A stretch of 64,000 bases of DNA from Candidatus Latescibacterota bacterium (GCA_965205975.1 OZ242195.1:4480001-4544000); one strand, 5' to 3'. Positions 1-64,000 are shown, numbered from the stretch's first letter. Notes: generated from the letters alone by a model not told the origin. Made by a program: numbers and translations.

Positions 1-1856
1 TCTACGATCTGAGGTTCTTCGTCGGCATCTACGGCTTCCATTATACCGCCTCCGATAATGACATCGGGTTTGAAGGCGGGTTTTGGGGAGGGTGTTTTTT
101 GCGTTCTGAGCTTTGATATATCAGGCGGGGTATCCGTTGTATCAGATCGCGTTGTGTCGGGCTGGGTATCCGACGGTTGCGTTTGGGTGGAGTCTGCTGG
201 TTCGGGCGGGGGGTCGAGAAATTTGCCTTTGAGTTTGTCGGTTGCAATTTTGCCGTATTGTGTCAGGGGATATCGCTCCTGCACTTGTTCGTAAATGGTT
301 TTTGCCTGTTCGCGTTGGTCCAGGTCGTTTTCATAGGTCCAGGCGAGGGCAAAAAGTGCCTTTGGAGCAAAGAGACTATTGGGATATTCGTCGGCTATTT
401 GTCGATAGATGGGTGCGATATCCCGTGTGGGTGTGCCTTCTGCGATGAGGTTTTCTGCTTCGAGAAATCGCGTTTCTGCCAGGTCATCATCGGCGTGTTT
501 TTGATTGAGGCGCGTCCTGGCTCTAATGGCATAAGGCGTGTTGGGGTATTGGTCGAGGAGCAGTTGGAAGTGTTCGCGCGCTGCGGTTTCGTTTTTCAGG
601 CTGTCGGCATAAATAAGTCCGATGGCATAACGCACTTTGGGTGCCAGGTCAGTTGTGTCGGTCAGGCTCAATACGCGCTGGTAAATGCTCAGGGCTGAAT
701 CGGGCTCGGCGAGATTAAAGAGGTATAGTTCGGCGAGATCAAAAAGCGGTTCCAATGCTTTTTGCGGGTCTTCGGCTTTTTCGGCTTGTGTTGTATAGCG
801 TTCGAGTGCTACGAGGTCTTTTTGCCGTTGCAAAGCGAGTTTGCCCTCGTCCGAATTTCGATCTTCGCGAACAGCTTTTTCAAATAGTTCTTTGGCTTTT
901 TCCAGGTTTTTACGCGATTTTTGTTCGATGAGGCCCAGGCGATAAAACGCTTCTGCGCTGTATTCGCTACGGGGGTATTTTTTTCCGACATCACTGTAAA
1001 TTTCTTCCGCAGTGTCAACTTGATCTTTCAGTTGGTATATAAGCGCCTGTTTGAGGCGGATTTCGGCTTCGTAAATGCGAAGTCGTTTGATTTTTAATAT
1101 TTTCTGGTACGTGTCCAAAGCCTCGTCGTATTTCTGCTGGCGCTCGAGGGTTTCGCCAATTTTGACGCGGGTTTCAAAATTTGTTCTGGTATCGGGTTTT
1201 GATTTTAGCACGTTTTCGTAGGCGTCAAGCGCTTCATCGTATCGGTTTAATTCGAGGAGGTTATTGCCCACGCCTTGCCAGGCCCGCGCGCGCAATTTGT
1301 GCTTTTTGTCGAGTGTTTCGAGTAGTGTCTTATAGGATATAATCGCGTCTTCTCTATTGCCCTGCGAGGCTTCCATTTCCGCGAGTGCCAAATTTGATAG
1401 GCCGTACAACTCCGGATCGGTTTTTTTGTCGAAAAGAGAAAATGTAGTCCGCGCTTCATTGGTGCGGTTCATTGCCCAGAGTGCGAGGCCCTGCCAGTAG
1501 CGCGTTTCGGGGATTAGTTCACTTTGTGGGAAGAGTTTTTGCAGTTCTTGAAATTTGGTCAGTGCTTCGGCGTAGTCTGCGCGCCAATAAGACGCTTTGC
1601 CGATGAGTAGCAGACTGTCGTCGAACCATTTGCTATCGGGAAAGTATTTGAGCACGATGGATGCTTTGACAATGGCCCGCTGGTAGAGCGCGCGATAGGT
1701 CGCGGACGTTATTCGGCTGCCGGGATTTTCGGATTCGACGCGTTTTAGTTCGGCAATATTGTACTGTTGTTTGGCATTGTAAAAGGTGTTGTAGTACACA
1801 CTTTTGCAAGCCAGACAGAGGAAGCAGAGGGATGTGATGTAGATGAGACGAGACAT
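1..1856 (-). CDS. TPR-repeat lipoprotein (PorW/SprE- or BamD-like), 3' end outside the window
   Basis: Absent from the ORF track because its stop lies outside the window. Manual translation of the start from ATG 1856 gives MSRLIYITSLCFLCLAC-KSVYYNTFYNAK...YFPDSKWFDDSLLLIGKA...FPQSELIPETRYWQG (lipobox-like LAC, TPR helices). The same frame reads as a Pro/Thr/Asp-rich linker at the window edge; the middle was not checked codon by codon. Confidence 0.8.
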   Translation of the reverse strand, partial: MSRLIYITSLCFLCLACKSVYYNTFYNAKQQYNIAELKRVESENPGSRITSATYRALYQRAIVKASIVLKYFPDSKWFDDSLLLIGKASYWRADYAEALTKFQELQKLFPQSELIPETRYWQGLALWAMNRTNEARTTFSLFDKKTDPELYGLSNLALAEMEASQGNREDAIISYKTLLETLDKKHKLRARAWQGVGNNLLELNRYDEALDAYENVLKSKPDTRTNFETRVKIGETLERQQKYDEALDTYQKILKIKRLRIYEAEIRLKQALIYQLKDQVDTAEEIYSDVGKKYPRSEYSAEAFYRLGLIEQKSRKNLEKAKELFEKAVREDRNSDEGKLALQRQKDLVALERYTTQAEKAEDPQKALEPLFDLAELYLFNLAEPDSALSIYQRVLSLTDTTDLAPKVRYAIGLIYADSLKNETAAREHFQLLLDQYPNTPYAIRARTRLNQKHADDDLAETRFLEAENLIAEGTPTRDIAPIYRQIADEYPNSLFAPKALFALAWTYENDLDQREQAKTIYEQVQERYPLTQYGKIATDKLKGKFLDPPPEPADSTQTQPSDTQPDTTRSDTTDTPPDISKLRTQKTPSPKPAFKPDVIIGGGIMEAVDADEEPQIV

Positions 1857-1861
1857 GGGAG

Positions 1862-3673
1862 TTAAGGAGTATGAAAGTCCTGGAGTGAACGGATGCGAAT
1901 TGCGCTGTTGTTTTTGAGCGATTGAATGCCGGCAACAGCCGCCGCCGCGCCCGATAAGGTGGTTGTGTAGGGCAGGCCGTATTGAACGGCGGCCTTGCGA
2001 ATTTCGGGGTCGGCGGCTTGAGATTGTTCTCCTGCGGGCGTGTTGATCATGAGAGAAATTTCGCCGTTTTTGATGGCGTCGAGGATATTTGGGCGCCCTT
2101 CCTGAATTTTGAAGATCAGGTTGCAGGCTATGTTGTGGTTTTGGAGAAAGGCGCGAGTGCCTCGGGTGGCAATCAGGCGAAAGTTCATGTCGGATAGTTG
2201 TTGGGCAATCGGTATAAGTCCTTCTTTGTCGTGGTCGTTGACGCTCAAAAATACGGTTCCGTCCTGGGGCAGGCGCACGCCTGCACCGAGTTGCGCTTTT
2301 TGAAAGCTGAGGCCAAAGTCGGTATCTATGCCCATGACTTCGCCAGTGGATTTCATTTCGGGACCGAGTACGGTGTCAACGCCGGGAAATTTGTTGAAGG
2401 GCAAGACGGCTTCTTTGACGGCAATGTGGTTGATGGGCACTTCTCGGGTAAAGCCCTGTTCTTTGAGTGTGCGTCCGACCATTGCGCGGACAGCGACTTT
2501 GGCAAGGGGCACGCCAATGGCTTTGCTGACAAAGGGCACTGTGCGCGATGCCCTGGGGTTGACTTCTATAATAAATACGTCTTCGCCTTGAATGGCAAAC
2601 TGAATGTTCATGAGGCCAACGACGTTGAGTGCTCTGGCCAAGGCGCGCGTGTGGCTTCGCAGCTCATTGAGGTTGGCGTCGGAGATCTGATACGGGGGCA
2701 AGACGCAGGCACTATCGCCAGAGTGTACGCCCGCGCTTTCGATGTGTTGCATGATGCCGCCGATGACGACTGCTGTTGGATCTGCTACGGCATCGACATC
2801 AAATTCGTGTGCGTCTTCTAAAAATCGGTCGATGAGGATGGGGCGTTCAGGAGAGGCTTCTATTGCATTGCGCATATAGGCGATGAGGGCGTCGCGGTCA
2901 TATACAATTGCCATTGCGCGACCCCCGAGTACGTAAGAGGGGCGCACGAGAACTGGATATCCGATTTGTTCGGCTATGGCGATTGCTTCATCGGTGCTTA
3001 CTGCAGTGCCGTTTTCGGGTTGTCGTATGCCCAGTTTTTTGATGAGTGCGCCAAAGCGTTTGCGATCTTCGGCCAGGTCAATGGCGTCGGGCGATGTGCC
3101 GGCGATGTTGAGGCCCCCGCGTTCGAGGTCGCGCGCGAGGTTGAGTGGTGTTTGTCCGCCGAATTGAACGATGACGCCGTCGGGTTGTTCAATATCGGCA
3201 ATGCTGAGTACGTCTTCGGCAGTGAGTGGTTCAAAGTAGAGTTTGTCAGATGTGTCGTAGTCGGTGGAGACGGTTTCGGGGTTGGAATTGACCATGATGG
3301 TCTCATAGCCGTCTTCTTTGAGAGCATAGGAGGCGTGACAACAACAATAGTCGAATTCGATGCCCTGTCCAATGCGATTGGGACCGCCGCCCAGGATCAT
3401 GATTTTTTGGCGATCGGATCGTATGGCTTCGTTGTCTGTCTCATAGGTCGAATAGTGATACGGTGTATAGGCTTCAAATTCGGCCGCGCATGTATCTACG
3501 GTTTTGAATACGGGCGCGACGCCGAGTTCTTTTCGCAGGGCGCGAACAGTCCATTCGTCACTTTGCCACAGGTGTGCCAGTTGGCGGTCAGAGAAGCCGT
3601 GGCGTTTGGCTTTGAGCAGGTCTGCGCGAGAGATACGCGATTTTAAGTCGTTGAGTGTGTGCTGTTTTGTCAT
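1862..3673 (-). CDS. carB: Carbamoyl-phosphate synthase large chain, C-terminal section (second ATP-grasp plus MGS domain)
   Basis: KTVDTCAAEF, GGGPNRIGQGIEFDYCC, GYPVLVRPSYVLGG, IEVNPRASRTVPF, LGPEMKSTGEVMG, MGS domain ATRGT...INTP. Confidence 0.95.
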   Translation of the reverse strand: MTKQHTLNDLKSRISRADLLKAKRHGFSDRQLAHLWQSDEWTVRALRKELGVAPVFKTVDTCAAEFEAYTPYHYSTYETDNEAIRSDRQKIMILGGGPNRIGQGIEFDYCCCHASYALKEDGYETIMVNSNPETVSTDYDTSDKLYFEPLTAEDVLSIADIEQPDGVIVQFGGQTPLNLARDLERGGLNIAGTSPDAIDLAEDRKRFGALIKKLGIRQPENGTAVSTDEAIAIAEQIGYPVLVRPSYVLGGRAMAIVYDRDALIAYMRNAIEASPERPILIDRFLEDAHEFDVDAVADPTAVVIGGIMQHIESAGVHSGDSACVLPPYQISDANLNELRSHTRALARALNVVGLMNIQFAIQGEDVFIIEVNPRASRTVPFVSKAIGVPLAKVAVRAMVGRTLKEQGFTREVPINHIAVKEAVLPFNKFPGVDTVLGPEMKSTGEVMGIDTDFGLSFQKAQLGAGVRLPQDGTVFLSVNDHDKEGLIPIAQQLSDMNFRLIATRGTRAFLQNHNIACNLIFKIQEGRPNILDAIKNGEISLMINTPAGEQSQAADPEIRKAAVQYGLPYTTTLSGAAAAVAGIQSLKNNSAIRIRSLQDFHTP

Positions 3674-3675
3674 AG

Positions 3676-5124
3676 TTAGTCCATCAGGGCGGCGAGTTCT
3701 TTTTCGACTTCGACGAGTTGTCGCATGTTGTCGAGAAAATAGGGGTCAATTTTGGTTGCGTCAAAAATTTCCTGTACGGATAGTCCCGCGTCGTAAGCCG
3801 TTTTGAGATAGGCCAATCGCTGCGAGTTGGGTTCGCGCAGGCCGCGTTCGAGAGCTTCGCGCGAGAGGGTGTTGGGATGGATGTCTTTGCCGTCGGCACC
3901 AAATCCCGCACGCCCGATTTCGAGAGAGCGCAAGCCTTTTTGCAGTGCTTCTTTAAACGTGCGACCTATGGCCATGGTTTCACCTACGGATTTCATTTGC
4001 GTGCCCAACAAATCATCGGTTTGGGGAAACTTTTCAAATGTCCAGCGCGGGATTTTGATAACGCAATAGTCGATGGTGGGTTCAAATGAGGCGGGCGTTT
4101 CGCGCGTGATGTCGTTTTGAATTTCGTCCAGGGTGTATCCAATGGCGAGCTTGGCGGCTATTTTGGCTATGGGAAAGCCCGTGGCTTTTGAGGCGAGTGC
4201 GGAACTGCGGGATACGCGGGGGTTCATTTCTATGACGACGCGTCGGCCCGTGTTGGGATCTACTGCAAACTGAATGTTGGAGCCGCCGGTTTCTACGCCG
4301 ATTTCGCGGATGCAGGCGATGGCGTCATCGCGCATTTCCTGATATTCTTTGTCGGTGAGCGTTTGCGCAGGTGCCACGGTGATGGAGTCGCCCGTGTGTA
4401 CGCCCATGGGATCGAAGTTTTCTATGGAGCAGATGATGACGACGTTGTCGTTTTGATCGCGCATGACTTCGAGTTCGAATTCTTTCCAGCCGATGATGGA
4501 TTCTTCTACGAGGATCTCTGTGGTGGGCGATAGGCTGAGGCCGTGTGCAGCAGCGTGTCTGAATTCTTCGATGTTGTACGCGGTGCCAGCACCTGTGCCA
4601 CCCAGGGTGTAGGATGGGCGGATGATGGCTGGGAATCCAATTTCAGCAGTGATGTCGAGTGCTTCTTTGAGGGTGTAGGCAAATCGGCCTTTGGGGAAGT
4701 CGAGGCCGATTTTGCCCATGGCTTTTTGAAAGGCTTCGCGGTTTTCGGCTTTTTCAATGGCGTGTGGTTTTGCGCCGATCATTTCGACATCGAATTTTTC
4801 GAGTGTTCCCTGTTCGTGCAGGGCCATGGCGGTGTTGAGGCCCGTTTGTCCGCCCAGTGTTGGGAGAAGGGCATCCGGGCGTTCTTTTTCGATGATGGCT
4901 GCGCATACTTCGGGTGTGACGGGTTCGACATAAGTCTGGTCAGCCATTTCGGGGTCGGTCATGATGGTGGCGGGATTGCTATTGACCAGCACGACTTCGT
5001 ATCCCTCTTCTTTGAGGGCTTTGCAGGCTTGGGTGCCAGAGTAGTCAAATTCACAGGCTTGTCCGATGACGATGGGACCAGAGCCGATGAGCATTATTTT
5101 TTTGAGGTCGGTTCGTTTGGGCAT
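3676..5124 (-). CDS. carB: Carbamoyl-phosphate synthase large chain, N-terminal section (first ATP-grasp plus part of the oligomerisation domain)
   Basis: [67 protein letters not shown]. Ends with TAA at 3678-3676, 2 nt before the ATG of the C-terminal section. Confidence 0.95.
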
Positions 5125-5142
5125 TGGGTACAGGGTCCAAAA

Positions 5143-6714
5143 TCAGGTGGTGAGGTTCAGGTCAAAGTAGTCGGTGCTGTTGCGTATCTGGTGAATGGCG
5201 GCGGCAAAGTTTTCGATGATGTCACTGGCGATGAGGCTTATGTGTCCTGTTTTTTTCGCTGCAATGTCAGCGGCGAGGCCGTGGAGATAGACGGCTGTGC
5301 ATGCGGCGTCTGAGGGATTGAGTCCTTGACCGATGAGCGCGGCTATGAGGCCCGTTAGTACATCTCCTGTGCCGCCGGTGGCCATTCCCGGGTTGCCGGT
5401 TGGGTTGATGTGCGTTTTGCCTTCTGGCGTTGCGACGATGGTTGGCGCGCCTTTCAGGACTGTGGTGGCTTCGACGTGGGAAGCGAATTTCAGGGCCAGG
5501 GCTATGGGGTCGCGCTGTATTTCGGCGACACTACATCCGGTCAGGCGCGCAAATTCCCCGATGTGCGGGGTGAGTACCAGGGGTGTTTCGCAGGCGCGAA
5601 TCGCATCGAGGTCGCCGGCGAGGGCGTTGAGTGCGTCGGCGTCGATGACTGCGGGACAAACGCAGTTGCGCACGAGGCGGCGGACGAGTTCGACGGTTTC
5701 CCGATGGGTGCCTAAGCCTGGCCCAATGGCTATGCTGTCGGCTGTGCAACATGCGCGTTGTATATCGCCCCGAGCGCGCAGGGACAGGCATCTGACTTTT
5801 TTTACTTCGGGTAGCGGGTGGGTCATTGCTTCGGTGACTTTGATTTCGAGTATGTCGTTGAGGCTTTTGGGTACGCCGAGTGTGACGAGGCCCGCGCCTC
5901 CTTTGAGTGCTGCGTTTGCAGCGAGTGCCGCCGCGCCTGTGAGTCCCACGGATCCGGCGAGGATATATACTCTGCCGCAGTCTCCTTTGTGGGCGTCGGG
6001 TTCCCGGTGGGGGAGGAGGCGAGCACAGCGGCGGTTGTCGATCAGGTAGGTGCTGATGCGTTCGGACTCAATTGCCGACCGTGGTATCCCGATGTCGATG
6101 AGGTGCAATTTGCCGCACCGGGTGCGTCCGGGGAAGAAGAAGTGTCCAATGCGAGGCAGTGCAAATGTGACTGTGCATGTTGCGGCTGCACAGGGTCCTT
6201 CGATTTTGCCCGTGTCGGCGCTGAGTCCAGAGGGTATATCTACAGCGACGATGGGGCATTTGACGCGAGTGAGTGCGTCTATGAGGTCGGCGTATATGCC
6301 GCGGGGAGGACCTTGAATGCCCGTGCCCAATAGGGCGTCAACGGCGATGTCGGCATTGGTGAGTGCGTTTTGTACTGTTGCGATGTGGTCAACCGACTGC
6401 ACAATGTCCGGGGGCAGTCGGTCGAGGTTGGTTTTGGCATCGCCTGTTATTTCGCTGGCGGATGTGGCTGTGAATACCTGGACTTTTGCACCGCTTTGGG
6501 CTGCTTGTCTGGCAACGACAAAACCGTCGCCGCCATTATTGCCTTTGCCACACAAGATGACGATGTGCCGGTTTTGGAGTTCGCCCAACAGGTTTTCTAC
6601 TGCCCGGGTTACACCCTGGCCGGCGGCTTCCATAAGTTCAATGCTCGGCACACCACTGTCAATTGCCCGACGGTCAATGGATGCCATCTGGGAGCCGGTG
6701 ATAAGCTCAGTCAT
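5143..6714 (-). CDS. nnr: Bifunctional NAD(P)H-hydrate repair enzyme (NnrE epimerase + NnrD dehydratase, YjeF)
   Basis: LMEAAG, CGKGNNGGDG, DALLGTG, VDIPSG, HKGDCG, IGPGLG, DADAL, LTPHIGE, MATGGTGDVLTG, HGLAAD. Confidence 0.95.
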   Translation of the reverse strand: MTELITGSQMASIDRRAIDSGVPSIELMEAAGQGVTRAVENLLGELQNRHIVILCGKGNNGGDGFVVARQAAQSGAKVQVFTATSASEITGDAKTNLDRLPPDIVQSVDHIATVQNALTNADIAVDALLGTGIQGPPRGIYADLIDALTRVKCPIVAVDIPSGLSADTGKIEGPCAAATCTVTFALPRIGHFFFPGRTRCGKLHLIDIGIPRSAIESERISTYLIDNRRCARLLPHREPDAHKGDCGRVYILAGSVGLTGAAALAANAALKGGAGLVTLGVPKSLNDILEIKVTEAMTHPLPEVKKVRCLSLRARGDIQRACCTADSIAIGPGLGTHRETVELVRRLVRNCVCPAVIDADALNALAGDLDAIRACETPLVLTPHIGEFARLTGCSVAEIQRDPIALALKFASHVEATTVLKGAPTIVATPEGKTHINPTGNPGMATGGTGDVLTGLIAALIGQGLNPSDAACTAVYLHGLAADIAAKKTGHISLIASDIIENFAAAIHQIRNSTDYFDLNLTT

Positions 6715-6904
6715 AGGGGAGGGTGCGAGGTTAAGCGCGCGGTGTGAGATTCTCTAAGTCATGTTACAAGTTTGTGCCTAAAAATACAGGAAGGGCACGG
6801 GCAACGCAAATTCTTTTTTGGTGGATGTGATTTTTGGATTTTTGATTGCTAAATAGAAGAAAAACAAAGTTTAAGTGTGGTTGAGATGGGTTGATACAAA
6901 CCGC

Positions 6905-6933
6905 TTGACAGAGATGGTGCGCTTGTCTATACT
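6905..6933 (+). promoter_or_regulatory. Sigma-70 promoter for tRNA-Ser(TGA)
   Basis: TTGACA (6905-6910), 17-nt spacer, TATACT (6928-6933), 13 nt upstream of the tRNA. Confidence 0.8.
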
Positions 6934-6946
6934 TTTCGGATGATGC

Positions 6947-7034
6947 GGTGGGGTGCGAGAGCGGTCGAATCGGGCGGTCTTGAAAACCGTTGACCTTCAC
7001 GGGTCCGTGGGTTCGAATCCCACCCCCACCGCCA
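6947..7034 (+). tRNA. tRNA-Ser (anticodon TGA)
   Basis: Acceptor GGTGGGG/CCCCACC followed by G-CCA; anticodon arm GCGGT-CTTGAAA-ACCGT; long variable arm; GTTCGAATCC T-loop. Confidence 0.95.
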
Positions 7035-7101
7035 TATTAATTAAAAATTAAAAATTAAAAATTGAGAAGCGGTGTACAACTCACGTCTTACCGCCTTTTA
7101 C

Positions 7102-7130
7102 TTGCATTTATATACTACCTTTGTTACTTT
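7102..7130 (+). promoter_or_regulatory. Possible sigma-70 promoter for tRNA-Ser(GCT)/gltX
   Basis: TTGCAT, 17 nt, TACTTT, preceded by a TGn extended -10. Confidence 0.45.
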
Positions 7131-7151
7131 TGGCTGTTCGTTTTTGTTTGC

Positions 7152-7243
<92 letters not shown>

Positions 7244-7276
7244 AAAAATAAGCGGTTAATTAATAGGTCTTTTTAG

Positions 7277-8698
7277 ATGTCAGACACGGTTTTGCGTTTC
7301 GCGCCGTCTCCCACAGGTGGGTTTCATGTGGGGAATGCGCGAACGGCGATTTTTAATCATCTTTACGCGAGGCACTACCAGGCAAAGTTGTTGTTGCGCG
7401 TGGAAGATACAGATCGAGAGCGTTTTACAGAGTCGTCGCTTCAGACGATTCTGGACGGTTTGAACTGGCTCGGTGTTGATTTTGACGCCGAGCCAGTGTT
7501 TCAGTCGCGCAATGCCGAGGCGCATAAGCAAGCCGCAGCGCGTTTGGTGGAGACGGGGCATGCGTATTATGGCTATGAGACTGCCGAAGAGCTCGATGCG
7601 ATGCGCCGGCAGGCGCAGGTCGAGAAGCGGCGCGTGCGCTACGATCGGGATTTGACGCCGGAACAGCAGGCGGCTTATGAAGCCGAGGGGCGGCCAAAGG
7701 TTGTGCGGTTTAAGGTGCCTGCGGATGAGACGGTCTGGCACGATCGCATTCGGGGTGTGCAGCGGTGGGATAATGCCGAGGTTGAGGACTTTGTTTTGTT
7801 GCGGCCCGATGGGTCTCCTGTTTACAATCTCGCGGTGGTGGTGGATGATCACGATATGGGTGTGAATATGGTGTTGCGGTCTGCGGATCATTTGTCGAAT
7901 ACACCGAAGCAGATTATGCTGTTTGAGGCGCTTTCGTGGATGGTGCCGGAGTATGGGCATTCGACACTGATTTTGGGTCCCGATGGCAGCAAATTGTCAA
8001 AGCGCCACGGTGCGACGACGATTTCGGAGTATCGGGAGCGGGGATTTTTGTCGGATGCGATGTTCAATTATCTCGCGCTGTTGGGATGGGCTCCCGGGGA
8101 TGAGCGCGAGGTGTTTGCGCGAGATGAGTTGACAGAGGCGTTTTCGGTTGCGGGGTTGCTCAAGAGAGATGCGGTTTTTGATGAGAAGAAGCTGATCTGG
8201 CTCAATGGTGAGCATATGCGTCTTCGTCCGGTGGATGCGGTTCTGGATGATGCGATACCGATTTGGATTGCGGAGGGATGGCTTACAGATGCAGAGGCTT
8301 CTGATCGGCGGGATGAGTTGTTGAGGATTGCGGAGTTGTTGCAGCCGCGGTTGCATACGCTTGAGGATTTGAAGCATACGGGTTATTTTTTTGAGGATCC
8401 GGTGTCGTATGATGCAAAGACGGCTAAGAAGAACTGGAAGACGGATACGCCCGAGCGCGTTGCGTTGATGATTGCGCGTTTGCAGGGTTTGGATTCGTTT
8501 GGAGAAGGCGATATTGAGGGTGTGACGCGCACACTGTCTGGTGAACTGGGAATTTCGGCTTCGAGGCTGATTCATCCGACGCGGCTCGCGCTTTGCGGCG
8601 TTGGGTTTGGGCCGGGGTTGTTTGAACTGATGGCTGTGCTCGGAAGGGAGACGTGTATTCGCAGGCTGAAGAAGGCGCTGGAGGTTTTGGGGTCATAG
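7277..8698 (+). CDS. gltX: Glutamate--tRNA ligase
   Basis: RFAPSPTG.FHVGNARTA (HIGH), RVEDTD.ER, YNLAVVVDDHDM, KLSKRHG (KMSKS), anticodon-binding domain with GPGLFE. Confidence 0.95.
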   Translation: MSDTVLRFAPSPTGGFHVGNARTAIFNHLYARHYQAKLLLRVEDTDRERFTESSLQTILDGLNWLGVDFDAEPVFQSRNAEAHKQAAARLVETGHAYYGYETAEELDAMRRQAQVEKRRVRYDRDLTPEQQAAYEAEGRPKVVRFKVPADETVWHDRIRGVQRWDNAEVEDFVLLRPDGSPVYNLAVVVDDHDMGVNMVLRSADHLSNTPKQIMLFEALSWMVPEYGHSTLILGPDGSKLSKRHGATTISEYRERGFLSDAMFNYLALLGWAPGDEREVFARDELTEAFSVAGLLKRDAVFDEKKLIWLNGEHMRLRPVDAVLDDAIPIWIAEGWLTDAEASDRRDELLRIAELLQPRLHTLEDLKHTGYFFEDPVSYDAKTAKKNWKTDTPERVALMIARLQGLDSFGEGDIEGVTRTLSGELGISASRLIHPTRLALCGVGFGPGLFELMAVLGRETCIRRLKKALEVLGS

Positions 8699-8734
8699 AT
8701 GGTGCGTGCTATCTCGAAACGCTAATTATATTTT

Positions 8735-8808
8735 TGCCCCCTCGTCTAATGGCAAGACATGCGGCTCTGGACCGTAGAATCGGGGTTCGAATCCCTGGGG
8801 GGCAACCA
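8735..8808 (+). tRNA. tRNA-Gln (anticodon CTG)
   Basis: Acceptor TGCCCCC/GGGGGCA followed by A-CCA (U1-A72 typical of tRNA-Gln); anticodon arm TGCGG-CTCTGGA-CCGTA; GGTTCGAATCC. Confidence 0.93.
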
Positions 8809-8816
8809 CAAAAAAT

Positions 8817-8858
8817 AAAAAGCCCGTCAATCGGTGGTGATTGACGGGCTTTTGTTTG
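8817..8858. terminator. Bidirectional intrinsic terminator between tRNA-Gln and the giant protein gene
   Basis: AAAAGCCCGTCAATC-ggtggt-GATTGACGGGCTTTT, flanked by A and T runs, between convergent genes. Confidence 0.85.
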
Positions 8859-8944
8859 TACTCGAGGTGAGCAAAGGGATAACGCCACTGGACAAAGAGC
8901 CCAGCCCCAAATATGTGCGCTTGGCCCGGTCTTATCCTTCGCCG

Positions 8945-11900
8945 CTACCAGCCTATTGTGGCGCGTCCAGTAACCCCGTTATCCGCACCGATAGACAACG
9001 GACTCGCGCGCCGATGGGCATCGAGGTTCAACTCAAACCTCAAACCCTCGCTAACGAGTGTACCGATGCCATAACCAACGCGATAATCCCGACCTTGAGC
9101 CGAGGTCGCAAAGCCCAAACGCGGCGTGCCCACAAAGCGCCTGCCCAACGCCAACCCATACCCCAGGTCCGCATCGAGCCGGTTGCCCGTCGCATAACCA
9201 CCACCCGCTATGCCCGACATCGTGGGCCGACCCCACAACGCCTCGGCTCCGCTCGTCGCCTGACCGCCCCACGAAGGCGACATACGCATCGTCAAACCCA
9301 ATGGCGTCGATGGACTCGGATTGTAACTGAAAGACACTGCCATACCGCGCTCACGGTAGCCTTCCGCCTCGTGGACCAGCAACGTCCGCACGCGCATATC
9401 CACCTCCAGACCCGTCAAAGGATCCGAAACGACCAGACCCCCTGCGATATCCAGACCCGATCCTGTCTCGGCATCGCCCCCATCGTGACGAAGACCAACC
9501 ATCACGCTCGGAGATAGAGACAATCGGCTCCGGAACGTCAGGGCATGAGATCCCTCAAGCGCTGTGCGCACACGGCTTACCACTGAACGCGTCGCTGCCA
9601 GATTGCCCGAAGAACCAGATACTGCCTCGCTCGACGTACCTACCCACAACGCATCGGCCTTATACGACAACCTGAAACCGTCTGCGCTCCTGCCGATCAA
9701 TTCGCCGCGCGTGCCCACCGCCGCCAGCGACATCGACAGACCCGCCGACAGTTGCGAGGCGCCTTCTTGACTCAGCAGCATACCACCCACACCGTAGCCA
9801 CCTACTGCCCACACCGTCATCCGATCCGTCAAACGATAGCCCAGCCACGGATAAAGACCCGTCACCGACGAAGCCACACGACCACCACCCACCCCACCCG
9901 TGTAACTGCCCAATCCCCAACTGCGAGACAAAGACAAGCCCACCAGAAAAGGTCCCTTCGCGTAGTCAGTACCGAGCATCGCCGTGCGAACAGTGCCATC
10001 CAGACCCAGATCATCTTCGCGACCAAAAAAGGACGACCGCGCACCACGGCTCCAGAAAGAGAACACGCCTCCCCGATCCATCTCACGGTTAAGCGTAAAC
10101 GACGAACCCGTCAGCACATCGCCCCTGGTGAAAAGCGACCTCAGCATGCCTGCAAGACCAAAGGAAGAGCCAGACGACGCCATCCCTACATCGCGCCGCC
10201 CCAACGACGGGTTGTGTGACCCATACCCGCCAAGACCATACACAAAGCGATTCGCCACATCCCTGACCATATCCTCAGCACGACCCAACTGATGACCCGC
10301 CAAACGCCCCTCAAAACCCGACTCACGCCGTGCCTGCAGACGCTCCTCCACATATTCCACCACCTGCAACGCCGCCGTCCGACCAAACCGCGCAAGCAGG
10401 CCCTTAGGCATTGGATCGATGTTCTCGATGGTGCCAGTTGCATCCGCGTCGGAGAGATACGCGTTGCCGCCCGACGCGTTGGAGAGCGTCAGCGTGAACG
10501 TCTCTGAACCCTCGTCAATGGCATCGTCGAGCACTGGCACCGAAATTGTCTTCTCTGTCTGTCCCGCATCGAACGTCAGCGTACCCGACGTAGATGTGTA
10601 GTCCACTCCGACCGTTGCCGTGCCGTCAGAGGTCGCATAATCCACTGTCACGGTCTCCGACAAAGCCCGACTCAGCGTCACTGCAAAATCGACTGTCGCA
10701 TTGGCAGCCTCCTGCACGCTCGCATCCGCCACAGACAACCCCGGCGGCCCCTGAACTGTCGCCGATACTGCCCCCTGCAACTGACGACCATCGGACGTCT
10801 CCACGGCGCCAGCCGGCAGGCTGATCGTCACCGCATCATACGTATCCGGCGCCACCGTGATCTCCCAACCCTGGTTGTTGCCCGACACGAGACGCCCCGC
10901 CTTCGTCACCGCACCCCCCGTCACCGTGAAGGCATTATCGCGCAGCGTCCGGTAGCTAAGACCCACCACATCCTCACTGAAATGCAATTCGAACTTGAAC
11001 GCACTCGACCCGTCGTGGGACGACGGCACATTTCCGAAACTCGCTGTCAACGGCTCGGGTTCCGTATCGGGCGGCTGATTCTGGACGGTCTGTGCCACCG
11101 TCGCCGAAACCGTCTCCGAAACTGTCGCCGACAACGGGCGGTTATCCTCGGTGCAGATCGCACCGGTCTCCCCACAGTCTGCCGCAAGCAGTGTGATCGT
11201 CACATCCTGATCATTGTCGGGCGTAACCGTCACATTCCACGCCTGATTCTTCCCCGTTTCCTGGCGCCCTACCCCGGTGAGTTCCCCATTGGTCACCTGC
11301 AGCGCGTGATCGCGTAGCGTCCGGTAGCTCAGGTTGAACTCCTCGGAGAAGTGCAACTCAAAGGTGAACGCGGATTCGCCGTGGGAAGCCGGCAGTCCCT
11401 GGAACTCCGCCGTCAACGGCTCGACCGGATCGTTGTCAGGTGGATCGTTAGTTGGGGGAGACCCTGCGACGGTGATGGTGGCCTCGCCGCTCCAGCCTCC
11501 GGAGGTGCCGCTATATGAGGCGCGTATCTTCACCTTGTATTCTTCTCCGTCCTCCAGACCCGTGATGGTGTAGGAAGGTTCGGTGGGATAGGCATTGCCA
11601 GTGTTGTCGGTCCAGGTCTTGTAACCCTCGTCCTGCTTTGCCCATGTTATGCGGTAGTTGGCCGGAGCCTCCGTTGGTGCTTCCCAAGAGGCCTGGATGG
11701 TTCCGGGCGTGTCTGCCGTCAGGGTAATGGTTCCGATGTCGCGGGCACCGCGCGGTTCTTCCGGTTCCAGCACGACGGTATTGCCCGAAGGTGGATCGGT
11801 CGAATCGTGGTTGTTAATGGTCCCGGTCGCAGTCGCATCTGAGAGATACGCATCGCCACCCGATGCGTTGGAGAGCGTCAGCGTAAACGTCTCTGAACGC

Positions 11901-14900
11901 TCGTCAACGGTATCGTCAAGCACCGGCACCGAGACCGTCTTTGAGGTCTCCCCCGGGACAAAGGTGAGCGTGCCAGAGGTTTCCTCATAATCTTCCCCAG
12001 CCGTCGCCGTGCTGTCCGAGGTCGCATAATCTACCGTCACCGTATCTGCCACCGACCGGCTCAAGGTCACCTCGAACGCCGCCGTGGCATCTGCCGCCTC
12101 GGTCACTTCGGTATCCGCCACCGAGAGCACGGGCGGACCCTTGATCCGTGCGAAAAGCCGGTTCGACAGCTTCCGTCCGTCTTCTGTACACACCGCACCC
12201 TCGTCATTGCAATTCTCGGTCGGGTTAATCGTAATGGTGAAGTCCTCGGTCGCGTATTCGGCATCGGATTTCCTGCGTTCCACCACGACCCCCCAGCGCT
12301 TCCCACTCGGCGGATCGAGCTTGTACCCTCTTTTTGCATTGTAGGCGCGCGGACCGAGCCGCATAATCAGCGTCTCTAATCGCAGCGTCATATAGTTGTA
12401 GCTGCTTGCGGGTTCCTCGCTGAACACAATACGGAATTCGATCGGGCCGACGCCGTCATGGACCTTCGGGAGGCTGCCCTCCTCGAATTTTACCGTGAAC
12501 TTCGGTGCGGGGATCTTCGCCGTGATCGTCGCCGGGGCCGCGCGGTTGCCCGCCCTGTCCTGTATCGGGTTCTCCGAAGGCACCGCGTAGCTCACCCTCA
12601 CAGAATCGCCGGGTGCCGCCGCCGAGGCAAACCTCAGCATCACGGTCAATCCGCTCACCACGACCGGATCGCTCGATGCCAGATCCCGCGTCTGACCGCC
12701 CACCGTCACTGTGAACGCATCCACTCCCGGCGTGGAGGTCTCGTCAAGTGCTTCGCTATACGTCAGCACCACCGAGTCCCGGCGCGCCACGGCAGCCTCG
12801 AACGCCGGCGCCGTTGTGTCACCTTCCGGTGTGTGGTTGGTCACTGCCTGATCGCTCAACGCCACCACCGCATTGCCCGCCCTGTCCTGTATCGGGTTCT
12901 CCGAAGGCACCGCGTAGCTCACCCTCACAGAATCGCCGGGTGCCGCCGCCGAGGCAAGCCTCAGCATCACGGTCAATCCGCTCACCACGACCGGATCGCT
13001 CGACGCCAGATCCCGCGTCTGACCGCCCACCGTCACTGTGAACGCATCCACTCCCGGCGTGGAGGTCTCGTCAAGTGCTTCGCTATACGTCAGCACCACC
13101 GAGTCCCGGCGCGCCACGGCAGCCTCGAACGCCGGCGCCGTTGTGTCACCTTCCGGTGTGTGGTTGGTCACTGCCTGATCGCTCAACGCCACCACCGCGT
13201 TGCCCGCCCTGTCCTGTATCGGGTTCTCCGAAGGCACCGCGTAGCTCACCCTCACAGAATCGCCAGACGCAACCGCCGAGGCAAGCCTCAGCCTCACGCG
13301 CCGCCCATCTACTGCCACCGGATCGCTCACCGCCAGATCCCGCGTCTGACCGCCCACCGTCACGGTGAACGCATCCGCGGCCGGTGTGGCGTCCTCGTCG
13401 AGTCCATCCCTGTACAATAGTACCAGTTGCGCGCCATCCACCTCCGCACGCAAAAACGCCGGCGCAGTCTCATCTACTGCGTTCGGATCACTCGGCATAA
13501 TATCCCAAAACGCCCTGTTCGACAGGGGTCGCCCGTCCTCGGTGCAGATCGCCCCTTCCGCGTCGCAGTCGGTGGTGGGTAGCAATTCGACCCGAATCGT
13601 CTCGTTGTACAGCGGCTTGATCCAGAACACCCAGGTCTTTGGCTGATTCTCTTTGGGGAACGCGTTCGTGACCTCGCCGTTGGTACTCCGGACCGCATCC
13701 CGCATGGCCTCGCGCGAGGTCGTCACCGGATAGCTGAACTCGGCGTTGAGCGCGAACAGCTTCGAGCCGTCGTGCCCGTCGCCGTACCTCTGCCACTGAA
13801 CCGTAAGCGGAATGCTCGCCGGTCCCTTCACGCGGACTTCCGCACCCGACGACAACTTGCGCCCGTCCGTCGCGCACAGCGCGCCCGAGTCGCCGCAGGA
13901 TTCGGGTGGTGCGACCGATAGAACCACGTCCTCGATCAAGGACGGCGCCACCGTGAGCCGCCAACTGTGGCGGAGTCCGATTTCGTGCTCCGCCGACCGT
14001 ACCCGACCGCCGGTGACGGCAACCGCTCTGTTGGTCATCGTCCACTTGTTCAGGTCGGCCGCCCCGTTGAAGTCGAGCCACACCGTAAAATCTTCCGAGC
14101 CGTCGTGCGCCGCTGGCGCGTCGAACTCGGCCGTCAGCGGCGGCACGGTCCCCTCGGCAATCGTCGCTGTCACGGCCTCCGACAGAGGACGGCTATCTTC
14201 CGTACACACCGCGTCCTCGGCGTCGCAGTCCGTCGTGGCTGGCAGTTCGACTGTCACGTCGCCGCCCGTCGGCTCGAGCGTGACCTCCCAAGCCGCGTTC
14301 TCTGGGCCCTCACCATTCAACCGGCGCGCCCGCGTTAGCTGGCCGTTTGTCACGCTCAGGACGTGGTCGCGCATCGCAGTCCACGACACGGCGGTCGCCT
14401 CGCTGAAACGCACCTGCAGCACGAATGGCACGCCCGCGTGCGCCTCCGGCGCGCCCTCAATGGTCGCCGTCAACGGCGGCGGGGGCGGCGGTGATGATAG
14501 GACAGTCGCCACGACCGCGGCAGAGAGCGGGCGGGCGTCCTCCGTACACACCGCATCCTCGGCGTCGCAGTCTGCGCTCGTCGGCAGCGTGATGGTGACG
14601 TCTTCATCGACGTCCGGCGTAATGGTGATCTCCCAGTTGTGGTTCTTATTTGACACCAGCCGGCGCGCCGCCGTGACCTCGCCGTTCGTGACCGAGAGCA
14701 CATCCGACTGCCCGTTGCTGCCCATGATCTTCTGATGGCTCACCGAGACGTTCTCATCGCTGAACACGAGCTCGAACTTGAATGGATTCCCGCCGTGTAT
14801 CGCCGGCAGTTTCCAGAACTGCGCCGTCAATGGCGCGGACTGGCTCGTTTCCAGTTGCGTGCCGACCCGGCTCACTGGCTGACTGAAACTCTCGGCATCG

Positions 14901-17900
14901 ACGCCTGCCCGGTTTTGCAGTGCAAGTTCGTCGTCGCCTGCGGTGGGATCGCTATAGGTGACGGTCACAGTTTGCGCGGACGCGGGTATCGCGGGCGAAA
15001 TGTCCAGCGCGATGGCCCTATAATCCGAACCCGAGCCACGCACGCCGGCGACCGTTGCCGACGCGCTGTCGTAGGTCACCGCAAACGCCTCCAGCGCGGG
15101 AAGCGCGTAGAAATCAATCGCCCGGGTGAAGCGCAGGGAAAGCTCGTCGCCTGCGGCGTTGAGTTGCACCGGACCCACCAGCACCGGTGCGGCCGGGTCC
15201 GACACGGTCGAGCCGTTGATCGCCGCAAATCCGGAAAAACTCTCCGCGTCTTCGCCGCTGCGGAGTTGCAACGCGGCGTAGTCATCGCCATCGGTCGGGT
15301 CGCGGTAACTCACCGTGACTGTCTGATGCGCTTTGATGGGGAGAACGAACGACAGCCGTATCCATTGGTCGGAGGCCGATGCCTCGATGCTGGACACGAG
15401 ATGCAGGACGCCGTCGGCGTTCACGATAAAGGCACTTTTCGGCGGTGTCCGCCCCGTTCGGTTGTCGAATGCCCGGTCGAAGAACAACTGGAGCTGGTCG
15501 CCTGCCGACGGTATCGTCGCCGACTGCGGAGCCGGCGGCTGGAGGCCGATGACCCTATCCGTGACCGCCGCCGACAGCGGCCGGTCGTCTCCGGTGCATA
15601 CCGCGCCTGTGGCGTCGCAGTCCGTCGTCTCGGACAACGCGACTGTCACGTCGTCTTTTCCGTCCGGCGTGACAGTGATGCTCCACGTTCGGTTTTCTCC
15701 CGCGACGACGCGGCTCGCCCCGGTCACCTGACCCCCCGTGACCGACAGCACGCCCTGCTGCCCGTCGCTGCCCGTAACGTCATCGAGGCCGAGCGAAACT
15801 TCCTCGCTGAAGCGCAGTGTGAATGTGAACGCATCCCCGACATGGTGTGCCGGCATCCGCACAAATTCTGCCGTCAGCGCCGTCACCTGCGGCGTTACCG
15901 GCACGGGGTCGTCGTTGAGGATGGTGGCGATGCCCCAGGCGTCGGCAATGTACGCGTTGCCGCCCCGGGGATTCTCCAACTTCAGCCTGAAGGTCTCGCC
16001 GCTGTCTTCGAAAAAGTCATCAAGCACCGGTACCGAGACGGTCCTGGTCGTCTGACCGGCGTTGAAGGTCAGCGTGCCCGAGGTGTGCGTGTAGTCCTCC
16101 CCCGGGGTCGCGCTGCTGACCGGGACGGTCTCATAATCCACCCTCACCTGCGCCGTCGCCGCCGGGCGCAGCGTCACCTCGAAGTTTGCCCTGGCTCCCC
16201 GGGCCTCCCGCACCGTCGTGTCCGACACGTAGAGCGCGGGCGCATTGGGATTGGGCACATGTATGGCCTCCAGGTTGAAAAAACCGGGCGCCTGGTTGCC
16301 ATCCTGATCCAACACGCCGGGCGGCCGCGGACTGACCACCTGTGCGCGGTCGTAGGTCACATACAGACTGGCCCCATTGCGCACGTCCTGATCGGAAACG
16401 CCGCTCCCCAGTCTCAGTTTCACCACCCGGGGCCTGCCCAGGTAATCGTCGATGATGCTGATTTCGTCAACCGCGAAGCCCGAGGATTGCGAGCCTGTAA
16501 AATGCACGTCATACAGGTACTGTGCATCGCTCAGTCTCGAGTTCCGGTCGAGGTCGCGGTTGTAGTGGACGTAGATCTCGGTCCGTCCCGAAACCTTGCG
16601 CCAGGTGAGGGTCTCGCCCCACTGCGCCAGCGGATAACCCGGGCGCGCAGAATACGACCACGCCCCGTTACCGATCGGATTCTCCCAGCGCACCCGCACA
16701 TCGTAGGCCAGCCCCTGAGTCACCGGCGCGGAGGTCACCGAGTGTCGCTCATCCGGCCCCTTGCGCCGCCAGTTCCAGAAATCTCTCGCCTGCGACCACC
16801 GGTGGTCGGACAGCTTGTATTGCAGGCGGTACAATTTCGCCTCGTTGGTGCCGGCAAAGGACACCTGCAGCCGATCCGCGCCGCGCTCCTGCACGGTTTG
16901 CACCATCAAATCGGCCGGTGCCGACGGCACACGGCGGATGCCGCGCACCCGGTGGACCGTCCGCTCCCGAAGACCGCTACCGCTTACTTGAGAGCACAAT
17001 GACCCTAATGTATTGCAGGGCAACGGCTCCAGCGTCAGGGTCAAGTCTTCGCGACTCGACGGCTCGATCTGCAACACCCACAATGTATTGTCGGAGAACG
17101 TCTCGATCGAGGACACCCGTCCACCGATCACCCCGATGGCGCGGTCCGGACCGATCAGGTCCGTCAACATCGGTCCGGAGAGATAGAGGGTCCTGTTTCC
17201 TGGGCCGGTGAAATCGTCTACCCGCTCGTGTACGCGGATGTTATCCGTGAACCGTATGCGAATTTCGAACGGCTCGCCGAAGTGGACGCCTGCCGGCATG
17301 CCCCCCGGCACGCTGGCGTCGGGGTAGAAAACCGTCGCGCCGACCGTGCCCGTGTTCGTCGCATCCGCCACCTGGCTCCGCACGCGGCCCGTGCCCGGCT
17401 CCGACCAGTCGGTCGTCACACCGGTGGTCACCATCCGGACCCGCACCTGGTATTCCGCACCCGATCTCAGCGACTCGATCAGCCTGAACGGATCGAGTCC
17501 GGTATCCGGATGGCGTGTCCACGAGCCGCTGGTGCCCCGTCGATACTCCACCTCGAAGGCGGTAATCTCATCTCCGCCGGTACTTCGAACACGCCAGCGC
17601 GCCACCAGCCCGCCCGTCCAATACCGCGGCGCTATGACCGACGGCTTCGCCAGGGGGTCCCGCGGCTCGTCCACGTTGACCACCTCGATGGTCACGGCGA
17701 TCCGGGTTGCTCCGCCGCTGCGCCCGTCGTCGGCCTTGACCCTGACCGAATGCGTCGTCTGCATCTCGTAATCGAGCGCCGCCCGCGTCTTGATCTGACC
17801 GGTGGAGGGGTCAATGGTGAAGTTGTCTTTGTCCTGTCCTTCCAGCGAATAGGTCACCTCGTCGCCGTCCGCGTCCTCCGCCACGAAGGGCTCGCCGACG

Positions 17901-19768
17901 TCCTCGTCAGCGGGTGTGTTCTCGAACACGCTGCGCGTCAGAATCGGTTCCCCGAAGTCCGGCGCATTGTTGATAGTCAGCTTTACCGAGGTGATGTCTC
18001 CCCATGCCCAGTCCAGGCCCGCCGGCCGCGGCCACGCATAGCACTTCGATTGCGGGGATTGTGTGCCGAGCCTGCGGCCATCATCGAGGTCGAATTCATG
18101 ACCGTCAACGTCCAGTTCCAGCCGGTTGCGGACGTCATCGTTTGGCGCTCTGGTTCCGAAACAGAAGGCGACCGTCTCGGCGGTGAAAAACGACGTGGGC
18201 GCGTCGCCAACGACAAGTGCGGCGGCGATGTCGTAGGTCGTGCCGCCGACCCGAAAATTGGTGGGGGCTATCGCGCCCCAATCGGTTGCGAGGTCGGCAT
18301 ATCCGAAGGTGCCGGCGCCCTCACCCACCGTCACGTTGGCGGTGAGCACGGCATCCGGGTCGGCCGGCGGCGATGCGGCCTCGCGCACGACCGTTACGTC
18401 GTAGGTCAGCGTTGTAAACATGTCTTCCGCCGTCACGAGTGCCGAACCGGCGTTGCGGCCCGGGCTAAGAGAAAGATCCCTGCCCTCCGGGTAACTGACC
18501 GTGGCGTCGTCGTGGTTGGGTGTCGCGGTCAGTCTCACCCCGGAGACGCTGTTCCGCACCCAGGCGCGGTAGGAGGTGATGTCGTTTGCAAACGACGGGT
18601 CCAGCGCAACCGCATTGCCCCCGGCGGTCAGTTGGAAGCTCTTCAGGGTCGCGTCGTCGGAGGGCGGGAGCCGGGTGCCGTCCACCAGATGATCGGACTG
18701 CCTGCCCAGTTCGTCGTGGGTGAGCACAGCATCGACGCTGACGAGGTTGTCGGTGATGCGCTCGCCGCTGCCGAGCATGATGGTCCGGGATTGGTTGCCA
18801 ACCCAGATTCCGTCGTCGTCCGCGTCGCCCTCCACCACCGTGTATGCGAACACGAGCGAATCCGTGTCCGCGCCTTCTACGAGCGCCGCCTGCTTGGTGT
18901 CCGTGTTGCCGCTTGACCCCAGCTCGAACTCGAAATGCGGTTCGCCCGTCAACTTTACCGGGGCACTGAAGGTCACCGAGAACTTGATCTGTTCGCCACG
19001 CCAGTAGGTGTTCACGTGCGTGCGGGGCATTGAGCTTACCGCCACAGAAGTAATCACCGGAGCGGGGACCTCGCCGTTTATGCGCACATATAACGGACGG
19101 GCAACACTACCTCCCAACGGGGCGATAGAAAAGGACCCCGATGAGTTGAAAGCCCTCGAGTGAGCATTGTTGTTCAAGGACCAGCCGGAAGCCGCTCCCG
19201 GATCATCATTACCGCTCCGCATCGAACGCATCAAGATTCTTCCCGTTGATCCAGGCAGCTCCAGCCGAACGTAGTAGGTGGTGTTCGGTTCGAGCGCGGT
19301 GTTTGACGGCGCCCTGAATGTCTCTGTGGATTCGTTTTGGAAACCAGTAGGGCCGAAGGTACCACCCGAGTGGGTTAGCGTCGCCACCAGAGTACCCGTG
19401 GGGCTGCCCTCGTGTACCGTGACGACCGGAACCGTTCCGTCGCTGCCTCGGACCGCACGAAAATCGACGCTCGTTAGCGTGAACGTTCCAGAGGCTGGAC
19501 CAGTCGTGAAGCCCTGAGCGATGTCATATTGGTCCAGCTCCTGGACGCTGCCGGCGGTTGTGTGTTGTGAAACGTTGCTGACCAGCACCTCCGCGTGCGC
19601 GAGGCCGGCGGTGCCGAACAGGCCGGCAGCCATCGCGACAGCCAGCACCCGCAATCCTGCCCACCGCGGGCGCATCAGGCCCCTGATTCGGCGTGAGATT
19701 TCTCCAAAAACCGCGTTGATCCATATCCTTCTCGTATGACCCGTGTTGCCTACCGATGAAGCTCCCAT
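8945..19768 (-). CDS. Giant (3607 aa) surface adhesin with cadherin-like, FN3, Calx-beta, SwmB-like and Cys-pair Ig-like repeats and a C-terminal autotransporter-type beta-barrel
   Basis: SD GGGAGG before ATG 19768; extended signal peptide ending AHA-EV; cadherin (NNAPDF...VFENT...DADGD...LDYE); FN3 (W...YEVEY...LRSGAEYQVRVR); three Calx-beta (VDYATSD.TATAG.DY..TSGTLTF..GET.KTVSVPVLDD); C-terminal amphipathic strands ending in W. Confidence 0.88.
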   Translation of the reverse strand: MGASSVGNTGHTRRIWINAVFGEISRRIRGLMRPRWAGLRVLAVAMAAGLFGTAGLAHAEVLVSNVSQHTTAGSVQELDQYDIAQGFTTGPASGTFTLTSVDFRAVRGSDGTVPVVTVHEGSPTGTLVATLTHSGGTFGPTGFQNESTETFRAPSNTALEPNTTYYVRLELPGSTGRILMRSMRSGNDDPGAASGWSLNNNAHSRAFNSSGSFSIAPLGGSVARPLYVRINGEVPAPVITSVAVSSMPRTHVNTYWRGEQIKFSVTFSAPVKLTGEPHFEFELGSSGNTDTKQAALVEGADTDSLVFAYTVVEGDADDDGIWVGNQSRTIMLGSGERITDNLVSVDAVLTHDELGRQSDHLVDGTRLPPSDDATLKSFQLTAGGNAVALDPSFANDITSYRAWVRNSVSGVRLTATPNHDDATVSYPEGRDLSLSPGRNAGSALVTAEDMFTTLTYDVTVVREAASPPADPDAVLTANVTVGEGAGTFGYADLATDWGAIAPTNFRVGGTTYDIAAALVVGDAPTSFFTAETVAFCFGTRAPNDDVRNRLELDVDGHEFDLDDGRRLGTQSPQSKCYAWPRPAGLDWAWGDITSVKLTINNAPDFGEPILTRSVFENTPADEDVGEPFVAEDADGDEVTYSLEGQDKDNFTIDPSTGQIKTRAALDYEMQTTHSVRVKADDGRSGGATRIAVTIEVVNVDEPRDPLAKPSVIAPRYWTGGLVARWRVRSTGGDEITAFEVEYRRGTSGSWTRHPDTGLDPFRLIESLRSGAEYQVRVRMVTTGVTTDWSEPGTGRVRSQVADATNTGTVGATVFYPDASVPGGMPAGVHFGEPFEIRIRFTDNIRVHERVDDFTGPGNRTLYLSGPMLTDLIGPDRAIGVIGGRVSSIETFSDNTLWVLQIEPSSREDLTLTLEPLPCNTLGSLCSQVSGSGLRERTVHRVRGIRRVPSAPADLMVQTVQERGADRLQVSFAGTNEAKLYRLQYKLSDHRWSQARDFWNWRRKGPDERHSVTSAPVTQGLAYDVRVRWENPIGNGAWSYSARPGYPLAQWGETLTWRKVSGRTEIYVHYNRDLDRNSRLSDAQYLYDVHFTGSQSSGFAVDEISIIDDYLGRPRVVKLRLGSGVSDQDVRNGASLYVTYDRAQVVSPRPPGVLDQDGNQAPGFFNLEAIHVPNPNAPALYVSDTTVREARGARANFEVTLRPAATAQVRVDYETVPVSSATPGEDYTHTSGTLTFNAGQTTRTVSVPVLDDFFEDSGETFRLKLENPRGGNAYIADAWGIATILNDDPVPVTPQVTALTAEFVRMPAHHVGDAFTFTLRFSEEVSLGLDDVTGSDGQQGVLSVTGGQVTGASRVVAGENRTWSITVTPDGKDDVTVALSETTDCDATGAVCTGDDRPLSAAVTDRVIGLQPPAPQSATIPSAGDQLQLFFDRAFDNRTGRTPPKSAFIVNADGVLHLVSSIEASASDQWIRLSFVLPIKAHQTVTVSYRDPTDGDDYAALQLRSGEDAESFSGFAAINGSTVSDPAAPVLVGPVQLNAAGDELSLRFTRAIDFYALPALEAFAVTYDSASATVAGVRGSGSDYRAIALDISPAIPASAQTVTVTYSDPTAGDDELALQNRAGVDAESFSQPVSRVGTQLETSQSAPLTAQFWKLPAIHGGNPFKFELVFSDENVSVSHQKIMGSNGQSDVLSVTNGEVTAARRLVSNKNHNWEITITPDVDEDVTITLPTSADCDAEDAVCTEDARPLSAAVVATVLSSPPPPPPLTATIEGAPEAHAGVPFVLQVRFSEATAVSWTAMRDHVLSVTNGQLTRARRLNGEGPENAAWEVTLEPTGGDVTVELPATTDCDAEDAVCTEDSRPLSEAVTATIAEGTVPPLTAEFDAPAAHDGSEDFTVWLDFNGAADLNKWTMTNRAVAVTGGRVRSAEHEIGLRHSWRLTVAPSLIEDVVLSVAPPESCGDSGALCATDGRKLSSGAEVRVKGPASIPLTVQWQRYGDGHDGSKLFALNAEFSYPVTTSREAMRDAVRSTNGEVTNAFPKENQPKTWVFWIKPLYNETIRVELLPTTDCDAEGAICTEDGRPLSNRAFWDIMPSDPNAVDETAPAFLRAEVDGAQLVLLYRDGLDEDATPAADAFTVTVGGQTRDLAVSDPVAVDGRRVRLRLASAVASGDSVRVSYAVPSENPIQDRAGNAVVALSDQAVTNHTPEGDTTAPAFEAAVARRDSVVLTYSEALDETSTPGVDAFTVTVGGQTRDLASSDPVVVSGLTVMLRLASAAAPGDSVRVSYAVPSENPIQDRAGNAVVALSDQAVTNHTPEGDTTAPAFEAAVARRDSVVLTYSEALDETSTPGVDAFTVTVGGQTRDLASSDPVVVSGLTVMLRFASAAAPGDSVRVSYAVPSENPIQDRAGNRAAPATITAKIPAPKFTVKFEEGSLPKVHDGVGPIEFRIVFSEEPASSYNYMTLRLETLIMRLGPRAYNAKRGYKLDPPSGKRWGVVVERRKSDAEYATEDFTITINPTENCNDEGAVCTEDGRKLSNRLFARIKGPPVLSVADTEVTEAADATAAFEVTLSRSVADTVTVDYATSDSTATAGEDYEETSGTLTFVPGETSKTVSVPVLDDTVDERSETFTLTLSNASGGDAYLSDATATGTINNHDSTDPPSGNTVVLEPEEPRGARDIGTITLTADTPGTIQASWEAPTEAPANYRITWAKQDEGYKTWTDNTGNAYPTEPSYTITGLEDGEEYKVKIRASYSGTSGGWSGEATITVAGSPPTNDPPDNDPVEPLTAEFQGLPASHGESAFTFELHFSEEFNLSYRTLRDHALQVTNGELTGVGRQETGKNQAWNVTVTPDNDQDVTITLLAADCGETGAICTEDNRPLSATVSETVSATVAQTVQNQPPDTEPEPLTASFGNVPSSHDGSSAFKFELHFSEDVVGLSYRTLRDNAFTVTGGAVTKAGRLVSGNNQGWEITVAPDTYDAVTISLPAGAVETSDGRQLQGAVSATVQGPPGLSVADASVQEAANATVDFAVTLSRALSETVTVDYATSDGTATVGVDYTSTSGTLTFDAGQTEKTISVPVLDDAIDEGSETFTLTLSNASGGNAYLSDADATGTIENIDPMPKGLLARFGRTAALQVVEYVEERLQARRESGFEGRLAGHQLGRAEDMVRDVANRFVYGLGGYGSHNPSLGRRDVGMASSGSSFGLAGMLRSLFTRGDVLTGSSFTLNREMDRGGVFSFWSRGARSSFFGREDDLGLDGTVRTAMLGTDYAKGPFLVGLSLSRSWGLGSYTGGVGGGRVASSVTGLYPWLGYRLTDRMTVWAVGGYGVGGMLLSQEGASQLSAGLSMSLAAVGTRGELIGRSADGFRLSYKADALWVGTSSEAVSGSSGNLAATRSVVSRVRTALEGSHALTFRSRLSLSPSVMVGLRHDGGDAETGSGLDIAGGLVVSDPLTGLEVDMRVRTLLVHEAEGYRERGMAVSFSYNPSPSTPLGLTMRMSPSWGGQATSGAEALWGRPTMSGIAGGGYATGNRLDADLGYGLALGRRFVGTPRLGFATSAQGRDYRVGYGIGTLVSEGLRFELNLDAHRRASPLSIGADNGVTGRATIGW
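12546..13400. repeat. Intragenic 327-bp tandem repeat (109-aa SwmB-like module): two near-identical copies and one diverged copy
   Basis: TTGCCCGCCCTGTCCTGTATCGGG recurs at 12546, 12873 and 13200; protein repeat TTAPAFEAA...VVLTYSEALDETSTP..DAFTVTVGG...VRVSYAVPSENPIQDRAGN. Confidence 0.93.
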
Positions 19769-19881
19769 ACAGCGATTCCTCCCTTTTGGTTTAAAATTAC
19801 CTCACGTTGTGCAAGGTACCCCTGTCGCTGCCACACGCTTCAGAGATGCCCTTTTGAGGCTCTGACAAAATTTTATATACA

Positions 19882-19897
19882 TGCAAAAAGCGTGCCA
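19882..19897 (-). promoter_or_regulatory. Sigma-54 (-24/-12) promoter upstream of the giant adhesin
   Basis: Minus strand reads TGGCACGCTTTTTGCA, matching TGGCACG-N4-TTGCW, about 115 nt upstream of the ATG, with an AT-rich tract further upstream. Confidence 0.75.
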
Positions 19898-20204
19898 CTG
19901 TGAATAGAACCCAAAATTATACTCACAACATATTGTTTTAAAAGAATATAGAACTGTAAATAAAAACAAAAAAACCAGACTGAATTTTATACCAAAGGAC
20001 AATGTATCGCCCCTGATATAACCAGTCTGGCTCATATTCTACTTATTATTACAATGATTTATGGCTGTTGGGCGACCATTCGCCCTTAATTGCCCTGATA
20101 GCCGTTTGAGTACCGGCTCTTTATGATGTACTGGGTGTCGCACTATCGTTTCAAACAGAGATGAAGGTCTAACACTTCACTTCCGAGGATAAAATCTTTT
20201 TTGG

Positions 20205-20294
20205 ATAAAAAATGAGGGGACGGCAGGGAGGGATACCATTTACCACGCCGCCCCCGAAGACCGGGCTGGAGTGAAGGGATATCTCGGCCCGGTC
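20205..20294 (-). ncRNA. Candidate small RNA or structured element with two stem-loops and C-rich loops
   Basis: Minus strand: GACCGGGC...TATCCCTTCAC...GCCCGGTC, then GGGGGCGGCG...GGTATCCCTCCC-TGCCGTCCCC followed by TCATTTTTT. Confidence 0.3.
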
Positions 20295-20586
20295 GTTGTG
20301 TTCATGGGGTCCTGTATTAAGCTGATCGAACACTTAGACGGGCTGCAAACGCTTTTGGTGTCAGTCAAATTTGGAGAAAAAAAATGGATCCCGGTACAAA
20401 AAAATGGAGCGGTTCAAAAAAGCCGAGTATTTGTGGGGAATTTCTACTAAATTATGATGTCAGCAATTCTCGTGTTATATTTTGCATGAATGATCCCTTT
20501 TCTTATTCACACTTCCTACTTCCTAGTGAACTGGTCTGAACAGCGACCAGTTATACACCGTTCCACACTTCTCCTGGAGATTTCCT

Positions 20587-20928
20587 ATGATTTACGACAT
20601 GCGAACCTATGACCTGAATCCCGGTGCTTTGCAAACCTATATGGATGCGGTGCGCGAGGTGGCGCTTCCCCTGCGCGAGGATTACGGGATTAAACTTGCC
20701 GGGTGGTATTATACCGATATTGGGAAGTTAAATCGCGTTGTTCACATTTGGGCGTATCGCGATTATACCCATTTTGATCAGGCGCGACAGGCGGTGCGTA
20801 GCGATTCCCGATGGGTTAATGACTATTTGCCCCGCGTCAAGGGGCTTGTGGTGCGCCAGCAAGATCAAATTATGCTCGCGTCCGATTTTTTCGAGTCCCG
20901 GGTTCCGGCTCTTTCGGAAGATGCATGA
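20587..20928 (+). CDS. NIPSNAP family protein
   Basis: MIYDMRTYDLNPG...G.LNRVVHIWAY.D...R.AVRSD.RW; SD GGAG upstream. Confidence 0.9.
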   Translation: MIYDMRTYDLNPGALQTYMDAVREVALPLREDYGIKLAGWYYTDIGKLNRVVHIWAYRDYTHFDQARQAVRSDSRWVNDYLPRVKGLVVRQQDQIMLASDFFESRVPALSEDA

Positions 20929-20951
20929 GCGGGTTGTTGCGATTGGGTATT

Positions 20952-21000
20952 AAAAAAGAACGGGTAGAGGACAGTTGTGTTCTCTACCCGTTTCCTTTTT
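20952..21000. terminator. Bidirectional intrinsic terminator
   Basis: AACGGGTAGAG...CTCTACCCGTT with A-rich and T-rich flanks, between convergent genes. Confidence 0.8.
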
Positions 21001-21029
21001 GACTGAGAAGTTAATTAGATCAGGCAATG

Positions 21030-21983
21030 TCAGTCGTCATCCTTGCTCGGGATGTTCAGGCGGAATAGCACGGGGTGGTGATCTGAATAGTGCTGTGCAA
21101 ATAGATTCCCATTGTACGGGTCGCCGGGATAGGTTTCAGAGCCTCGCCAGGTGCTGTGCATCTGATCGATGAGGTTGATGACTTGAAAATCAAACACTTC
21201 ATCTATCTCGTCTAATTTAGCCGGGCGGTACATGACGTGGTCATAGGGTTTGCTGCTTTTGACCGCTGTGTTCGTTTTTCGGCATTCGTCGTTGAGCGAG
21301 ATAAATCCCCGAGGGGTTACTGCTTTAAGCTCTGCGGCGTTTTCGATGTTCATATCTCCTACGATGTAGAAGTCTTGTTCCTGTGCGTCGTGGCGGTCGA
21401 TCCAGTCTGCGATATTCGAAAGCTCAGTCTTGCGTTTTTCTCCCTTATTTTTGCCCGGTGACAAGTGGACATTGATAATCACAAAGTCCATTTTGCTATT
21501 TATGGTGCGGAAGCTATGGGCGTGTGGCACGCGGGGATATACGGGATGGGCAGAGCGGTCTTCTGATAGGAATCCATTGGGGAGATCATTGGCGATTTTC
21601 AGTTTGTCGGATTTGTAAAAGACCACGGACCATTCGGTGCTCGATCCTCTGTTGTGGATGTTTTCGCCTCTTCCCGTGTCTTCACAAGATAGGGAGTAAT
21701 CAAAGCCCTGTGCGCTCATGGCATCGAAGAAGGCATCGGCTTCGGGGTCTTCGCTATAGGGCTTCCCATCGCAGTATCGGCCATTATCAGGCGGTGCAAC
21801 GAGTTCCTGGACGACGACCATGTCGTATTTTTTGACCAATTGGGCGAGTGCTTCGTTGTCCTTCTTTTTATAGTGGCCGACAAATTTGATGTTGAAAGAA
21901 CAGACGGTGATCTGTTCGTCAGAGACTTGTGGTCGGCAACCGAATAATAACAGTAGAATGGAAAATAAAAGATATTTTTTCAT
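21030..21983 (-). CDS. DNase I-like endonuclease/exonuclease/phosphatase family lipoprotein
   Basis: Lipobox LFGC; SFNI, VVVQE, NVHL, VGDMN, YDHV and SDHHPV EEP catalytic motifs. Confidence 0.85.
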   Translation of the reverse strand: MKKYLLFSILLLLFGCRPQVSDEQITVCSFNIKFVGHYKKKDNEALAQLVKKYDMVVVQELVAPPDNGRYCDGKPYSEDPEADAFFDAMSAQGFDYSLSCEDTGRGENIHNRGSSTEWSVVFYKSDKLKIANDLPNGFLSEDRSAHPVYPRVPHAHSFRTINSKMDFVIINVHLSPGKNKGEKRKTELSNIADWIDRHDAQEQDFYIVGDMNIENAAELKAVTPRGFISLNDECRKTNTAVKSSKPYDHVMYRPAKLDEIDEVFDFQVINLIDQMHSTWRGSETYPGDPYNGNLFAQHYSDHHPVLFRLNIPSKDDD

Positions 21984-22146
21984 GGCTTTTCTTGTGTTGG
22001 GTACAATTTTTAGCGCGGTTTTTTATTAATAAGAAAAATAATAAACAAACTTTGATTTCGGGGAGAAAAAATACTTGAAGTCCGCCTGAAATTTCTCGAC
22101 CATGTGCGCGGGTAATCATCTGATCATTTTAGACAGGAGATTTATT

Positions 22147-22704
22147 ATGAGCGATGGACAGATCATTTTTCAAGATACATTCGACGGCGCGCTCGATAGC
22201 GGCTGGTCGTGGTTGCGGGAACATCCCGATGATTGGCGGATTCGGGATGGGGGGCTGGAGATTTGCGTGCGTCCCGGTGTGAAGGATACGGTGCAAAATG
22301 CTTTGCTCAGGTCTGCGCCAGATCGCGGTGACGGTGCGTATGCTGTTGAGGTTACGATTACCAATCACAGCCAGCCGACACAGCAATACGAACAGGCGGG
22401 TATTACGTGGTATCACAATGGGGAACCGGTGTTCAAAGAGGTCAAGGAACTCATTGACGGCGATCTGTACATTATTCCCGGGAAGGAGCCGATGCCAACG
22501 CAGAGTGTTCGCCTGTGTCTTGTTGTTACTGCGAGTACATGGGAAGCGCAGTTTCGCGCCGAGGGTGAGACCGCGTTCCAGGCTGCGGCTTCGGGCGAGC
22601 TTCCGCCTCCGGGCGATGATCAGGTGAGTATTCAGTGCTATAATGGTCCAGAGGAGGGTGACCACTGGATACGGTTTTCGGATTTTTGTATTAAGCGTGT
22701 ATAA
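22147..22704 (+). CDS. Concanavalin A-like beta-sandwich protein (DUF1349 / beta-xylosidase C-terminal-like)
   Basis: AGGAG SD before ATG 22147; FQDTFDG.LD.GWSWLRE...QYEQAGI...F.DF pattern. Confidence 0.65.
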   Translation: MSDGQIIFQDTFDGALDSGWSWLREHPDDWRIRDGGLEICVRPGVKDTVQNALLRSAPDRGDGAYAVEVTITNHSQPTQQYEQAGITWYHNGEPVFKEVKELIDGDLYIIPGKEPMPTQSVRLCLVVTASTWEAQFRAEGETAFQAAASGELPPPGDDQVSIQCYNGPEEGDHWIRFSDFCIKRV

Positions 22705-22705
22705 A

Positions 22706-22738
22706 AAAAGCACCATCTCAAAACGAGATGGTGCTTTT
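22706..22738. terminator. Bidirectional intrinsic terminator
   Basis: AAAAGCACCATCTC-aaaac-GAGATGGTGCTTTT between convergent genes. Confidence 0.85.
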
Positions 22739-22763
22739 GGGTTAATTCTGAAATTATTTCAGA

Positions 22764-22964
22764 TTATGCCTTTGTGACATTCGCTGCCTGGAGGCCCTTA
22801 GGTCCCTGGGTAATGTCAAATTCGACAACGTCCCCTTCGGATAAGGACTTAAAGCCTTCGGCTTGGATCGCTGAGAAATGGACGAAAACATCTTCGCCCC
22901 CTTCTTGCTCGATAAAGCCGAACCCTTTGGCGTCGTTAAACCATTTAACTCTTCCTTCTGCCAA
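22764..22964 (-). CDS. cspA: Cold-shock protein (CspA family), TTG start
   Basis: [15 protein letters not shown] (RNP1), DVFVHFSAI (RNP2), [20 protein letters not shown]. The gene symbol is family-level. Confidence 0.93.
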
Positions 22965-23128
22965 CGTACTTCACCACCTTTCTACATCGAAAATTGCACA
23001 TCAGATCGAAAAAAAGGCAAGAATCAGAAGTTTCGATTCTTGCCATACCGTCTTTTCAGGCCGATTGTACAGGAAACAAAACAACACATTCTTAATACCT
23101 GGGCACAAATACCCATTATACAGAGGCA

Positions 23129-23157
23129 AAGATACCCTTTATCATCTCAGAAGTCAA
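23129..23157 (-). promoter_or_regulatory. Sigma-70 promoter of the csp gene (long 5' UTR)
   Basis: TTGACT (23157-23152), 17 nt, TATCTT (23134-23129); an additional TATAAT lies at 23120-23115. Confidence 0.55.
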
Positions 23158-23183
23158 CGTTTTTTCAGAAAAAAAGTTCCATA

Positions 23184-26100
23184 TTAAACTGTAGCTCCGG
23201 CGAGCATCATCTGTCCTTTTTCCGTGTACTGCGCCTTATCTTCTGGTGCTACGGTGCGCCAGATCAGGAATTGTTTGCGCAACGCGTTCATAAAATTCTT
23301 GTTGACCCGCCGCCATGACGAGGCATCGCCCGATAGCCGATCTATGGTCAATGTCATGGCAAAAATATTGTGTTCACCTGTGGGTATCGCTTCAAAATGC
23401 ACCTGCTGGCTCACGCCCAGATCATAAGGTGCCAACCAGATTGTTGTGTCAATTGTGTGTCCCTGTCCAGTTGCGGTTTCAACTGAGCCGAGTCGCGCGC
23501 CATCTGTGTAAAATGTGCCCAGACTCTCACCTGCATGCGCTTGGAAATAATCGACGAGGAACACGGACAGGCCAAATACGTCTTTGCCGCCTACGGTAAA
23601 TGGAAATTCAAAATGCCAGCGGTCACCATCTGGATCGGGGAATTTCCATCGGCGCGTTACGTCGGGGACAGCCATCAGGGATGCCTGACGCGCGGGATAG
23701 AGCGACGAGAGCAAAACCACCAGCATGACCAGCATTGAGGATGTTACGGTCGAGAGTGCCGAATAATTTACGGTAAGCCCTTGTAAGGCATCTTGCCACA
23801 GTAAAATTTTGACGACACTCTGTCCCAAAAGATACCCGCCAACGGTTCCCAAAACAGCGTAAACACATGCTTCGGCGATAAATAAGAAGGCGATGTGTAC
23901 AGGTGCTAATCCCACGGAGGAATAGATGCCGATTTCGCGAAAGCGCTCGTACACCGATCCCATCATGGTATTGAGCACGATCAGCGCGGCGACCAAAATG
24001 GGGATAAACAAATTGGCCATGCCCTGCAAAGATGTATTGCCCAGGGAACTGTAAACCGCGACGCGTATGCCGCCATCTGCTGTTGGGATGCCTGCAAATA
24101 ATACCACTGATAACCGGGATAAAAAGGACTTGATCTCGGCTTCGACATCTACCTCTTCGTGAAATCGCACGGCTACGGACTGCAGTGGACTGCCCACATC
24201 GCGCAACAGGGCATAGGGTACGATCAAAATATCATCGGGATCCAGATGTTCAAATGGCATGGTCTCGACTTCGGGGCGCTCTAATCCCTGCCGTTCGCGG
24301 GTCTCAGTCTGGGACATGACGGTAATAAATTCGTCTTCGGTGACTTGAAAATCTGCCGGCGTTATCTGTTCTTCATCCAGATCGACAAATCGACGCATTT
24401 TTTCAGAGTCGATCAGTCCAATTACTGTGAGTCTTTTGCCAAAAAGGCGGATGTACGCCGTGCCGACATCTTGTTCTGTTATACCCAGGGTCTCCGCTAC
24501 TTGATCGGGCAAAATACAGGCAGACTCACCCGGTTGAAACCAGCGTCCGATTCGCAGCAGGGTATCGATCTGCGTCACCTGGGCTTCTTCGGGTGACGCC
24601 CCCAGGATTCCCTGGACGCGCGAATTTTTCTCCCCATAACGCAATACGGCTTTTGATTTTTTGTCTTCTCTTGTGGCAACATACCAGCTTCGGGGGGTTA
24701 CGGTGCCTCTGTCTTTGAAATTTATTCGCGCATAATCATAAGCCGTGTCTTCCAGTGGTCCCCAGAATTTGCTTCTGATCAGTATGCCGGGATACGCGCC
24801 TTCTGTATCGCGTTGAAGTTGGTGAAATTCCAATGCGGATTTGATAGAGGTAAAAGATAGCACGGTAAATGTCAGCAATACCAGGGTTGCAAATGTCAAC
24901 CAGGTGCGTAGTTTGCGCTTTTTCATATTGGCAATGCCCAGTTGAAATGCCGCCACTGATGCGCTGACCCGTCCTACATCGGTTTCGTGCAATAATACTT
25001 CAGCGCTGCGGAGTCGCCGGATGTTCTCGTTGAATCGGCCCGATAAAATCGAGATCACAAAAATCGCCAGTGCCAAAATTACAAAAGCCAGCAAAATTAC
25101 AAAGGGATTGGAGAGGTCAAATGCGGGGTGTACCTGGGAGAGAAATATCCAGATGATGACAAAGACCAGGCCGATTCCGCCGATTTGCATTCGAATATCG
25201 GAAAATGTAAAGATCAATCGCTCGAGAAAAAATGCACAGGGGATGACGAGTAACATGAAGAAAATCACGCCGCGGATCACATCGTTTTGCGTTGTTTTTA
25301 CGTCTGGATATGCCCGCGATTCAATGCCCATGCCCGCGCGCGTGTGTTTTACAAAAGCATCCCATTGCTTTTCCTGCAGTGCGGTTTCTGCTTCGTCCAG
25401 GTGTTGTTTTGCCTGCGCGTGCAATACTTCCAGTCGCTGGTTTTCGATTGAGTACTGGCGCAGTTTTCGCATGCGCGACTCGTTCAACATCCACATATCT
25501 CGCGCTGCCTGATAGGGCGTGCGGATTAAGGATCCCGATGACAGGGTTTGAAATCCCTCACCCCGGGCATCCCACTCGGTGTCTGCGCTTTTTGCGTTGA
25601 GCAACAAATAGCGCACGCCAATAGCGCCTGCGCGCATGGCTATTTTCACTTTTTCACCCGGGGATGTATAGACTACGCCGACGGGTTCGTCTGGCCCAAA
25701 TCCGATGTCATAACCGTATTCTTGCGGTGCGGTATTGCCCACGCCATAGACGCTGATATTGGATAGTGTGTTCAAATATCGAGGATCGACTGTGCCGTAA
25801 AAATCGGTTGCCACGCAGGGGAATAGGATGACGGTTTGCTTTGTGATCCACCAGTTCATGTTGAAATGACCGCTGTAAATTTTACCCTGCCGTCCCTGGT
25901 TGGGCGCGTACGTGATTTCACCGCTGTGCGGATCAATATAGTACGCCCGCACGTGTACGCGGCGCTCAGCTACGCCCGGGATATAGTATTCGCCGTTTTC
26001 ATCTGCGAGGTCGTAGTAAATGCGCCGCACGCCTTTGATTGATTTTTCCAGGCCCATGCGCATGGCGGCTATTGCACCTGGTCGCGATTTGTCGGGTGTG

Positions 26101-27710
26101 ATACTGCGCCGAGGGAAGGTGCGTACATATCCTTTTAGGCCGCGCATACGGTCGGTGGGATCCAGTTTGTAATCGGGCAAAAATTCTTCGCTATTGAAGG
26201 ATATATCCAGCATGCCCGCGAGTACGCGAATCTGTTTGGTCAGGTTGGTGTAGTTTATATACTCAGCCCGGTCCAGAGGGGTATCTACGCGGAATCGCGC
26301 GTCGTTCACGGTTGTCAATGACAGTGCCGGGGTGCCGGCATAGAGTACGACTTCGCTGTCGCTTTTGATATTTTCGCCGGGGATGTACATGTCCCAGGTC
26401 ATGCCGCCTTTGGGGTTGATGCCATCGACCATGACGTCATTTGACGGCACGCCCATGCCTTCGGCAATGGCGGTTGCATAGCGTACAAAGGATTTGCTAA
26501 ATGTGGCAAAAAATCGCGTGGAGAAGTAATTGACAGCAGTATTGACGCCAAATCCCGCTGTTTGGGTCGATACGCCTATTTCGTCTGTTTGGCTCGAGAG
26601 ATCCAGGCCGATGAACAGGTCGATATCAATGGGTTCGGTCATGAGTGCGGCAAAGTGCTCTTCTTTGCGCGAGTGCCGGTTCAGGAAGTCGCATATACCC
26701 CGGAATCCCAGGTGGTGTGCGGAGGATGCGAGGAAGAGTACGGTGTATTTGGGACGATGTGCTTGAAAATATTCAGCGAGGCGCATGAGTGCGACGATGC
26801 CACACGCCATTTCAGCGCCGGGTGCCTGTGCGGGTACGACAGACATGGCGTCGTAGTAGGCGTTGATGACTACGATTTTTTTCTTCATTACTGGATCCGA
26901 TCCTTCGATCCAGCCCAATACGTTGGCTGCGTCGTCTTTCTTCCAGGGCATCCGGGATTCGAGTTGTACTTCTATTTCGCCCTGGTCTGCCAACAGAGTG
27001 CGTAACTTCTCACCGCGTTCGCGGTCGATCCAGAATCGCTCTACAGTGTTGGGTACTTGCAAAAATTTTGTTTCGGCCTGTGTATAAGATGTGGTGTCTG
27101 GTGCGATGAAAATGATTTGCTGCGCGCCCAGAACAGCGGCGTTAAGCCATTTGTTCCAGGTGTTAAAGTTCAGGAGGACGACTGTGTTTTCTACATTTTT
27201 GCCGTCGTATGCCTTAAATTCGCCGTCGCCGCCGTCGATCAGGCGCGTTCGCACACCGCCCGGTGGCAAGGTGGAGGTTTTCACGAGGTTGGGCCATAGT
27301 CCGGAGAGCGGATATACTTCGCCGGAGGAGAGGATGGTTAATTGGCTGCCTTCATCTACGGGTGAGGTTACGCCATAGGTTTCTGTTTCTACATTTTTTA
27401 GATCCAGCGCCCGGAAGCGTTGTTCGATAAATTTCGCGGCGGCATCGTGTCCTGGATAGCCGGGTACGCGAGATTTATATTGGGTAAAGGTCGCCATTAA
27501 TGCGCGTACTTCGGCTTCTGTGATTTCGCGTTTTACGCGATCAGCTACGACTTCAGCACCCGGTACAGGGGCTGGTTCTACGGGTTCGGGGGGGGTTAAT
27601 CCCAGCACATTACGTAGCAATGGGTTGACCATATCGGGTCCTAAAATGACCGCGCCAAACCCAAATACGGCAACCCCGATTATTGCCAACCAACCGATGC
27701 GACGATACAT
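23184..27710 (-). CDS. Large membrane protein: M28-peptidase-like/PA extracytoplasmic domain fused to a MacB/FtsX-type ABC permease
   Basis: Likely start ATG 27710 (SD AAGGA). N-terminal TM; SRVPGYPGHDAAAKFI, NVLGWIEG, INAYYD (M28 fold); TM block; NMKKRKLRTWLT; GRWF (MacB periplasmic domain); NTMMGSVYERFREIGIYSSVGL and YPARQAS (FtsX). Confidence 0.85.
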   Translation of the reverse strand: MYRRIGWLAIIGVAVFGFGAVILGPDMVNPLLRNVLGLTPPEPVEPAPVPGAEVVADRVKREITEAEVRALMATFTQYKSRVPGYPGHDAAAKFIEQRFRALDLKNVETETYGVTSPVDEGSQLTILSSGEVYPLSGLWPNLVKTSTLPPGGVRTRLIDGGDGEFKAYDGKNVENTVVLLNFNTWNKWLNAAVLGAQQIIFIAPDTTSYTQAETKFLQVPNTVERFWIDRERGEKLRTLLADQGEIEVQLESRMPWKKDDAANVLGWIEGSDPVMKKKIVVINAYYDAMSVVPAQAPGAEMACGIVALMRLAEYFQAHRPKYTVLFLASSAHHLGFRGICDFLNRHSRKEEHFAALMTEPIDIDLFIGLDLSSQTDEIGVSTQTAGFGVNTAVNYFSTRFFATFSKSFVRYATAIAEGMGVPSNDVMVDGINPKGGMTWDMYIPGENIKSDSEVVLYAGTPALSLTTVNDARFRVDTPLDRAEYINYTNLTKQIRVLAGMLDISFNSEEFLPDYKLDPTDRMRGLKGYVRTFPRRSITPDKSRPGAIAAMRMGLEKSIKGVRRIYYDLADENGEYYIPGVAERRVHVRAYYIDPHSGEITYAPNQGRQGKIYSGHFNMNWWITKQTVILFPCVATDFYGTVDPRYLNTLSNISVYGVGNTAPQEYGYDIGFGPDEPVGVVYTSPGEKVKIAMRAGAIGVRYLLLNAKSADTEWDARGEGFQTLSSGSLIRTPYQAARDMWMLNESRMRKLRQYSIENQRLEVLHAQAKQHLDEAETALQEKQWDAFVKHTRAGMGIESRAYPDVKTTQNDVIRGVIFFMLLVIPCAFFLERLIFTFSDIRMQIGGIGLVFVIIWIFLSQVHPAFDLSNPFVILLAFVILALAIFVISILSGRFNENIRRLRSAEVLLHETDVGRVSASVAAFQLGIANMKKRKLRTWLTFATLVLLTFTVLSFTSIKSALEFHQLQRDTEGAYPGILIRSKFWGPLEDTAYDYARINFKDRGTVTPRSWYVATREDKKSKAVLRYGEKNSRVQGILGASPEEAQVTQIDTLLRIGRWFQPGESACILPDQVAETLGITEQDVGTAYIRLFGKRLTVIGLIDSEKMRRFVDLDEEQITPADFQVTEDEFITVMSQTETRERQGLERPEVETMPFEHLDPDDILIVPYALLRDVGSPLQSVAVRFHEEVDVEAEIKSFLSRLSVVLFAGIPTADGGIRVAVYSSLGNTSLQGMANLFIPILVAALIVLNTMMGSVYERFREIGIYSSVGLAPVHIAFLFIAEACVYAVLGTVGGYLLGQSVVKILLWQDALQGLTVNYSALSTVTSSMLVMLVVLLSSLYPARQASLMAVPDVTRRWKFPDPDGDRWHFEFPFTVGGKDVFGLSVFLVDYFQAHAGESLGTFYTDGARLGSVETATGQGHTIDTTIWLAPYDLGVSQQVHFEAIPTGEHNIFAMTLTIDRLSGDASSWRRVNKNFMNALRKQFLIWRTVAPEDKAQYTEKGQMMLAGATV

Positions 27711-27926
27711 GGAGGGTCCTTTCAAGAGATCATGCAATCCAAAAATCAAACACTATCATGCATAAAAAGACAACTTCTGCCAAATAAAATTAAGGCTACT
27801 AACCTTTATAAAAAAGGCAGTCCAGGTCGCGTGATGATCCGTGCGAACAAGTCTGCCTTATTTACCAACGTCTGAGATTATTCCTCAGAACCTAGTTCCT
27901 CCAGTAATCTGGTTGGGGTGCATCAC

Positions 27927-28328
27927 CTATGACACCATTGTGGATATAGCTGCAGTTTGTGGCTCTGTATCGATGTTGTCATCTGAAAAGCTGACAACGT
28001 TAAAGGTTTCTGGATCAAATTCTGACTCTCGGCGAACTAACTCGCTGAATGAGACGAATTGAACAAGCAGTCCCACATCAAATGCTGCACAAAGTTTGTG
28101 CAATATTTGTACTGATGGTGGGTCACTATCAGGGTCTTCCAATTCGGCTATTTGGCTCTCGGGAATGCCACTGTTCTTTGCAAGATCCGCTTGTGTCCAC
28201 CCTCTCGCCCTCCGAAGTGCTCGGATTTGGAAAGGTACCTCAATTTCAAACTGTCCCTCGACGTAACCTTCCCGATATTCCTTATTTTGCAGTTCTTCCC
28301 AAAGTTCAGAGCTTGAATTCAAGTTCAT
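27927..28328 (-). CDS. XRE/HTH_3 transcriptional regulator, HigA-like antitoxin
   Basis: QIRALRRARGWTQADLAKNSGIPESQIAELE...PSVQILHKLCAAFD; overlaps the upstream toxin-like gene by 23 nt. Confidence 0.8.
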   Translation of the reverse strand: MNLNSSSELWEELQNKEYREGYVEGQFEIEVPFQIRALRRARGWTQADLAKNSGIPESQIAELEDPDSDPPSVQILHKLCAAFDVGLLVQFVSFSELVRRESEFDPETFNVVSFSDDNIDTEPQTAAISTMVS

Positions 28329-28671
28329 GAGCTTCTCCCCTTTGTATTTCGGAGTGACGTGTTACCGCTGTCTTATATGCGTTTGGTGGTTTATATATGT
28401 TGTCTTTATGAGTAAAACCACACAAAAATGTTACTCGCCTTAACGATGGAAAGTAACAGAATATTCGATGTGGTACACGGTGTTCACCGGGCCAACGCGC
28501 TTCGTGCAGTGCTTGAAATTTGCCAAAATAAGGTCTTTGAGGTTGAGTAAGCTGTTTTACAATACGCAAATACCGTTTAAGACGCGATTTGTTGTTTGGA
28601 GATAATCTATGATACCAGTCAGATACAGGAAGCCTACCCTGTTTACTTTGATATTCCTGGAAATACCACAC
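28306..28671 (-). CDS. RelE/HigB-like (Gp49/DUF891-type) toxin
   Basis: Basic 121-aa protein: Y.S.QGR.PV.DW, LHEARW, HRIFCYF, VTFLCGFTHK; GTG start with SD; upstream of an HTH gene. Confidence 0.7.
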   Translation of the reverse strand: MWYFQEYQSKQGRLPVSDWYHRLSPNNKSRLKRYLRIVKQLTQPQRPYFGKFQALHEARWPGEHRVPHRIFCYFPSLRRVTFLCGFTHKDNIYKPPNAYKTAVTRHSEIQRGEAHELEFKL

Positions 28672-28801
28672 ATCTACCCCTCTTCACAGTCCCATAAGTG
28701 TACAAAGTAAAATTAAACGATGACAAGATGACATAAATTAGCCAAGCGCATATCTGAAAGCAAGGGAATAAATCTCGACAGGCTACAACATCACCCCTCA
28801 A

Positions 28802-31147
28802 TTATTGTTCCATACTTCTTTCTATGGCCCTTTGGTGTCTGTCTGAAAGAGATTCTTCCTCTCGCTTTGTTACGCGTTCATTGATTTCATTTTTGTTTAA
28901 AATAAAAAGGGCTTCTTGAGAGCTTGTTTGCTGGCTTATCAAATCGTGAACCTCAACTGCAAGCTGATATAGACCCGGTTTTAATTTTTTTGTATCCAAT
29001 TCAATATATATCGGTTCTGTGGTGCTGTTTCCATTATGGTCAGAACTAATCGAGATCTCTGGCTTTTGGTCGGTAACCAATTTGTCCATAAAAGATGATA
29101 TGCTGCCCAATAGACTGGCATTTTTTCTTTTATCTTCCCAGATCGTGTATTTAATGTGGTATTTCGTTTGACCAAATGCATCTTTTTGCAAATTGTAAAT
29201 TTCATAATAGACATTGACGGCCTGATTTCTGAGATAATTTCGCGTGGGCATGGGAATGACCCAAACATCGCCCTTTTGAAACTTGTATGATTGGGGTTCG
29301 GTGAAGATGTGATAGGCCATTTCAATATCGCTTATGCTCAGTGAATCGACAGCGTAATTCGGGATGTGAATTTGCTGTTGATAGAACCCCCATTTGCCAG
29401 AATTTTGATCCGCGAGATGAACGATGAGTCGATAATCCCCCGGTAGAGCTTTAAGAGACATCGCATCAATGGCGATACCACCTTGCGTACTTGACAGTGA
29501 TACAGTGTGTTGAGCGCTGTTGATGACTGTGCCTTCGTCATTCACAAGAGATGCCGTCCAGTTCACAAGTGCAAGAGTTGTTGAGGTATCATTTGGGGCA
29601 AAAATATCCTTTGGCAATAATCCGAGATAAATATTCTGATCTGTTTCGAGGTTCTTTCCCCGGAATGTCGCCAGGTCATAGTAAAAGTCCAAAATTTCAG
29701 TGCCGGGTATTCCATTATAAAAATCAGGCGTCTCTTTGGCATGGTGCCCAATAATAACTTGAGGATGGAAGTTTTGTGACGCTACTGCTAAAAGAGGACT
29801 CTTGGGAGGGAGCGGATAATCCCAACTGCCATTCATGAAGTGATCTGTAAATACAATTTCTATGCCTTTGCCAATACCGAGATAAATCCACGATTCCCAG
29901 GGAAATCTGGGCGAACCATCGGGATGGCGATCTATGGGATAAATGGGATCTGTCAGGGCACCTTTGCTCTGCTTGCGCTTCAAGGTGTTCCATTCGGGAA
30001 CTTGCTCTACGCGATTAGCCCTTTGCAAATTCAAAGCAAGTTCGTAAGCCAATCTTTCTTTTACAAATTCAACAGATAGGGGGGGAACTCTGCCTCCATA
30101 ACGCCCGCCAAATTTGTAATCCGGTTCACCAAACTTGATATACACCTCGCCGCGTCGATCCCAAGGGTGTTTACCATTAAAAAACTGGCGTGCATACCAT
30201 ACTCTTCTATAGTGTTCTACTTTTCTGATATTGGCCCCTGCACGCAATAAGGGGTCTCGCTTTTTCCAAAACTCATTTATGAACTGTCCTCGTTCTTCTT
30301 CTTTTAAGCTGCTAAAGGTATTTTGTTCTTCGGGCGACATCATCAATGTGATATTATCGTAATATCTGCGCTCATCTTCTGGTATTAGACGCAGGAATTT
30401 TTGAAATAAATAATCAGCCACCTTTACTTCACCCATGGCTGCGTAGGCTTGCGCCTGAAGCGGTAACCAATTGTCCTTGTCCGCGTGACTTGCCGGTAAT
30501 TGTTCAATAATCTCCAAAATCAGCTTGTATCGATAGTCCTTTGCGTAATTCAGTGCCATTTGATACAGAAAGTCCGCATCTTGTGGAACTAACTGAAGAT
30601 AGGACTTAAAATATGCCAGCATTTTCTTTTCGTTTTTTTCTTCGGCGTACCATTCGGCAAGTGCCATATGAGCAGGTGCGTATGATGAATCATCTTTGAC
30701 AATGCCTTTTAGAGTTGATACGGCATCGGTACTTTTGTCCTTCAGTTGCAGATGTGCAATATCCATTTTTACTGCCGTCATATTTGGATCTTTGGCAAGT
30801 GCGCGACGAAAATTATAAAAGGCTTTTTGATGTTTGCCTTTTTGATTGGCGTATGTCAAGCCCAATCCGCGATATGCCTGTGCCGATTTTTTGTAACGAA
30901 TGGCTTTTTTAAATGCTTCTTCAGCTTGCTTGAGGTCTTCTCGCTTCAACGCCAGCCAACCCAATTGCATATAGGCATCTCCGTCTTTGGGATTGTCCTG
31001 TAAATGGGATGTAAGAACCCCAATAGAGTCTGTTAATGCCTCACGATTCAATTGCGCGACATCAAGTGTCTGCCGATCCTCAAGCCCCCATAAGAGTTGC
31101 GGAAATAAGAAGATGCAAAGTATTAACCAATGGTTCTTGCCAATCAT
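28802..31147 (-). CDS. TPR + GWxTD-domain secreted protein (paralogue 5)
   Basis: Signal peptide; TPRs; FWKKRDP, EHYRRVWYA, PWDRRGEVYIKFGEPD, PWESWIY, FTD; C-terminal beta domains with VYYEIYNL.KD.FGQT.Y. Confidence 0.85.
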   Translation of the reverse strand: MIGKNHWLILCIFLFPQLLWGLEDRQTLDVAQLNREALTDSIGVLTSHLQDNPKDGDAYMQLGWLALKREDLKQAEEAFKKAIRYKKSAQAYRGLGLTYANQKGKHQKAFYNFRRALAKDPNMTAVKMDIAHLQLKDKSTDAVSTLKGIVKDDSSYAPAHMALAEWYAEEKNEKKMLAYFKSYLQLVPQDADFLYQMALNYAKDYRYKLILEIIEQLPASHADKDNWLPLQAQAYAAMGEVKVADYLFQKFLRLIPEDERRYYDNITLMMSPEEQNTFSSLKEEERGQFINEFWKKRDPLLRAGANIRKVEHYRRVWYARQFFNGKHPWDRRGEVYIKFGEPDYKFGGRYGGRVPPLSVEFVKERLAYELALNLQRANRVEQVPEWNTLKRKQSKGALTDPIYPIDRHPDGSPRFPWESWIYLGIGKGIEIVFTDHFMNGSWDYPLPPKSPLLAVASQNFHPQVIIGHHAKETPDFYNGIPGTEILDFYYDLATFRGKNLETDQNIYLGLLPKDIFAPNDTSTTLALVNWTASLVNDEGTVINSAQHTVSLSSTQGGIAIDAMSLKALPGDYRLIVHLADQNSGKWGFYQQQIHIPNYAVDSLSISDIEMAYHIFTEPQSYKFQKGDVWVIPMPTRNYLRNQAVNVYYEIYNLQKDAFGQTKYHIKYTIWEDKRKNASLLGSISSFMDKLVTDQKPEISISSDHNGNSTTEPIYIELDTKKLKPGLYQLAVEVHDLISQQTSSQEALFILNKNEINERVTKREEESLSDRHQRAIERSMEQ

Positions 31148-31214
31148 GCGATCCTCCTATTGAAAAATGCTGGACAATCAAATTCAAGTCAGTGTGAAAA
31201 TCAGAGAAGATCAT

Positions 31215-33512
31215 TTACTCTACAACGCGAAAATAAACGTATTTCTTATCCGTCTGCTCAGTCCGCTTGTCCTTCGCCAGCACCGTCAATTGGTAAATCC
31301 CTTCAGGCACCTGGTTCACATCGATCTGCAAATACGTGAAGTCATCTTCTCGATTGCCTTCGTAATCGGCTGTCACGGTGCGCGTCAAATCGCCATGGCG
31401 TGACCGCTCGATCTTCAAGCTCTCAGCAGCGATGTGGTGGACTTGACCGCCGCTCGTATAAACCTTTGTCTCTCCCAACATAAGGCTATCAGCAAACGCT
31501 CTGCTATTCACTTCGCTATCCTCTGACCGTCCGGGTTGCAACCCCTGAGCTTCTGCTGTTTGCCCAATCCGCAGATCAATCTTTGTTTTACCCATCGTCT
31601 CAATCAGATCTTGAGAGGCGAATAAGGTAGGAGACAGGGTATCCACTTCTGGTTTGCCGATGGTGTAAGAAATTTCATACTGCGTGCTGCCAAAAGCGTC
31701 GCGTTGGAGATCATACAGTTCCAGATAGATAAAGACCGATTCAGACGATGAAAATGTGCGAACTGGATTGGGGGTGATGTGCAGATCGTCACGGCTTTCT
31801 GGCAATGCTTTCTTCGCTTGAATATCACTGCCGACGAGCAGATCACTCAGATGAAAGGTCTCCTGGTCATACACAAAGGGTTTTTCATCGCGTGCCACCC
31901 CAATGAGGCCGGATGTTTGATCCAGTAATTCTACCGAAAAATGATAGCTGTCCTGGCGTAGGGATACCGTGCGCGAGATCAACAGGTGATCGTTGCGATG
32001 TTGTGCAGCGGCGTTTGAGGCTGGCTTCTGCGGCGGCAGAGCGAGGATCCTGGATTTGCGGTCGTTATACATATCATTCCACTGCTGATCAAAGAAGAAG
32101 ACACCATCCCAAAAACGCACCTTGCCCGTTCCAGGAATTTCTTTTAATCGGTCTTTTGGAATCATATAGCTGAGTTCGACTCGTATCCTGTTTTGTTCTT
32201 CAAAGGTGGCGATCTGATGGGGAAGGGTGTATTTTCGATTGAGATAGGGATCGACAAAGCGTTGGACTGTTTTTCGGAAGGTGTGATGCGAGGCTTCGTC
32301 GAAGTACCCCGGGTGAAAGCGGGCACCACCTTGTCCTACCTCAAAACCACCACAGAAGCTCCAGCGATCACTGCCGTTCCCGCAATATTCGATCTTGAAT
32401 GTTTCGTAGTACCAGGTTTCCATCATTCTGTGAAATGCCCTATACGGGTCCCCCCCTACAGAAAAGAAAAAGGTTTTTCTACTTCTATATCTTCCAAATT
32501 TGATATAGGTCTTCCCCATATCCGTCTGCCAGCCTTCAACATCATCTGAAAATCGCCTGAATCGCAAATTTGCGTAAGCCATACGGCCAAAGTGCGCCAT
32601 TTTTCTTTCGTTAAATTCTGACAAATAGAGCGGGTCCTGACGCTTCCAAAACATCTCGCGTTCCAAGAGCGCATCTATCGTCTGCGTCGTATCGCGGGAG
32701 GTATGATCTTCTTCGGACACGAGCAGGTCGATAGATTCGAGTAACTCGCGTTCTTCAACACGCATCAAGTCAAGGGCGCGTTGATAGTATTCATGCGAGT
32801 CATCGAATTCGCCAATCTGATAGGCGGCAAGCCCACAGAACAACAGCGCATTTTTGTCATCTGGATGTTGCGCGCGCAGGGCTTGCATCAAGGCATGGAA
32901 GGCATCCCAGTATTTATCTTCAAAGTAAATTATGCCCAAAAAATAATAAGGTTGCTGATTGGTCCCATCTAACCGAATGCTTTTTCGCAAGACCTGAATT
33001 GCCTCTCGTTTCGCTTCCTGGGCAAAACCCCTGAAATCCCGGGTTTGGGAATTATCTTTTGCTCTGAGAAACTCATACACCCAGAACATACCCAGCCTAT
33101 TGAGAACATCTGTATTGTTTGGATCCTTTTTGATCACGTTCTCAAATTGGTGGAATGCGCGGGATCGAAAGCCTTGATGCCACAAAATCTTTCCGCGTAT
33201 CAGCCGATACGCAATATTGTCGGGATCAATTGCGATTGCCTGCTGTATCATCCGCATTGCGCGCTGTCGGCCATTTACGCTGTGGTCCAGCAGATGCAGT
33301 TTGGCCAATTCATTATATGCAGGGGCATAATTTCTGTCTTTGGAAATAATCTCTTCGAAAGCTTTGATACTTTCCTTTTGACTCACCTGACCAATTTGTT
33401 CCAGTGCATTCTGAAACAGCGCGTCTATTGCGGTTTCCCCTCTGGACGTGCCAGGTCCCAAAAGGCAAGCCAACGCGATCAATCCCATGCGAATTGTAAA
33501 TCGCTTCTTCAT
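31215..33512 (-). CDS. TPR + GWxTD-domain secreted protein (paralogue 4, canonical GWxTD motif)
   Basis: Signal peptide; TPRs; FWKRQDP..LSEFNER, GWQTDMGKTYIKFG, ETWYY; C-terminal LSDLL...PNPVRTF...YLELYDL.RD.FG.T.Y. Confidence 0.88.
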   Translation of the reverse strand: MKKRFTIRMGLIALACLLGPGTSRGETAIDALFQNALEQIGQVSQKESIKAFEEIISKDRNYAPAYNELAKLHLLDHSVNGRQRAMRMIQQAIAIDPDNIAYRLIRGKILWHQGFRSRAFHQFENVIKKDPNNTDVLNRLGMFWVYEFLRAKDNSQTRDFRGFAQEAKREAIQVLRKSIRLDGTNQQPYYFLGIIYFEDKYWDAFHALMQALRAQHPDDKNALLFCGLAAYQIGEFDDSHEYYQRALDLMRVEERELLESIDLLVSEEDHTSRDTTQTIDALLEREMFWKRQDPLYLSEFNERKMAHFGRMAYANLRFRRFSDDVEGWQTDMGKTYIKFGRYRSRKTFFFSVGGDPYRAFHRMMETWYYETFKIEYCGNGSDRWSFCGGFEVGQGGARFHPGYFDEASHHTFRKTVQRFVDPYLNRKYTLPHQIATFEEQNRIRVELSYMIPKDRLKEIPGTGKVRFWDGVFFFDQQWNDMYNDRKSRILALPPQKPASNAAAQHRNDHLLISRTVSLRQDSYHFSVELLDQTSGLIGVARDEKPFVYDQETFHLSDLLVGSDIQAKKALPESRDDLHITPNPVRTFSSSESVFIYLELYDLQRDAFGSTQYEISYTIGKPEVDTLSPTLFASQDLIETMGKTKIDLRIGQTAEAQGLQPGRSEDSEVNSRAFADSLMLGETKVYTSGGQVHHIAAESLKIERSRHGDLTRTVTADYEGNREDDFTYLQIDVNQVPEGIYQLTVLAKDKRTEQTDKKYVYFRVVE

Positions 33513-33575
33513 AGCACATCCCTTTCTGTCTCAGTGGGGAAGGCGTGAACAAAAACAAAGGACGTGGTTTTTTGA

Positions 33576-36077
33576 TTAAGGTTCTGTCGGCACCTCGACA
33601 TTGAACACAGCCTGTCGATTCACACGTTGTCCCGAATTTAAATCATCAATGGCTACTTCCACCATCTTGAGACCAGGCTTCAGAGACTCTGTCTCCAATG
33701 CGAAAAAAACGGGTTCTTCTGTCGCATTCACAACCCGTTCATAGCTAATCGTAAACTCCGGTTCTTTCGCGCCAGCAAACAGCCGTCTCAATCCACCGAT
33801 TACCACACTTGCTACCGCCTTGCTGCCAGACACATTTGGGCGAATGGTATAGGTCACCCGATATTTCGCCTGACCAAACGCATCCAGCGTCAGGTTGTAC
33901 ACTTCGTAATACAGGTTTGCATCCTTATGGAGATTAAAACTCCTCGTAGGAGACGGTATCACTACAAGCTCACCTTTTGTAAACTTTGATGTCTGCGATG
34001 TCTGTGATGTATCAGATATATTATAGGCCATTTCGATTTCACTAACGGCCAGGGAATCTTCAAATGTCGGGATTTCCACCTGCTGGCGATACATACCCCA
34101 CCGGCCAGATACGCGATCTGCTAACTTTACACCCAGGGTATAATGACCAGGCGGAACATCCAGAGATGCCAATTCTACAAATAATCCTTTGTCTTGATTC
34201 TTTGCCACCTCACCCTCAAAGGCGAGCTCATCCGTTTTGCGATAGATCGAGTCTCCTTTGGCATCAGCCAGAACAATGGTTCTTTCTACCGCCATACGAA
34301 CAACCCGATCATCTACATTTTCTAAACGAATTTGCTCTGGCGGAATACCAAAATAAACTTCCAGTGAAGAGCGTTCATTTTCTCCGCGAAAACTCACCGT
34401 ATCATAATAAAATTCTAATAACTTAACACCTGGAGGAACATCAAAATACTCGGGCAACTCCGAAACTGTTTGCATGAGTTGATATGCAGGAGAATGCAAA
34501 GAGGCATGCAGCCCCAAAGACGCATGCCAAATCGTATTTGGTTGAAGCGGAAAATCCCAACTGCCACTCATATATCGATCGGTAAATACAAACTCCAATC
34601 CATCACCAATATTCAGATATACCCAGGATTCCCAGGGCACCCTGGTTGATCCATCAGGAGAACGTTCAATCGGAGCAACAGGCTCAATACCCCATGATAA
34701 TCCTGGCGGAATATTGAGATGCACTGTTCCAAAGGGCCCTTTAACTTCCCATAACCACTCGCTCAGAGGTACTTGATCTAAGCCAATTTTAATTTCCTCC
34801 CCAGCATTCTCATATTCAATCCGTTTCTGCGTGTCTAATTCACGTGGATCTTCTACAGAAACACTCGGTTCGTACATCGATGGCTTTCCAGGTGTCCACG
34901 ATTCACCAGGCAGCACCCGGGGCAATAAATATCGGCTCTGTTCTTGTGCTTTATATCCGAAAGTGCGACCAAATAATTCATCTATTTTACGCATCTTAAA
35001 ATTCTGAACTGCCACACTCGGTATCGAATTCTCACCTCCAGAACTGGACCTGTAATCAGGTTCTCCATACCGAATATATACCTCACCGCGTCTATCCCAC
35101 GGCTGATCCTTGCGACCAAAGAATGTACGCGCATACCACACACGGCGATAATGTTCCATACGTCGGGCATCTCCACCCAACATCAAAGCACCTTCGCGGC
35201 TTTCCCAAAAGCGGGTTAAAAAATTTTCGCGCTCATCCTCTGAGATGGATGCCAGTGCCTCCAGTTCAGCATCCGTAGCGATAAGCGATAGATCATTGTA
35301 ATAGGCGCGTTCATCCTCAGAAACACCTTGCAAATATTCTTCAAATAGGATCAAGCTGCGCTCTGCATCACCTCGAGAAGCATACCCTTGTGCTATCAAG
35401 GGCATCCATCTCATATCATTCGAAAAACGCTCTTTTGCTTCAGCACTTATCTTCAGGACTTCATCGTAGCGATGATTTTCAAGATGTGATAGTGTCAGGT
35501 GATAATATCCCATCGGATCATTTGGAAAGTGGGCGATGTATTGTTCGCAGTATTGTACTATCTCCCGCTTATAATTTAGGTGAGCTTGCTCGTACCATAA
35601 AATTAACTCGCGATATCCCGGGGCATAGTTTGGGTCCATTTCGATAACTCGGCGCAATGCTTTCTCTGCATCCTGATTGCCTAATTCTACGTGCAATAGC
35701 GCAATCTGCATTTGGGCTTCGAGATATGCAGGATCTACACCTAACGCTTGACGAAAAGCGACAAATGCCTTTTGATCCATTCTTTCCATCATTACATAAA
35801 CTTTTCCCAACCCGGTGTATGCCTCAGCCGACTTTGCATATCGCACGCCTTTGTCGAAAGCCTTCTTAGCATCCGTTAACCGCTCTTCACTTAGATATAC
35901 ATAACCGAGCTTTATCCAGGCATCACCGTCTTTGGGGTTATCCTGTAAATGGGATGTAAGAACCTCAATGGCGTCTGTTACCGACTCGGCATTCGATTGG
36001 TCATGCGCCTCAAGCCCCCACAAGAGTTGCGGGAGTAAGAAGACGCAAAGTATCAACCAATGGTTCTTGCCAGTCAT
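33576..36077 (-). CDS. TPR + GWxTD-domain secreted protein (paralogue 3)
   Basis: AGGAGG SD before ATG 36077 (MTGKNHW); TPRs; FWESRE, EHYRRVWYA, PWDRRGEVYIRYGEPD, PWESWVY, FTD. Confidence 0.85.
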   Translation of the reverse strand: MTGKNHWLILCVFLLPQLLWGLEAHDQSNAESVTDAIEVLTSHLQDNPKDGDAWIKLGYVYLSEERLTDAKKAFDKGVRYAKSAEAYTGLGKVYVMMERMDQKAFVAFRQALGVDPAYLEAQMQIALLHVELGNQDAEKALRRVIEMDPNYAPGYRELILWYEQAHLNYKREIVQYCEQYIAHFPNDPMGYYHLTLSHLENHRYDEVLKISAEAKERFSNDMRWMPLIAQGYASRGDAERSLILFEEYLQGVSEDERAYYNDLSLIATDAELEALASISEDERENFLTRFWESREGALMLGGDARRMEHYRRVWYARTFFGRKDQPWDRRGEVYIRYGEPDYRSSSGGENSIPSVAVQNFKMRKIDELFGRTFGYKAQEQSRYLLPRVLPGESWTPGKPSMYEPSVSVEDPRELDTQKRIEYENAGEEIKIGLDQVPLSEWLWEVKGPFGTVHLNIPPGLSWGIEPVAPIERSPDGSTRVPWESWVYLNIGDGLEFVFTDRYMSGSWDFPLQPNTIWHASLGLHASLHSPAYQLMQTVSELPEYFDVPPGVKLLEFYYDTVSFRGENERSSLEVYFGIPPEQIRLENVDDRVVRMAVERTIVLADAKGDSIYRKTDELAFEGEVAKNQDKGLFVELASLDVPPGHYTLGVKLADRVSGRWGMYRQQVEIPTFEDSLAVSEIEMAYNISDTSQTSQTSKFTKGELVVIPSPTRSFNLHKDANLYYEVYNLTLDAFGQAKYRVTYTIRPNVSGSKAVASVVIGGLRRLFAGAKEPEFTISYERVVNATEEPVFFALETESLKPGLKMVEVAIDDLNSGQRVNRQAVFNVEVPTEP

Positions 36078-36154
36078 GTCATCCTCCTGTTGACACACGT
36101 TTGAATAATCAAATTCCTTACCCTTTATACAGTTTTATACAGCAATTGTTTCGT

Positions 36155-38140
36155 TCAATACCATTTGTGAACCGTATGTCCCTGGGGCATGAACCAGATC
36201 GCATCTACGATGAGGCCCAGGGCGGTTGACAGGACATAAGCCACGAGCATGCCGACGAAAAACGGTTTGGAGCGGCGGTAAAAAGGTGCCCCGCCGATGC
36301 GCAATAATGTGAATTTGATCAGCCAGGCGACAAAGATGGTGAAGCTGGTGAGGCGGGCGAGTCCGGTGCCCGATAGGGCGAGGCCAATGGGGTGCAGGGG
36401 CCACCAGGTGAATTGGTATCGCAGGAATAACAGGGCGTACATGGCGAATGCGCCGATGAGAAAGAAATAGTAGTCGATCTCTTCCATCGGTTGCGGCGAT
36501 ACGATCGCGTTGACGGAATTTTGATATCCGCCTATGCCTGCGCGAATGATGAGCCAATTTGGCGAGAAATTGTACCCGCCAATGCGATAGCCCAGCCAGA
36601 TTGTAAAGAGGGTGGATGAGACGATGCCGACCACAAAAGCCACGCAGAGGCCGCCGAAGAGGGGGCGTTTGTTGCCGGTGATGAAGTCGGACAGGCGGTT
36701 GAGGTGCGTGCCCACGGAAAAGGTAAATCCGCGGAAGTGATCGATGGCGACAGATGCCGGATAGATCATGGCATGAGACGCCGCTGGAATGGCGCGGGCA
36801 CCGCCCATAAGCGCGGTTGTCAGTGTCCAGGCCCTGGATGGTGCCATGACGTAAATAAGTCCGGAATCGGCCAGAATTTTCGATACGGCACCATAGGACA
36901 AAAACATGAATGGCAACAGGATGGCGAGGACTTTCCACGCCATGCCCGCTGCGGACAACCAGACCAGTGCGTAGGCGACTGAAGCGGCGAGATAGCAGAA
37001 GGCTGCGCGATAGGATATGAGTTCTCGGCTGTCGTCTATATGCTCGCTTTTTGGATGGAGCGCTTTTTGAAATGCCTCTTTCAGATGCGCCCGCGCTATC
37101 CACACCCACCACAGTGATAGGGCGACAAACGCGCCCGTTGTTTGCCAGAGATAGCGTTTGGAGGCGTAGTAGCGGTTAAAGGCCGGTATGCCGAGTTGAT
37201 CGAGGATGCCGGATTCTACGATGAATATGAGATCAAAGAGCCACATGCTGAACAATAATTCCAGGCTCGCAAAATACGAAAAGCATATTCCCACGGTGCT
37301 TACGAATACCCACTGCGGCGGAAAGTTCCGGCCAATGGGTACCCAGGTGCCACCGGCGGTTGGAAATTTTGGCAGCGCGGGATGAAACCACGCGATGATG
37401 TTCCAGACGAATATCACGCCTACCACGCCAAATCCAGTCCAGAACATCCGTCCCTGCATAAACTCGGGCAAATAGGTCCGTCCCGTGCCGGGCTGTGTGG
37501 TCAGTTCGACGATGGGCTCCATGGCGGGATAGACCAGTTTTTCGTGCTCTGCCCATTGTTTGCGCATGATGACCGAGGCACAAAAGCAGGCGAGTGCTAT
37601 GGCACATACAAAGGTGAACCACCAGAAGAGGGGACCGATCCAGACGGACCAGGGCACGGGCGCACCGGCGGGCAAGCCGTCGTAGAACCAGTTCATTGCG
37701 CCGTCGCGATTGGATGGAATAATCCATTCGGGCAGGTGCGGGTGCAAAAACTCTGCCCACCGGTTTTCGGGCGAGGAAAAATAGTAGGGGGTTACGATGA
37801 CGCCGACCAGATATCCGCTTACCCCGTATGTGGGACCGAGGGAACAGATAAAGCCCATTGAAAAGATTGCGAGCCATTCGCCCGGGGAAAAGGCAAAGGG
37901 TTTGCCAAAGTACCGCGCGAGCACACTGCACACAATCAGACACAGCAGGGTGAGCATCAGGTTGCCCATGGGCATGTGGCTGTAGGCCATAAATGAGCTG
38001 TGCATGATATATCGCGCGACTGTTGCCAGTGCGTTGATTGCAACAACCAGCACAAGCCCAAAGATCAGCGATCGGACTGTGACCCCTTTGTTCGCAGGAT
38101 CTGGCGAATCTGCGATTGGATATGTTCGTTCTGCGCTCAA
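36155..38140 (-). CDS. Polytopic membrane protein, DUF6785/DUF6784-like (OPT-like putative transporter)
   Basis: Many hydrophobic segments; TVRSLIFG, PYYFSSPENRW, VPWSVWIGPL, MRKQW.EHEKL.YP, WWPLHPIG, LRIGG..FYR...PFFVG. TTG start 10 nt after the upstream stop. Confidence 0.75.
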   Translation of the reverse strand: MSAERTYPIADSPDPANKGVTVRSLIFGLVLVVAINALATVARYIMHSSFMAYSHMPMGNLMLTLLCLIVCSVLARYFGKPFAFSPGEWLAIFSMGFICSLGPTYGVSGYLVGVIVTPYYFSSPENRWAEFLHPHLPEWIIPSNRDGAMNWFYDGLPAGAPVPWSVWIGPLFWWFTFVCAIALACFCASVIMRKQWAEHEKLVYPAMEPIVELTTQPGTGRTYLPEFMQGRMFWTGFGVVGVIFVWNIIAWFHPALPKFPTAGGTWVPIGRNFPPQWVFVSTVGICFSYFASLELLFSMWLFDLIFIVESGILDQLGIPAFNRYYASKRYLWQTTGAFVALSLWWVWIARAHLKEAFQKALHPKSEHIDDSRELISYRAAFCYLAASVAYALVWLSAAGMAWKVLAILLPFMFLSYGAVSKILADSGLIYVMAPSRAWTLTTALMGGARAIPAASHAMIYPASVAIDHFRGFTFSVGTHLNRLSDFITGNKRPLFGGLCVAFVVGIVSSTLFTIWLGYRIGGYNFSPNWLIIRAGIGGYQNSVNAIVSPQPMEEIDYYFFLIGAFAMYALLFLRYQFTWWPLHPIGLALSGTGLARLTSFTIFVAWLIKFTLLRIGGAPFYRRSKPFFVGMLVAYVLSTALGLIVDAIWFMPQGHTVHKWY

Positions 38141-38150
38141 TTTTTAATTT

Positions 38151-40493
38151 TTACCTCTTACCGATTCTGAATATCCCCTCCCGAATAGCGGTCTGGGCGC
38201 TGTTGAGGTCTTTTACTGTCATGATTAACCGATACCGCCCGGTTTCAATGCGGCCGATGTCCAGTTCGACGTAGTCGGCAGTCCAGAGGTCGCGCCCCGT
38301 TTGTTCGTATTGTACGGTGATCAGTTCCCCATCTCTGCGCCGTATTCTGGGTTGCGAGGCGAGTTCGCGTCCTTTTTCCGGTGCTACGGCAAAGGCGACC
38401 TGGTAGCGCGTTTGCCCGAAGGTGTCTCGCGTCAGGTTGTAAATTTCAAAATAAACGAAGATGGGAGTCCCGAGAAAAAAGGTGCGGGATGGCGATGTTG
38501 TGATGCGCCATTTGTTGCGCGCAGTCGTGGTGTCGCTTTGGCTTTCGTTTGAGGAAGCCGGTTGTTCAATATGCTGTGCGATCTGTAGATCGCTGAGCAT
38601 TAAACTGTCACCTGAAAAATCGTGCAGGCGCACTTTTTCCCGATAATTGCCCAGGCGATTGGTGTTGACGCGCCACATTTGTACGGCGAGGTCATATTCG
38701 CCGGGGGATAGGGGGATGTCGATGCGGTCTCTGGCGATCAGGCTTTTTCCCCGGAGTCCAGGGGGTATGGGGATGCCTACGTCTTCCCGCAGGCGTTTTG
38801 CTTCGCGGTTCTGGTCATCTACGAGGGCGATGCGCCGCTCGATTACGACTGTGGTATCCGGGTCTCTGGACATTGCCACTTCGTCGATTGGGAGGCCGAT
38901 GTTGATTTGCAGGTCTGTTTTGCCATTTTTTCCGCGGAATGACAGGGCCTCGTAGTAGAAGTTGAGGGGATCGAGGTCGGATGTGTCGTAGCGTTCGGGT
39001 TTTTTTGCCGCTGCTGCTGCGACTTGTGATGCAGGCGAGAAGTCGTTCACCATTTGGAGGAATCTGAGCGGCGACCCGCGAGAAGCGACGTCATAAACAT
39101 CTTCTCTGTCGATGGTCGGTACGGGGGCATAGCCGAAGATATTTGAGTGCATTTCGTCGGTGAATACGACTTCTATACCGTGGTTGATGTCGGGATAGAT
39201 CCACACTTCCCAGGGTACGCTGGAGAAATCGTTTCCGGCTGTTACGGGTTTCCATCCACGCAAGCCGAGGGTGCCGTCGTCTTCTTCGAGGGGGAGGTTG
39301 CTTTCGACATTTCGAAGCGCAATGCGGACGGGAAATACAGGTCCGGTGTAGGTTACAGTTGTGCCGGGACGGCCGTAGAGTTGAAATGCCAGTTTTTCCT
39401 GGATGCGCTGCACGGGGATCGGTACGCTGGCATTGGGCTCGCGCCAGGTTGAGCGGTAATCCGGCTCTCCGTATCGGATATAGACTTCGCCCCGCTGATC
39501 AAAGGGGTATTTGTAACGCCCAAAGAAGGTTCGCGCGTGCCAGACGCGGCGGTAGTGTTCTGCGCGTCTCTGGCTTCCTCCGGTTGTGCCAAAAGGGTCT
39601 TTGCGGATCCAGAAGGCGTTCAGAAAGGCGTCCATATCTTCGTCTGAGATTGTGCGGTAGGATGCGATTTCTCCCGGCGTGGCGATCAGGGAAATGTCTT
39701 CATAGATTGCTTTTTCCCGTTGAGATAGGGTGTCCAGATATTTTTGAAATACGGATAGGGCGTCTTCATAGCGCCGCGAGGCCAGAAGTACTTGCGCCAA
39801 TAGCGGGAGTCTTCGCGCATCGGTCATGCGCGAAGCGATCTCGGTTACGACGTTGTAGCGTTTTTCGGTCAAAAATTCAAGGGCAAATTCAAGTGCGGGC
39901 GTTTCGTCCTGTGCGCCATAGGACAGGTAGGTGTTGTAGTGGGATAGTGCCCGGGGGGTATCGCCTTTTTTGCGATAAAGACGCGCCAATAGCAGGTGGG
40001 CGGGACCATAGCGGGGATTGATTTGTAGTGCCTTGTTTGCCGCTTCTATTGCGTCTTTTTCTTTTCCGCGCGCCAGATGGGTTCTGCCGAGGACTTCGCG
40101 GCTTTCGGCGCGGTTGGAATCGGCCTGGATCGCCTGTTTGAGATGGGAGGTCGCGCGTTTGAGTTTGTTGCGATATTCCAGTAGAACGCGTCCCAATCCG
40201 AGGTGGGCATCTCCCTGATGCGGATCGTTTTTCAGTGATCGCTCAAATGCGGCTTCGGCGCTGTCGGGCAGTTGTAGCCGAAGATAGAGATGGCCGATAC
40301 GGGCGAGTAGCAGGGTGGAGTCCGCAGAACTGGGCACTGCTTCGTTTAATGTGTTGAGGGCTTCTCTGATCAGGGTTTTTCGCCCGAGAGCCTGAGCTTT
40401 GAGATAAACGGCATCCAGGTCTGTATCTTCGGCGGAGGCATGTCCGGCAATGCAGAAAAGTAGAAGGAAATGTACCCAATAGCGAATATTCAT
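38151..40493 (-). CDS. TPR + GWxTD-domain secreted protein (paralogue 2)
   Basis: Signal peptide (HASA-E); TPRs; FWIRKDP, EHYRRVWHA, PFDQRGEVYIRYGEPD, PWEVWIY, FTDE. Confidence 0.85.
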   Translation of the reverse strand: MNIRYWVHFLLLFCIAGHASAEDTDLDAVYLKAQALGRKTLIREALNTLNEAVPSSADSTLLLARIGHLYLRLQLPDSAEAAFERSLKNDPHQGDAHLGLGRVLLEYRNKLKRATSHLKQAIQADSNRAESREVLGRTHLARGKEKDAIEAANKALQINPRYGPAHLLLARLYRKKGDTPRALSHYNTYLSYGAQDETPALEFALEFLTEKRYNVVTEIASRMTDARRLPLLAQVLLASRRYEDALSVFQKYLDTLSQREKAIYEDISLIATPGEIASYRTISDEDMDAFLNAFWIRKDPFGTTGGSQRRAEHYRRVWHARTFFGRYKYPFDQRGEVYIRYGEPDYRSTWREPNASVPIPVQRIQEKLAFQLYGRPGTTVTYTGPVFPVRIALRNVESNLPLEEDDGTLGLRGWKPVTAGNDFSSVPWEVWIYPDINHGIEVVFTDEMHSNIFGYAPVPTIDREDVYDVASRGSPLRFLQMVNDFSPASQVAAAAAKKPERYDTSDLDPLNFYYEALSFRGKNGKTDLQINIGLPIDEVAMSRDPDTTVVIERRIALVDDQNREAKRLREDVGIPIPPGLRGKSLIARDRIDIPLSPGEYDLAVQMWRVNTNRLGNYREKVRLHDFSGDSLMLSDLQIAQHIEQPASSNESQSDTTTARNKWRITTSPSRTFFLGTPIFVYFEIYNLTRDTFGQTRYQVAFAVAPEKGRELASQPRIRRRDGELITVQYEQTGRDLWTADYVELDIGRIETGRYRLIMTVKDLNSAQTAIREGIFRIGKR

Positions 40494-40500
40494 AATTGTC

Positions 40501-43500
40501 TCACTGTACTACAAAAAGGGCATTTTTAGAGGCGGTCTGTTCGCTGTTCAAATCGGTTATCACGACTTCCAGCGCGTAGCGTCCCGGTTCGCGGTCGCCC
40601 AATTCCAATTCGGTATAGACGGTTTCCAGGTCCATTGTTCCGACCTGTTCATATCCCATTAACACTTTTTCTCGTTTGCCGCCAAGCGTTCTCACCATGC
40701 GAGATACGGCACCGCCCACGCCTTTGCCTTTTGGCGCGATTGTGTATTCCACCTGGTATTTTGTCTGACCAAATTCATCGCGTTTCAGATTGTAGATTTC
40801 GTAATACACGAAAATGTTTTGTCCCTTCGGATAGGTTCGCGTGGGCATGGGCACCACGTGTAACTCGCCTTTGCGGAATTTGTCCTGGGGTCCGCCTTCT
40901 GCAATGCGCCATGCGAGTTCCAGGTCGCTCACTTTCATCGAGCGGGTCTGATATTTTTCCAATTCGATAATCTGGCGATAACGCCCCTGCCGCCCGGACA
41001 GGCGGTCCTGTAGCTGTACTTCCAGCTTGTAATATCCCGGTGGGGCGTCCAGGCGCACGACATCGGGTACAAAGGCGCCCTGTATGCCGGTTTGATCGCC
41101 TTTATTGCGAAAGCGCACATCGCCGGTGCGCCGATATACGTCTCCGGTTTGTTCGTTCAAGAGGGATACGGTTCGCTCCACGACCAGTTCGGTAGTGTTG
41201 TTTTCGGCAAAATACCGCCCCAGTGTCCGCGGGATTCCCGTATAGACTTCCAGCGCGCTCACGTCATTTTGGAGGCTCTGAAAATCTGCGAGATCGTAAT
41301 AGAATTCCAGGGGGCGGGTGTTTTCTGGGGTTGCGTAATAATCCGGTGTTACCCGCGCGGCGAACTCGGTAACCCTGCGGGGATTGTACCGGTTGAGTAG
41401 AGCCAGTGTGCGGATGGGGATGTTGGGATCCAGGGGCGCGGGCGCGTAGTCGAAATTGCCGTTCATTGCTTCGTCGGTGAAGGTTATTTCGATGCCGCCG
41501 TTCACATCGGTATAGATCCAAGTCTCCCACCGAACCATTGAGGCGTCTTCCGGAACGGAGACCGCGTGGAAATCCGGCTGGAGATCAAAAAATCCACTTC
41601 CCATGTTTCCGGCGTTGACCACTGTATTTGCCAGCCGTTCAAAAGTGCTGATGTCTTCTCCGGTCTGGTCATCGCCTGTTGCCTGTGCCGAACGCACGGT
41701 GCGCTGTTCTTCGTCTCCTGACTCGAGTCCCTGTCGCTCCCGTTCCTGTGACTGTTCAATGGCCTGCTGCATGGATTCGTCCTCGATTTGCGCCCTGAGT
41801 GGGGTTGCGCCACTTAGTCTGGCTTGAAGTCCCCGCACGGGATATACCGGGCCAAAGTAGGTCTGTTGCGCGGCTTCGCCACCAAATAGCGTTTGTGCCA
41901 CGCGCTCTTTGACACGCTGCACGGAGAGGCTCTGATCCAGGTTCAGCATGTTGGAACGCGATCTGTAATCCGGTTCTCCGAATCGGATATAGACCTCGCC
42001 GCGCCGGTCAAAGGGCTTTTTTTTCTCTGAGAAATTGGTGAGGGCATACCATACCCGTCTGTAGTGCTCCAGTTTGCGTTCGTTGATCGATGTGATCAGG
42101 TTTGGGTCTTTCAGTGCCCAGAATTGTCGCAAATATGACGAACGCGCCGCGTCTGTGTCGAGGCTGTTGTATTCTTCCAGCTCTTCGACGGATGCGAGGA
42201 ATTGGATGTCTTCGTATAGTGCGCGGTGTTGCGGATTGAGGTGCGCCACATAGCGGGAAAAATAGGTCTGTGCCCAGTTCGGGCGTTTCTGTTCAAGACA
42301 TGCCTGCGCCAGGATGGGCAGGGATGTTATTTCTTCGGGGTACTCGCGGATGTGATCTTCCAGTAACTGCACGATGCGGTCGAAATTTTTGCTTCGCAAA
42401 TAGGCTCTTGAGAGCAGTTCTCTGCCTTCCGGGTCCCCGGGCGCGAGTGTTATATAGCGGGCATAGGCCATGGCCGCCTGTTCATAGTCTTCTTCCTGTT
42501 CTTCCCACCATTTGCCCAGCAGTTTGTAGGTCGGCGCGTAGGTTGGGTCCAGTGCAATGACGTGATCGAGGTCGCGTTTGGTGTCGTATTCTTTGAGCTT
42601 ATATCGCGCCTGCGCCATGTTGAAACGGGCATCGCGGTGGGTATTGTATAGCTGCGATAGCCGTTCATCTGGCGGCCACTGCAAGGCTCTTCTGAAATAG
42701 CGGATGGCGTTGTACATGCCTTTGGGGCGATTTTGAAAGACGAGTCCCAGTCCGTTGTACGCCTCGGATAGGCGGTGATTGAGGTCAATTGCTCGCTCAA
42801 AAGCGTCCCGCGCGCGGTCGTAATTCTCTACCTCTAAATAGGCATAGCCGAGGAGGCAATGGCCCAGTTCCATCTCGGGTGCGACATGGGTGAGTGCGGT
42901 TAGTATGGGCACGGCGAGGGTGTCGTTTTGCGATAGGAAGATTTTGCCTATTGTCAGGAGTGAATCTATCTGTGTTTGTCCAATGGGGCGGTCCTGCACG
43001 CGATAATTCTCGGTGTGTCGAACCAGTTCTACGAAGCGGCCGGGGTAAAAATAGCTTACGACAATGGCTTCACCTGTAGCGGCGTTGGGTCTGTAAAAAT
43101 AGCTGACGGGCCGGGTTTGGTCCCGATCTACGGGGGCGCGGAACAGGCGGGCGATGGTCCCGGGATCTGCCCGGGATTCCGCAATAGCCCATTTTTGAAG
43201 CGCGGACAGTTGGTCGGGCATTTCTCCGCGATGGTCGCGGTGGTATGCGGTTAATAGCCTGGCGATTGCGGTGAGGTGGTCGCGGCAAACCCAGCGCGAT
43301 CCATTTTTCCGAATTTCTTGCGCGGCGGTTTGAAAGGTTTGCACATAGTCCCGCATTGGTGATTCGGATAGACCGTTTTTAGCGGATTGTCTGGCCAAGG
43401 ATTCAAAATGGCGCGCCGCCTGTTTGTAATAATCAGCGGCTTGTTTGAAGTCCCAGCGCGAGAGGCTCAATTGCGCCAGGCGTGCAGCGTTGAAGCCCGA

Positions 43501-43995
43501 TGTCAGGTTGGGCAGGGCGTTTTTGCCAATAGCAGGGGCGGTCGGTTTTAATCCTTTTATGGCTTTTTCAGTGGTCCAGATAATGGATTCCATGTCTGGA
43601 TCATCTATTATGAGGATATCGCGTCCCGATGACGTCAGTTCCCAGTATCGGGATGGGGCAAGAGAGATGGTGTGTCCCCTGTGCAAGATGTCGCCGGGTG
43701 CGGGCAATAATAGGGGGATGGATTGGAAGACGATGGTTCCGGTTTCTGTTCTGCCCAGTTGACCTGGTCGCCCGGGAAAAATGCCGAGACACTGTTCCCG
43801 TTCCGCACCATTGGTCCACAGTTCCGTCAGTGCGATTCCGCCCATTTCTCGAGAATAGGTCCACACCTGACTGGTCGCTCCGGTGCGGAGGATTAGATCC
43901 TCCTGAGCGTCTGCTGTGCTCCAGAGCACAACAGCTATGAGTAATGCGTATCTGATTGGTAAAGTGAACACGGTATGTCTCCTTAAAGGATACAC
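40501..43995 (-). CDS. TPR + GWxTD-domain secreted protein (paralogue 1) with extra N-terminal domains
   Basis: Signal peptide (ADA-Q); about 340-aa N-terminal extension; TPRs; FWALKDPNLITSINER, EHYRRVWYA, PFDRRGEVYIRFGEPD, WETWIY, FTDE. Confidence 0.85.
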   Translation of the reverse strand: MYPLRRHTVFTLPIRYALLIAVVLWSTADAQEDLILRTGATSQVWTYSREMGGIALTELWTNGAEREQCLGIFPGRPGQLGRTETGTIVFQSIPLLLPAPGDILHRGHTISLAPSRYWELTSSGRDILIIDDPDMESIIWTTEKAIKGLKPTAPAIGKNALPNLTSGFNAARLAQLSLSRWDFKQAADYYKQAARHFESLARQSAKNGLSESPMRDYVQTFQTAAQEIRKNGSRWVCRDHLTAIARLLTAYHRDHRGEMPDQLSALQKWAIAESRADPGTIARLFRAPVDRDQTRPVSYFYRPNAATGEAIVVSYFYPGRFVELVRHTENYRVQDRPIGQTQIDSLLTIGKIFLSQNDTLAVPILTALTHVAPEMELGHCLLGYAYLEVENYDRARDAFERAIDLNHRLSEAYNGLGLVFQNRPKGMYNAIRYFRRALQWPPDERLSQLYNTHRDARFNMAQARYKLKEYDTKRDLDHVIALDPTYAPTYKLLGKWWEEQEEDYEQAAMAYARYITLAPGDPEGRELLSRAYLRSKNFDRIVQLLEDHIREYPEEITSLPILAQACLEQKRPNWAQTYFSRYVAHLNPQHRALYEDIQFLASVEELEEYNSLDTDAARSSYLRQFWALKDPNLITSINERKLEHYRRVWYALTNFSEKKKPFDRRGEVYIRFGEPDYRSRSNMLNLDQSLSVQRVKERVAQTLFGGEAAQQTYFGPVYPVRGLQARLSGATPLRAQIEDESMQQAIEQSQERERQGLESGDEEQRTVRSAQATGDDQTGEDISTFERLANTVVNAGNMGSGFFDLQPDFHAVSVPEDASMVRWETWIYTDVNGGIEITFTDEAMNGNFDYAPAPLDPNIPIRTLALLNRYNPRRVTEFAARVTPDYYATPENTRPLEFYYDLADFQSLQNDVSALEVYTGIPRTLGRYFAENNTTELVVERTVSLLNEQTGDVYRRTGDVRFRNKGDQTGIQGAFVPDVVRLDAPPGYYKLEVQLQDRLSGRQGRYRQIIELEKYQTRSMKVSDLELAWRIAEGGPQDKFRKGELHVVPMPTRTYPKGQNIFVYYEIYNLKRDEFGQTKYQVEYTIAPKGKGVGGAVSRMVRTLGGKREKVLMGYEQVGTMDLETVYTELELGDREPGRYALEVVITDLNSEQTASKNALFVVQ

Positions 43996-43998
43996 CGT

Positions 43999-45417
43999 TC
44001 AATGCAACTTTCGAAAAGCAGTCCAGCATACGCGTAGTAGCAAAAAGCCGTGCCGAAAGCGGTGGATCTGCGTGGTTCCGTACACCCGATCCCGATAGCG
44101 CACGGGTACTTCTACGATTTTGCGAACGAGTTTGGACGCGCCGAGGAGGAGATCAAAATCTCCAAAGGGATCGAAGTCACATACGTCTCGACGCGCTCTG
44201 GCCAATTTTTTGTAGTCCGAGGCAAACAGGACTTTGGTACCGCACAGGGTATCCAGGATGCGTTGTCCCAAAAGGCAGCTCAATATCCAGCCGAAAAATC
44301 GGTTGCCCAGAAGGTTCAGGAATCGCATGGCCTGTTGTTCCATGGGATATACGAGGCGAGATCCCACGGCGAGTTCGGCGCGGCCCGATACGAGAGCGTC
44401 GAAGAATTTGGGCAGTTCCTCTGGCGCGACGGTCAGATCGCCGTCCAGGATCATCAATATATCACCTCTGGCTGCGTCAAATCCCTGCCGCACAGCGTCA
44501 CCTTTGCCTGTTCCGGTTTGTCGGATCAGGCGGATGTCTGTTCCCCTATATACCGCCATGCATCGCTCGACTTCTTCGGCGGTGTCGTCTGTTGAATGTC
44601 CCACGACAAAGATTAGTTCTGTATGCGCTCCCATCGCAGGTGTGCGCGCAATTGCCGCTTCCACTGTGCCGCACTCGTTTTTGCAGGGTATTATTACCGA
44701 GCAAGTGACTGCGGAGGCTTCTCGTGCGGGAAAGACGGGACGGGCGACGAGTGTCTGTATGAGACACAGGCGTCTCAGTCCCGGCACTCTTGCCAGAAGG
44801 CGATTGGCAAGCCATGCGAGAAGGGGGACGCGGCGGGGCAAAAACAGACGGGTTTCCCGTCGAATTTCTTCAAAGCCCGATAGGTAAAGTAAATTCTGAA
44901 TGTCCCGGTGTGTCAACCAGTTTTGCACGGGTTCGGGCATTTTTAAGCGGAATATTTCTCCGGTTTTTAGCACGGGTTTCCACAGGGGATTGTAGTGCGT
45001 AATCAGGACGCGGGAGCCGGGTAGTACGACTTTCCACAGTTCGCTGAATACGCGCTGGATGTCTGGCAGAAAACCCAGCAGGTCCGATAGGATGATCCAT
45101 TCGAATCGCTCCCCTTCGGGCAAATTCTCGGCGCGTCCCACGCGAAATATTAGGTCGGGGTATTTTTTGCGTGCGCGTTTTATCATTGCTTCGCTGAAGT
45201 CAATGCCGAGTCCCCGTCTCGGTTTCAGGCCCGCGAGCAGGTCGCCGGTGCCGCATCCTATGACCAGGACAGACGATCCTTCGGGCACAGCGCAGCGGCA
45301 AAATCGCAAGACTTCTTCGTGATAGGTGCGGTTGCGCCTGCGCCAACGGTCCCGGTTTTCGGCAGCTTTGTCGAAAAATTTCCGTATGGCGCCGCTATCG
45401 GGGAAGGGGTTTTTCAT
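43999..45417 (-). CDS. Class I SAM methyltransferase fused to a DPM1-like GT2 glycosyltransferase
   Basis: Likely start ATG 45417. VLVIGCGTG and GIDFS (MTase); SVIIPCKNE, STDDT, GKGDAV, ILDGD, GSR, DTLCGTK, EVPVRY.DR.YG (polyprenol-phosphate glycosyltransferase-like GT2). Confidence 0.88.
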   Translation of the reverse strand: MKNPFPDSGAIRKFFDKAAENRDRWRRRNRTYHEEVLRFCRCAVPEGSSVLVIGCGTGDLLAGLKPRRGLGIDFSEAMIKRARKKYPDLIFRVGRAENLPEGERFEWIILSDLLGFLPDIQRVFSELWKVVLPGSRVLITHYNPLWKPVLKTGEIFRLKMPEPVQNWLTHRDIQNLLYLSGFEEIRRETRLFLPRRVPLLAWLANRLLARVPGLRRLCLIQTLVARPVFPAREASAVTCSVIIPCKNECGTVEAAIARTPAMGAHTELIFVVGHSTDDTAEEVERCMAVYRGTDIRLIRQTGTGKGDAVRQGFDAARGDILMILDGDLTVAPEELPKFFDALVSGRAELAVGSRLVYPMEQQAMRFLNLLGNRFFGWILSCLLGQRILDTLCGTKVLFASDYKKLARARRDVCDFDPFGDFDLLLGASKLVRKIVEVPVRYRDRVYGTTQIHRFRHGFLLLRVCWTAFRKLH

Positions 45418-47266
45418 GTGAGGTCTCGTGATTTTTTTTGAGTATTTCCAATTCACGGCGTGCCAGTTGCGCGACTTGCGGGTCTCCCCGCCAGAGTTCT
45501 ATAAAGCGCGTGTACGCCTGTATGGCTGCGGTTTTTTCGCCGTTGTCACGATGGGCTTTTCCCAGGTTAAAATACGCTTCAGCCCAATTTGGACGCAATG
45601 CTATGGCACGGGCATAAGCGGTAGTGGCATGTGCGGGATGGCCCAATTTTTCGCGGACCACGCCCAGGTTGTAGAAAATTTCTGCGTTGGTCGGGTCGAG
45701 TATAGCTGCTCGTTCAAAGGCCGAATGCGCGTCGGTTATTTGTCCGGCCTGCATTGCTGCGAGTCCTTTGTTCATGTAGGCTTCGATGTAATCCGGTTCT
45801 ATTTCTACTGCTTTTTGATACGCGGCTGTCGCGTTCTTAAAACGGGCTGTTGCGGCATAGAGATTTCCTAGGTTGTTATAGGTGAGGGCACTTTTTTGCA
45901 CTGATAGGGCATTTCTATAAGCTGTTTCGGCTTCGGACATCCTGCCGCGTTCGGATAGAGCGTCGCCCAGAGCGTGTTGCATTTTCGCGCTTTTGGGATA
46001 TGCTGTTACTGCGCTCTGGTAAAGTGTTAAGTCGTCTCGCCATTCGGTGTTTCGGACAATTGTTCGGGCGCTATATCCCACAAGGATCAGGGCGGCGAGG
46101 GCAATGGTGCCCGTTTTTTGATGTTTTTCAAGGTGTTCAAATCCCAGACCGCACAGCGTGAATAAACCGAGAACTGGAATGTATAGAAATCGTTCCTGAA
46201 AAATGGCGTTGATCAGGACGAGTGTTTGCGATACGACTGAATAGGGTACAAAGAATAATGATAGAGCAAAAAATACGCAGGGCCAGCGCCAGCGAAAAGC
46301 ACCCACCCATAATAGAAGACTTGCGATGCCGAGGATTATGCCCGCTATTGCTTCGGGCGCGAGTATAGAAGTGATGACGGGGATGGCGTTATAAGAGTAA
46401 TCTACGGAAAGTTTGAAGGGTAACAAAATGAGAATGCAATATTTCCAGAGTAGTCCGGCGGCTGTCAAGAGTCTGTGGTCGAGGGGCTGGTCTATGAGTG
46501 GGTTGTTGAGGGCGAGTATATTTTCGGCTGAGAATCCCAGGCCCGCAGCGACTTTTCGCATGGTTAGGTAGATGGCAAAAATCCCGATGAATCCGGCCCA
46601 GCGCGCGCCGCGTTGCCACAGGAGATTGCGTATTCCTTTTGGGCGGGATAGGGCAAAGGTCAGATCGACGGCAATGACCAGTCCCAGTACGGCTATCGCG
46701 CTTTCTTTGGAGAGCAAGGCGAGAAAGAATCCCGCGAGGGCCAGTCCGTAATATTTTTCCGCGCTCCGGTTATGCCAGTGGATGTACAGGAGCAAGGCTG
46801 TTAGAGAAAACAGGCCAGCCAATAAATCTGCACGCCCAAATGTGATGCCGGCGACGACTTCGGCATGGATGGGATGTACGGCAAAGAGCAATCCGGCCAG
46901 GATCGCGCCCCGTTTTAGTCCCAGACTCAGGCAGAGGAGATAGGCGAGGAGGCTGTTAACCACGTGCAGGATTACGTTGGTGAGGTGAAATCGGAAGGGC
47001 CATATCCCTCCCAGGCCATCCAGCATAAAAGACAGGACCGTCAGGGGGCGATATTGCCCGTTGACGTTGGCTTCACCCTCGTATCCGCCCCAGTAATGCG
47101 TGGTTAAAATGCCCCATACATCGGCTTCGCGAAGCAATCGGTTGCGTTCGATCAGAAAGTGATCGTCATAGACCAATCCGTTGCCCAGGCTGTTTGCGAA
47201 TACCAGAAAGGCCGCCAATCCCACCGCGATGAGAGGATAGGTTTTTCCGCGTTGTTTTATAGGCAT
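45395..47266 (-). CDS. TMTC-like GT-C glycosyltransferase (protein O-mannosyltransferase homologue) with C-terminal TPRs
   Basis: Likely start ATG 47266. VYDD, HYWG, YRPLTVLSF, FHLTNVILH, LFAVHPIHAEVVAGI..GRADLL, LLSKES, NNPL, P..LSVDYS, ERFLYIP, RN.EW; then several TPRs. Confidence 0.85.
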   Translation of the reverse strand: MPIKQRGKTYPLIAVGLAAFLVFANSLGNGLVYDDHFLIERNRLLREADVWGILTTHYWGGYEGEANVNGQYRPLTVLSFMLDGLGGIWPFRFHLTNVILHVVNSLLAYLLCLSLGLKRGAILAGLLFAVHPIHAEVVAGITFGRADLLAGLFSLTALLLYIHWHNRSAEKYYGLALAGFFLALLSKESAIAVLGLVIAVDLTFALSRPKGIRNLLWQRGARWAGFIGIFAIYLTMRKVAAGLGFSAENILALNNPLIDQPLDHRLLTAAGLLWKYCILILLPFKLSVDYSYNAIPVITSILAPEAIAGIILGIASLLLWVGAFRWRWPCVFFALSLFFVPYSVVSQTLVLINAIFQERFLYIPVLGLFTLCGLGFEHLEKHQKTGTIALAALILVGYSARTIVRNTEWRDDLTLYQSAVTAYPKSAKMQHALGDALSERGRMSEAETAYRNALSVQKSALTYNNLGNLYAATARFKNATAAYQKAVEIEPDYIEAYMNKGLAAMQAGQITDAHSAFERAAILDPTNAEIFYNLGVVREKLGHPAHATTAYARAIALRPNWAEAYFNLGKAHRDNGEKTAAIQAYTRFIELWRGDPQVAQLARRELEILKKNHETSHEKPLPR

Positions 47267-47276
47267 TAAAAGCAAC

Positions 47277-47351
47277 CACAGATGAACACGGATGAACACA
47301 GAGTAAGTAGCAGTTAGCAAAACAAGCGGTTAGCTGACCGCTGATAGCTGA
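47277..47351. repeat. Short intergenic tandem repeats (10-mer and 7-mer)
   Basis: CACAGATGAA-CACGGATGAA-CACAGA, followed by TAGCAGT-TAGCAAA and TAGCTGA-CCGCTGA-TAGCTGA. Confidence 0.7.
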
Positions 47352-47359
47352 TTGCACAG

Positions 47360-47402
47360 AATACAAAGGGCGATTGCCAGGGTGCAACCCCGGCAGTCGC
47401 CC
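47360..47402 (-). terminator. Intrinsic terminator or stem-loop after the PorV-like gene
   Basis: Minus strand GGGCGACTGCCGGGGT-tgc-ACCCTGGCAATCGCCC followed by TTTGTATT. Confidence 0.65.
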
Positions 47403-47450
47403 GAAAAATGTACAAACTATGGTCATCGCAGAAACTGCGATAGCCGTTTG

Positions 47451-48449
47451 TTAGAACGTGCCGCCTATTGATATGCGCAGCGGCGAGTCAAATAGCGCTA
47501 CGCCGTCAATATCCTTCAGCAGCGAATAGGACACATCTATGGCGAATGTGCGCCCACCCACTGTCTGTTTGACGCCAGCGCCAAGGGCAAAGGATTCGAG
47601 GTCGTAATTCCACTTATAGCCCGCGCGCACAGCTACCATATTCTGGACCCAGAGTTCGGCTCCAAAGTGATAGCGTTGCTCGAAATCTACGGGGAATACG
47701 CTCTCGGCCGCCAGTGTCAAATAGGTCGGATCGCCTTTTTCGCCATAGACTTCGGCTGCCAGGCCCATGTTGTAGGTCAGGGGCATCAGGTAGGAGAATG
47801 CCTCTTCCCGAGCTTTCTGGTCTGGGCCGAAGTTCTTGAACGACATGGCTACGCGCAGGCTTCTAAACCCGGTGTAGAAATGACTGCCCAGGTCTATGGT
47901 AAATGTGCTGGTTTTTTGCGTGTAGAGTTTTTCCTGCACATAGTTGGCTTTGGCGCTGAACGAGAATTTGTCTGTGAATTTTATGGCGTAGAGCAGGCCT
48001 ACCGCCATGTAGTTCACATCGACAAACTGACCCGTTCCACTCGGCTGGAAGATGGTGGTTTCTTCGATGGGTTCGACCTGCTGTGTAATCAGGCTGATCC
48101 CCAGGACTTCACCCCGAGACGAGTGGGTATTGAAGACAGCTGCCGCCGAATACAGTTCTGTGCCTGCCAGCCATTTGGTGTAGTTGGCCTGATAGGCGAA
48201 CTTTTCCACATGGGTCAGCCCAGCGCCGTTCCAGAAGATGGCGTTGATATCATCGGCAATTGCCGTGTATGAATCACCCATCCCCACGGCACGCGCACCC
48301 TGTCCGATTTTCAAAAATTGCATGCCTGCGATATTGACTTTCTTGACCCCTTCGATCGCGGTTACACCTTCATATTCAAGCCCCAGAGCGGGACTGGCGA
48401 TCAGCAGCAGGCTCAGGAACGCTGTAAGTATGAGATTTTTTCGTTTCAC
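47451..48449 (-). CDS. PorV/PorQ-family outer-membrane beta-barrel (T9SS shuttle-like)
   Basis: Signal peptide; QFLKIGQGARAVGMGD.YTAIADD..AIFWN.AGL signature; beta-strands; terminal F. Confidence 0.85.
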   Translation of the reverse strand: MKRKNLILTAFLSLLLIASPALGLEYEGVTAIEGVKKVNIAGMQFLKIGQGARAVGMGDSYTAIADDINAIFWNGAGLTHVEKFAYQANYTKWLAGTELYSAAAVFNTHSSRGEVLGISLITQQVEPIEETTIFQPSGTGQFVDVNYMAVGLLYAIKFTDKFSFSAKANYVQEKLYTQKTSTFTIDLGSHFYTGFRSLRVAMSFKNFGPDQKAREEAFSYLMPLTYNMGLAAEVYGEKGDPTYLTLAAESVFPVDFEQRYHFGAELWVQNMVAVRAGYKWNYDLESFALGAGVKQTVGGRTFAIDVSYSLLKDIDGVALFDSPLRISIGGTF

Positions 48450-48467
48450 AATGAATACCTCCTCCGG

Positions 48468-50900
48468 CTACTTGATCACTACAAAAGTACCGCGCTGAAT
48501 CTTGTTTTCGCTGCCCGGGGTTTCGGATACGACGACGAAGTAGTACAGTCCGGTCTGGATTTCGCCAGCCAGATTGTACGTCACCTGCCGAAACGAGGCT
48601 TCGCCCCGGTCTGGATTATCGTGCGTGACGGTATAGACCCTGTCGCCAGAAGCCGAAAAGATGTGGATTTTACACTTTTGAGGAATCCCCACAAAGCGCA
48701 GATTTCGGCTTCTGGGATAGTTATGCTTGTCATCCACAAAATAGGGATTTGGCACCACTGTCACCTTTCGGTCGAGCTGATCGGTTTCGGTAGTGGTCGG
48801 CTGGAAGGGCCGTCTGTCATCGGCGTCGTAGGTGCGTGCAGTGGCAGGTCCCCAACCGCTCTCGTATCCACCCGTGGCATTGGCACGCGCCCTGCCCGTG
48901 GGCAGATCTCCTATTGCCATTCCGCCGCCCATCCAGTCGCTATATCCGCTGTTGTAGGGTCGCACCGAGTAGTGGTATGCAAATCCGGCGGCGGTATCCT
49001 GATCTTCATACGTGTATTTCCCGCCAGCGAGCGACCACTGGCCGTTGAGGCTGGAACCGCTTTGCCCTTTTAGCACGGTATCGTGCAATTTCCAGGGACC
49101 CCATCCGAACCAGGTGGAGCGATAGACGTGGTAGCCCGCGATGTCTTGTTGTCCGGTGTAGGGATTGACCGCGCGGTCGGCATCGTCAATCCACGAAATC
49201 TGTTGGCGGGCAAATCCACTGGAAGTCAGGTCATCGGCAGCGATAAATGCATTCGTCGGTGCCGGTGGATGGTGGAAATTGGAATCGTAGATAAAATGCG
49301 CGAGTTGCAGATTCTCAAATGCCGCTTGCTCGCCCAGAGTTTTGAATTCCTGGATCTTGGTTTCTACCGGCGCATCCGAACGGTCCCAGGTCAGTATATC
49401 CTGGTTCTTCATCTGAGCCGGGTGACCGGCGACATAAGCCATCACGATCTTGGCACTTTCGCCCGCCCGAAGCGTGTACGGACCATAGACTTGCGAGAAA
49501 ATGTAAAATTTTCGGTCATCCACATTGCTCTCGTTCGGGTTGTTTTTGATTCCTCCCTTTAGTATGGCACCATACATCTGGGACTCGGTGTCTTTTTCCG
49601 TATAGGGATCGTCAAAGTCGTCTTTGGACCGCGCCTGCCACCACTGCGCCGAGAAGGGCTGGTCGCCCTGTGGCTGGACGTATTTGCCCATGTCCCGGGT
49701 GTTAAAGGCGTGTAGCCCCGGTGCATCGGTAAACGCGATGGGCGCCATCACGATGTGTTGCGGTGCTCGAAGCTGGCCTTCGGTTGCATCAATCGCATCC
49801 GAATCGGTATGGCCCAGTCGTTTGAAATACGGGTCGCCCGTGTCGTCGTATGGCGACAATGGGTTGTCGGAATCGCGGAAAATGCTGGCTTTATACCCGG
49901 GGGCAAACGCACCCGCGTAGTTACTCGCATCGGAATAAAAATAAATATCATCCACACCGCGACCACCAGACGTCACATAACCATCCCAGCCAAAGGCTTG
50001 CAGAACGCCCATTGCAGCGGACACCCAGGAGTTTACAAACGAAAAATAGATATCGTACTGCGTGGCTGTGCCGCCGGGATTGTCTTCCTGCCCATCACCG
50101 TCAAAATCACCCGTATTGGTGAATGTCAAATCCACCAGATAAAAATCGTCAAAGTCCGGGTGGCTCCAATTATAGACCCGCCGCGTTACCTGAATACCCT
50201 GTTTGATGTGTACCCAGCGGGTGATGATGGTTTCTTCGGGGAGCGACAGATCGGCGATATAGCCACTCAGATTGTAGTTTCCAATGACCAGGGGGCTGGT
50301 TTTGGAGGGATCTAACTCGTTTCCATAATAACTTCCAAAATCTGTCTGTGTCACACCGGGCCAGTAATTGGACAGCCACGGTTCTGATCCTCCACCGCTC
50401 CAGCCGCCCGAAGCGGCAAGCACGTTTGAGGCATCTCCGAGTGTCCGCAGTGGGTTGGGAACGCCCCAGTGTTCTTCTTCGTTGCCTCTGGGATCATAAG
50501 GCAATGGACGAATAAAATCCCTGATCCACGGCGAAGGCCGTGGCCCGGTCAAGCTGATTTGTCCGTCGGATGTCAAAATCCACAAACCATCGCCCATCGA
50601 GGTTTTGTAGTCGTTATAGACCTGGGATTTTGGTCCGCTTGTGAATTGCGACAGCACTTGTCCGAAGGAACCTGGCCCCACGCCATTGTGGGGATAGGCA
50701 TTTCGGTCGCCGCCGCGGTTGATTTCGGGGCTGCCTCCCTGGATACCCATGTTGTTCCAGGAATTGGAGATCAATGCCCTGGTGTTTTCCCTGAAAGGGA
50801 CTGTATTTGGGTCGAATTGCGCTGTGGCATCAGTAGCTATAATAGCTCCCACCGCAGCGCATATTGCGACCCATCCTGTAAAAACTTTAAATCGCGTCAT
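48468..50900 (-). CDS. Secreted protein with an FN3-like domain and a T9SS type-A-like C-terminal sorting domain
   Basis: Signal peptide; DFDGDG Ca-binding loop; AGYHVYRS...YED...YHYSV (FN3); C-terminal VTVVPNPY...LRFVGIP..CKIHIFS.SGD.V...TGLYYFVV...GTFVVIK. Confidence 0.78.
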   Translation of the reverse strand: MTRFKVFTGWVAICAAVGAIIATDATAQFDPNTVPFRENTRALISNSWNNMGIQGGSPEINRGGDRNAYPHNGVGPGSFGQVLSQFTSGPKSQVYNDYKTSMGDGLWILTSDGQISLTGPRPSPWIRDFIRPLPYDPRGNEEEHWGVPNPLRTLGDASNVLAASGGWSGGGSEPWLSNYWPGVTQTDFGSYYGNELDPSKTSPLVIGNYNLSGYIADLSLPEETIITRWVHIKQGIQVTRRVYNWSHPDFDDFYLVDLTFTNTGDFDGDGQEDNPGGTATQYDIYFSFVNSWVSAAMGVLQAFGWDGYVTSGGRGVDDIYFYSDASNYAGAFAPGYKASIFRDSDNPLSPYDDTGDPYFKRLGHTDSDAIDATEGQLRAPQHIVMAPIAFTDAPGLHAFNTRDMGKYVQPQGDQPFSAQWWQARSKDDFDDPYTEKDTESQMYGAILKGGIKNNPNESNVDDRKFYIFSQVYGPYTLRAGESAKIVMAYVAGHPAQMKNQDILTWDRSDAPVETKIQEFKTLGEQAAFENLQLAHFIYDSNFHHPPAPTNAFIAADDLTSSGFARQQISWIDDADRAVNPYTGQQDIAGYHVYRSTWFGWGPWKLHDTVLKGQSGSSLNGQWSLAGGKYTYEDQDTAAGFAYHYSVRPYNSGYSDWMGGGMAIGDLPTGRARANATGGYESGWGPATARTYDADDRRPFQPTTTETDQLDRKVTVVPNPYFVDDKHNYPRSRNLRFVGIPQKCKIHIFSASGDRVYTVTHDNPDRGEASFRQVTYNLAGEIQTGLYYFVVVSETPGSENKIQRGTFVVIK

Positions 50901-50939
50901 AGTATTCCTCGCCCTCCATGTCGGGTTTCGGAAAGGGTA

Positions 50940-50967
50940 TGCGAGTGGGCTACAAGACCCACTCGCA
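50940..50967. other. Intercistronic stem-loop between the TBDR and cargo genes
   Basis: TGCGAGTGGG-ctacaaga-CCCACTCGCA, with no U-run on the coding strand. Confidence 0.6.
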
Positions 50968-50974
50968 CAACCCG

Positions 50975-53900
50975 CTACCAGTTAAATCGCACGCCTACCT
51001 GGGTCAGTCTGGGCGTGCTCGCATAAGAGCGATCGCGCACGTCGCCGTATTCCAGATAGGTGCTGTCGGTCGGTCGGGGTCCGTCAACCCCGTAGTACGT
51101 GTAGTCATTCCTGTTGGTCGGGCTTGTCCGGTCTTTCTGGTTGAACAGATTGCGTATATCCAGGAAGACCGAGGTCTGAACCCGAGACGTCATGGCAAAA
51201 GTTCTTTCCAGTGCCAGGTCTGTGCGAGAGTCCATGGCCAGTTCGCGGTAGGGCCGCACGCCGCCTTCTGGCGGGCTGTAGAGGAACAACCCTCCCGTTT
51301 GAACCCGCGTGACCAGGTTGATGCGCGTATTGCGCAATACTCTGCTGACGATGGCACCACCCCGTTCGTAATCGGCTGGGAAGGATGCCAGCATTGAGGC
51401 ACTGCCAAATTGTCGCCGGTCTCCGGCCCGGGGTTTCAGGAATAGCTGCGTATAACCGCCGGTGAGCAGGTAAATGCCCTTGCCTTTGGTCGGTCCCTCG
51501 AGGGGGCGCAGGCCATCCCATTCGCCCGTACCCAGAATCTTGCCATAAGCCTGATTCACAGTAGCGGACTCGTATCGGTTATTGGCCCGAACGGCAATCA
51601 GGTCGATGTCTTCCTGCGACATCAGTCTGGGTACTTCACTGCCGGAAGAATGGGCATCCCAGGCAACCCACACATCGGGAACCGGTACGCCGAATTCGGG
51701 ATGTGTATAGGCGATGTTGACGGCAGCTTGTCTAACGCCTTCCTCATCCATGTAGATGTTGCGTATCACATTGCCTCGCTTGCCCGTGGTGAACGACGCC
51801 CACTGGTAGTTGTAGGACAAATTGAATGAGAAATTGTGGCTGAATCGCTTGCGCAATGCGAGTTCCACGCCCCGCGTATCCCCATAAGCACCGTTGTCCA
51901 ATGTGCGGGAATAGCGAATTGAGGCCGTTCTCGGTCCCTGCCATGTCTCGTTGGGATACCAGGTGAATTGCTCGACTTCAGAGCGGTAATAAGCGGTTAG
52001 TGCGATGGTATAGTCCGAGACAAAGTTCCAATCTGCACCCACTTCAAATGCGGTGGTTTTGGCGGGGCGCAACAAGTGCGTGCCATTTCGACCGCTATAA
52101 GTGGTTTCCAGGTTGTTGTAGCGCTCTGTGTCGTCTATTTGGCCGTTGCCGTTGACATCTCTGTCTTCGGCTTTGCCCGCTACCCAGAAATCTTCGCCAA
52201 AGTAGAACCACAGGTCGGCCCATTGCAGATAAACGCCCGATGAGAACCGGAACTGCGCCTTTTCGGTGATGGGATGCGAAATTCCGATGCGCGGGCTAAA
52301 GACCACGTGCCAGGGTGCCTGTGTTGACCAGATGGATCCTTCATTATAGGCGTAATCCCGCGCCAGGGTAGGTCTGCGGAACATTTCGGAACCGCGGGCA
52401 CTGCCATGCGTTATTCTGCGGGCATTGGGATTGAAAGCATCCATGCGCAATCCCAGGTTCACGATCATGCCTTCAAATTCCATCTTGTCCTGCACATAAG
52501 TATTGATGGAATACGGCTTGACGCCTTCCTCTCCGAACCGACCCTCATCTGCTACGAACATCAGGTGTCGATCCGCAGGGCTGGAATTGGCGATGATCAT
52601 CATCATGATGTCCCGGCGCATAAATTCAATACCGCCCTTGAGCAAGTGGCCCTTTGTCACCTGAGAGGTCAGATCTACTTTAATGCCCAGGCGATTGCGG
52701 TCGCCCACTTTCCAGCGGGCTGCGACTCGCCCGGTGTTAAACCAGTTGGCGTCGCCCGTGTTGTTGGCCGATGTTGCCTGATAGACGCCGCTGGTATCTG
52801 TTAATGAGCGGCTGCGCGAGACGCGCACTTCGTAAAATGTTTTGGGTGAGAGGGTGTGGGTGACAACCAGATATTGCATTTCTTCGCTTTCAATACGCCT
52901 TCCGGCTGCCGACCATTCTGCGGGCAAAAACAGATCTCTACCGCCATTGCCCAGGCCCCGGTGTACGCCCGGAATTGAATCTGCCGTGCGGATCCACGGA
53001 TCGGCCACGCCGTCAGACCAGTATTCCCATCCCTGGTAAAGTCCGCCCAATTTGAGCTTCAAATTAGGGCTTGGCCTGAAGGTGAAACTGCCGGAGAGCG
53101 TCATGTTATCTGGACCCGTGGGGATAAATCTGTTGACGTCGTTGTAAAATCCCGTCTGCTTGGATCCCGGATAGCGATTGGCTAAACGGCTGTGTTTGGC
53201 AGTGGCGACAAAAGAGACATTGGTGCCAATGGGACCCGAGAGATTTGCCTCGGCATCCCAACCGCTGACCTCTGTGTAGTCTTCCCGGATATGCAGGGGT
53301 TCGCCAGCCAATTCTGCCAGTGTCTGGTTGCTCAAACCCAGATCGGGCCGCCGTTGCGTCAGCCAGTTGGGGTTGTCCCACTGCATTTTGTCCTGGTGTT
53401 GTGGGGCGTCATAGACATTCATACCCCAGTGTTTTTTCCCGGCAGGCTCATAGCGAAATTCGCCCCAGCCATTGTACTGATTGCCGCCGTCTTTGGTCAC
53501 AATTTGCACCACACCGGCCTGTGCATTGCCAAACTCGGCGGGTGTGACACCGGTGAGCACTGACAATTCCTGGATTGCACCGCGGTTCACGGTTCGGAAC
53601 TGTCCGCCAGCACCCCGACCATCGTTGTAATTCATCCGTATGCCATCGACCATATAGGCCACGTCGCTGCCCCAGGCTACTTCGCCGGAACTGGCGCCAC
53701 TGCCACCACGGCTACCGCGCAAGCGGTTGGCGCCATCTACGGATACGCCGGGTTGTAGTTGCAAAATTTCGGATGTGCTGCGCACGATGCTCAAAAGGCG
53801 TTCGGTTTCTTCGACGGTTACGGTGTATTTACTCGTGGTTTTGTCCGGTTCCACGAGTGGACGATCGGCAACGACGACCAGTTCGCCGAGTTCTACAGCG

Positions 53901-54226
53901 GCTTCTTTGAGCGAGAAATTCACAGTGACGGTCTGATCGGCGATGATCAGGACGTCTTGTACCAGAACGGTCTCATAACCGACGAGAGAGCCGGTGAGGG
54001 TGACGCGCCCCGGGTCTGCCTGGATAATTGCGAAGTATCCATCGGCATCGGTGACTGCGCCGCGCTGAGTGCCTCTGATGACGACGTTGGCACCCGGCAG
54101 TGGTTGCCCGTTGGCATCTTTAACGACCCCGTTGATTTTACCCGTGCTGCCCGCCCACAGGTCGCCGGTTCCTGCAAATAGGAAACCGACGGCTATCAAA
54201 CTGAAAAACAACAGTCTGTGCTTCAT
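50975..54226 (-). CDS. TonB-dependent receptor with N-terminal carboxypeptidase-regulatory-like domain
   Basis: GKING.VKDA.GQPLPGANV..G..RGAVTDADG.F; ELVVVA (TonB box); plug LQPGV...RG...YMVDGI...AEFGNA.AGVV.IVTK; YVQDKME...NLGLR.D; SPRIG.SHPI; terminal RFNW. Confidence 0.92.
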   Translation of the reverse strand: MKHRLLFFSLIAVGFLFAGTGDLWAGSTGKINGVVKDANGQPLPGANVVIRGTQRGAVTDADGYFAIIQADPGRVTLTGSLVGYETVLVQDVLIIADQTVTVNFSLKEAAVELGELVVVADRPLVEPDKTTSKYTVTVEETERLLSIVRSTSEILQLQPGVSVDGANRLRGSRGGSGASSGEVAWGSDVAYMVDGIRMNYNDGRGAGGQFRTVNRGAIQELSVLTGVTPAEFGNAQAGVVQIVTKDGGNQYNGWGEFRYEPAGKKHWGMNVYDAPQHQDKMQWDNPNWLTQRRPDLGLSNQTLAELAGEPLHIREDYTEVSGWDAEANLSGPIGTNVSFVATAKHSRLANRYPGSKQTGFYNDVNRFIPTGPDNMTLSGSFTFRPSPNLKLKLGGLYQGWEYWSDGVADPWIRTADSIPGVHRGLGNGGRDLFLPAEWSAAGRRIESEEMQYLVVTHTLSPKTFYEVRVSRSRSLTDTSGVYQATSANNTGDANWFNTGRVAARWKVGDRNRLGIKVDLTSQVTKGHLLKGGIEFMRRDIMMMIIANSSPADRHLMFVADEGRFGEEGVKPYSINTYVQDKMEFEGMIVNLGLRMDAFNPNARRITHGSARGSEMFRRPTLARDYAYNEGSIWSTQAPWHVVFSPRIGISHPITEKAQFRFSSGVYLQWADLWFYFGEDFWVAGKAEDRDVNGNGQIDDTERYNNLETTYSGRNGTHLLRPAKTTAFEVGADWNFVSDYTIALTAYYRSEVEQFTWYPNETWQGPRTASIRYSRTLDNGAYGDTRGVELALRKRFSHNFSFNLSYNYQWASFTTGKRGNVIRNIYMDEEGVRQAAVNIAYTHPEFGVPVPDVWVAWDAHSSGSEVPRLMSQEDIDLIAVRANNRYESATVNQAYGKILGTGEWDGLRPLEGPTKGKGIYLLTGGYTQLFLKPRAGDRRQFGSASMLASFPADYERGGAIVSRVLRNTRINLVTRVQTGGLFLYSPPEGGVRPYRELAMDSRTDLALERTFAMTSRVQTSVFLDIRNLFNQKDRTSPTNRNDYTYYGVDGPRPTDSTYLEYGDVRDRSYASTPRLTQVGVRFNW

Positions 54227-54254
54227 AGCACGACCTCCTTAAAGGGTGAATGGT

Positions 54255-54968
54255 TTAACGCCAGAAATAAAACTTAACCCCGGCACCTATATCAAAAAAC
54301 ATTAACGGACGAGCGCGTTCCAGGTCGTAAAAGAGCATGGGTCTCAATTCGCCCACTACGAAATTTAAGCGCCCGCGTACATCCAGGCTGATATTGTCGG
54401 TGACAAATGCCTCCATGCCCGCACCCGTGGTGAGTGCTATGGTGGTGCGCTTGTCAATTTGCGGATCCATTACGGTGTTTAAGTCAATTGGATCGCTGGT
54501 TTGAGCCGGCCATACCAGATTGCTATTTTCGGCGTTATAACGGAAAAAACCACCGCCGAGGGCTATGTAATGGCGATAGTCTTTTGCCCGAAATCCGTGT
54601 TGCCGATTCTCTTCGCCTACAAAGACGAGCGCGTTCACTGCTACGCTGTTGAAGGTCATTGTCGATGAAGCATTGGGGCTGGTGTATTCGAGGCCGTCAA
54701 TCGGATATACAAACGGTTTGGACGCCAGTTTTCCATTGTCGAATTTGGAATAGTGGTATTCCACTTCAACAGTCACGAGGTCGCTGGCCACATAGTTCAC
54801 GTTCAAGCCGTATTTCCCCGCTTGGTCGTAGCGGTCCCGCAAATTGGACAGGGGTACGTGATAATTGGCAAATCCACCAAGACCCCATCCGTTCTGCTGG
54901 GCAAACGAATCTCCCGATACAAGTACCAATAATACGCCCACCAGGAAAGTAGTCAATGTGCGTATCAT
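54255..54968 (-). CDS. Outer-membrane beta-barrel protein (OmpA-like 8-stranded)
   Basis: Signal peptide (SFA-Q); alternating strands; YIALGGG, GAGME.F, terminal GVKFYF. Confidence 0.75.
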   Translation of the reverse strand: MIRTLTTFLVGVLLVLVSGDSFAQQNGWGLGGFANYHVPLSNLRDRYDQAGKYGLNVNYVASDLVTVEVEYHYSKFDNGKLASKPFVYPIDGLEYTSPNASSTMTFNSVAVNALVFVGEENRQHGFRAKDYRHYIALGGGFFRYNAENSNLVWPAQTSDPIDLNTVMDPQIDKRTTIALTTGAGMEAFVTDNISLDVRGRLNFVVGELRPMLFYDLERARPLMFFDIGAGVKFYFWR

Positions 54969-55165
54969 AAACGCTCCTTTCTGCAGCTCAAAACTGCGGT
55001 AATGCCATACTTCTGTTATACATTTGACGAGATACTTAGTGTGCTAACCCGGACTATTTAGTGCATTGGCCTCACCCCATTTCTGTTTAGATATTTTAAT
55101 AATGAAATAAATATACACTTAATAATACTTACAAAAACAGTAATTTATATATAGTATTCCATGTC

Positions 55166-55195
55166 ATGATAGCTCCATTGATATAGACATGTCAA
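55166..55195 (-). promoter_or_regulatory. Sigma-70 promoter for the OMP-TBDR-cargo-PorV operon
   Basis: TTGACA (55195-55190), 18 nt, TATCAT (55171-55166) in an AT-rich intergenic region. TGACATG occurs at the -35 and again just after the -10 (possible operator). Confidence 0.6.
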
Positions 55196-55254
55196 GCCTT
55201 TTTTGATTCGATTGTAATCATTTGTAAAAAAATCTCAAATCCTGTTGCGCGCTA

Positions 55255-56760
55255 TCAGGACGTCAATTTGTCGAACAGGTATTTTACCTCTTCTTCTTTC
55301 TCCGGGGTGCGCGTTCCGATCCATCCTTCGCCGAAATACAAACACAGGCCGACCAGGATTTCGCCTCCGGTATAAATGGCGAAGTTGTCCGTTATTTGTA
55401 CGAGGATGGCGTAGGTCAGCAGCCCGCCTGCGAGGGCGAATATCGCGCCCCGCGCTGTGGGTTTTCGGAAGAGCATGCCGAACATGAGCGGTATTGCTAT
55501 GGGGGATAGGAGCGCTCCAAATATCTGGACAGTTGCGGTGAATACTTTTTCCGCGCCTTTGCTTTCGGCGATGATGACGCCTGTGATAATGATGGCTATT
55601 CCAAAGATCAATGTGACGATTTTGCCGACGCGGAAGAGTGTCTGCTGTGTCCATTCGCGCTTGATGTTGCGCTGATAGATGTCTTTTGTGAATACGGCGG
55701 CGAGGGCGTTGAGGTCACTGTCGATCATGGACATGGTGGCGGCGAACATGGAACATATCAATAGGCCGATCAATCCGGGCATGAGTCCGGAGAGCACGCG
55801 CTGGGCCATCAATACATAAGTTTGCTGGAGGTCAAAGCCGGGCAGGGGCGCGAGCGTTACGGGGTCGAAATATTCGGTGAGTATTAATGGCGCGGCCCAG
55901 GCGGGTACGAAGATGACGATGGGATATAGCAGGTAGAGGAATCCCGAGAGGAGCGCGGCTTTTTGGGTATCTCGTGGGTCGGATACGGATATAAATCGCT
56001 GCGCCAATCCCCAGGTGGCGCCGTTATAACTGAAGATGACGACGATGAGATAGACAAACCAGAAGTCTATCCCAATGCCCGCTTCTGCGTTGAAGAATGC
56101 GCCGCGTTCGGCGGGTAGCTGTTCCCACAGGGGGTTCCATCCTCCGATGTTGTCGAGTACGAGATAGAGTACGATTGTGCTGATTACGAGCTGGACGACA
56201 AATTGGATCAGGTCGGTTAATACCGCGGCCCACAGTCCGCCTATGAGGACATAAACTACGGTGATTATGCCTGCGACCAGTACGACGGGCAATACTGCCC
56301 AGCCCGTGACGGTTTGTACGACGACGGAGATCGCGTAGAGTTTGATTCCGAGGTCTATAAATTTGACGCCGATGCCGCAGAGTGCGACCAGAAAGCGCAC
56401 GGAGTTGCCGTATCGCGCTTCGAGATATTCTACGGGTGTGAGCACTTTGAGGCGAGACCATCGCGGTGCCCATACGAGGCAGCCGATCATCATGGCGATA
56501 AAACACGATAGGGAGAATAGCGTCCACATGCTGAATCCGGCGGTTGCCGCCCGTCCCGCAAAGCCCACAAAGACGACGGCGCTGTATCCGGAGACATGGT
56601 GGGATATGGCGGCCATCCACCAGGGCAGGTTGTGGCCAGCGGCGAAGTACGCATCCACGTCCTGAGATTTTCGTTTGGCAATCCCGCCGACCCAGGCCAT
56701 GAGCAAGGCGTAGAGAAGGATGACGACAAAGTCTGTGGGTGATAGCATGTTCATGTCCAT
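55255..56760 (-). CDS. Sodium:solute symporter (SSS) family transporter
   Basis: YFAAG.NLPWW, S..SAV.FVG.AG, TP.EYLE.RYG, GGL.A.V.TD.IQF, QRF.S, AATMS..DS.LNA...VF..DIY; many TM segments. Confidence 0.92.
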   Translation of the reverse strand: MDMNMLSPTDFVVILLYALLMAWVGGIAKRKSQDVDAYFAAGHNLPWWMAAISHHVSGYSAVVFVGFAGRAATAGFSMWTLFSLSCFIAMMIGCLVWAPRWSRLKVLTPVEYLEARYGNSVRFLVALCGIGVKFIDLGIKLYAISVVVQTVTGWAVLPVVLVAGIITVVYVLIGGLWAAVLTDLIQFVVQLVISTIVLYLVLDNIGGWNPLWEQLPAERGAFFNAEAGIGIDFWFVYLIVVIFSYNGATWGLAQRFISVSDPRDTQKAALLSGFLYLLYPIVIFVPAWAAPLILTEYFDPVTLAPLPGFDLQQTYVLMAQRVLSGLMPGLIGLLICSMFAATMSMIDSDLNALAAVFTKDIYQRNIKREWTQQTLFRVGKIVTLIFGIAIIITGVIIAESKGAEKVFTATVQIFGALLSPIAIPLMFGMLFRKPTARGAIFALAGGLLTYAILVQITDNFAIYTGGEILVGLCLYFGEGWIGTRTPEKEEEVKYLFDKLTS

Positions 56761-56850
56761 TCAACGGAACGGGGTATGAAGGCGAGTAATTACTGACGTT
56801 GTGCTTCGCGTGCGAGCATGACTGCGCCAGCAGTTCATCAGCGAATCAAT

Positions 56851-56877
56851 GTAGGGGCGGTGCCCCTGTGCCCGCCC
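56851..56877 (+). repeat. GTAG-type REP-like element
   Basis: GTAGGGGCGG-TGCCCCTGTGC-CCGCCC: GTAG tetranucleotide followed by a GC-rich imperfect hairpin. Confidence 0.6.
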
Positions 56878-56890
56878 GTTAGGTGGCGGA

Positions 56891-56960
56891 GCGGGGTTCG
56901 TCTATTCGTTGATTCGTCTATTCGTTGATTCGTCTATTCGTTGATTCGTCTATTCGTCTA
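56891..56960. repeat. Octamer tandem array (TCTATTCG/TTGATTCG)n overlapping a stop codon
   Basis: GCGGGGTTCG, then (TCTATTCGTTGATTCG)x3 and TCTATTCGTCTA. Confidence 0.9.
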
Positions 56961-57720
56961 ATCCCGCGATTAGTTCCTCAGATGTGAGAGAATAGTGTCC
57001 GAACATTTCCAGGAAGAGTACGGCTCCCCGCGTCTGTCCAAGGTTTTCGTGTGTTTCAAAAGATTCCATTCCCGTGGTGCAGTCCCGAAGGAGGATGATT
57101 TCATATCCGCGGCGTCCCATTGCGAGGGTTCCGTAGTCTCTCATCAAGATGCAGGCGTTGGTGTTGAAGCCGAGATAGAAGAGGAAGAGTATGCCCTGTT
57201 GTTTGCACCAGCGGTGGAGTTCTTCGCCGGTGGAGATGACGGCTTCTTTGCCTTCGACCTGTACGAGGGGATGCATTGCGAGTCTGGCGCGAGTTTCAGT
57301 GAGTTCTTCTTCGCGCGGTTCTATGGGTCGCGCATAGTGTTCATATATTCCCGTTTTGCCGCGAAAGGCGGTGGGGGGCCAGTTGTTTTTGGATTTGGTG
57401 GATGTTTCTCCCTTTTCGATCAGGTTCACCCAGGATGGATGCGCTTCAGCCAGACGAGGTGCCGGGGCGTGGACGATGGGCATTTCCGCTTTTCGACAGG
57501 CGTTCAGGAGGGGGACGATGTTGTTGCGTACGATTTCCTCGGATCGAGCTTCTGTGTCTTTCAGGTAGTGATGCGACCAGATATCGACGAGGACGAGTGC
57601 TGTTTGCGCGAGTGGGATTTTCCAGTTGAGGTGGTCATAGCCCGTGTTCTTTTCGATCCAGACTACGCCTTTGTCAACGTGCCAGCGGTAGTAGCGAGGG
57701 GCGATGGTTATTTTTTGCAT
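56950..57720 (-). CDS. Isochorismatase-family cysteine hydrolase
   Basis: TALVLVDIW (Asp), PIVHAP, GFNTNACIL (Cys), ILLRDCT. Confidence 0.8.
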   Translation of the reverse strand: MQKITIAPRYYRWHVDKGVVWIEKNTGYDHLNWKIPLAQTALVLVDIWSHHYLKDTEARSEEIVRNNIVPLLNACRKAEMPIVHAPAPRLAEAHPSWVNLIEKGETSTKSKNNWPPTAFRGKTGIYEHYARPIEPREEELTETRARLAMHPLVQVEGKEAVISTGEELHRWCKQQGILFLFYLGFNTNACILMRDYGTLAMGRRGYEIILLRDCTTGMESFETHENLGQTRGAVLFLEMFGHYSLTSEELIAGLDE

Positions 57721-57747
57721 TTGTCAAGTCTCCGTAGTCAGTGGTAG

Positions 57748-57840
57748 CGAATCTACGAATCTACGAATCTACGACGGAATTTGTAACAACTTTGGGTGGT
57801 TGGGCGGGGTTCGTCTATTCGTCTATTCGTCTATTCGTCT
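57748..57840. repeat. Paired octamer arrays (CTACGAAT)n ... GCGGGGTTCG(TCTATTCG)n
   Basis: CGAATCTACGAATCTACGAATCTACGA at 57748-57774 and GCGGGGTTCGTCTATTCGTCTATTCGTCTATTCGTCT at 57804-57840; the ACGAAT and ATTCGT cores are inverted relative to each other. Confidence 0.88.
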
Positions 57841-60225
57841 GGTTTCTCCACGGCCAATGGTGTGCGTTTTGTCTTCTCCTGCGATTTTCACTTTTGCATG
57901 TTCGGCACTGGAGACATAAAGTGCCCCGTCGGGTATGGCGTCTATCCGGGCGTCGCCTTCTATGTTCAGTATTTGGGTAGCGCGGAGCAGGCAGGCAGAT
58001 TCGCCGCCGATGGGGATGCAGTATAGCACGCGGTCTCCGCGTGTTTCGAGGATGGCACCGGGAAAGACTGGCAACTGTTCGGTTCTGTTTGCGGTGAAAG
58101 TGCATATTTGTTGTGTGGTGCCGAAGTTTGCGGCGGCGAGATATCCTTCGGCTATCAAGCCGATGCTATCTTCTGGTGCAGTTAGTATTTCGAAGGGGGT
58201 ACCGGGTGTGTCGGCGGCGGTTTGTTCGGGGATTAGCAGGGCTGTTAAGCGGCCCGCTTCTTCGCCCGCACGAAGGGGTTTTTCGCCCGTTAGTCGGGAC
58301 AATGTGAGGTCGTCGGCTATGGCGCGGTAGGGGTTGAAGTAGTGCCGGTTGTGATAGACTGTGTCGCCATTCCCGGTAAAGTGTATGCCCAGGCGGTTGT
58401 CTATGTTGAGATAGGGGGGATGGCCCAGGTTGTCGATTATGTCGTCTGCTTCGGTTTCGCCGTGCCAGCCCGCGTACCGGGTTTCGCCGTTGGGGCGATA
58501 TAGTACGCGCTCTCCGCGGCAGTTGGGAGCCATGTGTGAGAAGTGTTCGTTGGTGATGCGCAAAAATCCCTGGTTGAGTTCTTCCAGTACGAGGTCTTCC
58601 CGGGCGGTGAATTTTTCAAAAGATAAGATGCGGCCATCTGGCAGGCTGGCAAAGAGTACGTGTTGCCGCAGGGATTCCTGGCAGCGGTCTATTATTAGGG
58701 CTGCTGCAAAGCTGTCGTCGTATTCGGCAACGCGCACGGTTTTGAGGCGGTGGCTGTCGGGGCGGTTTTGTACGATGGGTGTGCCGAGCCAGGTGTCTGA
58801 ACACGGAGCGATGGTGTAAATTCCTTCTCGCGTGAGGGGCAGGGCCATGATGGAGTTGCGCCAGGCAAATGAGGTCTGTCCGTGCGGGTGTCTGTGGTGT
58901 ACAAATCCTGCGTGGGGGAAGTGGCGTACGCCCGAGAGGCGCGATTCCATTTCTGCGGTGGGTGCAGGCGATGGGCCTGGTCCAAAGAGGCGATGGAATA
59001 GATATAGACTGGCGGCGCCCGAGATTGAGACTTCGCGCATGATCATGGGGTCTTGCTGATCGTGGGCTTTCAGGGCGAGGTCCTGATCGTACATCCGTCC
59101 CCCATTTCCGCGCTGACGTAGTTCGGCATGTTCCAGTCCCAGGTGTTCCATGGCTGCGGCGTCCGGGTCGTCGAAGAATACGGCGGCAATCGCGTGCGCG
59201 GAAATGGTTGCGAATATGTTTAGATAATGCCAGTCCATTCCCTGAACAGCCTGGGCATATCCGCCGCCGTCGGTGAGTGCTTTCAGGTTTTCGTACACGC
59301 GCTGTTTGTTCCAGAAGAGTTCTGGCGGCAACTCGCGGCCCCAGAGTTGATGCAGACAGCCTACGCTCATCAGGGGAGAGAGGCCCGAAGCCGTGTAGCT
59401 GGGGTGGACCATGCCGTGATTTTCCGCGAGGTAGTCGGGGAGTGCTGTGAAGATTTTTTCGGTCAGGGTGCGTGCGGTTTCGCGGCCTACGAGGCCCAGG
59501 TCTTTGGCGTCTTGTGGCGCGGCGCATGTGGAGAACATCCATCTGCGGGCGGTTGCTTCCCAGGCTGCGGCGTCCGCGTGTTCGGATAGGAAGAGGAAGC
59601 AAGAGGTGAGCCCGTGAGAGGTCCAGGCATTTTCTTCCATCTGTGTGTCTGTATAGACGCCGCTTTTGGGTGCCATGTTGCCGAACCGCGCGGCGTAGTC
59701 TTCATGTACGCGGGCGACCATCATCCATGTTTCTTCATCGACCCATTCCCGCAGTAGCAAGCAGACGTGCGCGAGGCCAGCGACGGTGCTTCCGCACTGG
59801 CTTTCGCGAAAGAAGCCTTTGCCCCGTTCACCCCATTTGGTGCCGCAGTTTTCCGAGCGGCCCAGTCCTTCTTGTGGACGTACGCAGTCCTCGGGCCCGG
59901 AGTCGTGCGTGAAACAGAGGTAGCGCACGCCTTTGATCGCCATTTCCCGCAGGGCGTCGCGGGATACGCCCGTGGATGTCTCGTCGTATTCTGGCGACGT
60001 ACTGGCGTAGGCAAACGTTTCGGCACAACTGATGGTTTCGATTCCGTACCAGTGACATCCGCCGAAGAAATGCCCGCAGTTGGGGCGGTCGGGCCAGTCG
60101 GAAAAGTACGCGATGCCCGTTGGAATCCACTGTTCGATCATCCGAAGATAACGGCGACTCATTTCGTTTTCAGTGTCGGGAAGGTGCGGATGCTGCAGGT
60201 CTGTGGTGTCGGTCATGCGTGCCAT
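57823..60225 (-). CDS. Hypothetical 800-aa protein, possibly an alpha-toroid/beta-sandwich lyase-like enzyme
   Basis: Long ORF with SD AGGAG, coupled to the upstream gene; helical N-half with DTQMEENAW, ENHG.VHPSY, GMDW; beta-rich C-half; no signal peptide. Confidence 0.65.
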   Translation of the reverse strand: MARMTDTTDLQHPHLPDTENEMSRRYLRMIEQWIPTGIAYFSDWPDRPNCGHFFGGCHWYGIETISCAETFAYASTSPEYDETSTGVSRDALREMAIKGVRYLCFTHDSGPEDCVRPQEGLGRSENCGTKWGERGKGFFRESQCGSTVAGLAHVCLLLREWVDEETWMMVARVHEDYAARFGNMAPKSGVYTDTQMEENAWTSHGLTSCFLFLSEHADAAAWEATARRWMFSTCAAPQDAKDLGLVGRETARTLTEKIFTALPDYLAENHGMVHPSYTASGLSPLMSVGCLHQLWGRELPPELFWNKQRVYENLKALTDGGGYAQAVQGMDWHYLNIFATISAHAIAAVFFDDPDAAAMEHLGLEHAELRQRGNGGRMYDQDLALKAHDQQDPMIMREVSISGAASLYLFHRLFGPGPSPAPTAEMESRLSGVRHFPHAGFVHHRHPHGQTSFAWRNSIMALPLTREGIYTIAPCSDTWLGTPIVQNRPDSHRLKTVRVAEYDDSFAAALIIDRCQESLRQHVLFASLPDGRILSFEKFTAREDLVLEELNQGFLRITNEHFSHMAPNCRGERVLYRPNGETRYAGWHGETEADDIIDNLGHPPYLNIDNRLGIHFTGNGDTVYHNRHYFNPYRAIADDLTLSRLTGEKPLRAGEEAGRLTALLIPEQTAADTPGTPFEILTAPEDSIGLIAEGYLAAANFGTTQQICTFTANRTEQLPVFPGAILETRGDRVLYCIPIGGESACLLRATQILNIEGDARIDAIPDGALYVSSAEHAKVKIAGEDKTHTIGRGETRRIDE

Positions 60226-60226
60226 T

Positions 60227-61732
60227 TTACTCTCCTTTTGGCGTTTTAAAGGCTTGTACGAAGATCAAGAAGTCGCCAAATCCCACTTTGCCGTCCAGGT
60301 CCAGGTCAAAGGGGGCGAATACAGTCGCGTATTCGCCTACGATTTTTCCGTAGGCGTTGGCGAATAGGAGAAAGTCTCCAAAATCTATTTTTCCGTTGCT
60401 GTCAAAGTCTGCGTTGCGGGAGGTGCTGGCTTTGAGAAAAAGTCGTCGGATAGTTCTGAAGATTTCGTCGTCGGGCGCTTTGGGCAGGGCGTAGGTTACG
60501 ACGCCTTCGCAGAAACCCTGTCGCCTTTGTATCAGTGCCATTTTCACTTTGTCTCGGATGCGCTCGGCTGTGCCGGGTTCCCCGTTCCGTTTTACAAATT
60601 GGTATCGGGTTGCCGCTATCATGACGATTAGTGGTATGCGATATCTGCCCGCACCCTGATAGGCAGGTTCAAAGTTCACGGTCCAGCGTCCTTTAACTAT
60701 TTGTTGCCAGTTTTCTTCTGGTACGAGGCCCTGTACAACGGGTTCCTGTATTTCTACGAGTACGGGAAAGTTGGATACGCGCTTGCGGTCATATACGCGA
60801 ATGGTCAGGGTTATATGTGTTTTCTGGTTCACCAGTGGGGCGAGGTTTAATTCTTCTGTTTGCCAGGCTTTTTCGCCGCCAGCCACGTCTTCTTCCCACG
60901 CGATCTGGTCATCTATGAGCAATTGTTTGAAATGGTAGCCCGCTGTTGGTCCTTCATAGCCGTCTTGTTGCGTCAATCGAAGTGTATAGTGCTCGGCGTT
61001 GGGCAGTACGCGAAATTGCCTCTGGAGACTTGCGGCGTCGCCCATTGCCGAGCGGGTGTATGCGGGATAGGAGAATTGCCATCTCGCGGGTGTGTCTCGC
61101 TGGTCGTTGAGCAATTGCCATGTCCGTTGTACGGTTTGCGCGGTTTTGGGATAGGCGGCGACTACGCCGTCGATTGCGTTCCCATAGTTTGCGACAAATG
61201 CCCGGTCCATTTCGGGGTAATACATCAGGGGCCAGAATTCCATGTTGGGGTTGATGGCCCGCGCTGTTTGGCGCATGGTGGATACATAGGCGGGGGTATA
61301 TAGGTTTCGGTTGGCCCAGAAGTCGTCGATTACAAATGCTTTCAAATTGGGATAGGCGAGTGATAATAGCGCGATTTCTTCTGCCCAGCGTATGTAATTT
61401 AGACGAAATGGTTCGGAATATCGCGTGCCGTATATCGGCGGGCTTTCTGTAGGCGGTACGAGATAGACCCAGGTGTCGATGCCCGCTTTTTGCGCTGCGG
61501 GTAAAAATAGTTTCAGGTCTTCCCAATCGGTTTCTCTGTGCCAGATGAGAAAGAAGTAGGTGTTGACGCGGAGTTCCGTCAAGCGGCGTATGAGTACGGG
61601 TATATCTACGCGACCGTCGCTTCCTCTTACTTCCGCGTTGTAATCGGCGATTACAGGCGGCGGACTCGCATGCAGGGGCCCCGCGGTGAATACCAGTAGT
61701 ATCCAGATCAGAACTTTCAATTTGTGAGTCAT
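60227..61732 (-). CDS. Secreted putative glycoside-hydrolase-like (TIM-barrel-like) protein with C-terminal dockerin-like double EF-hand
   Basis: Signal peptide (LHA-S); VNTYFF...W.DL..FL..A, AFVIDDF; beta insert; C-terminal ADFDSNGKIDFGDFLLFA.AYG and DLDLDGKVGFGDFLIF..AF. Confidence 0.7.
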   Translation of the reverse strand: MTHKLKVLIWILLVFTAGPLHASPPPVIADYNAEVRGSDGRVDIPVLIRRLTELRVNTYFFLIWHRETDWEDLKLFLPAAQKAGIDTWVYLVPPTESPPIYGTRYSEPFRLNYIRWAEEIALLSLAYPNLKAFVIDDFWANRNLYTPAYVSTMRQTARAINPNMEFWPLMYYPEMDRAFVANYGNAIDGVVAAYPKTAQTVQRTWQLLNDQRDTPARWQFSYPAYTRSAMGDAASLQRQFRVLPNAEHYTLRLTQQDGYEGPTAGYHFKQLLIDDQIAWEEDVAGGEKAWQTEELNLAPLVNQKTHITLTIRVYDRKRVSNFPVLVEIQEPVVQGLVPEENWQQIVKGRWTVNFEPAYQGAGRYRIPLIVMIAATRYQFVKRNGEPGTAERIRDKVKMALIQRRQGFCEGVVTYALPKAPDDEIFRTIRRLFLKASTSRNADFDSNGKIDFGDFLLFANAYGKIVGEYATVFAPFDLDLDGKVGFGDFLIFVQAFKTPKGE

Positions 61733-61887
61733 TTAAAAATGTCTTTGCGATAAATTTTTATAGCTTGTTGCCGCTATATGTGACTATATTAGGCAAAGTT
61801 AGTTAAGAAAAAGTAAGTCGTCAAAGGCCTGAAAAGCAACACAAAATGAATTAGCATAATATATTCTGTGACTGAATTGGAGCAACA

Positions 61888-62736
61888 ATGGGCAAACTTA
61901 TAGCTTTTGGTTGGTATGGAGGCAAGTTCAGCCATCTCGATTGGTTGCTTCCATTGCTACCTGAAGCTCAGCATTTCTGTGAGCCGTTTGGTGGTTCGGC
62001 GGCAGTTCTGCTGAACCGAAGGCCATCGCCTGTTGAAACCTATAATGACATTGATGGCGAGATCGCCAACTTCTTCCGGGTGCTGAGGGATCGTAAGAAC
62101 AAGTTGGTAGAGGCAATTGGTCTGACACCATTTTCCCGTGAAGAGTTCGAAAGTGCGATTAATGAGCTGGCTCACGACGTATCAGATGTAGAGAGGGCAA
62201 GACGTTTTTATATTCGCGCCAGGCAAGTCCGCACTGGCTTGGCGCAGAAGGCCAGCGCAGGTAGATGGGCGCACTGCCGCCTGACGAGCCGCGCAGGTAT
62301 GGCGGGAGCTGTCTCTCGATGGCTTGGAGCCGTTGAAGACCTTCCCCTCATTGCACAGAGGCTTCTTCGCGTTCAGATAGAGAATGACAAAGCAACCAAC
62401 GTGATCAAGCGTTATGACAGCGAAGACACCTTGTTCTATTGTGATCCACCTTATCCTCATGATTCTCGTGGCGACATCAATGCCTACGGCTACGAAATGA
62501 CGGACGATGAACACAGAGAGTTGGCTGAAGTGCTCCATAAGGTAAATGGCAGAGTTGCCCTATCCAGCTATCGCTCCAAATTGATGGACGAACTCTATGG
62601 GGATTGGCGTTGTATAGAAGCCCCTGCAAAGGTCGTTCATTCTGTGAAAACCTTCAGACAAGAACTCCTCTGGATAAACTACGAACCCGATAGTGTGGAG
62701 AGTCCACGCCCAGTCCACCAGGAATCCTTTCTATAG
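61888..62736 (+). CDS. DNA adenine methyltransferase (Dam/D12 class)
   Basis: WYGGK, EPFGGSAAV, YNDID, FYCDPPY (motif IV), ELLW.NY; SD GGAG. Confidence 0.92.
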   Translation: MGKLIAFGWYGGKFSHLDWLLPLLPEAQHFCEPFGGSAAVLLNRRPSPVETYNDIDGEIANFFRVLRDRKNKLVEAIGLTPFSREEFESAINELAHDVSDVERARRFYIRARQVRTGLAQKASAGRWAHCRLTSRAGMAGAVSRWLGAVEDLPLIAQRLLRVQIENDKATNVIKRYDSEDTLFYCDPPYPHDSRGDINAYGYEMTDDEHRELAEVLHKVNGRVALSSYRSKLMDELYGDWRCIEAPAKVVHSVKTFRQELLWINYEPDSVESPRPVHQESFL

Positions 62737-63830
62737 TTTTTCAGCGTGCATCCGAGAATCTCGATAAGTCTCTCATAGACGATGTCGGGATAGCGAACAG
62801 CATAGAGTATATTTGCAGGAATGTACAGAACAGGGCTGGTACTCGACTATTGATGGCTTCATTACTCGCCAAAATTCATCGCCCGGAGGTGGATATACGC
62901 AAGCCTTACACTGAAATTGGAGATGACGACACCTACTCAGGAAGGACCTACGACGAATCCTATGTATCCACATTCATCAACCAGCATGATCTTCCCTGTA
63001 ACTCAACCACTGCATTTCTAACGCCTGCGTTCAGAAATAGGAATATTGTGTTGACGCCAGATGTGAACCTTGTGGGACGACCTCCGAAATTATACCAGAC
63101 AGTTCTACAACTCCTCAACCATGTATATATGGGTAGAGTTTCACCAGATGATTTGCTGGCAGAAACTGTAAGACATCTTCTTATAGTTAGAAATGAGGGG
63201 CAGCAACAAATCACGTCATTGCGTGCAGACTTGAAAACCTCAGAAGAATCCGTTCCTCTTTCATCTGAGGCTATCGTTTCCCTCATCCAACAACATCTCG
63301 CCTCTCCTCGTTCAAGTCGGCTGCCAGTACTGGTTGTCGCGGCGGCCTACCAATGCGCTTCCGATCACTTGAGAGAACGAGTGCTTCCACTCGAATCTCA
63401 CACATCCGCCGACGAACAGACCGGAGCACTTGGGGACGTACAGATTACTTTGATTGGTGACGACGCTGTGGCCACGGCTTATGAAATGAAAACAAGGCGC
63501 GTGACGCAGGAGGATATTAATCGCGCTCTTCAAAAGCTCAGCACCAGTGGCCTGAGAATAGACAATTATATTTTTATTACTACGGACGAGATTGACCAGA
63601 GAGTTCAAGAATATGCCAAAGGTATATACGATGAGACTGGCGGTATTGAGGTAGTTATTCTGGATTGTATAGGCTTCTTGCGTCATTTCCTGCACCTGTT
63701 TCACAGGATTCGCACAAATTATCTCGAAGCCTATCAAAACCTCGTCCTCGCTGAGCCGCATAGTGCTGTCAGCCAACCCCTGAAAGTGGCGTTCTTGGCT
63801 TTGCGCCGGGCGGCTGAGAGCGGTGAATAA
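62706..63830 (+). CDS. Putative type II restriction endonuclease (SacI-like PD-(D/E)xK); start probably ACG 62706 rather than TTG 62850
   Basis: Directly follows the MTase; H.SAD..TG..GDVQI...YEMK catalytic-type motif. The frame is open from 62694 with no ATG/GTG/TTG until 62850; GGAG lies 5 nt before ACG 62706. Confidence 0.72.
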   Translation, partial: TPSPPGILSIVFQRASENLDKSLIDDVGIANSIEYICRNVQNRAGTRLLMASLLAKIHRPEVDIRKPYTEIGDDDTYSGRTYDESYVSTFINQHDLPCNSTTAFLTPAFRNRNIVLTPDVNLVGRPPKLYQTVLQLLNHVYMGRVSPDDLLAETVRHLLIVRNEGQQQITSLRADLKTSEESVPLSSEAIVSLIQQHLASPRSSRLPVLVVAAAYQCASDHLRERVLPLESHTSADEQTGALGDVQITLIGDDAVATAYEMKTRRVTQEDINRALQKLSTSGLRIDNYIFITTDEIDQRVQEYAKGIYDETGGIEVVILDCIGFLRHFLHLFHRIRTNYLEAYQNLVLAEPHSAVSQPLKVAFLALRRAAESGE

Positions 63831-63922
63831 TTCGATATTTTGAGTAAGTGGTCAGTAAAAAATCTGAGCTTGCTTTAAGTGAGCATTTGACGATATCGCA
63901 GAGCCTTTTTTTCTAAAACACT

Positions 63923-64000
63923 ATGGCCCTTCCCGAATCCCTGTCTCCCACATCTGAAGATGCCCAACGAAGAGCGGCGCGCATTACGCCTCGCAGTGTC
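63923..64000 (+). CDS. Start of a CDS running off the window, possibly another DUF6785-like protein
   Basis: ATG 63923 gives MALPESLSPTSEDAQRRAARITPRSV; ITPRSV resembles VTVRSL at the start of the 36155-38140 product. Confidence 0.35.
   Translation, partial: MALPESLSPTSEDAQRRAARITPRSV

Follow-up and report, generated by a model that had tools for sequence, protein, structure and literature searches.

The eight neighbouring envelope genes described here exist as predicted in the genome of an uncultured Latescibacterota bacterium. The stretch that carries them, however, is very probably a composite of separately inherited pieces rather than one system. Its core is a pair formed by the TMTC-like glycosyltransferase gene and the first of five GWxTD genes (GWxTD-1), and our preferred reading, held with slightly better than even confidence, is that the products of this pair are low-abundance periplasmic accessories of a TonB/PorV cassette lying upstream, likely helping to mature the cassette products. 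That such help takes the form of accessory glycosylation is a claim that we place only a little above even. The window is the whole stretch of DNA analyzed, 64,000 nucleotides in length (Table 1).

Table 1. Features of the gene cluster and its surroundings, in positions of the window
Feature	Position	Strand	Remarks
TMTC-like	45395..47266	-	ATG start at 47266
MTase-GT2	43999..45417	-	ATG start at 45417; alternative GTG 45456
GWxTD-1	40501..43995	-	TIGR04514 over cut-off
GWxTD-2	38151..40493	-	TIGR04514 over cut-off
DUF6785/DUF6784 membrane protein	36155..38140	-	Both Pfam models over cut-off
GWxTD-3	33576..36077	-	ATG start at 36077; alternative GTG 36098; TIGR04514
GWxTD-4	31215..33512	-	TIGR04514 over cut-off
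GWxTD-5	28802..31147	-	TIGR04514 over cut-off
Small outer-membrane beta-barrel that opens the cassette	54255..54968	-	PF13505 E 4e-4, under cut-off; outside the originally predicted range
TonB-dependent receptor	50975..54226	-	CarboxypepD_reg and plug: PF13715, PF07715 above cut-off
U810, exported protein of 810 aa	48468..50900	-	Probable type IX secretion-type C-terminal tail
PorV/PorQ-family barrel	47451..48449	-	NF033709 162.8 bits, cut-off 90
GC-rich hairpin with T-rich tail in the PorV/TMTC spacer, likely terminator	47368..47402	-	Folding z-score, conservation, RNA contig ends
M28 peptidase-like and MacB/FtsX permease fusion	23184..27749	-	Family match; outside the originally predicted range

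The original prediction described eight co-oriented, tightly spaced genes, and its coordinates, overlap and gaps were all reproduced. TMTC-like overlaps MTase-GT2 by 23 nt if ATG 45417 is the start used (62 nt from GTG 45456), gaps of 3, 7, and 10 nt separate MTase-GT2, GWxTD-1, GWxTD-2, and the DUF6785 gene in turn, and GWxTD-3 follows after 77 nt (from ATG 36077, or 56 nt from GTG 36098), GWxTD-4 after 63 nt and GWxTD-5 after 67 nt. HMM searches also agreed with the families it had assigned: the five GWxTD proteins score 49.7–53.3 bits with TIGR04514 (cut-off 28), the membrane protein 306.1 bits with DUF6785 and 68.8 bits with DUF6784 (both above cut-off), and TMTC-like 29.7 bits with DUF1736 (PF08409, cut-off 27), a model matching 20/29 aligned TMTC relatives, while MTase-GT2 combines Methyltransf and Glycos_transf_2 domains (PF00535, 82.9 bits). 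With 24 GWxTD and 35 DUF6785 matches in the genome, neighbours from both families are commonplace here. The upstream cassette, in the order small barrel, TonB receptor, U810, PorV, lay outside the range considered and had been overlooked.

Across genomes, the linkage of TMTC-like is tighter to this cassette than to MTase-GT2. A GWxTD-1-type gene lies within 5 kb of TMTC-like in all 36 genomes, from three families, and TMTC-like follows the U810-PorV cassette in 33/36 (the exceptions being two contig ends and one move), against 17/36 for MTase-GT2. In a quick tree these TMTC sequences form one clade (26/47 rows, SH-aLRT 99) that tracks taxonomy, and the gene order was kept through approximately 50% protein divergence in three families, with changed flanking genes. 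In G018, TMTC-like, MTase-GT2, and GWxTD-1 were relocated jointly by 0.2 Mb, away from the cassette, and the orthologues of U810 and of these same three genes are all absent from four genomes (G006, G015, G019, and G020). TMTC-free barrel-receptor-U810-PorV-GWxTD cassettes were found at L024, L129, L133, L134, and L143, and at L135 and L145 as far as fetched; the cassette also persists without TMTC in G029. A metagenome scan returned four loci, three with U810-PorV-TMTC (one adding GWxTD-1) and one too short. The proposed TMTC-GWxTD linkage stands for one GWxTD gene, but not for the family: no TMTC lies within 5 kb of 46/82 GWxTD-1-type genes, 18/19 GWxTD loci of the own genome lack it, and no GWxTD gene occurs at 17 other TMTC loci in Latescibacterota or at 39 in two other phyla. 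Most GWxTD genes are thus scattered apart from TMTC and GT2, the outcome named in advance as counting against the prediction. Because the 36 genomes are kin, the pair may also be one old event held by inertia.

The remaining genes follow histories of their own. MTase-GT2 is, by sequence comparison, an insertion confined to one genus, for it adjoins TMTC-like in the own genome (G000) and 16/20 same-genus genomes, against 0/13 genomes of g6, and is absent from that place in 19/36. It is plausibly a lipid-sugar donor synthase, with a DxD motif at D325-G-D327, the Dol-P-Man synthase 5mlz as closest solved relative (E 5e-13) and AglJ as best curated model (102.6 bits, under the cut-off of 325). The acidic residue that starts the DDxS motif has a nucleotide-binding role; it is V272 in 19/19 same-genus rows and D/E in 43/44 others. 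A stand-alone DPM1-like GT2 is present in 39/41 genomes, including 13/13 in g6; that of the own genome is at G000:C1:1501142-1501834. Elsewhere, a GT-C gene neighbours relatives of MTase-GT2 in 13/47 loci and a GWxTD gene does so in 0/47, and in G171, a genome with no GWxTD match, MTase-GT2 sits within a five-TMTC array. The suggested TMTC-GT2 link is borne out by a GT2 close to a TMTC-like gene in 15/39 loci of two other phyla, but this particular MTase-GT2 adjoins TMTC in one genus only.

DUF6785 belongs to a separate DUF6785-FtsX/M28 module, which likely has a role in transport. It travels with the FtsX/M28 gene in 5/5 genomes tested, one of them TMTC-less. The two genes are 44–58 nt apart in G007, G009, G011, G017, and G018; in G011 and G018 a distance of 0.7–1.2 Mb separates DUF6785 from TMTC, and G006 has it without TMTC. 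Pfam gives no PF03169 (OPT) match on the protein, and 11% of one neighbouring cluster (score 0.92) carry PF03169, which is no more than a lead towards OPT transporters. Co-oriented DUF6785 genes lie within 5 kb of 6/19 GWxTD loci of the own genome, against 0.62 expected. GWxTD-2 is loosely tied to the cassette: it comes after GWxTD-1 in 13/16 same-genus genomes, whereas in G025, G033, and G081 its best relative precedes the barrel. GWxTD-3, -4, and -5 are passengers in a variable slot and occur all together in 0/11 kin. GWxTD-5 is truncated in two kin, the first 97 nt of GWxTD-3 are 86% identical to GWxTD-5, and the GC content of the three genes is lower (0.43–0.48 vs 0.52–0.55). All eight genes are found together in G000 only, and the comparison does not support the idea of a single eight-gene system.

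The TMTC-like protein has 11 hydrophobic segments, predicted as about 11 transmembrane helices, and a TPR array at its C-terminus (residues ~427–596). Compared with the motifs in Table 4 of PMC7801869, it keeps M1 (D34-D35), M3 (R145-A-D147), and M7 (E358-R359-F-L-Y362), conserved across the 26-row clade where covered, as well as YRP, K187-E188, and D289, so that most of the predicted catalytic motifs are retained. M2 reads NGQYRP in place of SHKSYRP, the mannose contacts (the remaining two families have TG[QH]YRP), M4 reads KESAIA against KE(T/Q)xxT, with K and E kept and T/Q and T replaced, and M5 reads DY against DW, with D kept and W replaced. Animal TMTC1-4 are described as protein O-mannosyltransferases of the GT-C/PMT clan with DUF1736, and full-length prokaryotic homologues are mentioned without a function (PMC7801869). 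Membership of TMTC1-4 would also take a Dol-P-Man donor and a cadherin acceptor, so the protein is filed as TMTC-like and not as a TMTC1-4 member. A profile of its GT-C part gave 0 matches among solved sequences, and the literature searched gave no substrate for any bacterial TMTC-like enzyme. The PF08409 search of five TMTC-less genomes gave no match anywhere and is uninformative, the control being likewise silent.

The five GWxTD proteins share just 24–38% pairwise identity, and the literal GWxTD motif is present in GWxTD-4 only, the other four having P[FW]D[RQ]RG; on the GWxTD-2 core, PF20094 scores 19.8 bits, below its cut-off of 26.9. GWxTD-1 begins with a signal peptide and an N-terminal domain of 310 aa that could be assigned to no known family; TPRs, the GWxTD core, and two beta-sandwich domains follow. 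A fold search with the whole model returned TPRs and weak beta-sandwich matches, the modelled tandem sandwiches being weakly like transglutaminase barrels and RbmA (E 7e-7 to 1e-5). The core was modelled with confidence (pLDDT 93, pTM 0.90) and is a structural target; Foldseek gave no match at E ≤ 0.001 and the best Z was 4.8 among 48,161 representatives, which does not by itself prove a new fold. A BamE-like core found no support in fold searches. No paper naming GWxTD or DUF6785 was found in the literature searched.

Within the cassette, the small barrel keeps its position in relatives of three families, and the PorV-family barrel is one of 15 in the genome, 11 of which have a TonB receptor within 8 kb. 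At full length, U810 gave no family match in profile searches. The 111-nt PorV/TMTC spacer has a folding z of −5.8, a hairpin like the one it holds sits behind PorV in 30/30 cassettes, and deep RNA contigs stop at 47389–47391 in 3/7 runs and continue 0.8–1 kb into TMTC in 2/7; contig depth in these runs cannot rank genes by expression. Purine-rich Shine-Dalgarno-like sites precede all four cassette genes, and none is evident before TMTC, GT2, GWxTD-1, or GWxTD-2. A sigma-70 scan gave 19 sites, with 22 expected. RNA-library contigs span the TMTC/GT2 and GWxTD-2/DUF6785 junctions, and none of the RNA contigs listed bridges GT2/GWxTD-1 or GWxTD-1/-2.

Linkage pattern, motifs, and hairpin are direct observations, from which we infer expression levels and glycosyl transfer. 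The cassette would be the main transcript, ending mostly at the hairpin, with TMTC and GWxTD-1 produced at a lower level. TMTC would transfer one sugar from a polyprenol-phosphate carrier to Ser/Thr of an exported protein of the locus, with U810, the receptor, or GWxTD-1 as candidate acceptors, bound by the TPRs while still unfolded. The latter step is proposed by analogy with the TPR domain of TMEM260, described as recruiting its acceptor as an extended peptide or beta-strand (10.64898/2026.03.17.711096). GWxTD-1 may assist the outer-membrane complex as a soluble protein of the periplasm, as would the products of GWxTD genes that follow cassettes without TMTC. In most relatives the stand-alone DPM1-like GT2 would supply the donor, with MTase-GT2 as a possible source in the genus with the insertion. 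A bolder version, in which TMTC-type protein O-glycosylation is built into a bacterial TonB/PorV surface-display cassette, a TPR-GWxTD protein of unsolved fold being acceptor or presenting adaptor and one genus having swapped the donor sugar through MTase-GT2, seems to us rather unlikely.

This composite and accessory reading is supported by the invariant TMTC/GWxTD-1 and near-invariant U810-PorV neighbourhoods, the single TMTC clade, the joint move and joint absences, the TMTC-free cassettes, the widespread stand-alone GT2, the conserved hairpin, the Shine-Dalgarno contrast, and the constant DUF6785-FtsX/M28 pairing. Against it count the kinship of the genomes, the cassette without TMTC in G029, the departure of TMTC from the cassette in G018, the read-through of RNA contigs, the changes in M2, M4, and M5, the rarity of TMTC at GWxTD loci, and the proximity of these loci to TonB receptors in the own genome, which is not significant (2/19 vs 0.61 expected, p 0.13). 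A Ser/Thr footprint is also lacking: in G029, the single true negative genome, none of the cassette proteins shows a selective loss of conserved Ser/Thr, with 25/28 kept in GWxTD-1 (controls 25/30 and 25/29) and 29/41 in U810 (controls 31–40 of 43–46). The Bacteroidota motif D-[ST]-[AILMVT] is not enriched in exported proteins (0.90 vs 0.89, by a crude signal-peptide call). As a separate candidate acceptor, a giant cadherin-domain protein (8945-19768) was rejected: five kin lack it at the syntenic position, a close relative occurs in 1/40 genomes, and weaker relatives are also present in five TMTC-less genomes.

The same data bear on other explanations. It is improbable, in our view, that TMTC is dedicated to glycosylating GWxTD-1-type proteins, probably on the strands of their two C-terminal beta-sandwiches and both in cis and in trans, with no more than an address provided by the cassette; adjacency closer than to PorV, the joint move, and the position of both genes past the hairpin all fit, as do the modelled tandem sandwiches (weak matches), since animal TMTCs modify cadherin domains (10.64898/2026.03.17.711096), but over half of GWxTD-1-type genes do without TMTC, G029 has four of them and no TMTC was found there, duplicates moved off without it, and the two linked-specific columns of the sandwich domains include no Ser/Thr. 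Marginally less probable still is that TMTC acts on the envelope in general, or in the manner of ArnT, and came to lie behind the terminator by a single event, with neighbours that are inherited synteny without functional tie. The GWxTD-free TMTC loci elsewhere, of which the 39 in two other phyla have no PorV or receptor resembling those of the window, the G171 array, and the position of ArnT as closest solved TMTC homologue (PMC7801869) favour it, and a gene order that outlasted such divergence, with joint move and joint absence, speaks against it. The original view of MTase-GT2, TMTC, five GWxTD proteins, and DUF6785 as one dedicated glycosylation and assembly pathway has become very unlikely; the tight spacing, the two contig-spanned junctions, the excess of DUF6785 near GWxTD loci, and the GT-C genes beside MTase-GT2 relatives agree with it, but the neighbourhood analysis that it had called for largely refutes it, through the separation of GT2 from TMTC, the independent distribution of DUF6785, and the GWxTD-free MTase-GT2 loci elsewhere. 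What stands of it, overall, are a TMTC-like protein that keeps most of the predicted motifs, the proximity of GT2, and one GWxTD gene.

All genomes with the pair belong to uncultured bacteria of three related families. With a single-copy TMTC fixed next to one receptor cassette and one GWxTD gene, only about five proteins are left as candidate acceptors, so that the role of GWxTD and the substrate of TMTC become testable by co-expression.

Among known systems, animal TMTC1-4 share with the TMTC-like protein about 11 transmembrane helices, DUF1736, C-terminal TPRs, and the DD, RxD, KE, ERxxY, and YRP residues, but M2, M4, and M5 deviate from the animal consensus and no cadherin protein co-distributes with the Latescibacterota enzyme. 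Human TMEM260 likewise joins a GT-C core to a TPR module and serves as working model for the TPR arm; it is, however, a separate family, of which this genome encodes a member-like protein at another place (PF11028). MTase-GT2 resembles dolichol/polyprenol-phosphate glycosyltransferases (P. furiosus DPMS, AglJ, and ArnC) in its GT2 fold, DxD, and lack of a TM helix, and its relatives often adjoin GT-C genes, but it differs by an N-terminal methyltransferase and by a Val for one Asp of the DPMS motif VDDDS, and its nearest relatives (G021, G023, G036) lie inside NDP-sugar clusters. SusC/SusD utilisation loci and T9SS PorV/PorQ-cargo pairs are Bacteroidota systems. Like the former, the cassette places the gene of an exported partner after a TonB receptor, but U810 has no SusD family match and the SusC-type TIGR04056 scores 91 bits on the receptor, under the cut-off of 368. 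Like the latter, it has a PorV-family barrel, with an SprA translocon gene in the genome. For a T9SS-type sorting domain on U810, the tail gives matches that are consistent but weak and all under cut-off (CHU_C and FlgD, and TIGR04183 at E 0.001–0.004 in 8/10 tails of relatives). Unlike both, GWxTD and TMTC genes follow the cassette, and its host lies outside the Bacteroidota.

Sequence and profile checks confirmed all eight ORFs together with the strand, spacings and families given for them, and the interpretation placed on them in the original prediction, a single envelope glycosylation and assembly pathway, is partly supported. Cassette-type TMTC genes, chosen by score, position and tree, were present in 36 of the 168 genomes of the phylum searched, and in 36/36 a GWxTD-1-type gene lay within 5 kb. 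U810, the 810-aa exported protein of the upstream TonB/PorV cassette, was encoded within 3 kb of TMTC in 33/36, the exceptions being G012 and G013 (contig ends) and G018 (moved); its orthologues occurred in 35 genomes, with TMTC coming next in 33. The order barrel, receptor, U810, PorV, TMTC, GWxTD-1 is kept across three families, and in a quick tree the cassette-type TMTCs form a single clade (26 of 47 rows) tracking taxonomy. Because the 36 genomes are kin, this represents one inherited arrangement and not 36 events. In genus g6 (loci L007-L011, L054-L057), two membrane proteins, one PTPS_related and one with TPRs, are encoded a few genes past GWxTD-1.

Features and their coordinates (window positions unless a genome or locus is named)
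Feature	Position	Strand	Remark
Cadherin-repeat protein	8945-19768		3607 aa, GC 0.63; cadherin, Calx-beta, fn3, SWM repeats
Its second copy	G000:C1 ~1.59 Mb		92% identical over part searched
FtsX/M28 fusion gene	23184-27749	-	M28 peptidase-like + MacB/FtsX permease
Family-less ORF and XRE-type HTH gene	27927-28671		ORF of 121 aa
Eight ORFs	28802-47266	-	
First 97 nt of GWxTD-3/-5	36008-36104; 31078-31174		86% identical
GWxTD-1 N-terminal domain	42976-43905		310 aa
MTase-GT2	43999-45417		
PorV-TMTC spacer	47267-47352		variable
Hairpin behind PorV	47368-47402		GGCGAC...GTCGCC type
GWxTD array	G035:C4:10000-70000 (L126-L128)		14 TPR-GWxTD genes, single strand, 60 kb
Weak TMTC paralogue and following C25 peptidase	L060:8839-16048 (G000)		paralogue: no TPRs, no ERxxY motif

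We lean towards a composite locus with TMTC and GWxTD-1 as its core; both would play a minor accessory part in the periplasm, serving the TonB/PorV cassette, and TMTC would transfer a sugar from a polyprenol carrier onto an exported protein encoded at the locus. That all eight genes constitute one pathway is very improbable. TMTC, GT2 and GWxTD-1 were relocated jointly in G018, and such a pathway is further favored by two raw counts without background rates: of 39 TMTC loci from two other phyla (one per genome out of 300 listed matches, high scores and long contigs favored), 15 had a GT2 in the sequence retrieved, one of these GT2s being a methyltransferase fusion, and a GT-C neighbor was found, among ORFs with at least five crude TM segments, at 13/47 loci of MTase-GT2 relatives (8 PMT_2, 3 YfhO, which we take to be GT-C, and 2 TMTC), once in a five-TMTC array. 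However, only 17/36 genomes, all of one genus, have MTase-GT2 between TMTC and GWxTD-1, and DUF6785 pairs with FtsX/M28, its orthologue being within 4 kb of that gene in 5/5 genomes tested, including the TMTC-less G006. MTase-GT2 was not found in 13/13 g6 genomes, and its relatives in G021, G023 and G036 sit in NDP-sugar clusters. The GWxTD slot between DUF6785 and FtsX/M28 is variable, holding no GWxTD gene in four of 11 kin (G013, at a contig end, excluded), one in six, two in one and three in none. It is unlikely that GWxTD-1 is the dedicated acceptor of TMTC. Comparison of TMTC-linked with TMTC-less orthologues revealed no Ser/Thr footprint marking an acceptor. Hitch-hiking seems quite unlikely.

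Recurrent TMTC-GT2-GWxTD linkage, the check proposed originally, held for TMTC and GWxTD-1 but not for the GT2, and 46/82 GWxTD-1-type genes had no TMTC within 5 kb. Several receptor-U810-PorV cassettes terminate in GWxTD genes without TMTC. The GWxTD profile, which recovered both control genes of L209, had no matches in 17 other Latescibacterota TMTC loci, the 39 loci of two other phyla (~9 kb per side) or 47 outside MTase-GT2 loci, L062-L075 (same genus) and L123-L125 (weak partial matches) being excluded. The source genome holds 24 GWxTD matches in 19 loci, 35 DUF6785, 15 PorV above cut-off, SprA, one MTase-GT2, and one full TMTC-like gene plus a weak paralogue. By uniform shuffles, which overstate significance, PorV loci lay near GWxTD in 4/15 cases (0.44 expected) and near DUF6785 in 6/15 (0.69), and GWxTD loci near DUF6785 in 6/19 (0.62); proximity of GWxTD loci to receptors (2/19, p 0.13) was not significant.

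Several neighboring features were also observed. The family-less ORF and the adjoining HTH gene of XRE type occur in the variable slot of some kin but not of others and could, at a guess, form a toxin-antitoxin pair. GWxTD-3 and GWxTD-5 share 38% protein identity, against which their more similar starts suggest exchange at the 5' end. The G035 array lacks TMTC and receptor. Tandem arrays of another TMTC-like clade occur at L019 (G017), L020 (G011) and L100; the first two adjoin 1572- and 2532-aa repeat proteins, and the array of L100 surrounds an MTase-GT2. A 1903-aa C25 peptidase with a FlgD-like tail comes after the weak TMTC paralogue. The cadherin-repeat protein is missing from the corresponding slot in kin.

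The hairpin, a candidate terminator or 3' stabilizer, stands behind PorV in 30/30 cassettes (L005-L165) of three families; it is GC-rich, both arms vary, and most copies have a T-rich tail. The window stretch was present in runs labelled sponge metatranscriptome. Across seven RNA runs from five studies, the deep contig over PorV stopped at 47389-47391 in three (from two studies; a loose end of 28 nt in one) and at 47506 in one, was fragmented in one and extended 0.8-1 kb into TMTC in two; a run of unrecorded kind had even coverage on both sides. Since contigs cannot rank genes, this hints only weakly at a principal transcript of the cassette plus read-through. About 85 nt of the PorV-TMTC spacer are missing from strains in the RNA runs, and similar short pieces elsewhere in the same runs suggest a small repeat.

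In the model of GWxTD-1 (pLDDT 81.5, pTM 0.54), the N-terminal domain is followed by TPRs, the GWxTD core and a pair of beta-sandwiches. The core alone gave a confident model without a match in structure searches; the N-terminal domain, also confidently modelled, has no family match and was found in three families of the phylum only. No mention of GWxTD, DUF6785, DUF6784, TIGR04514, PF20094 or PF20581 was found in the main texts searched, mostly open-access ones, though annotation tables in supplements could name these families; nor was Latescibacterota mentioned in the PorV literature among the matches listed, or TonB and type IX in the accessible portion of PMC12993501.

MTase-GT2, proposed originally as the donor synthase, retains DxD and is closest to the P. 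furiosus Dol-P-Man synthase. Its conservation within the genus (82%, versus 68-74% for TMTC and 74-75% for GWxTD-1) argues that it is not decaying; it carries a genus-wide Val where 43/44 outside relatives have D/E. A stand-alone DPM1-like GT2 in 39/41 genomes means that a donor synthase is at hand without it. The TMTC-like protein, with 11 hydrophobic segments, DUF1736 and TPRs, is probably an active glycosyltransferase. Compared with the animal TMTCs in Table 4 of PMC7801869, a source available in part that already mentions full-length prokaryotic homologues, it lacks the SHKS mannose contacts but retains DD, RxD, ERxxY, KE and YRP as well as the first residue of DW. As for its TPRs, their role may be analogous to that in TMEM260, as far as the available part of that study describes it (10.64898/2026.03.17.711096).
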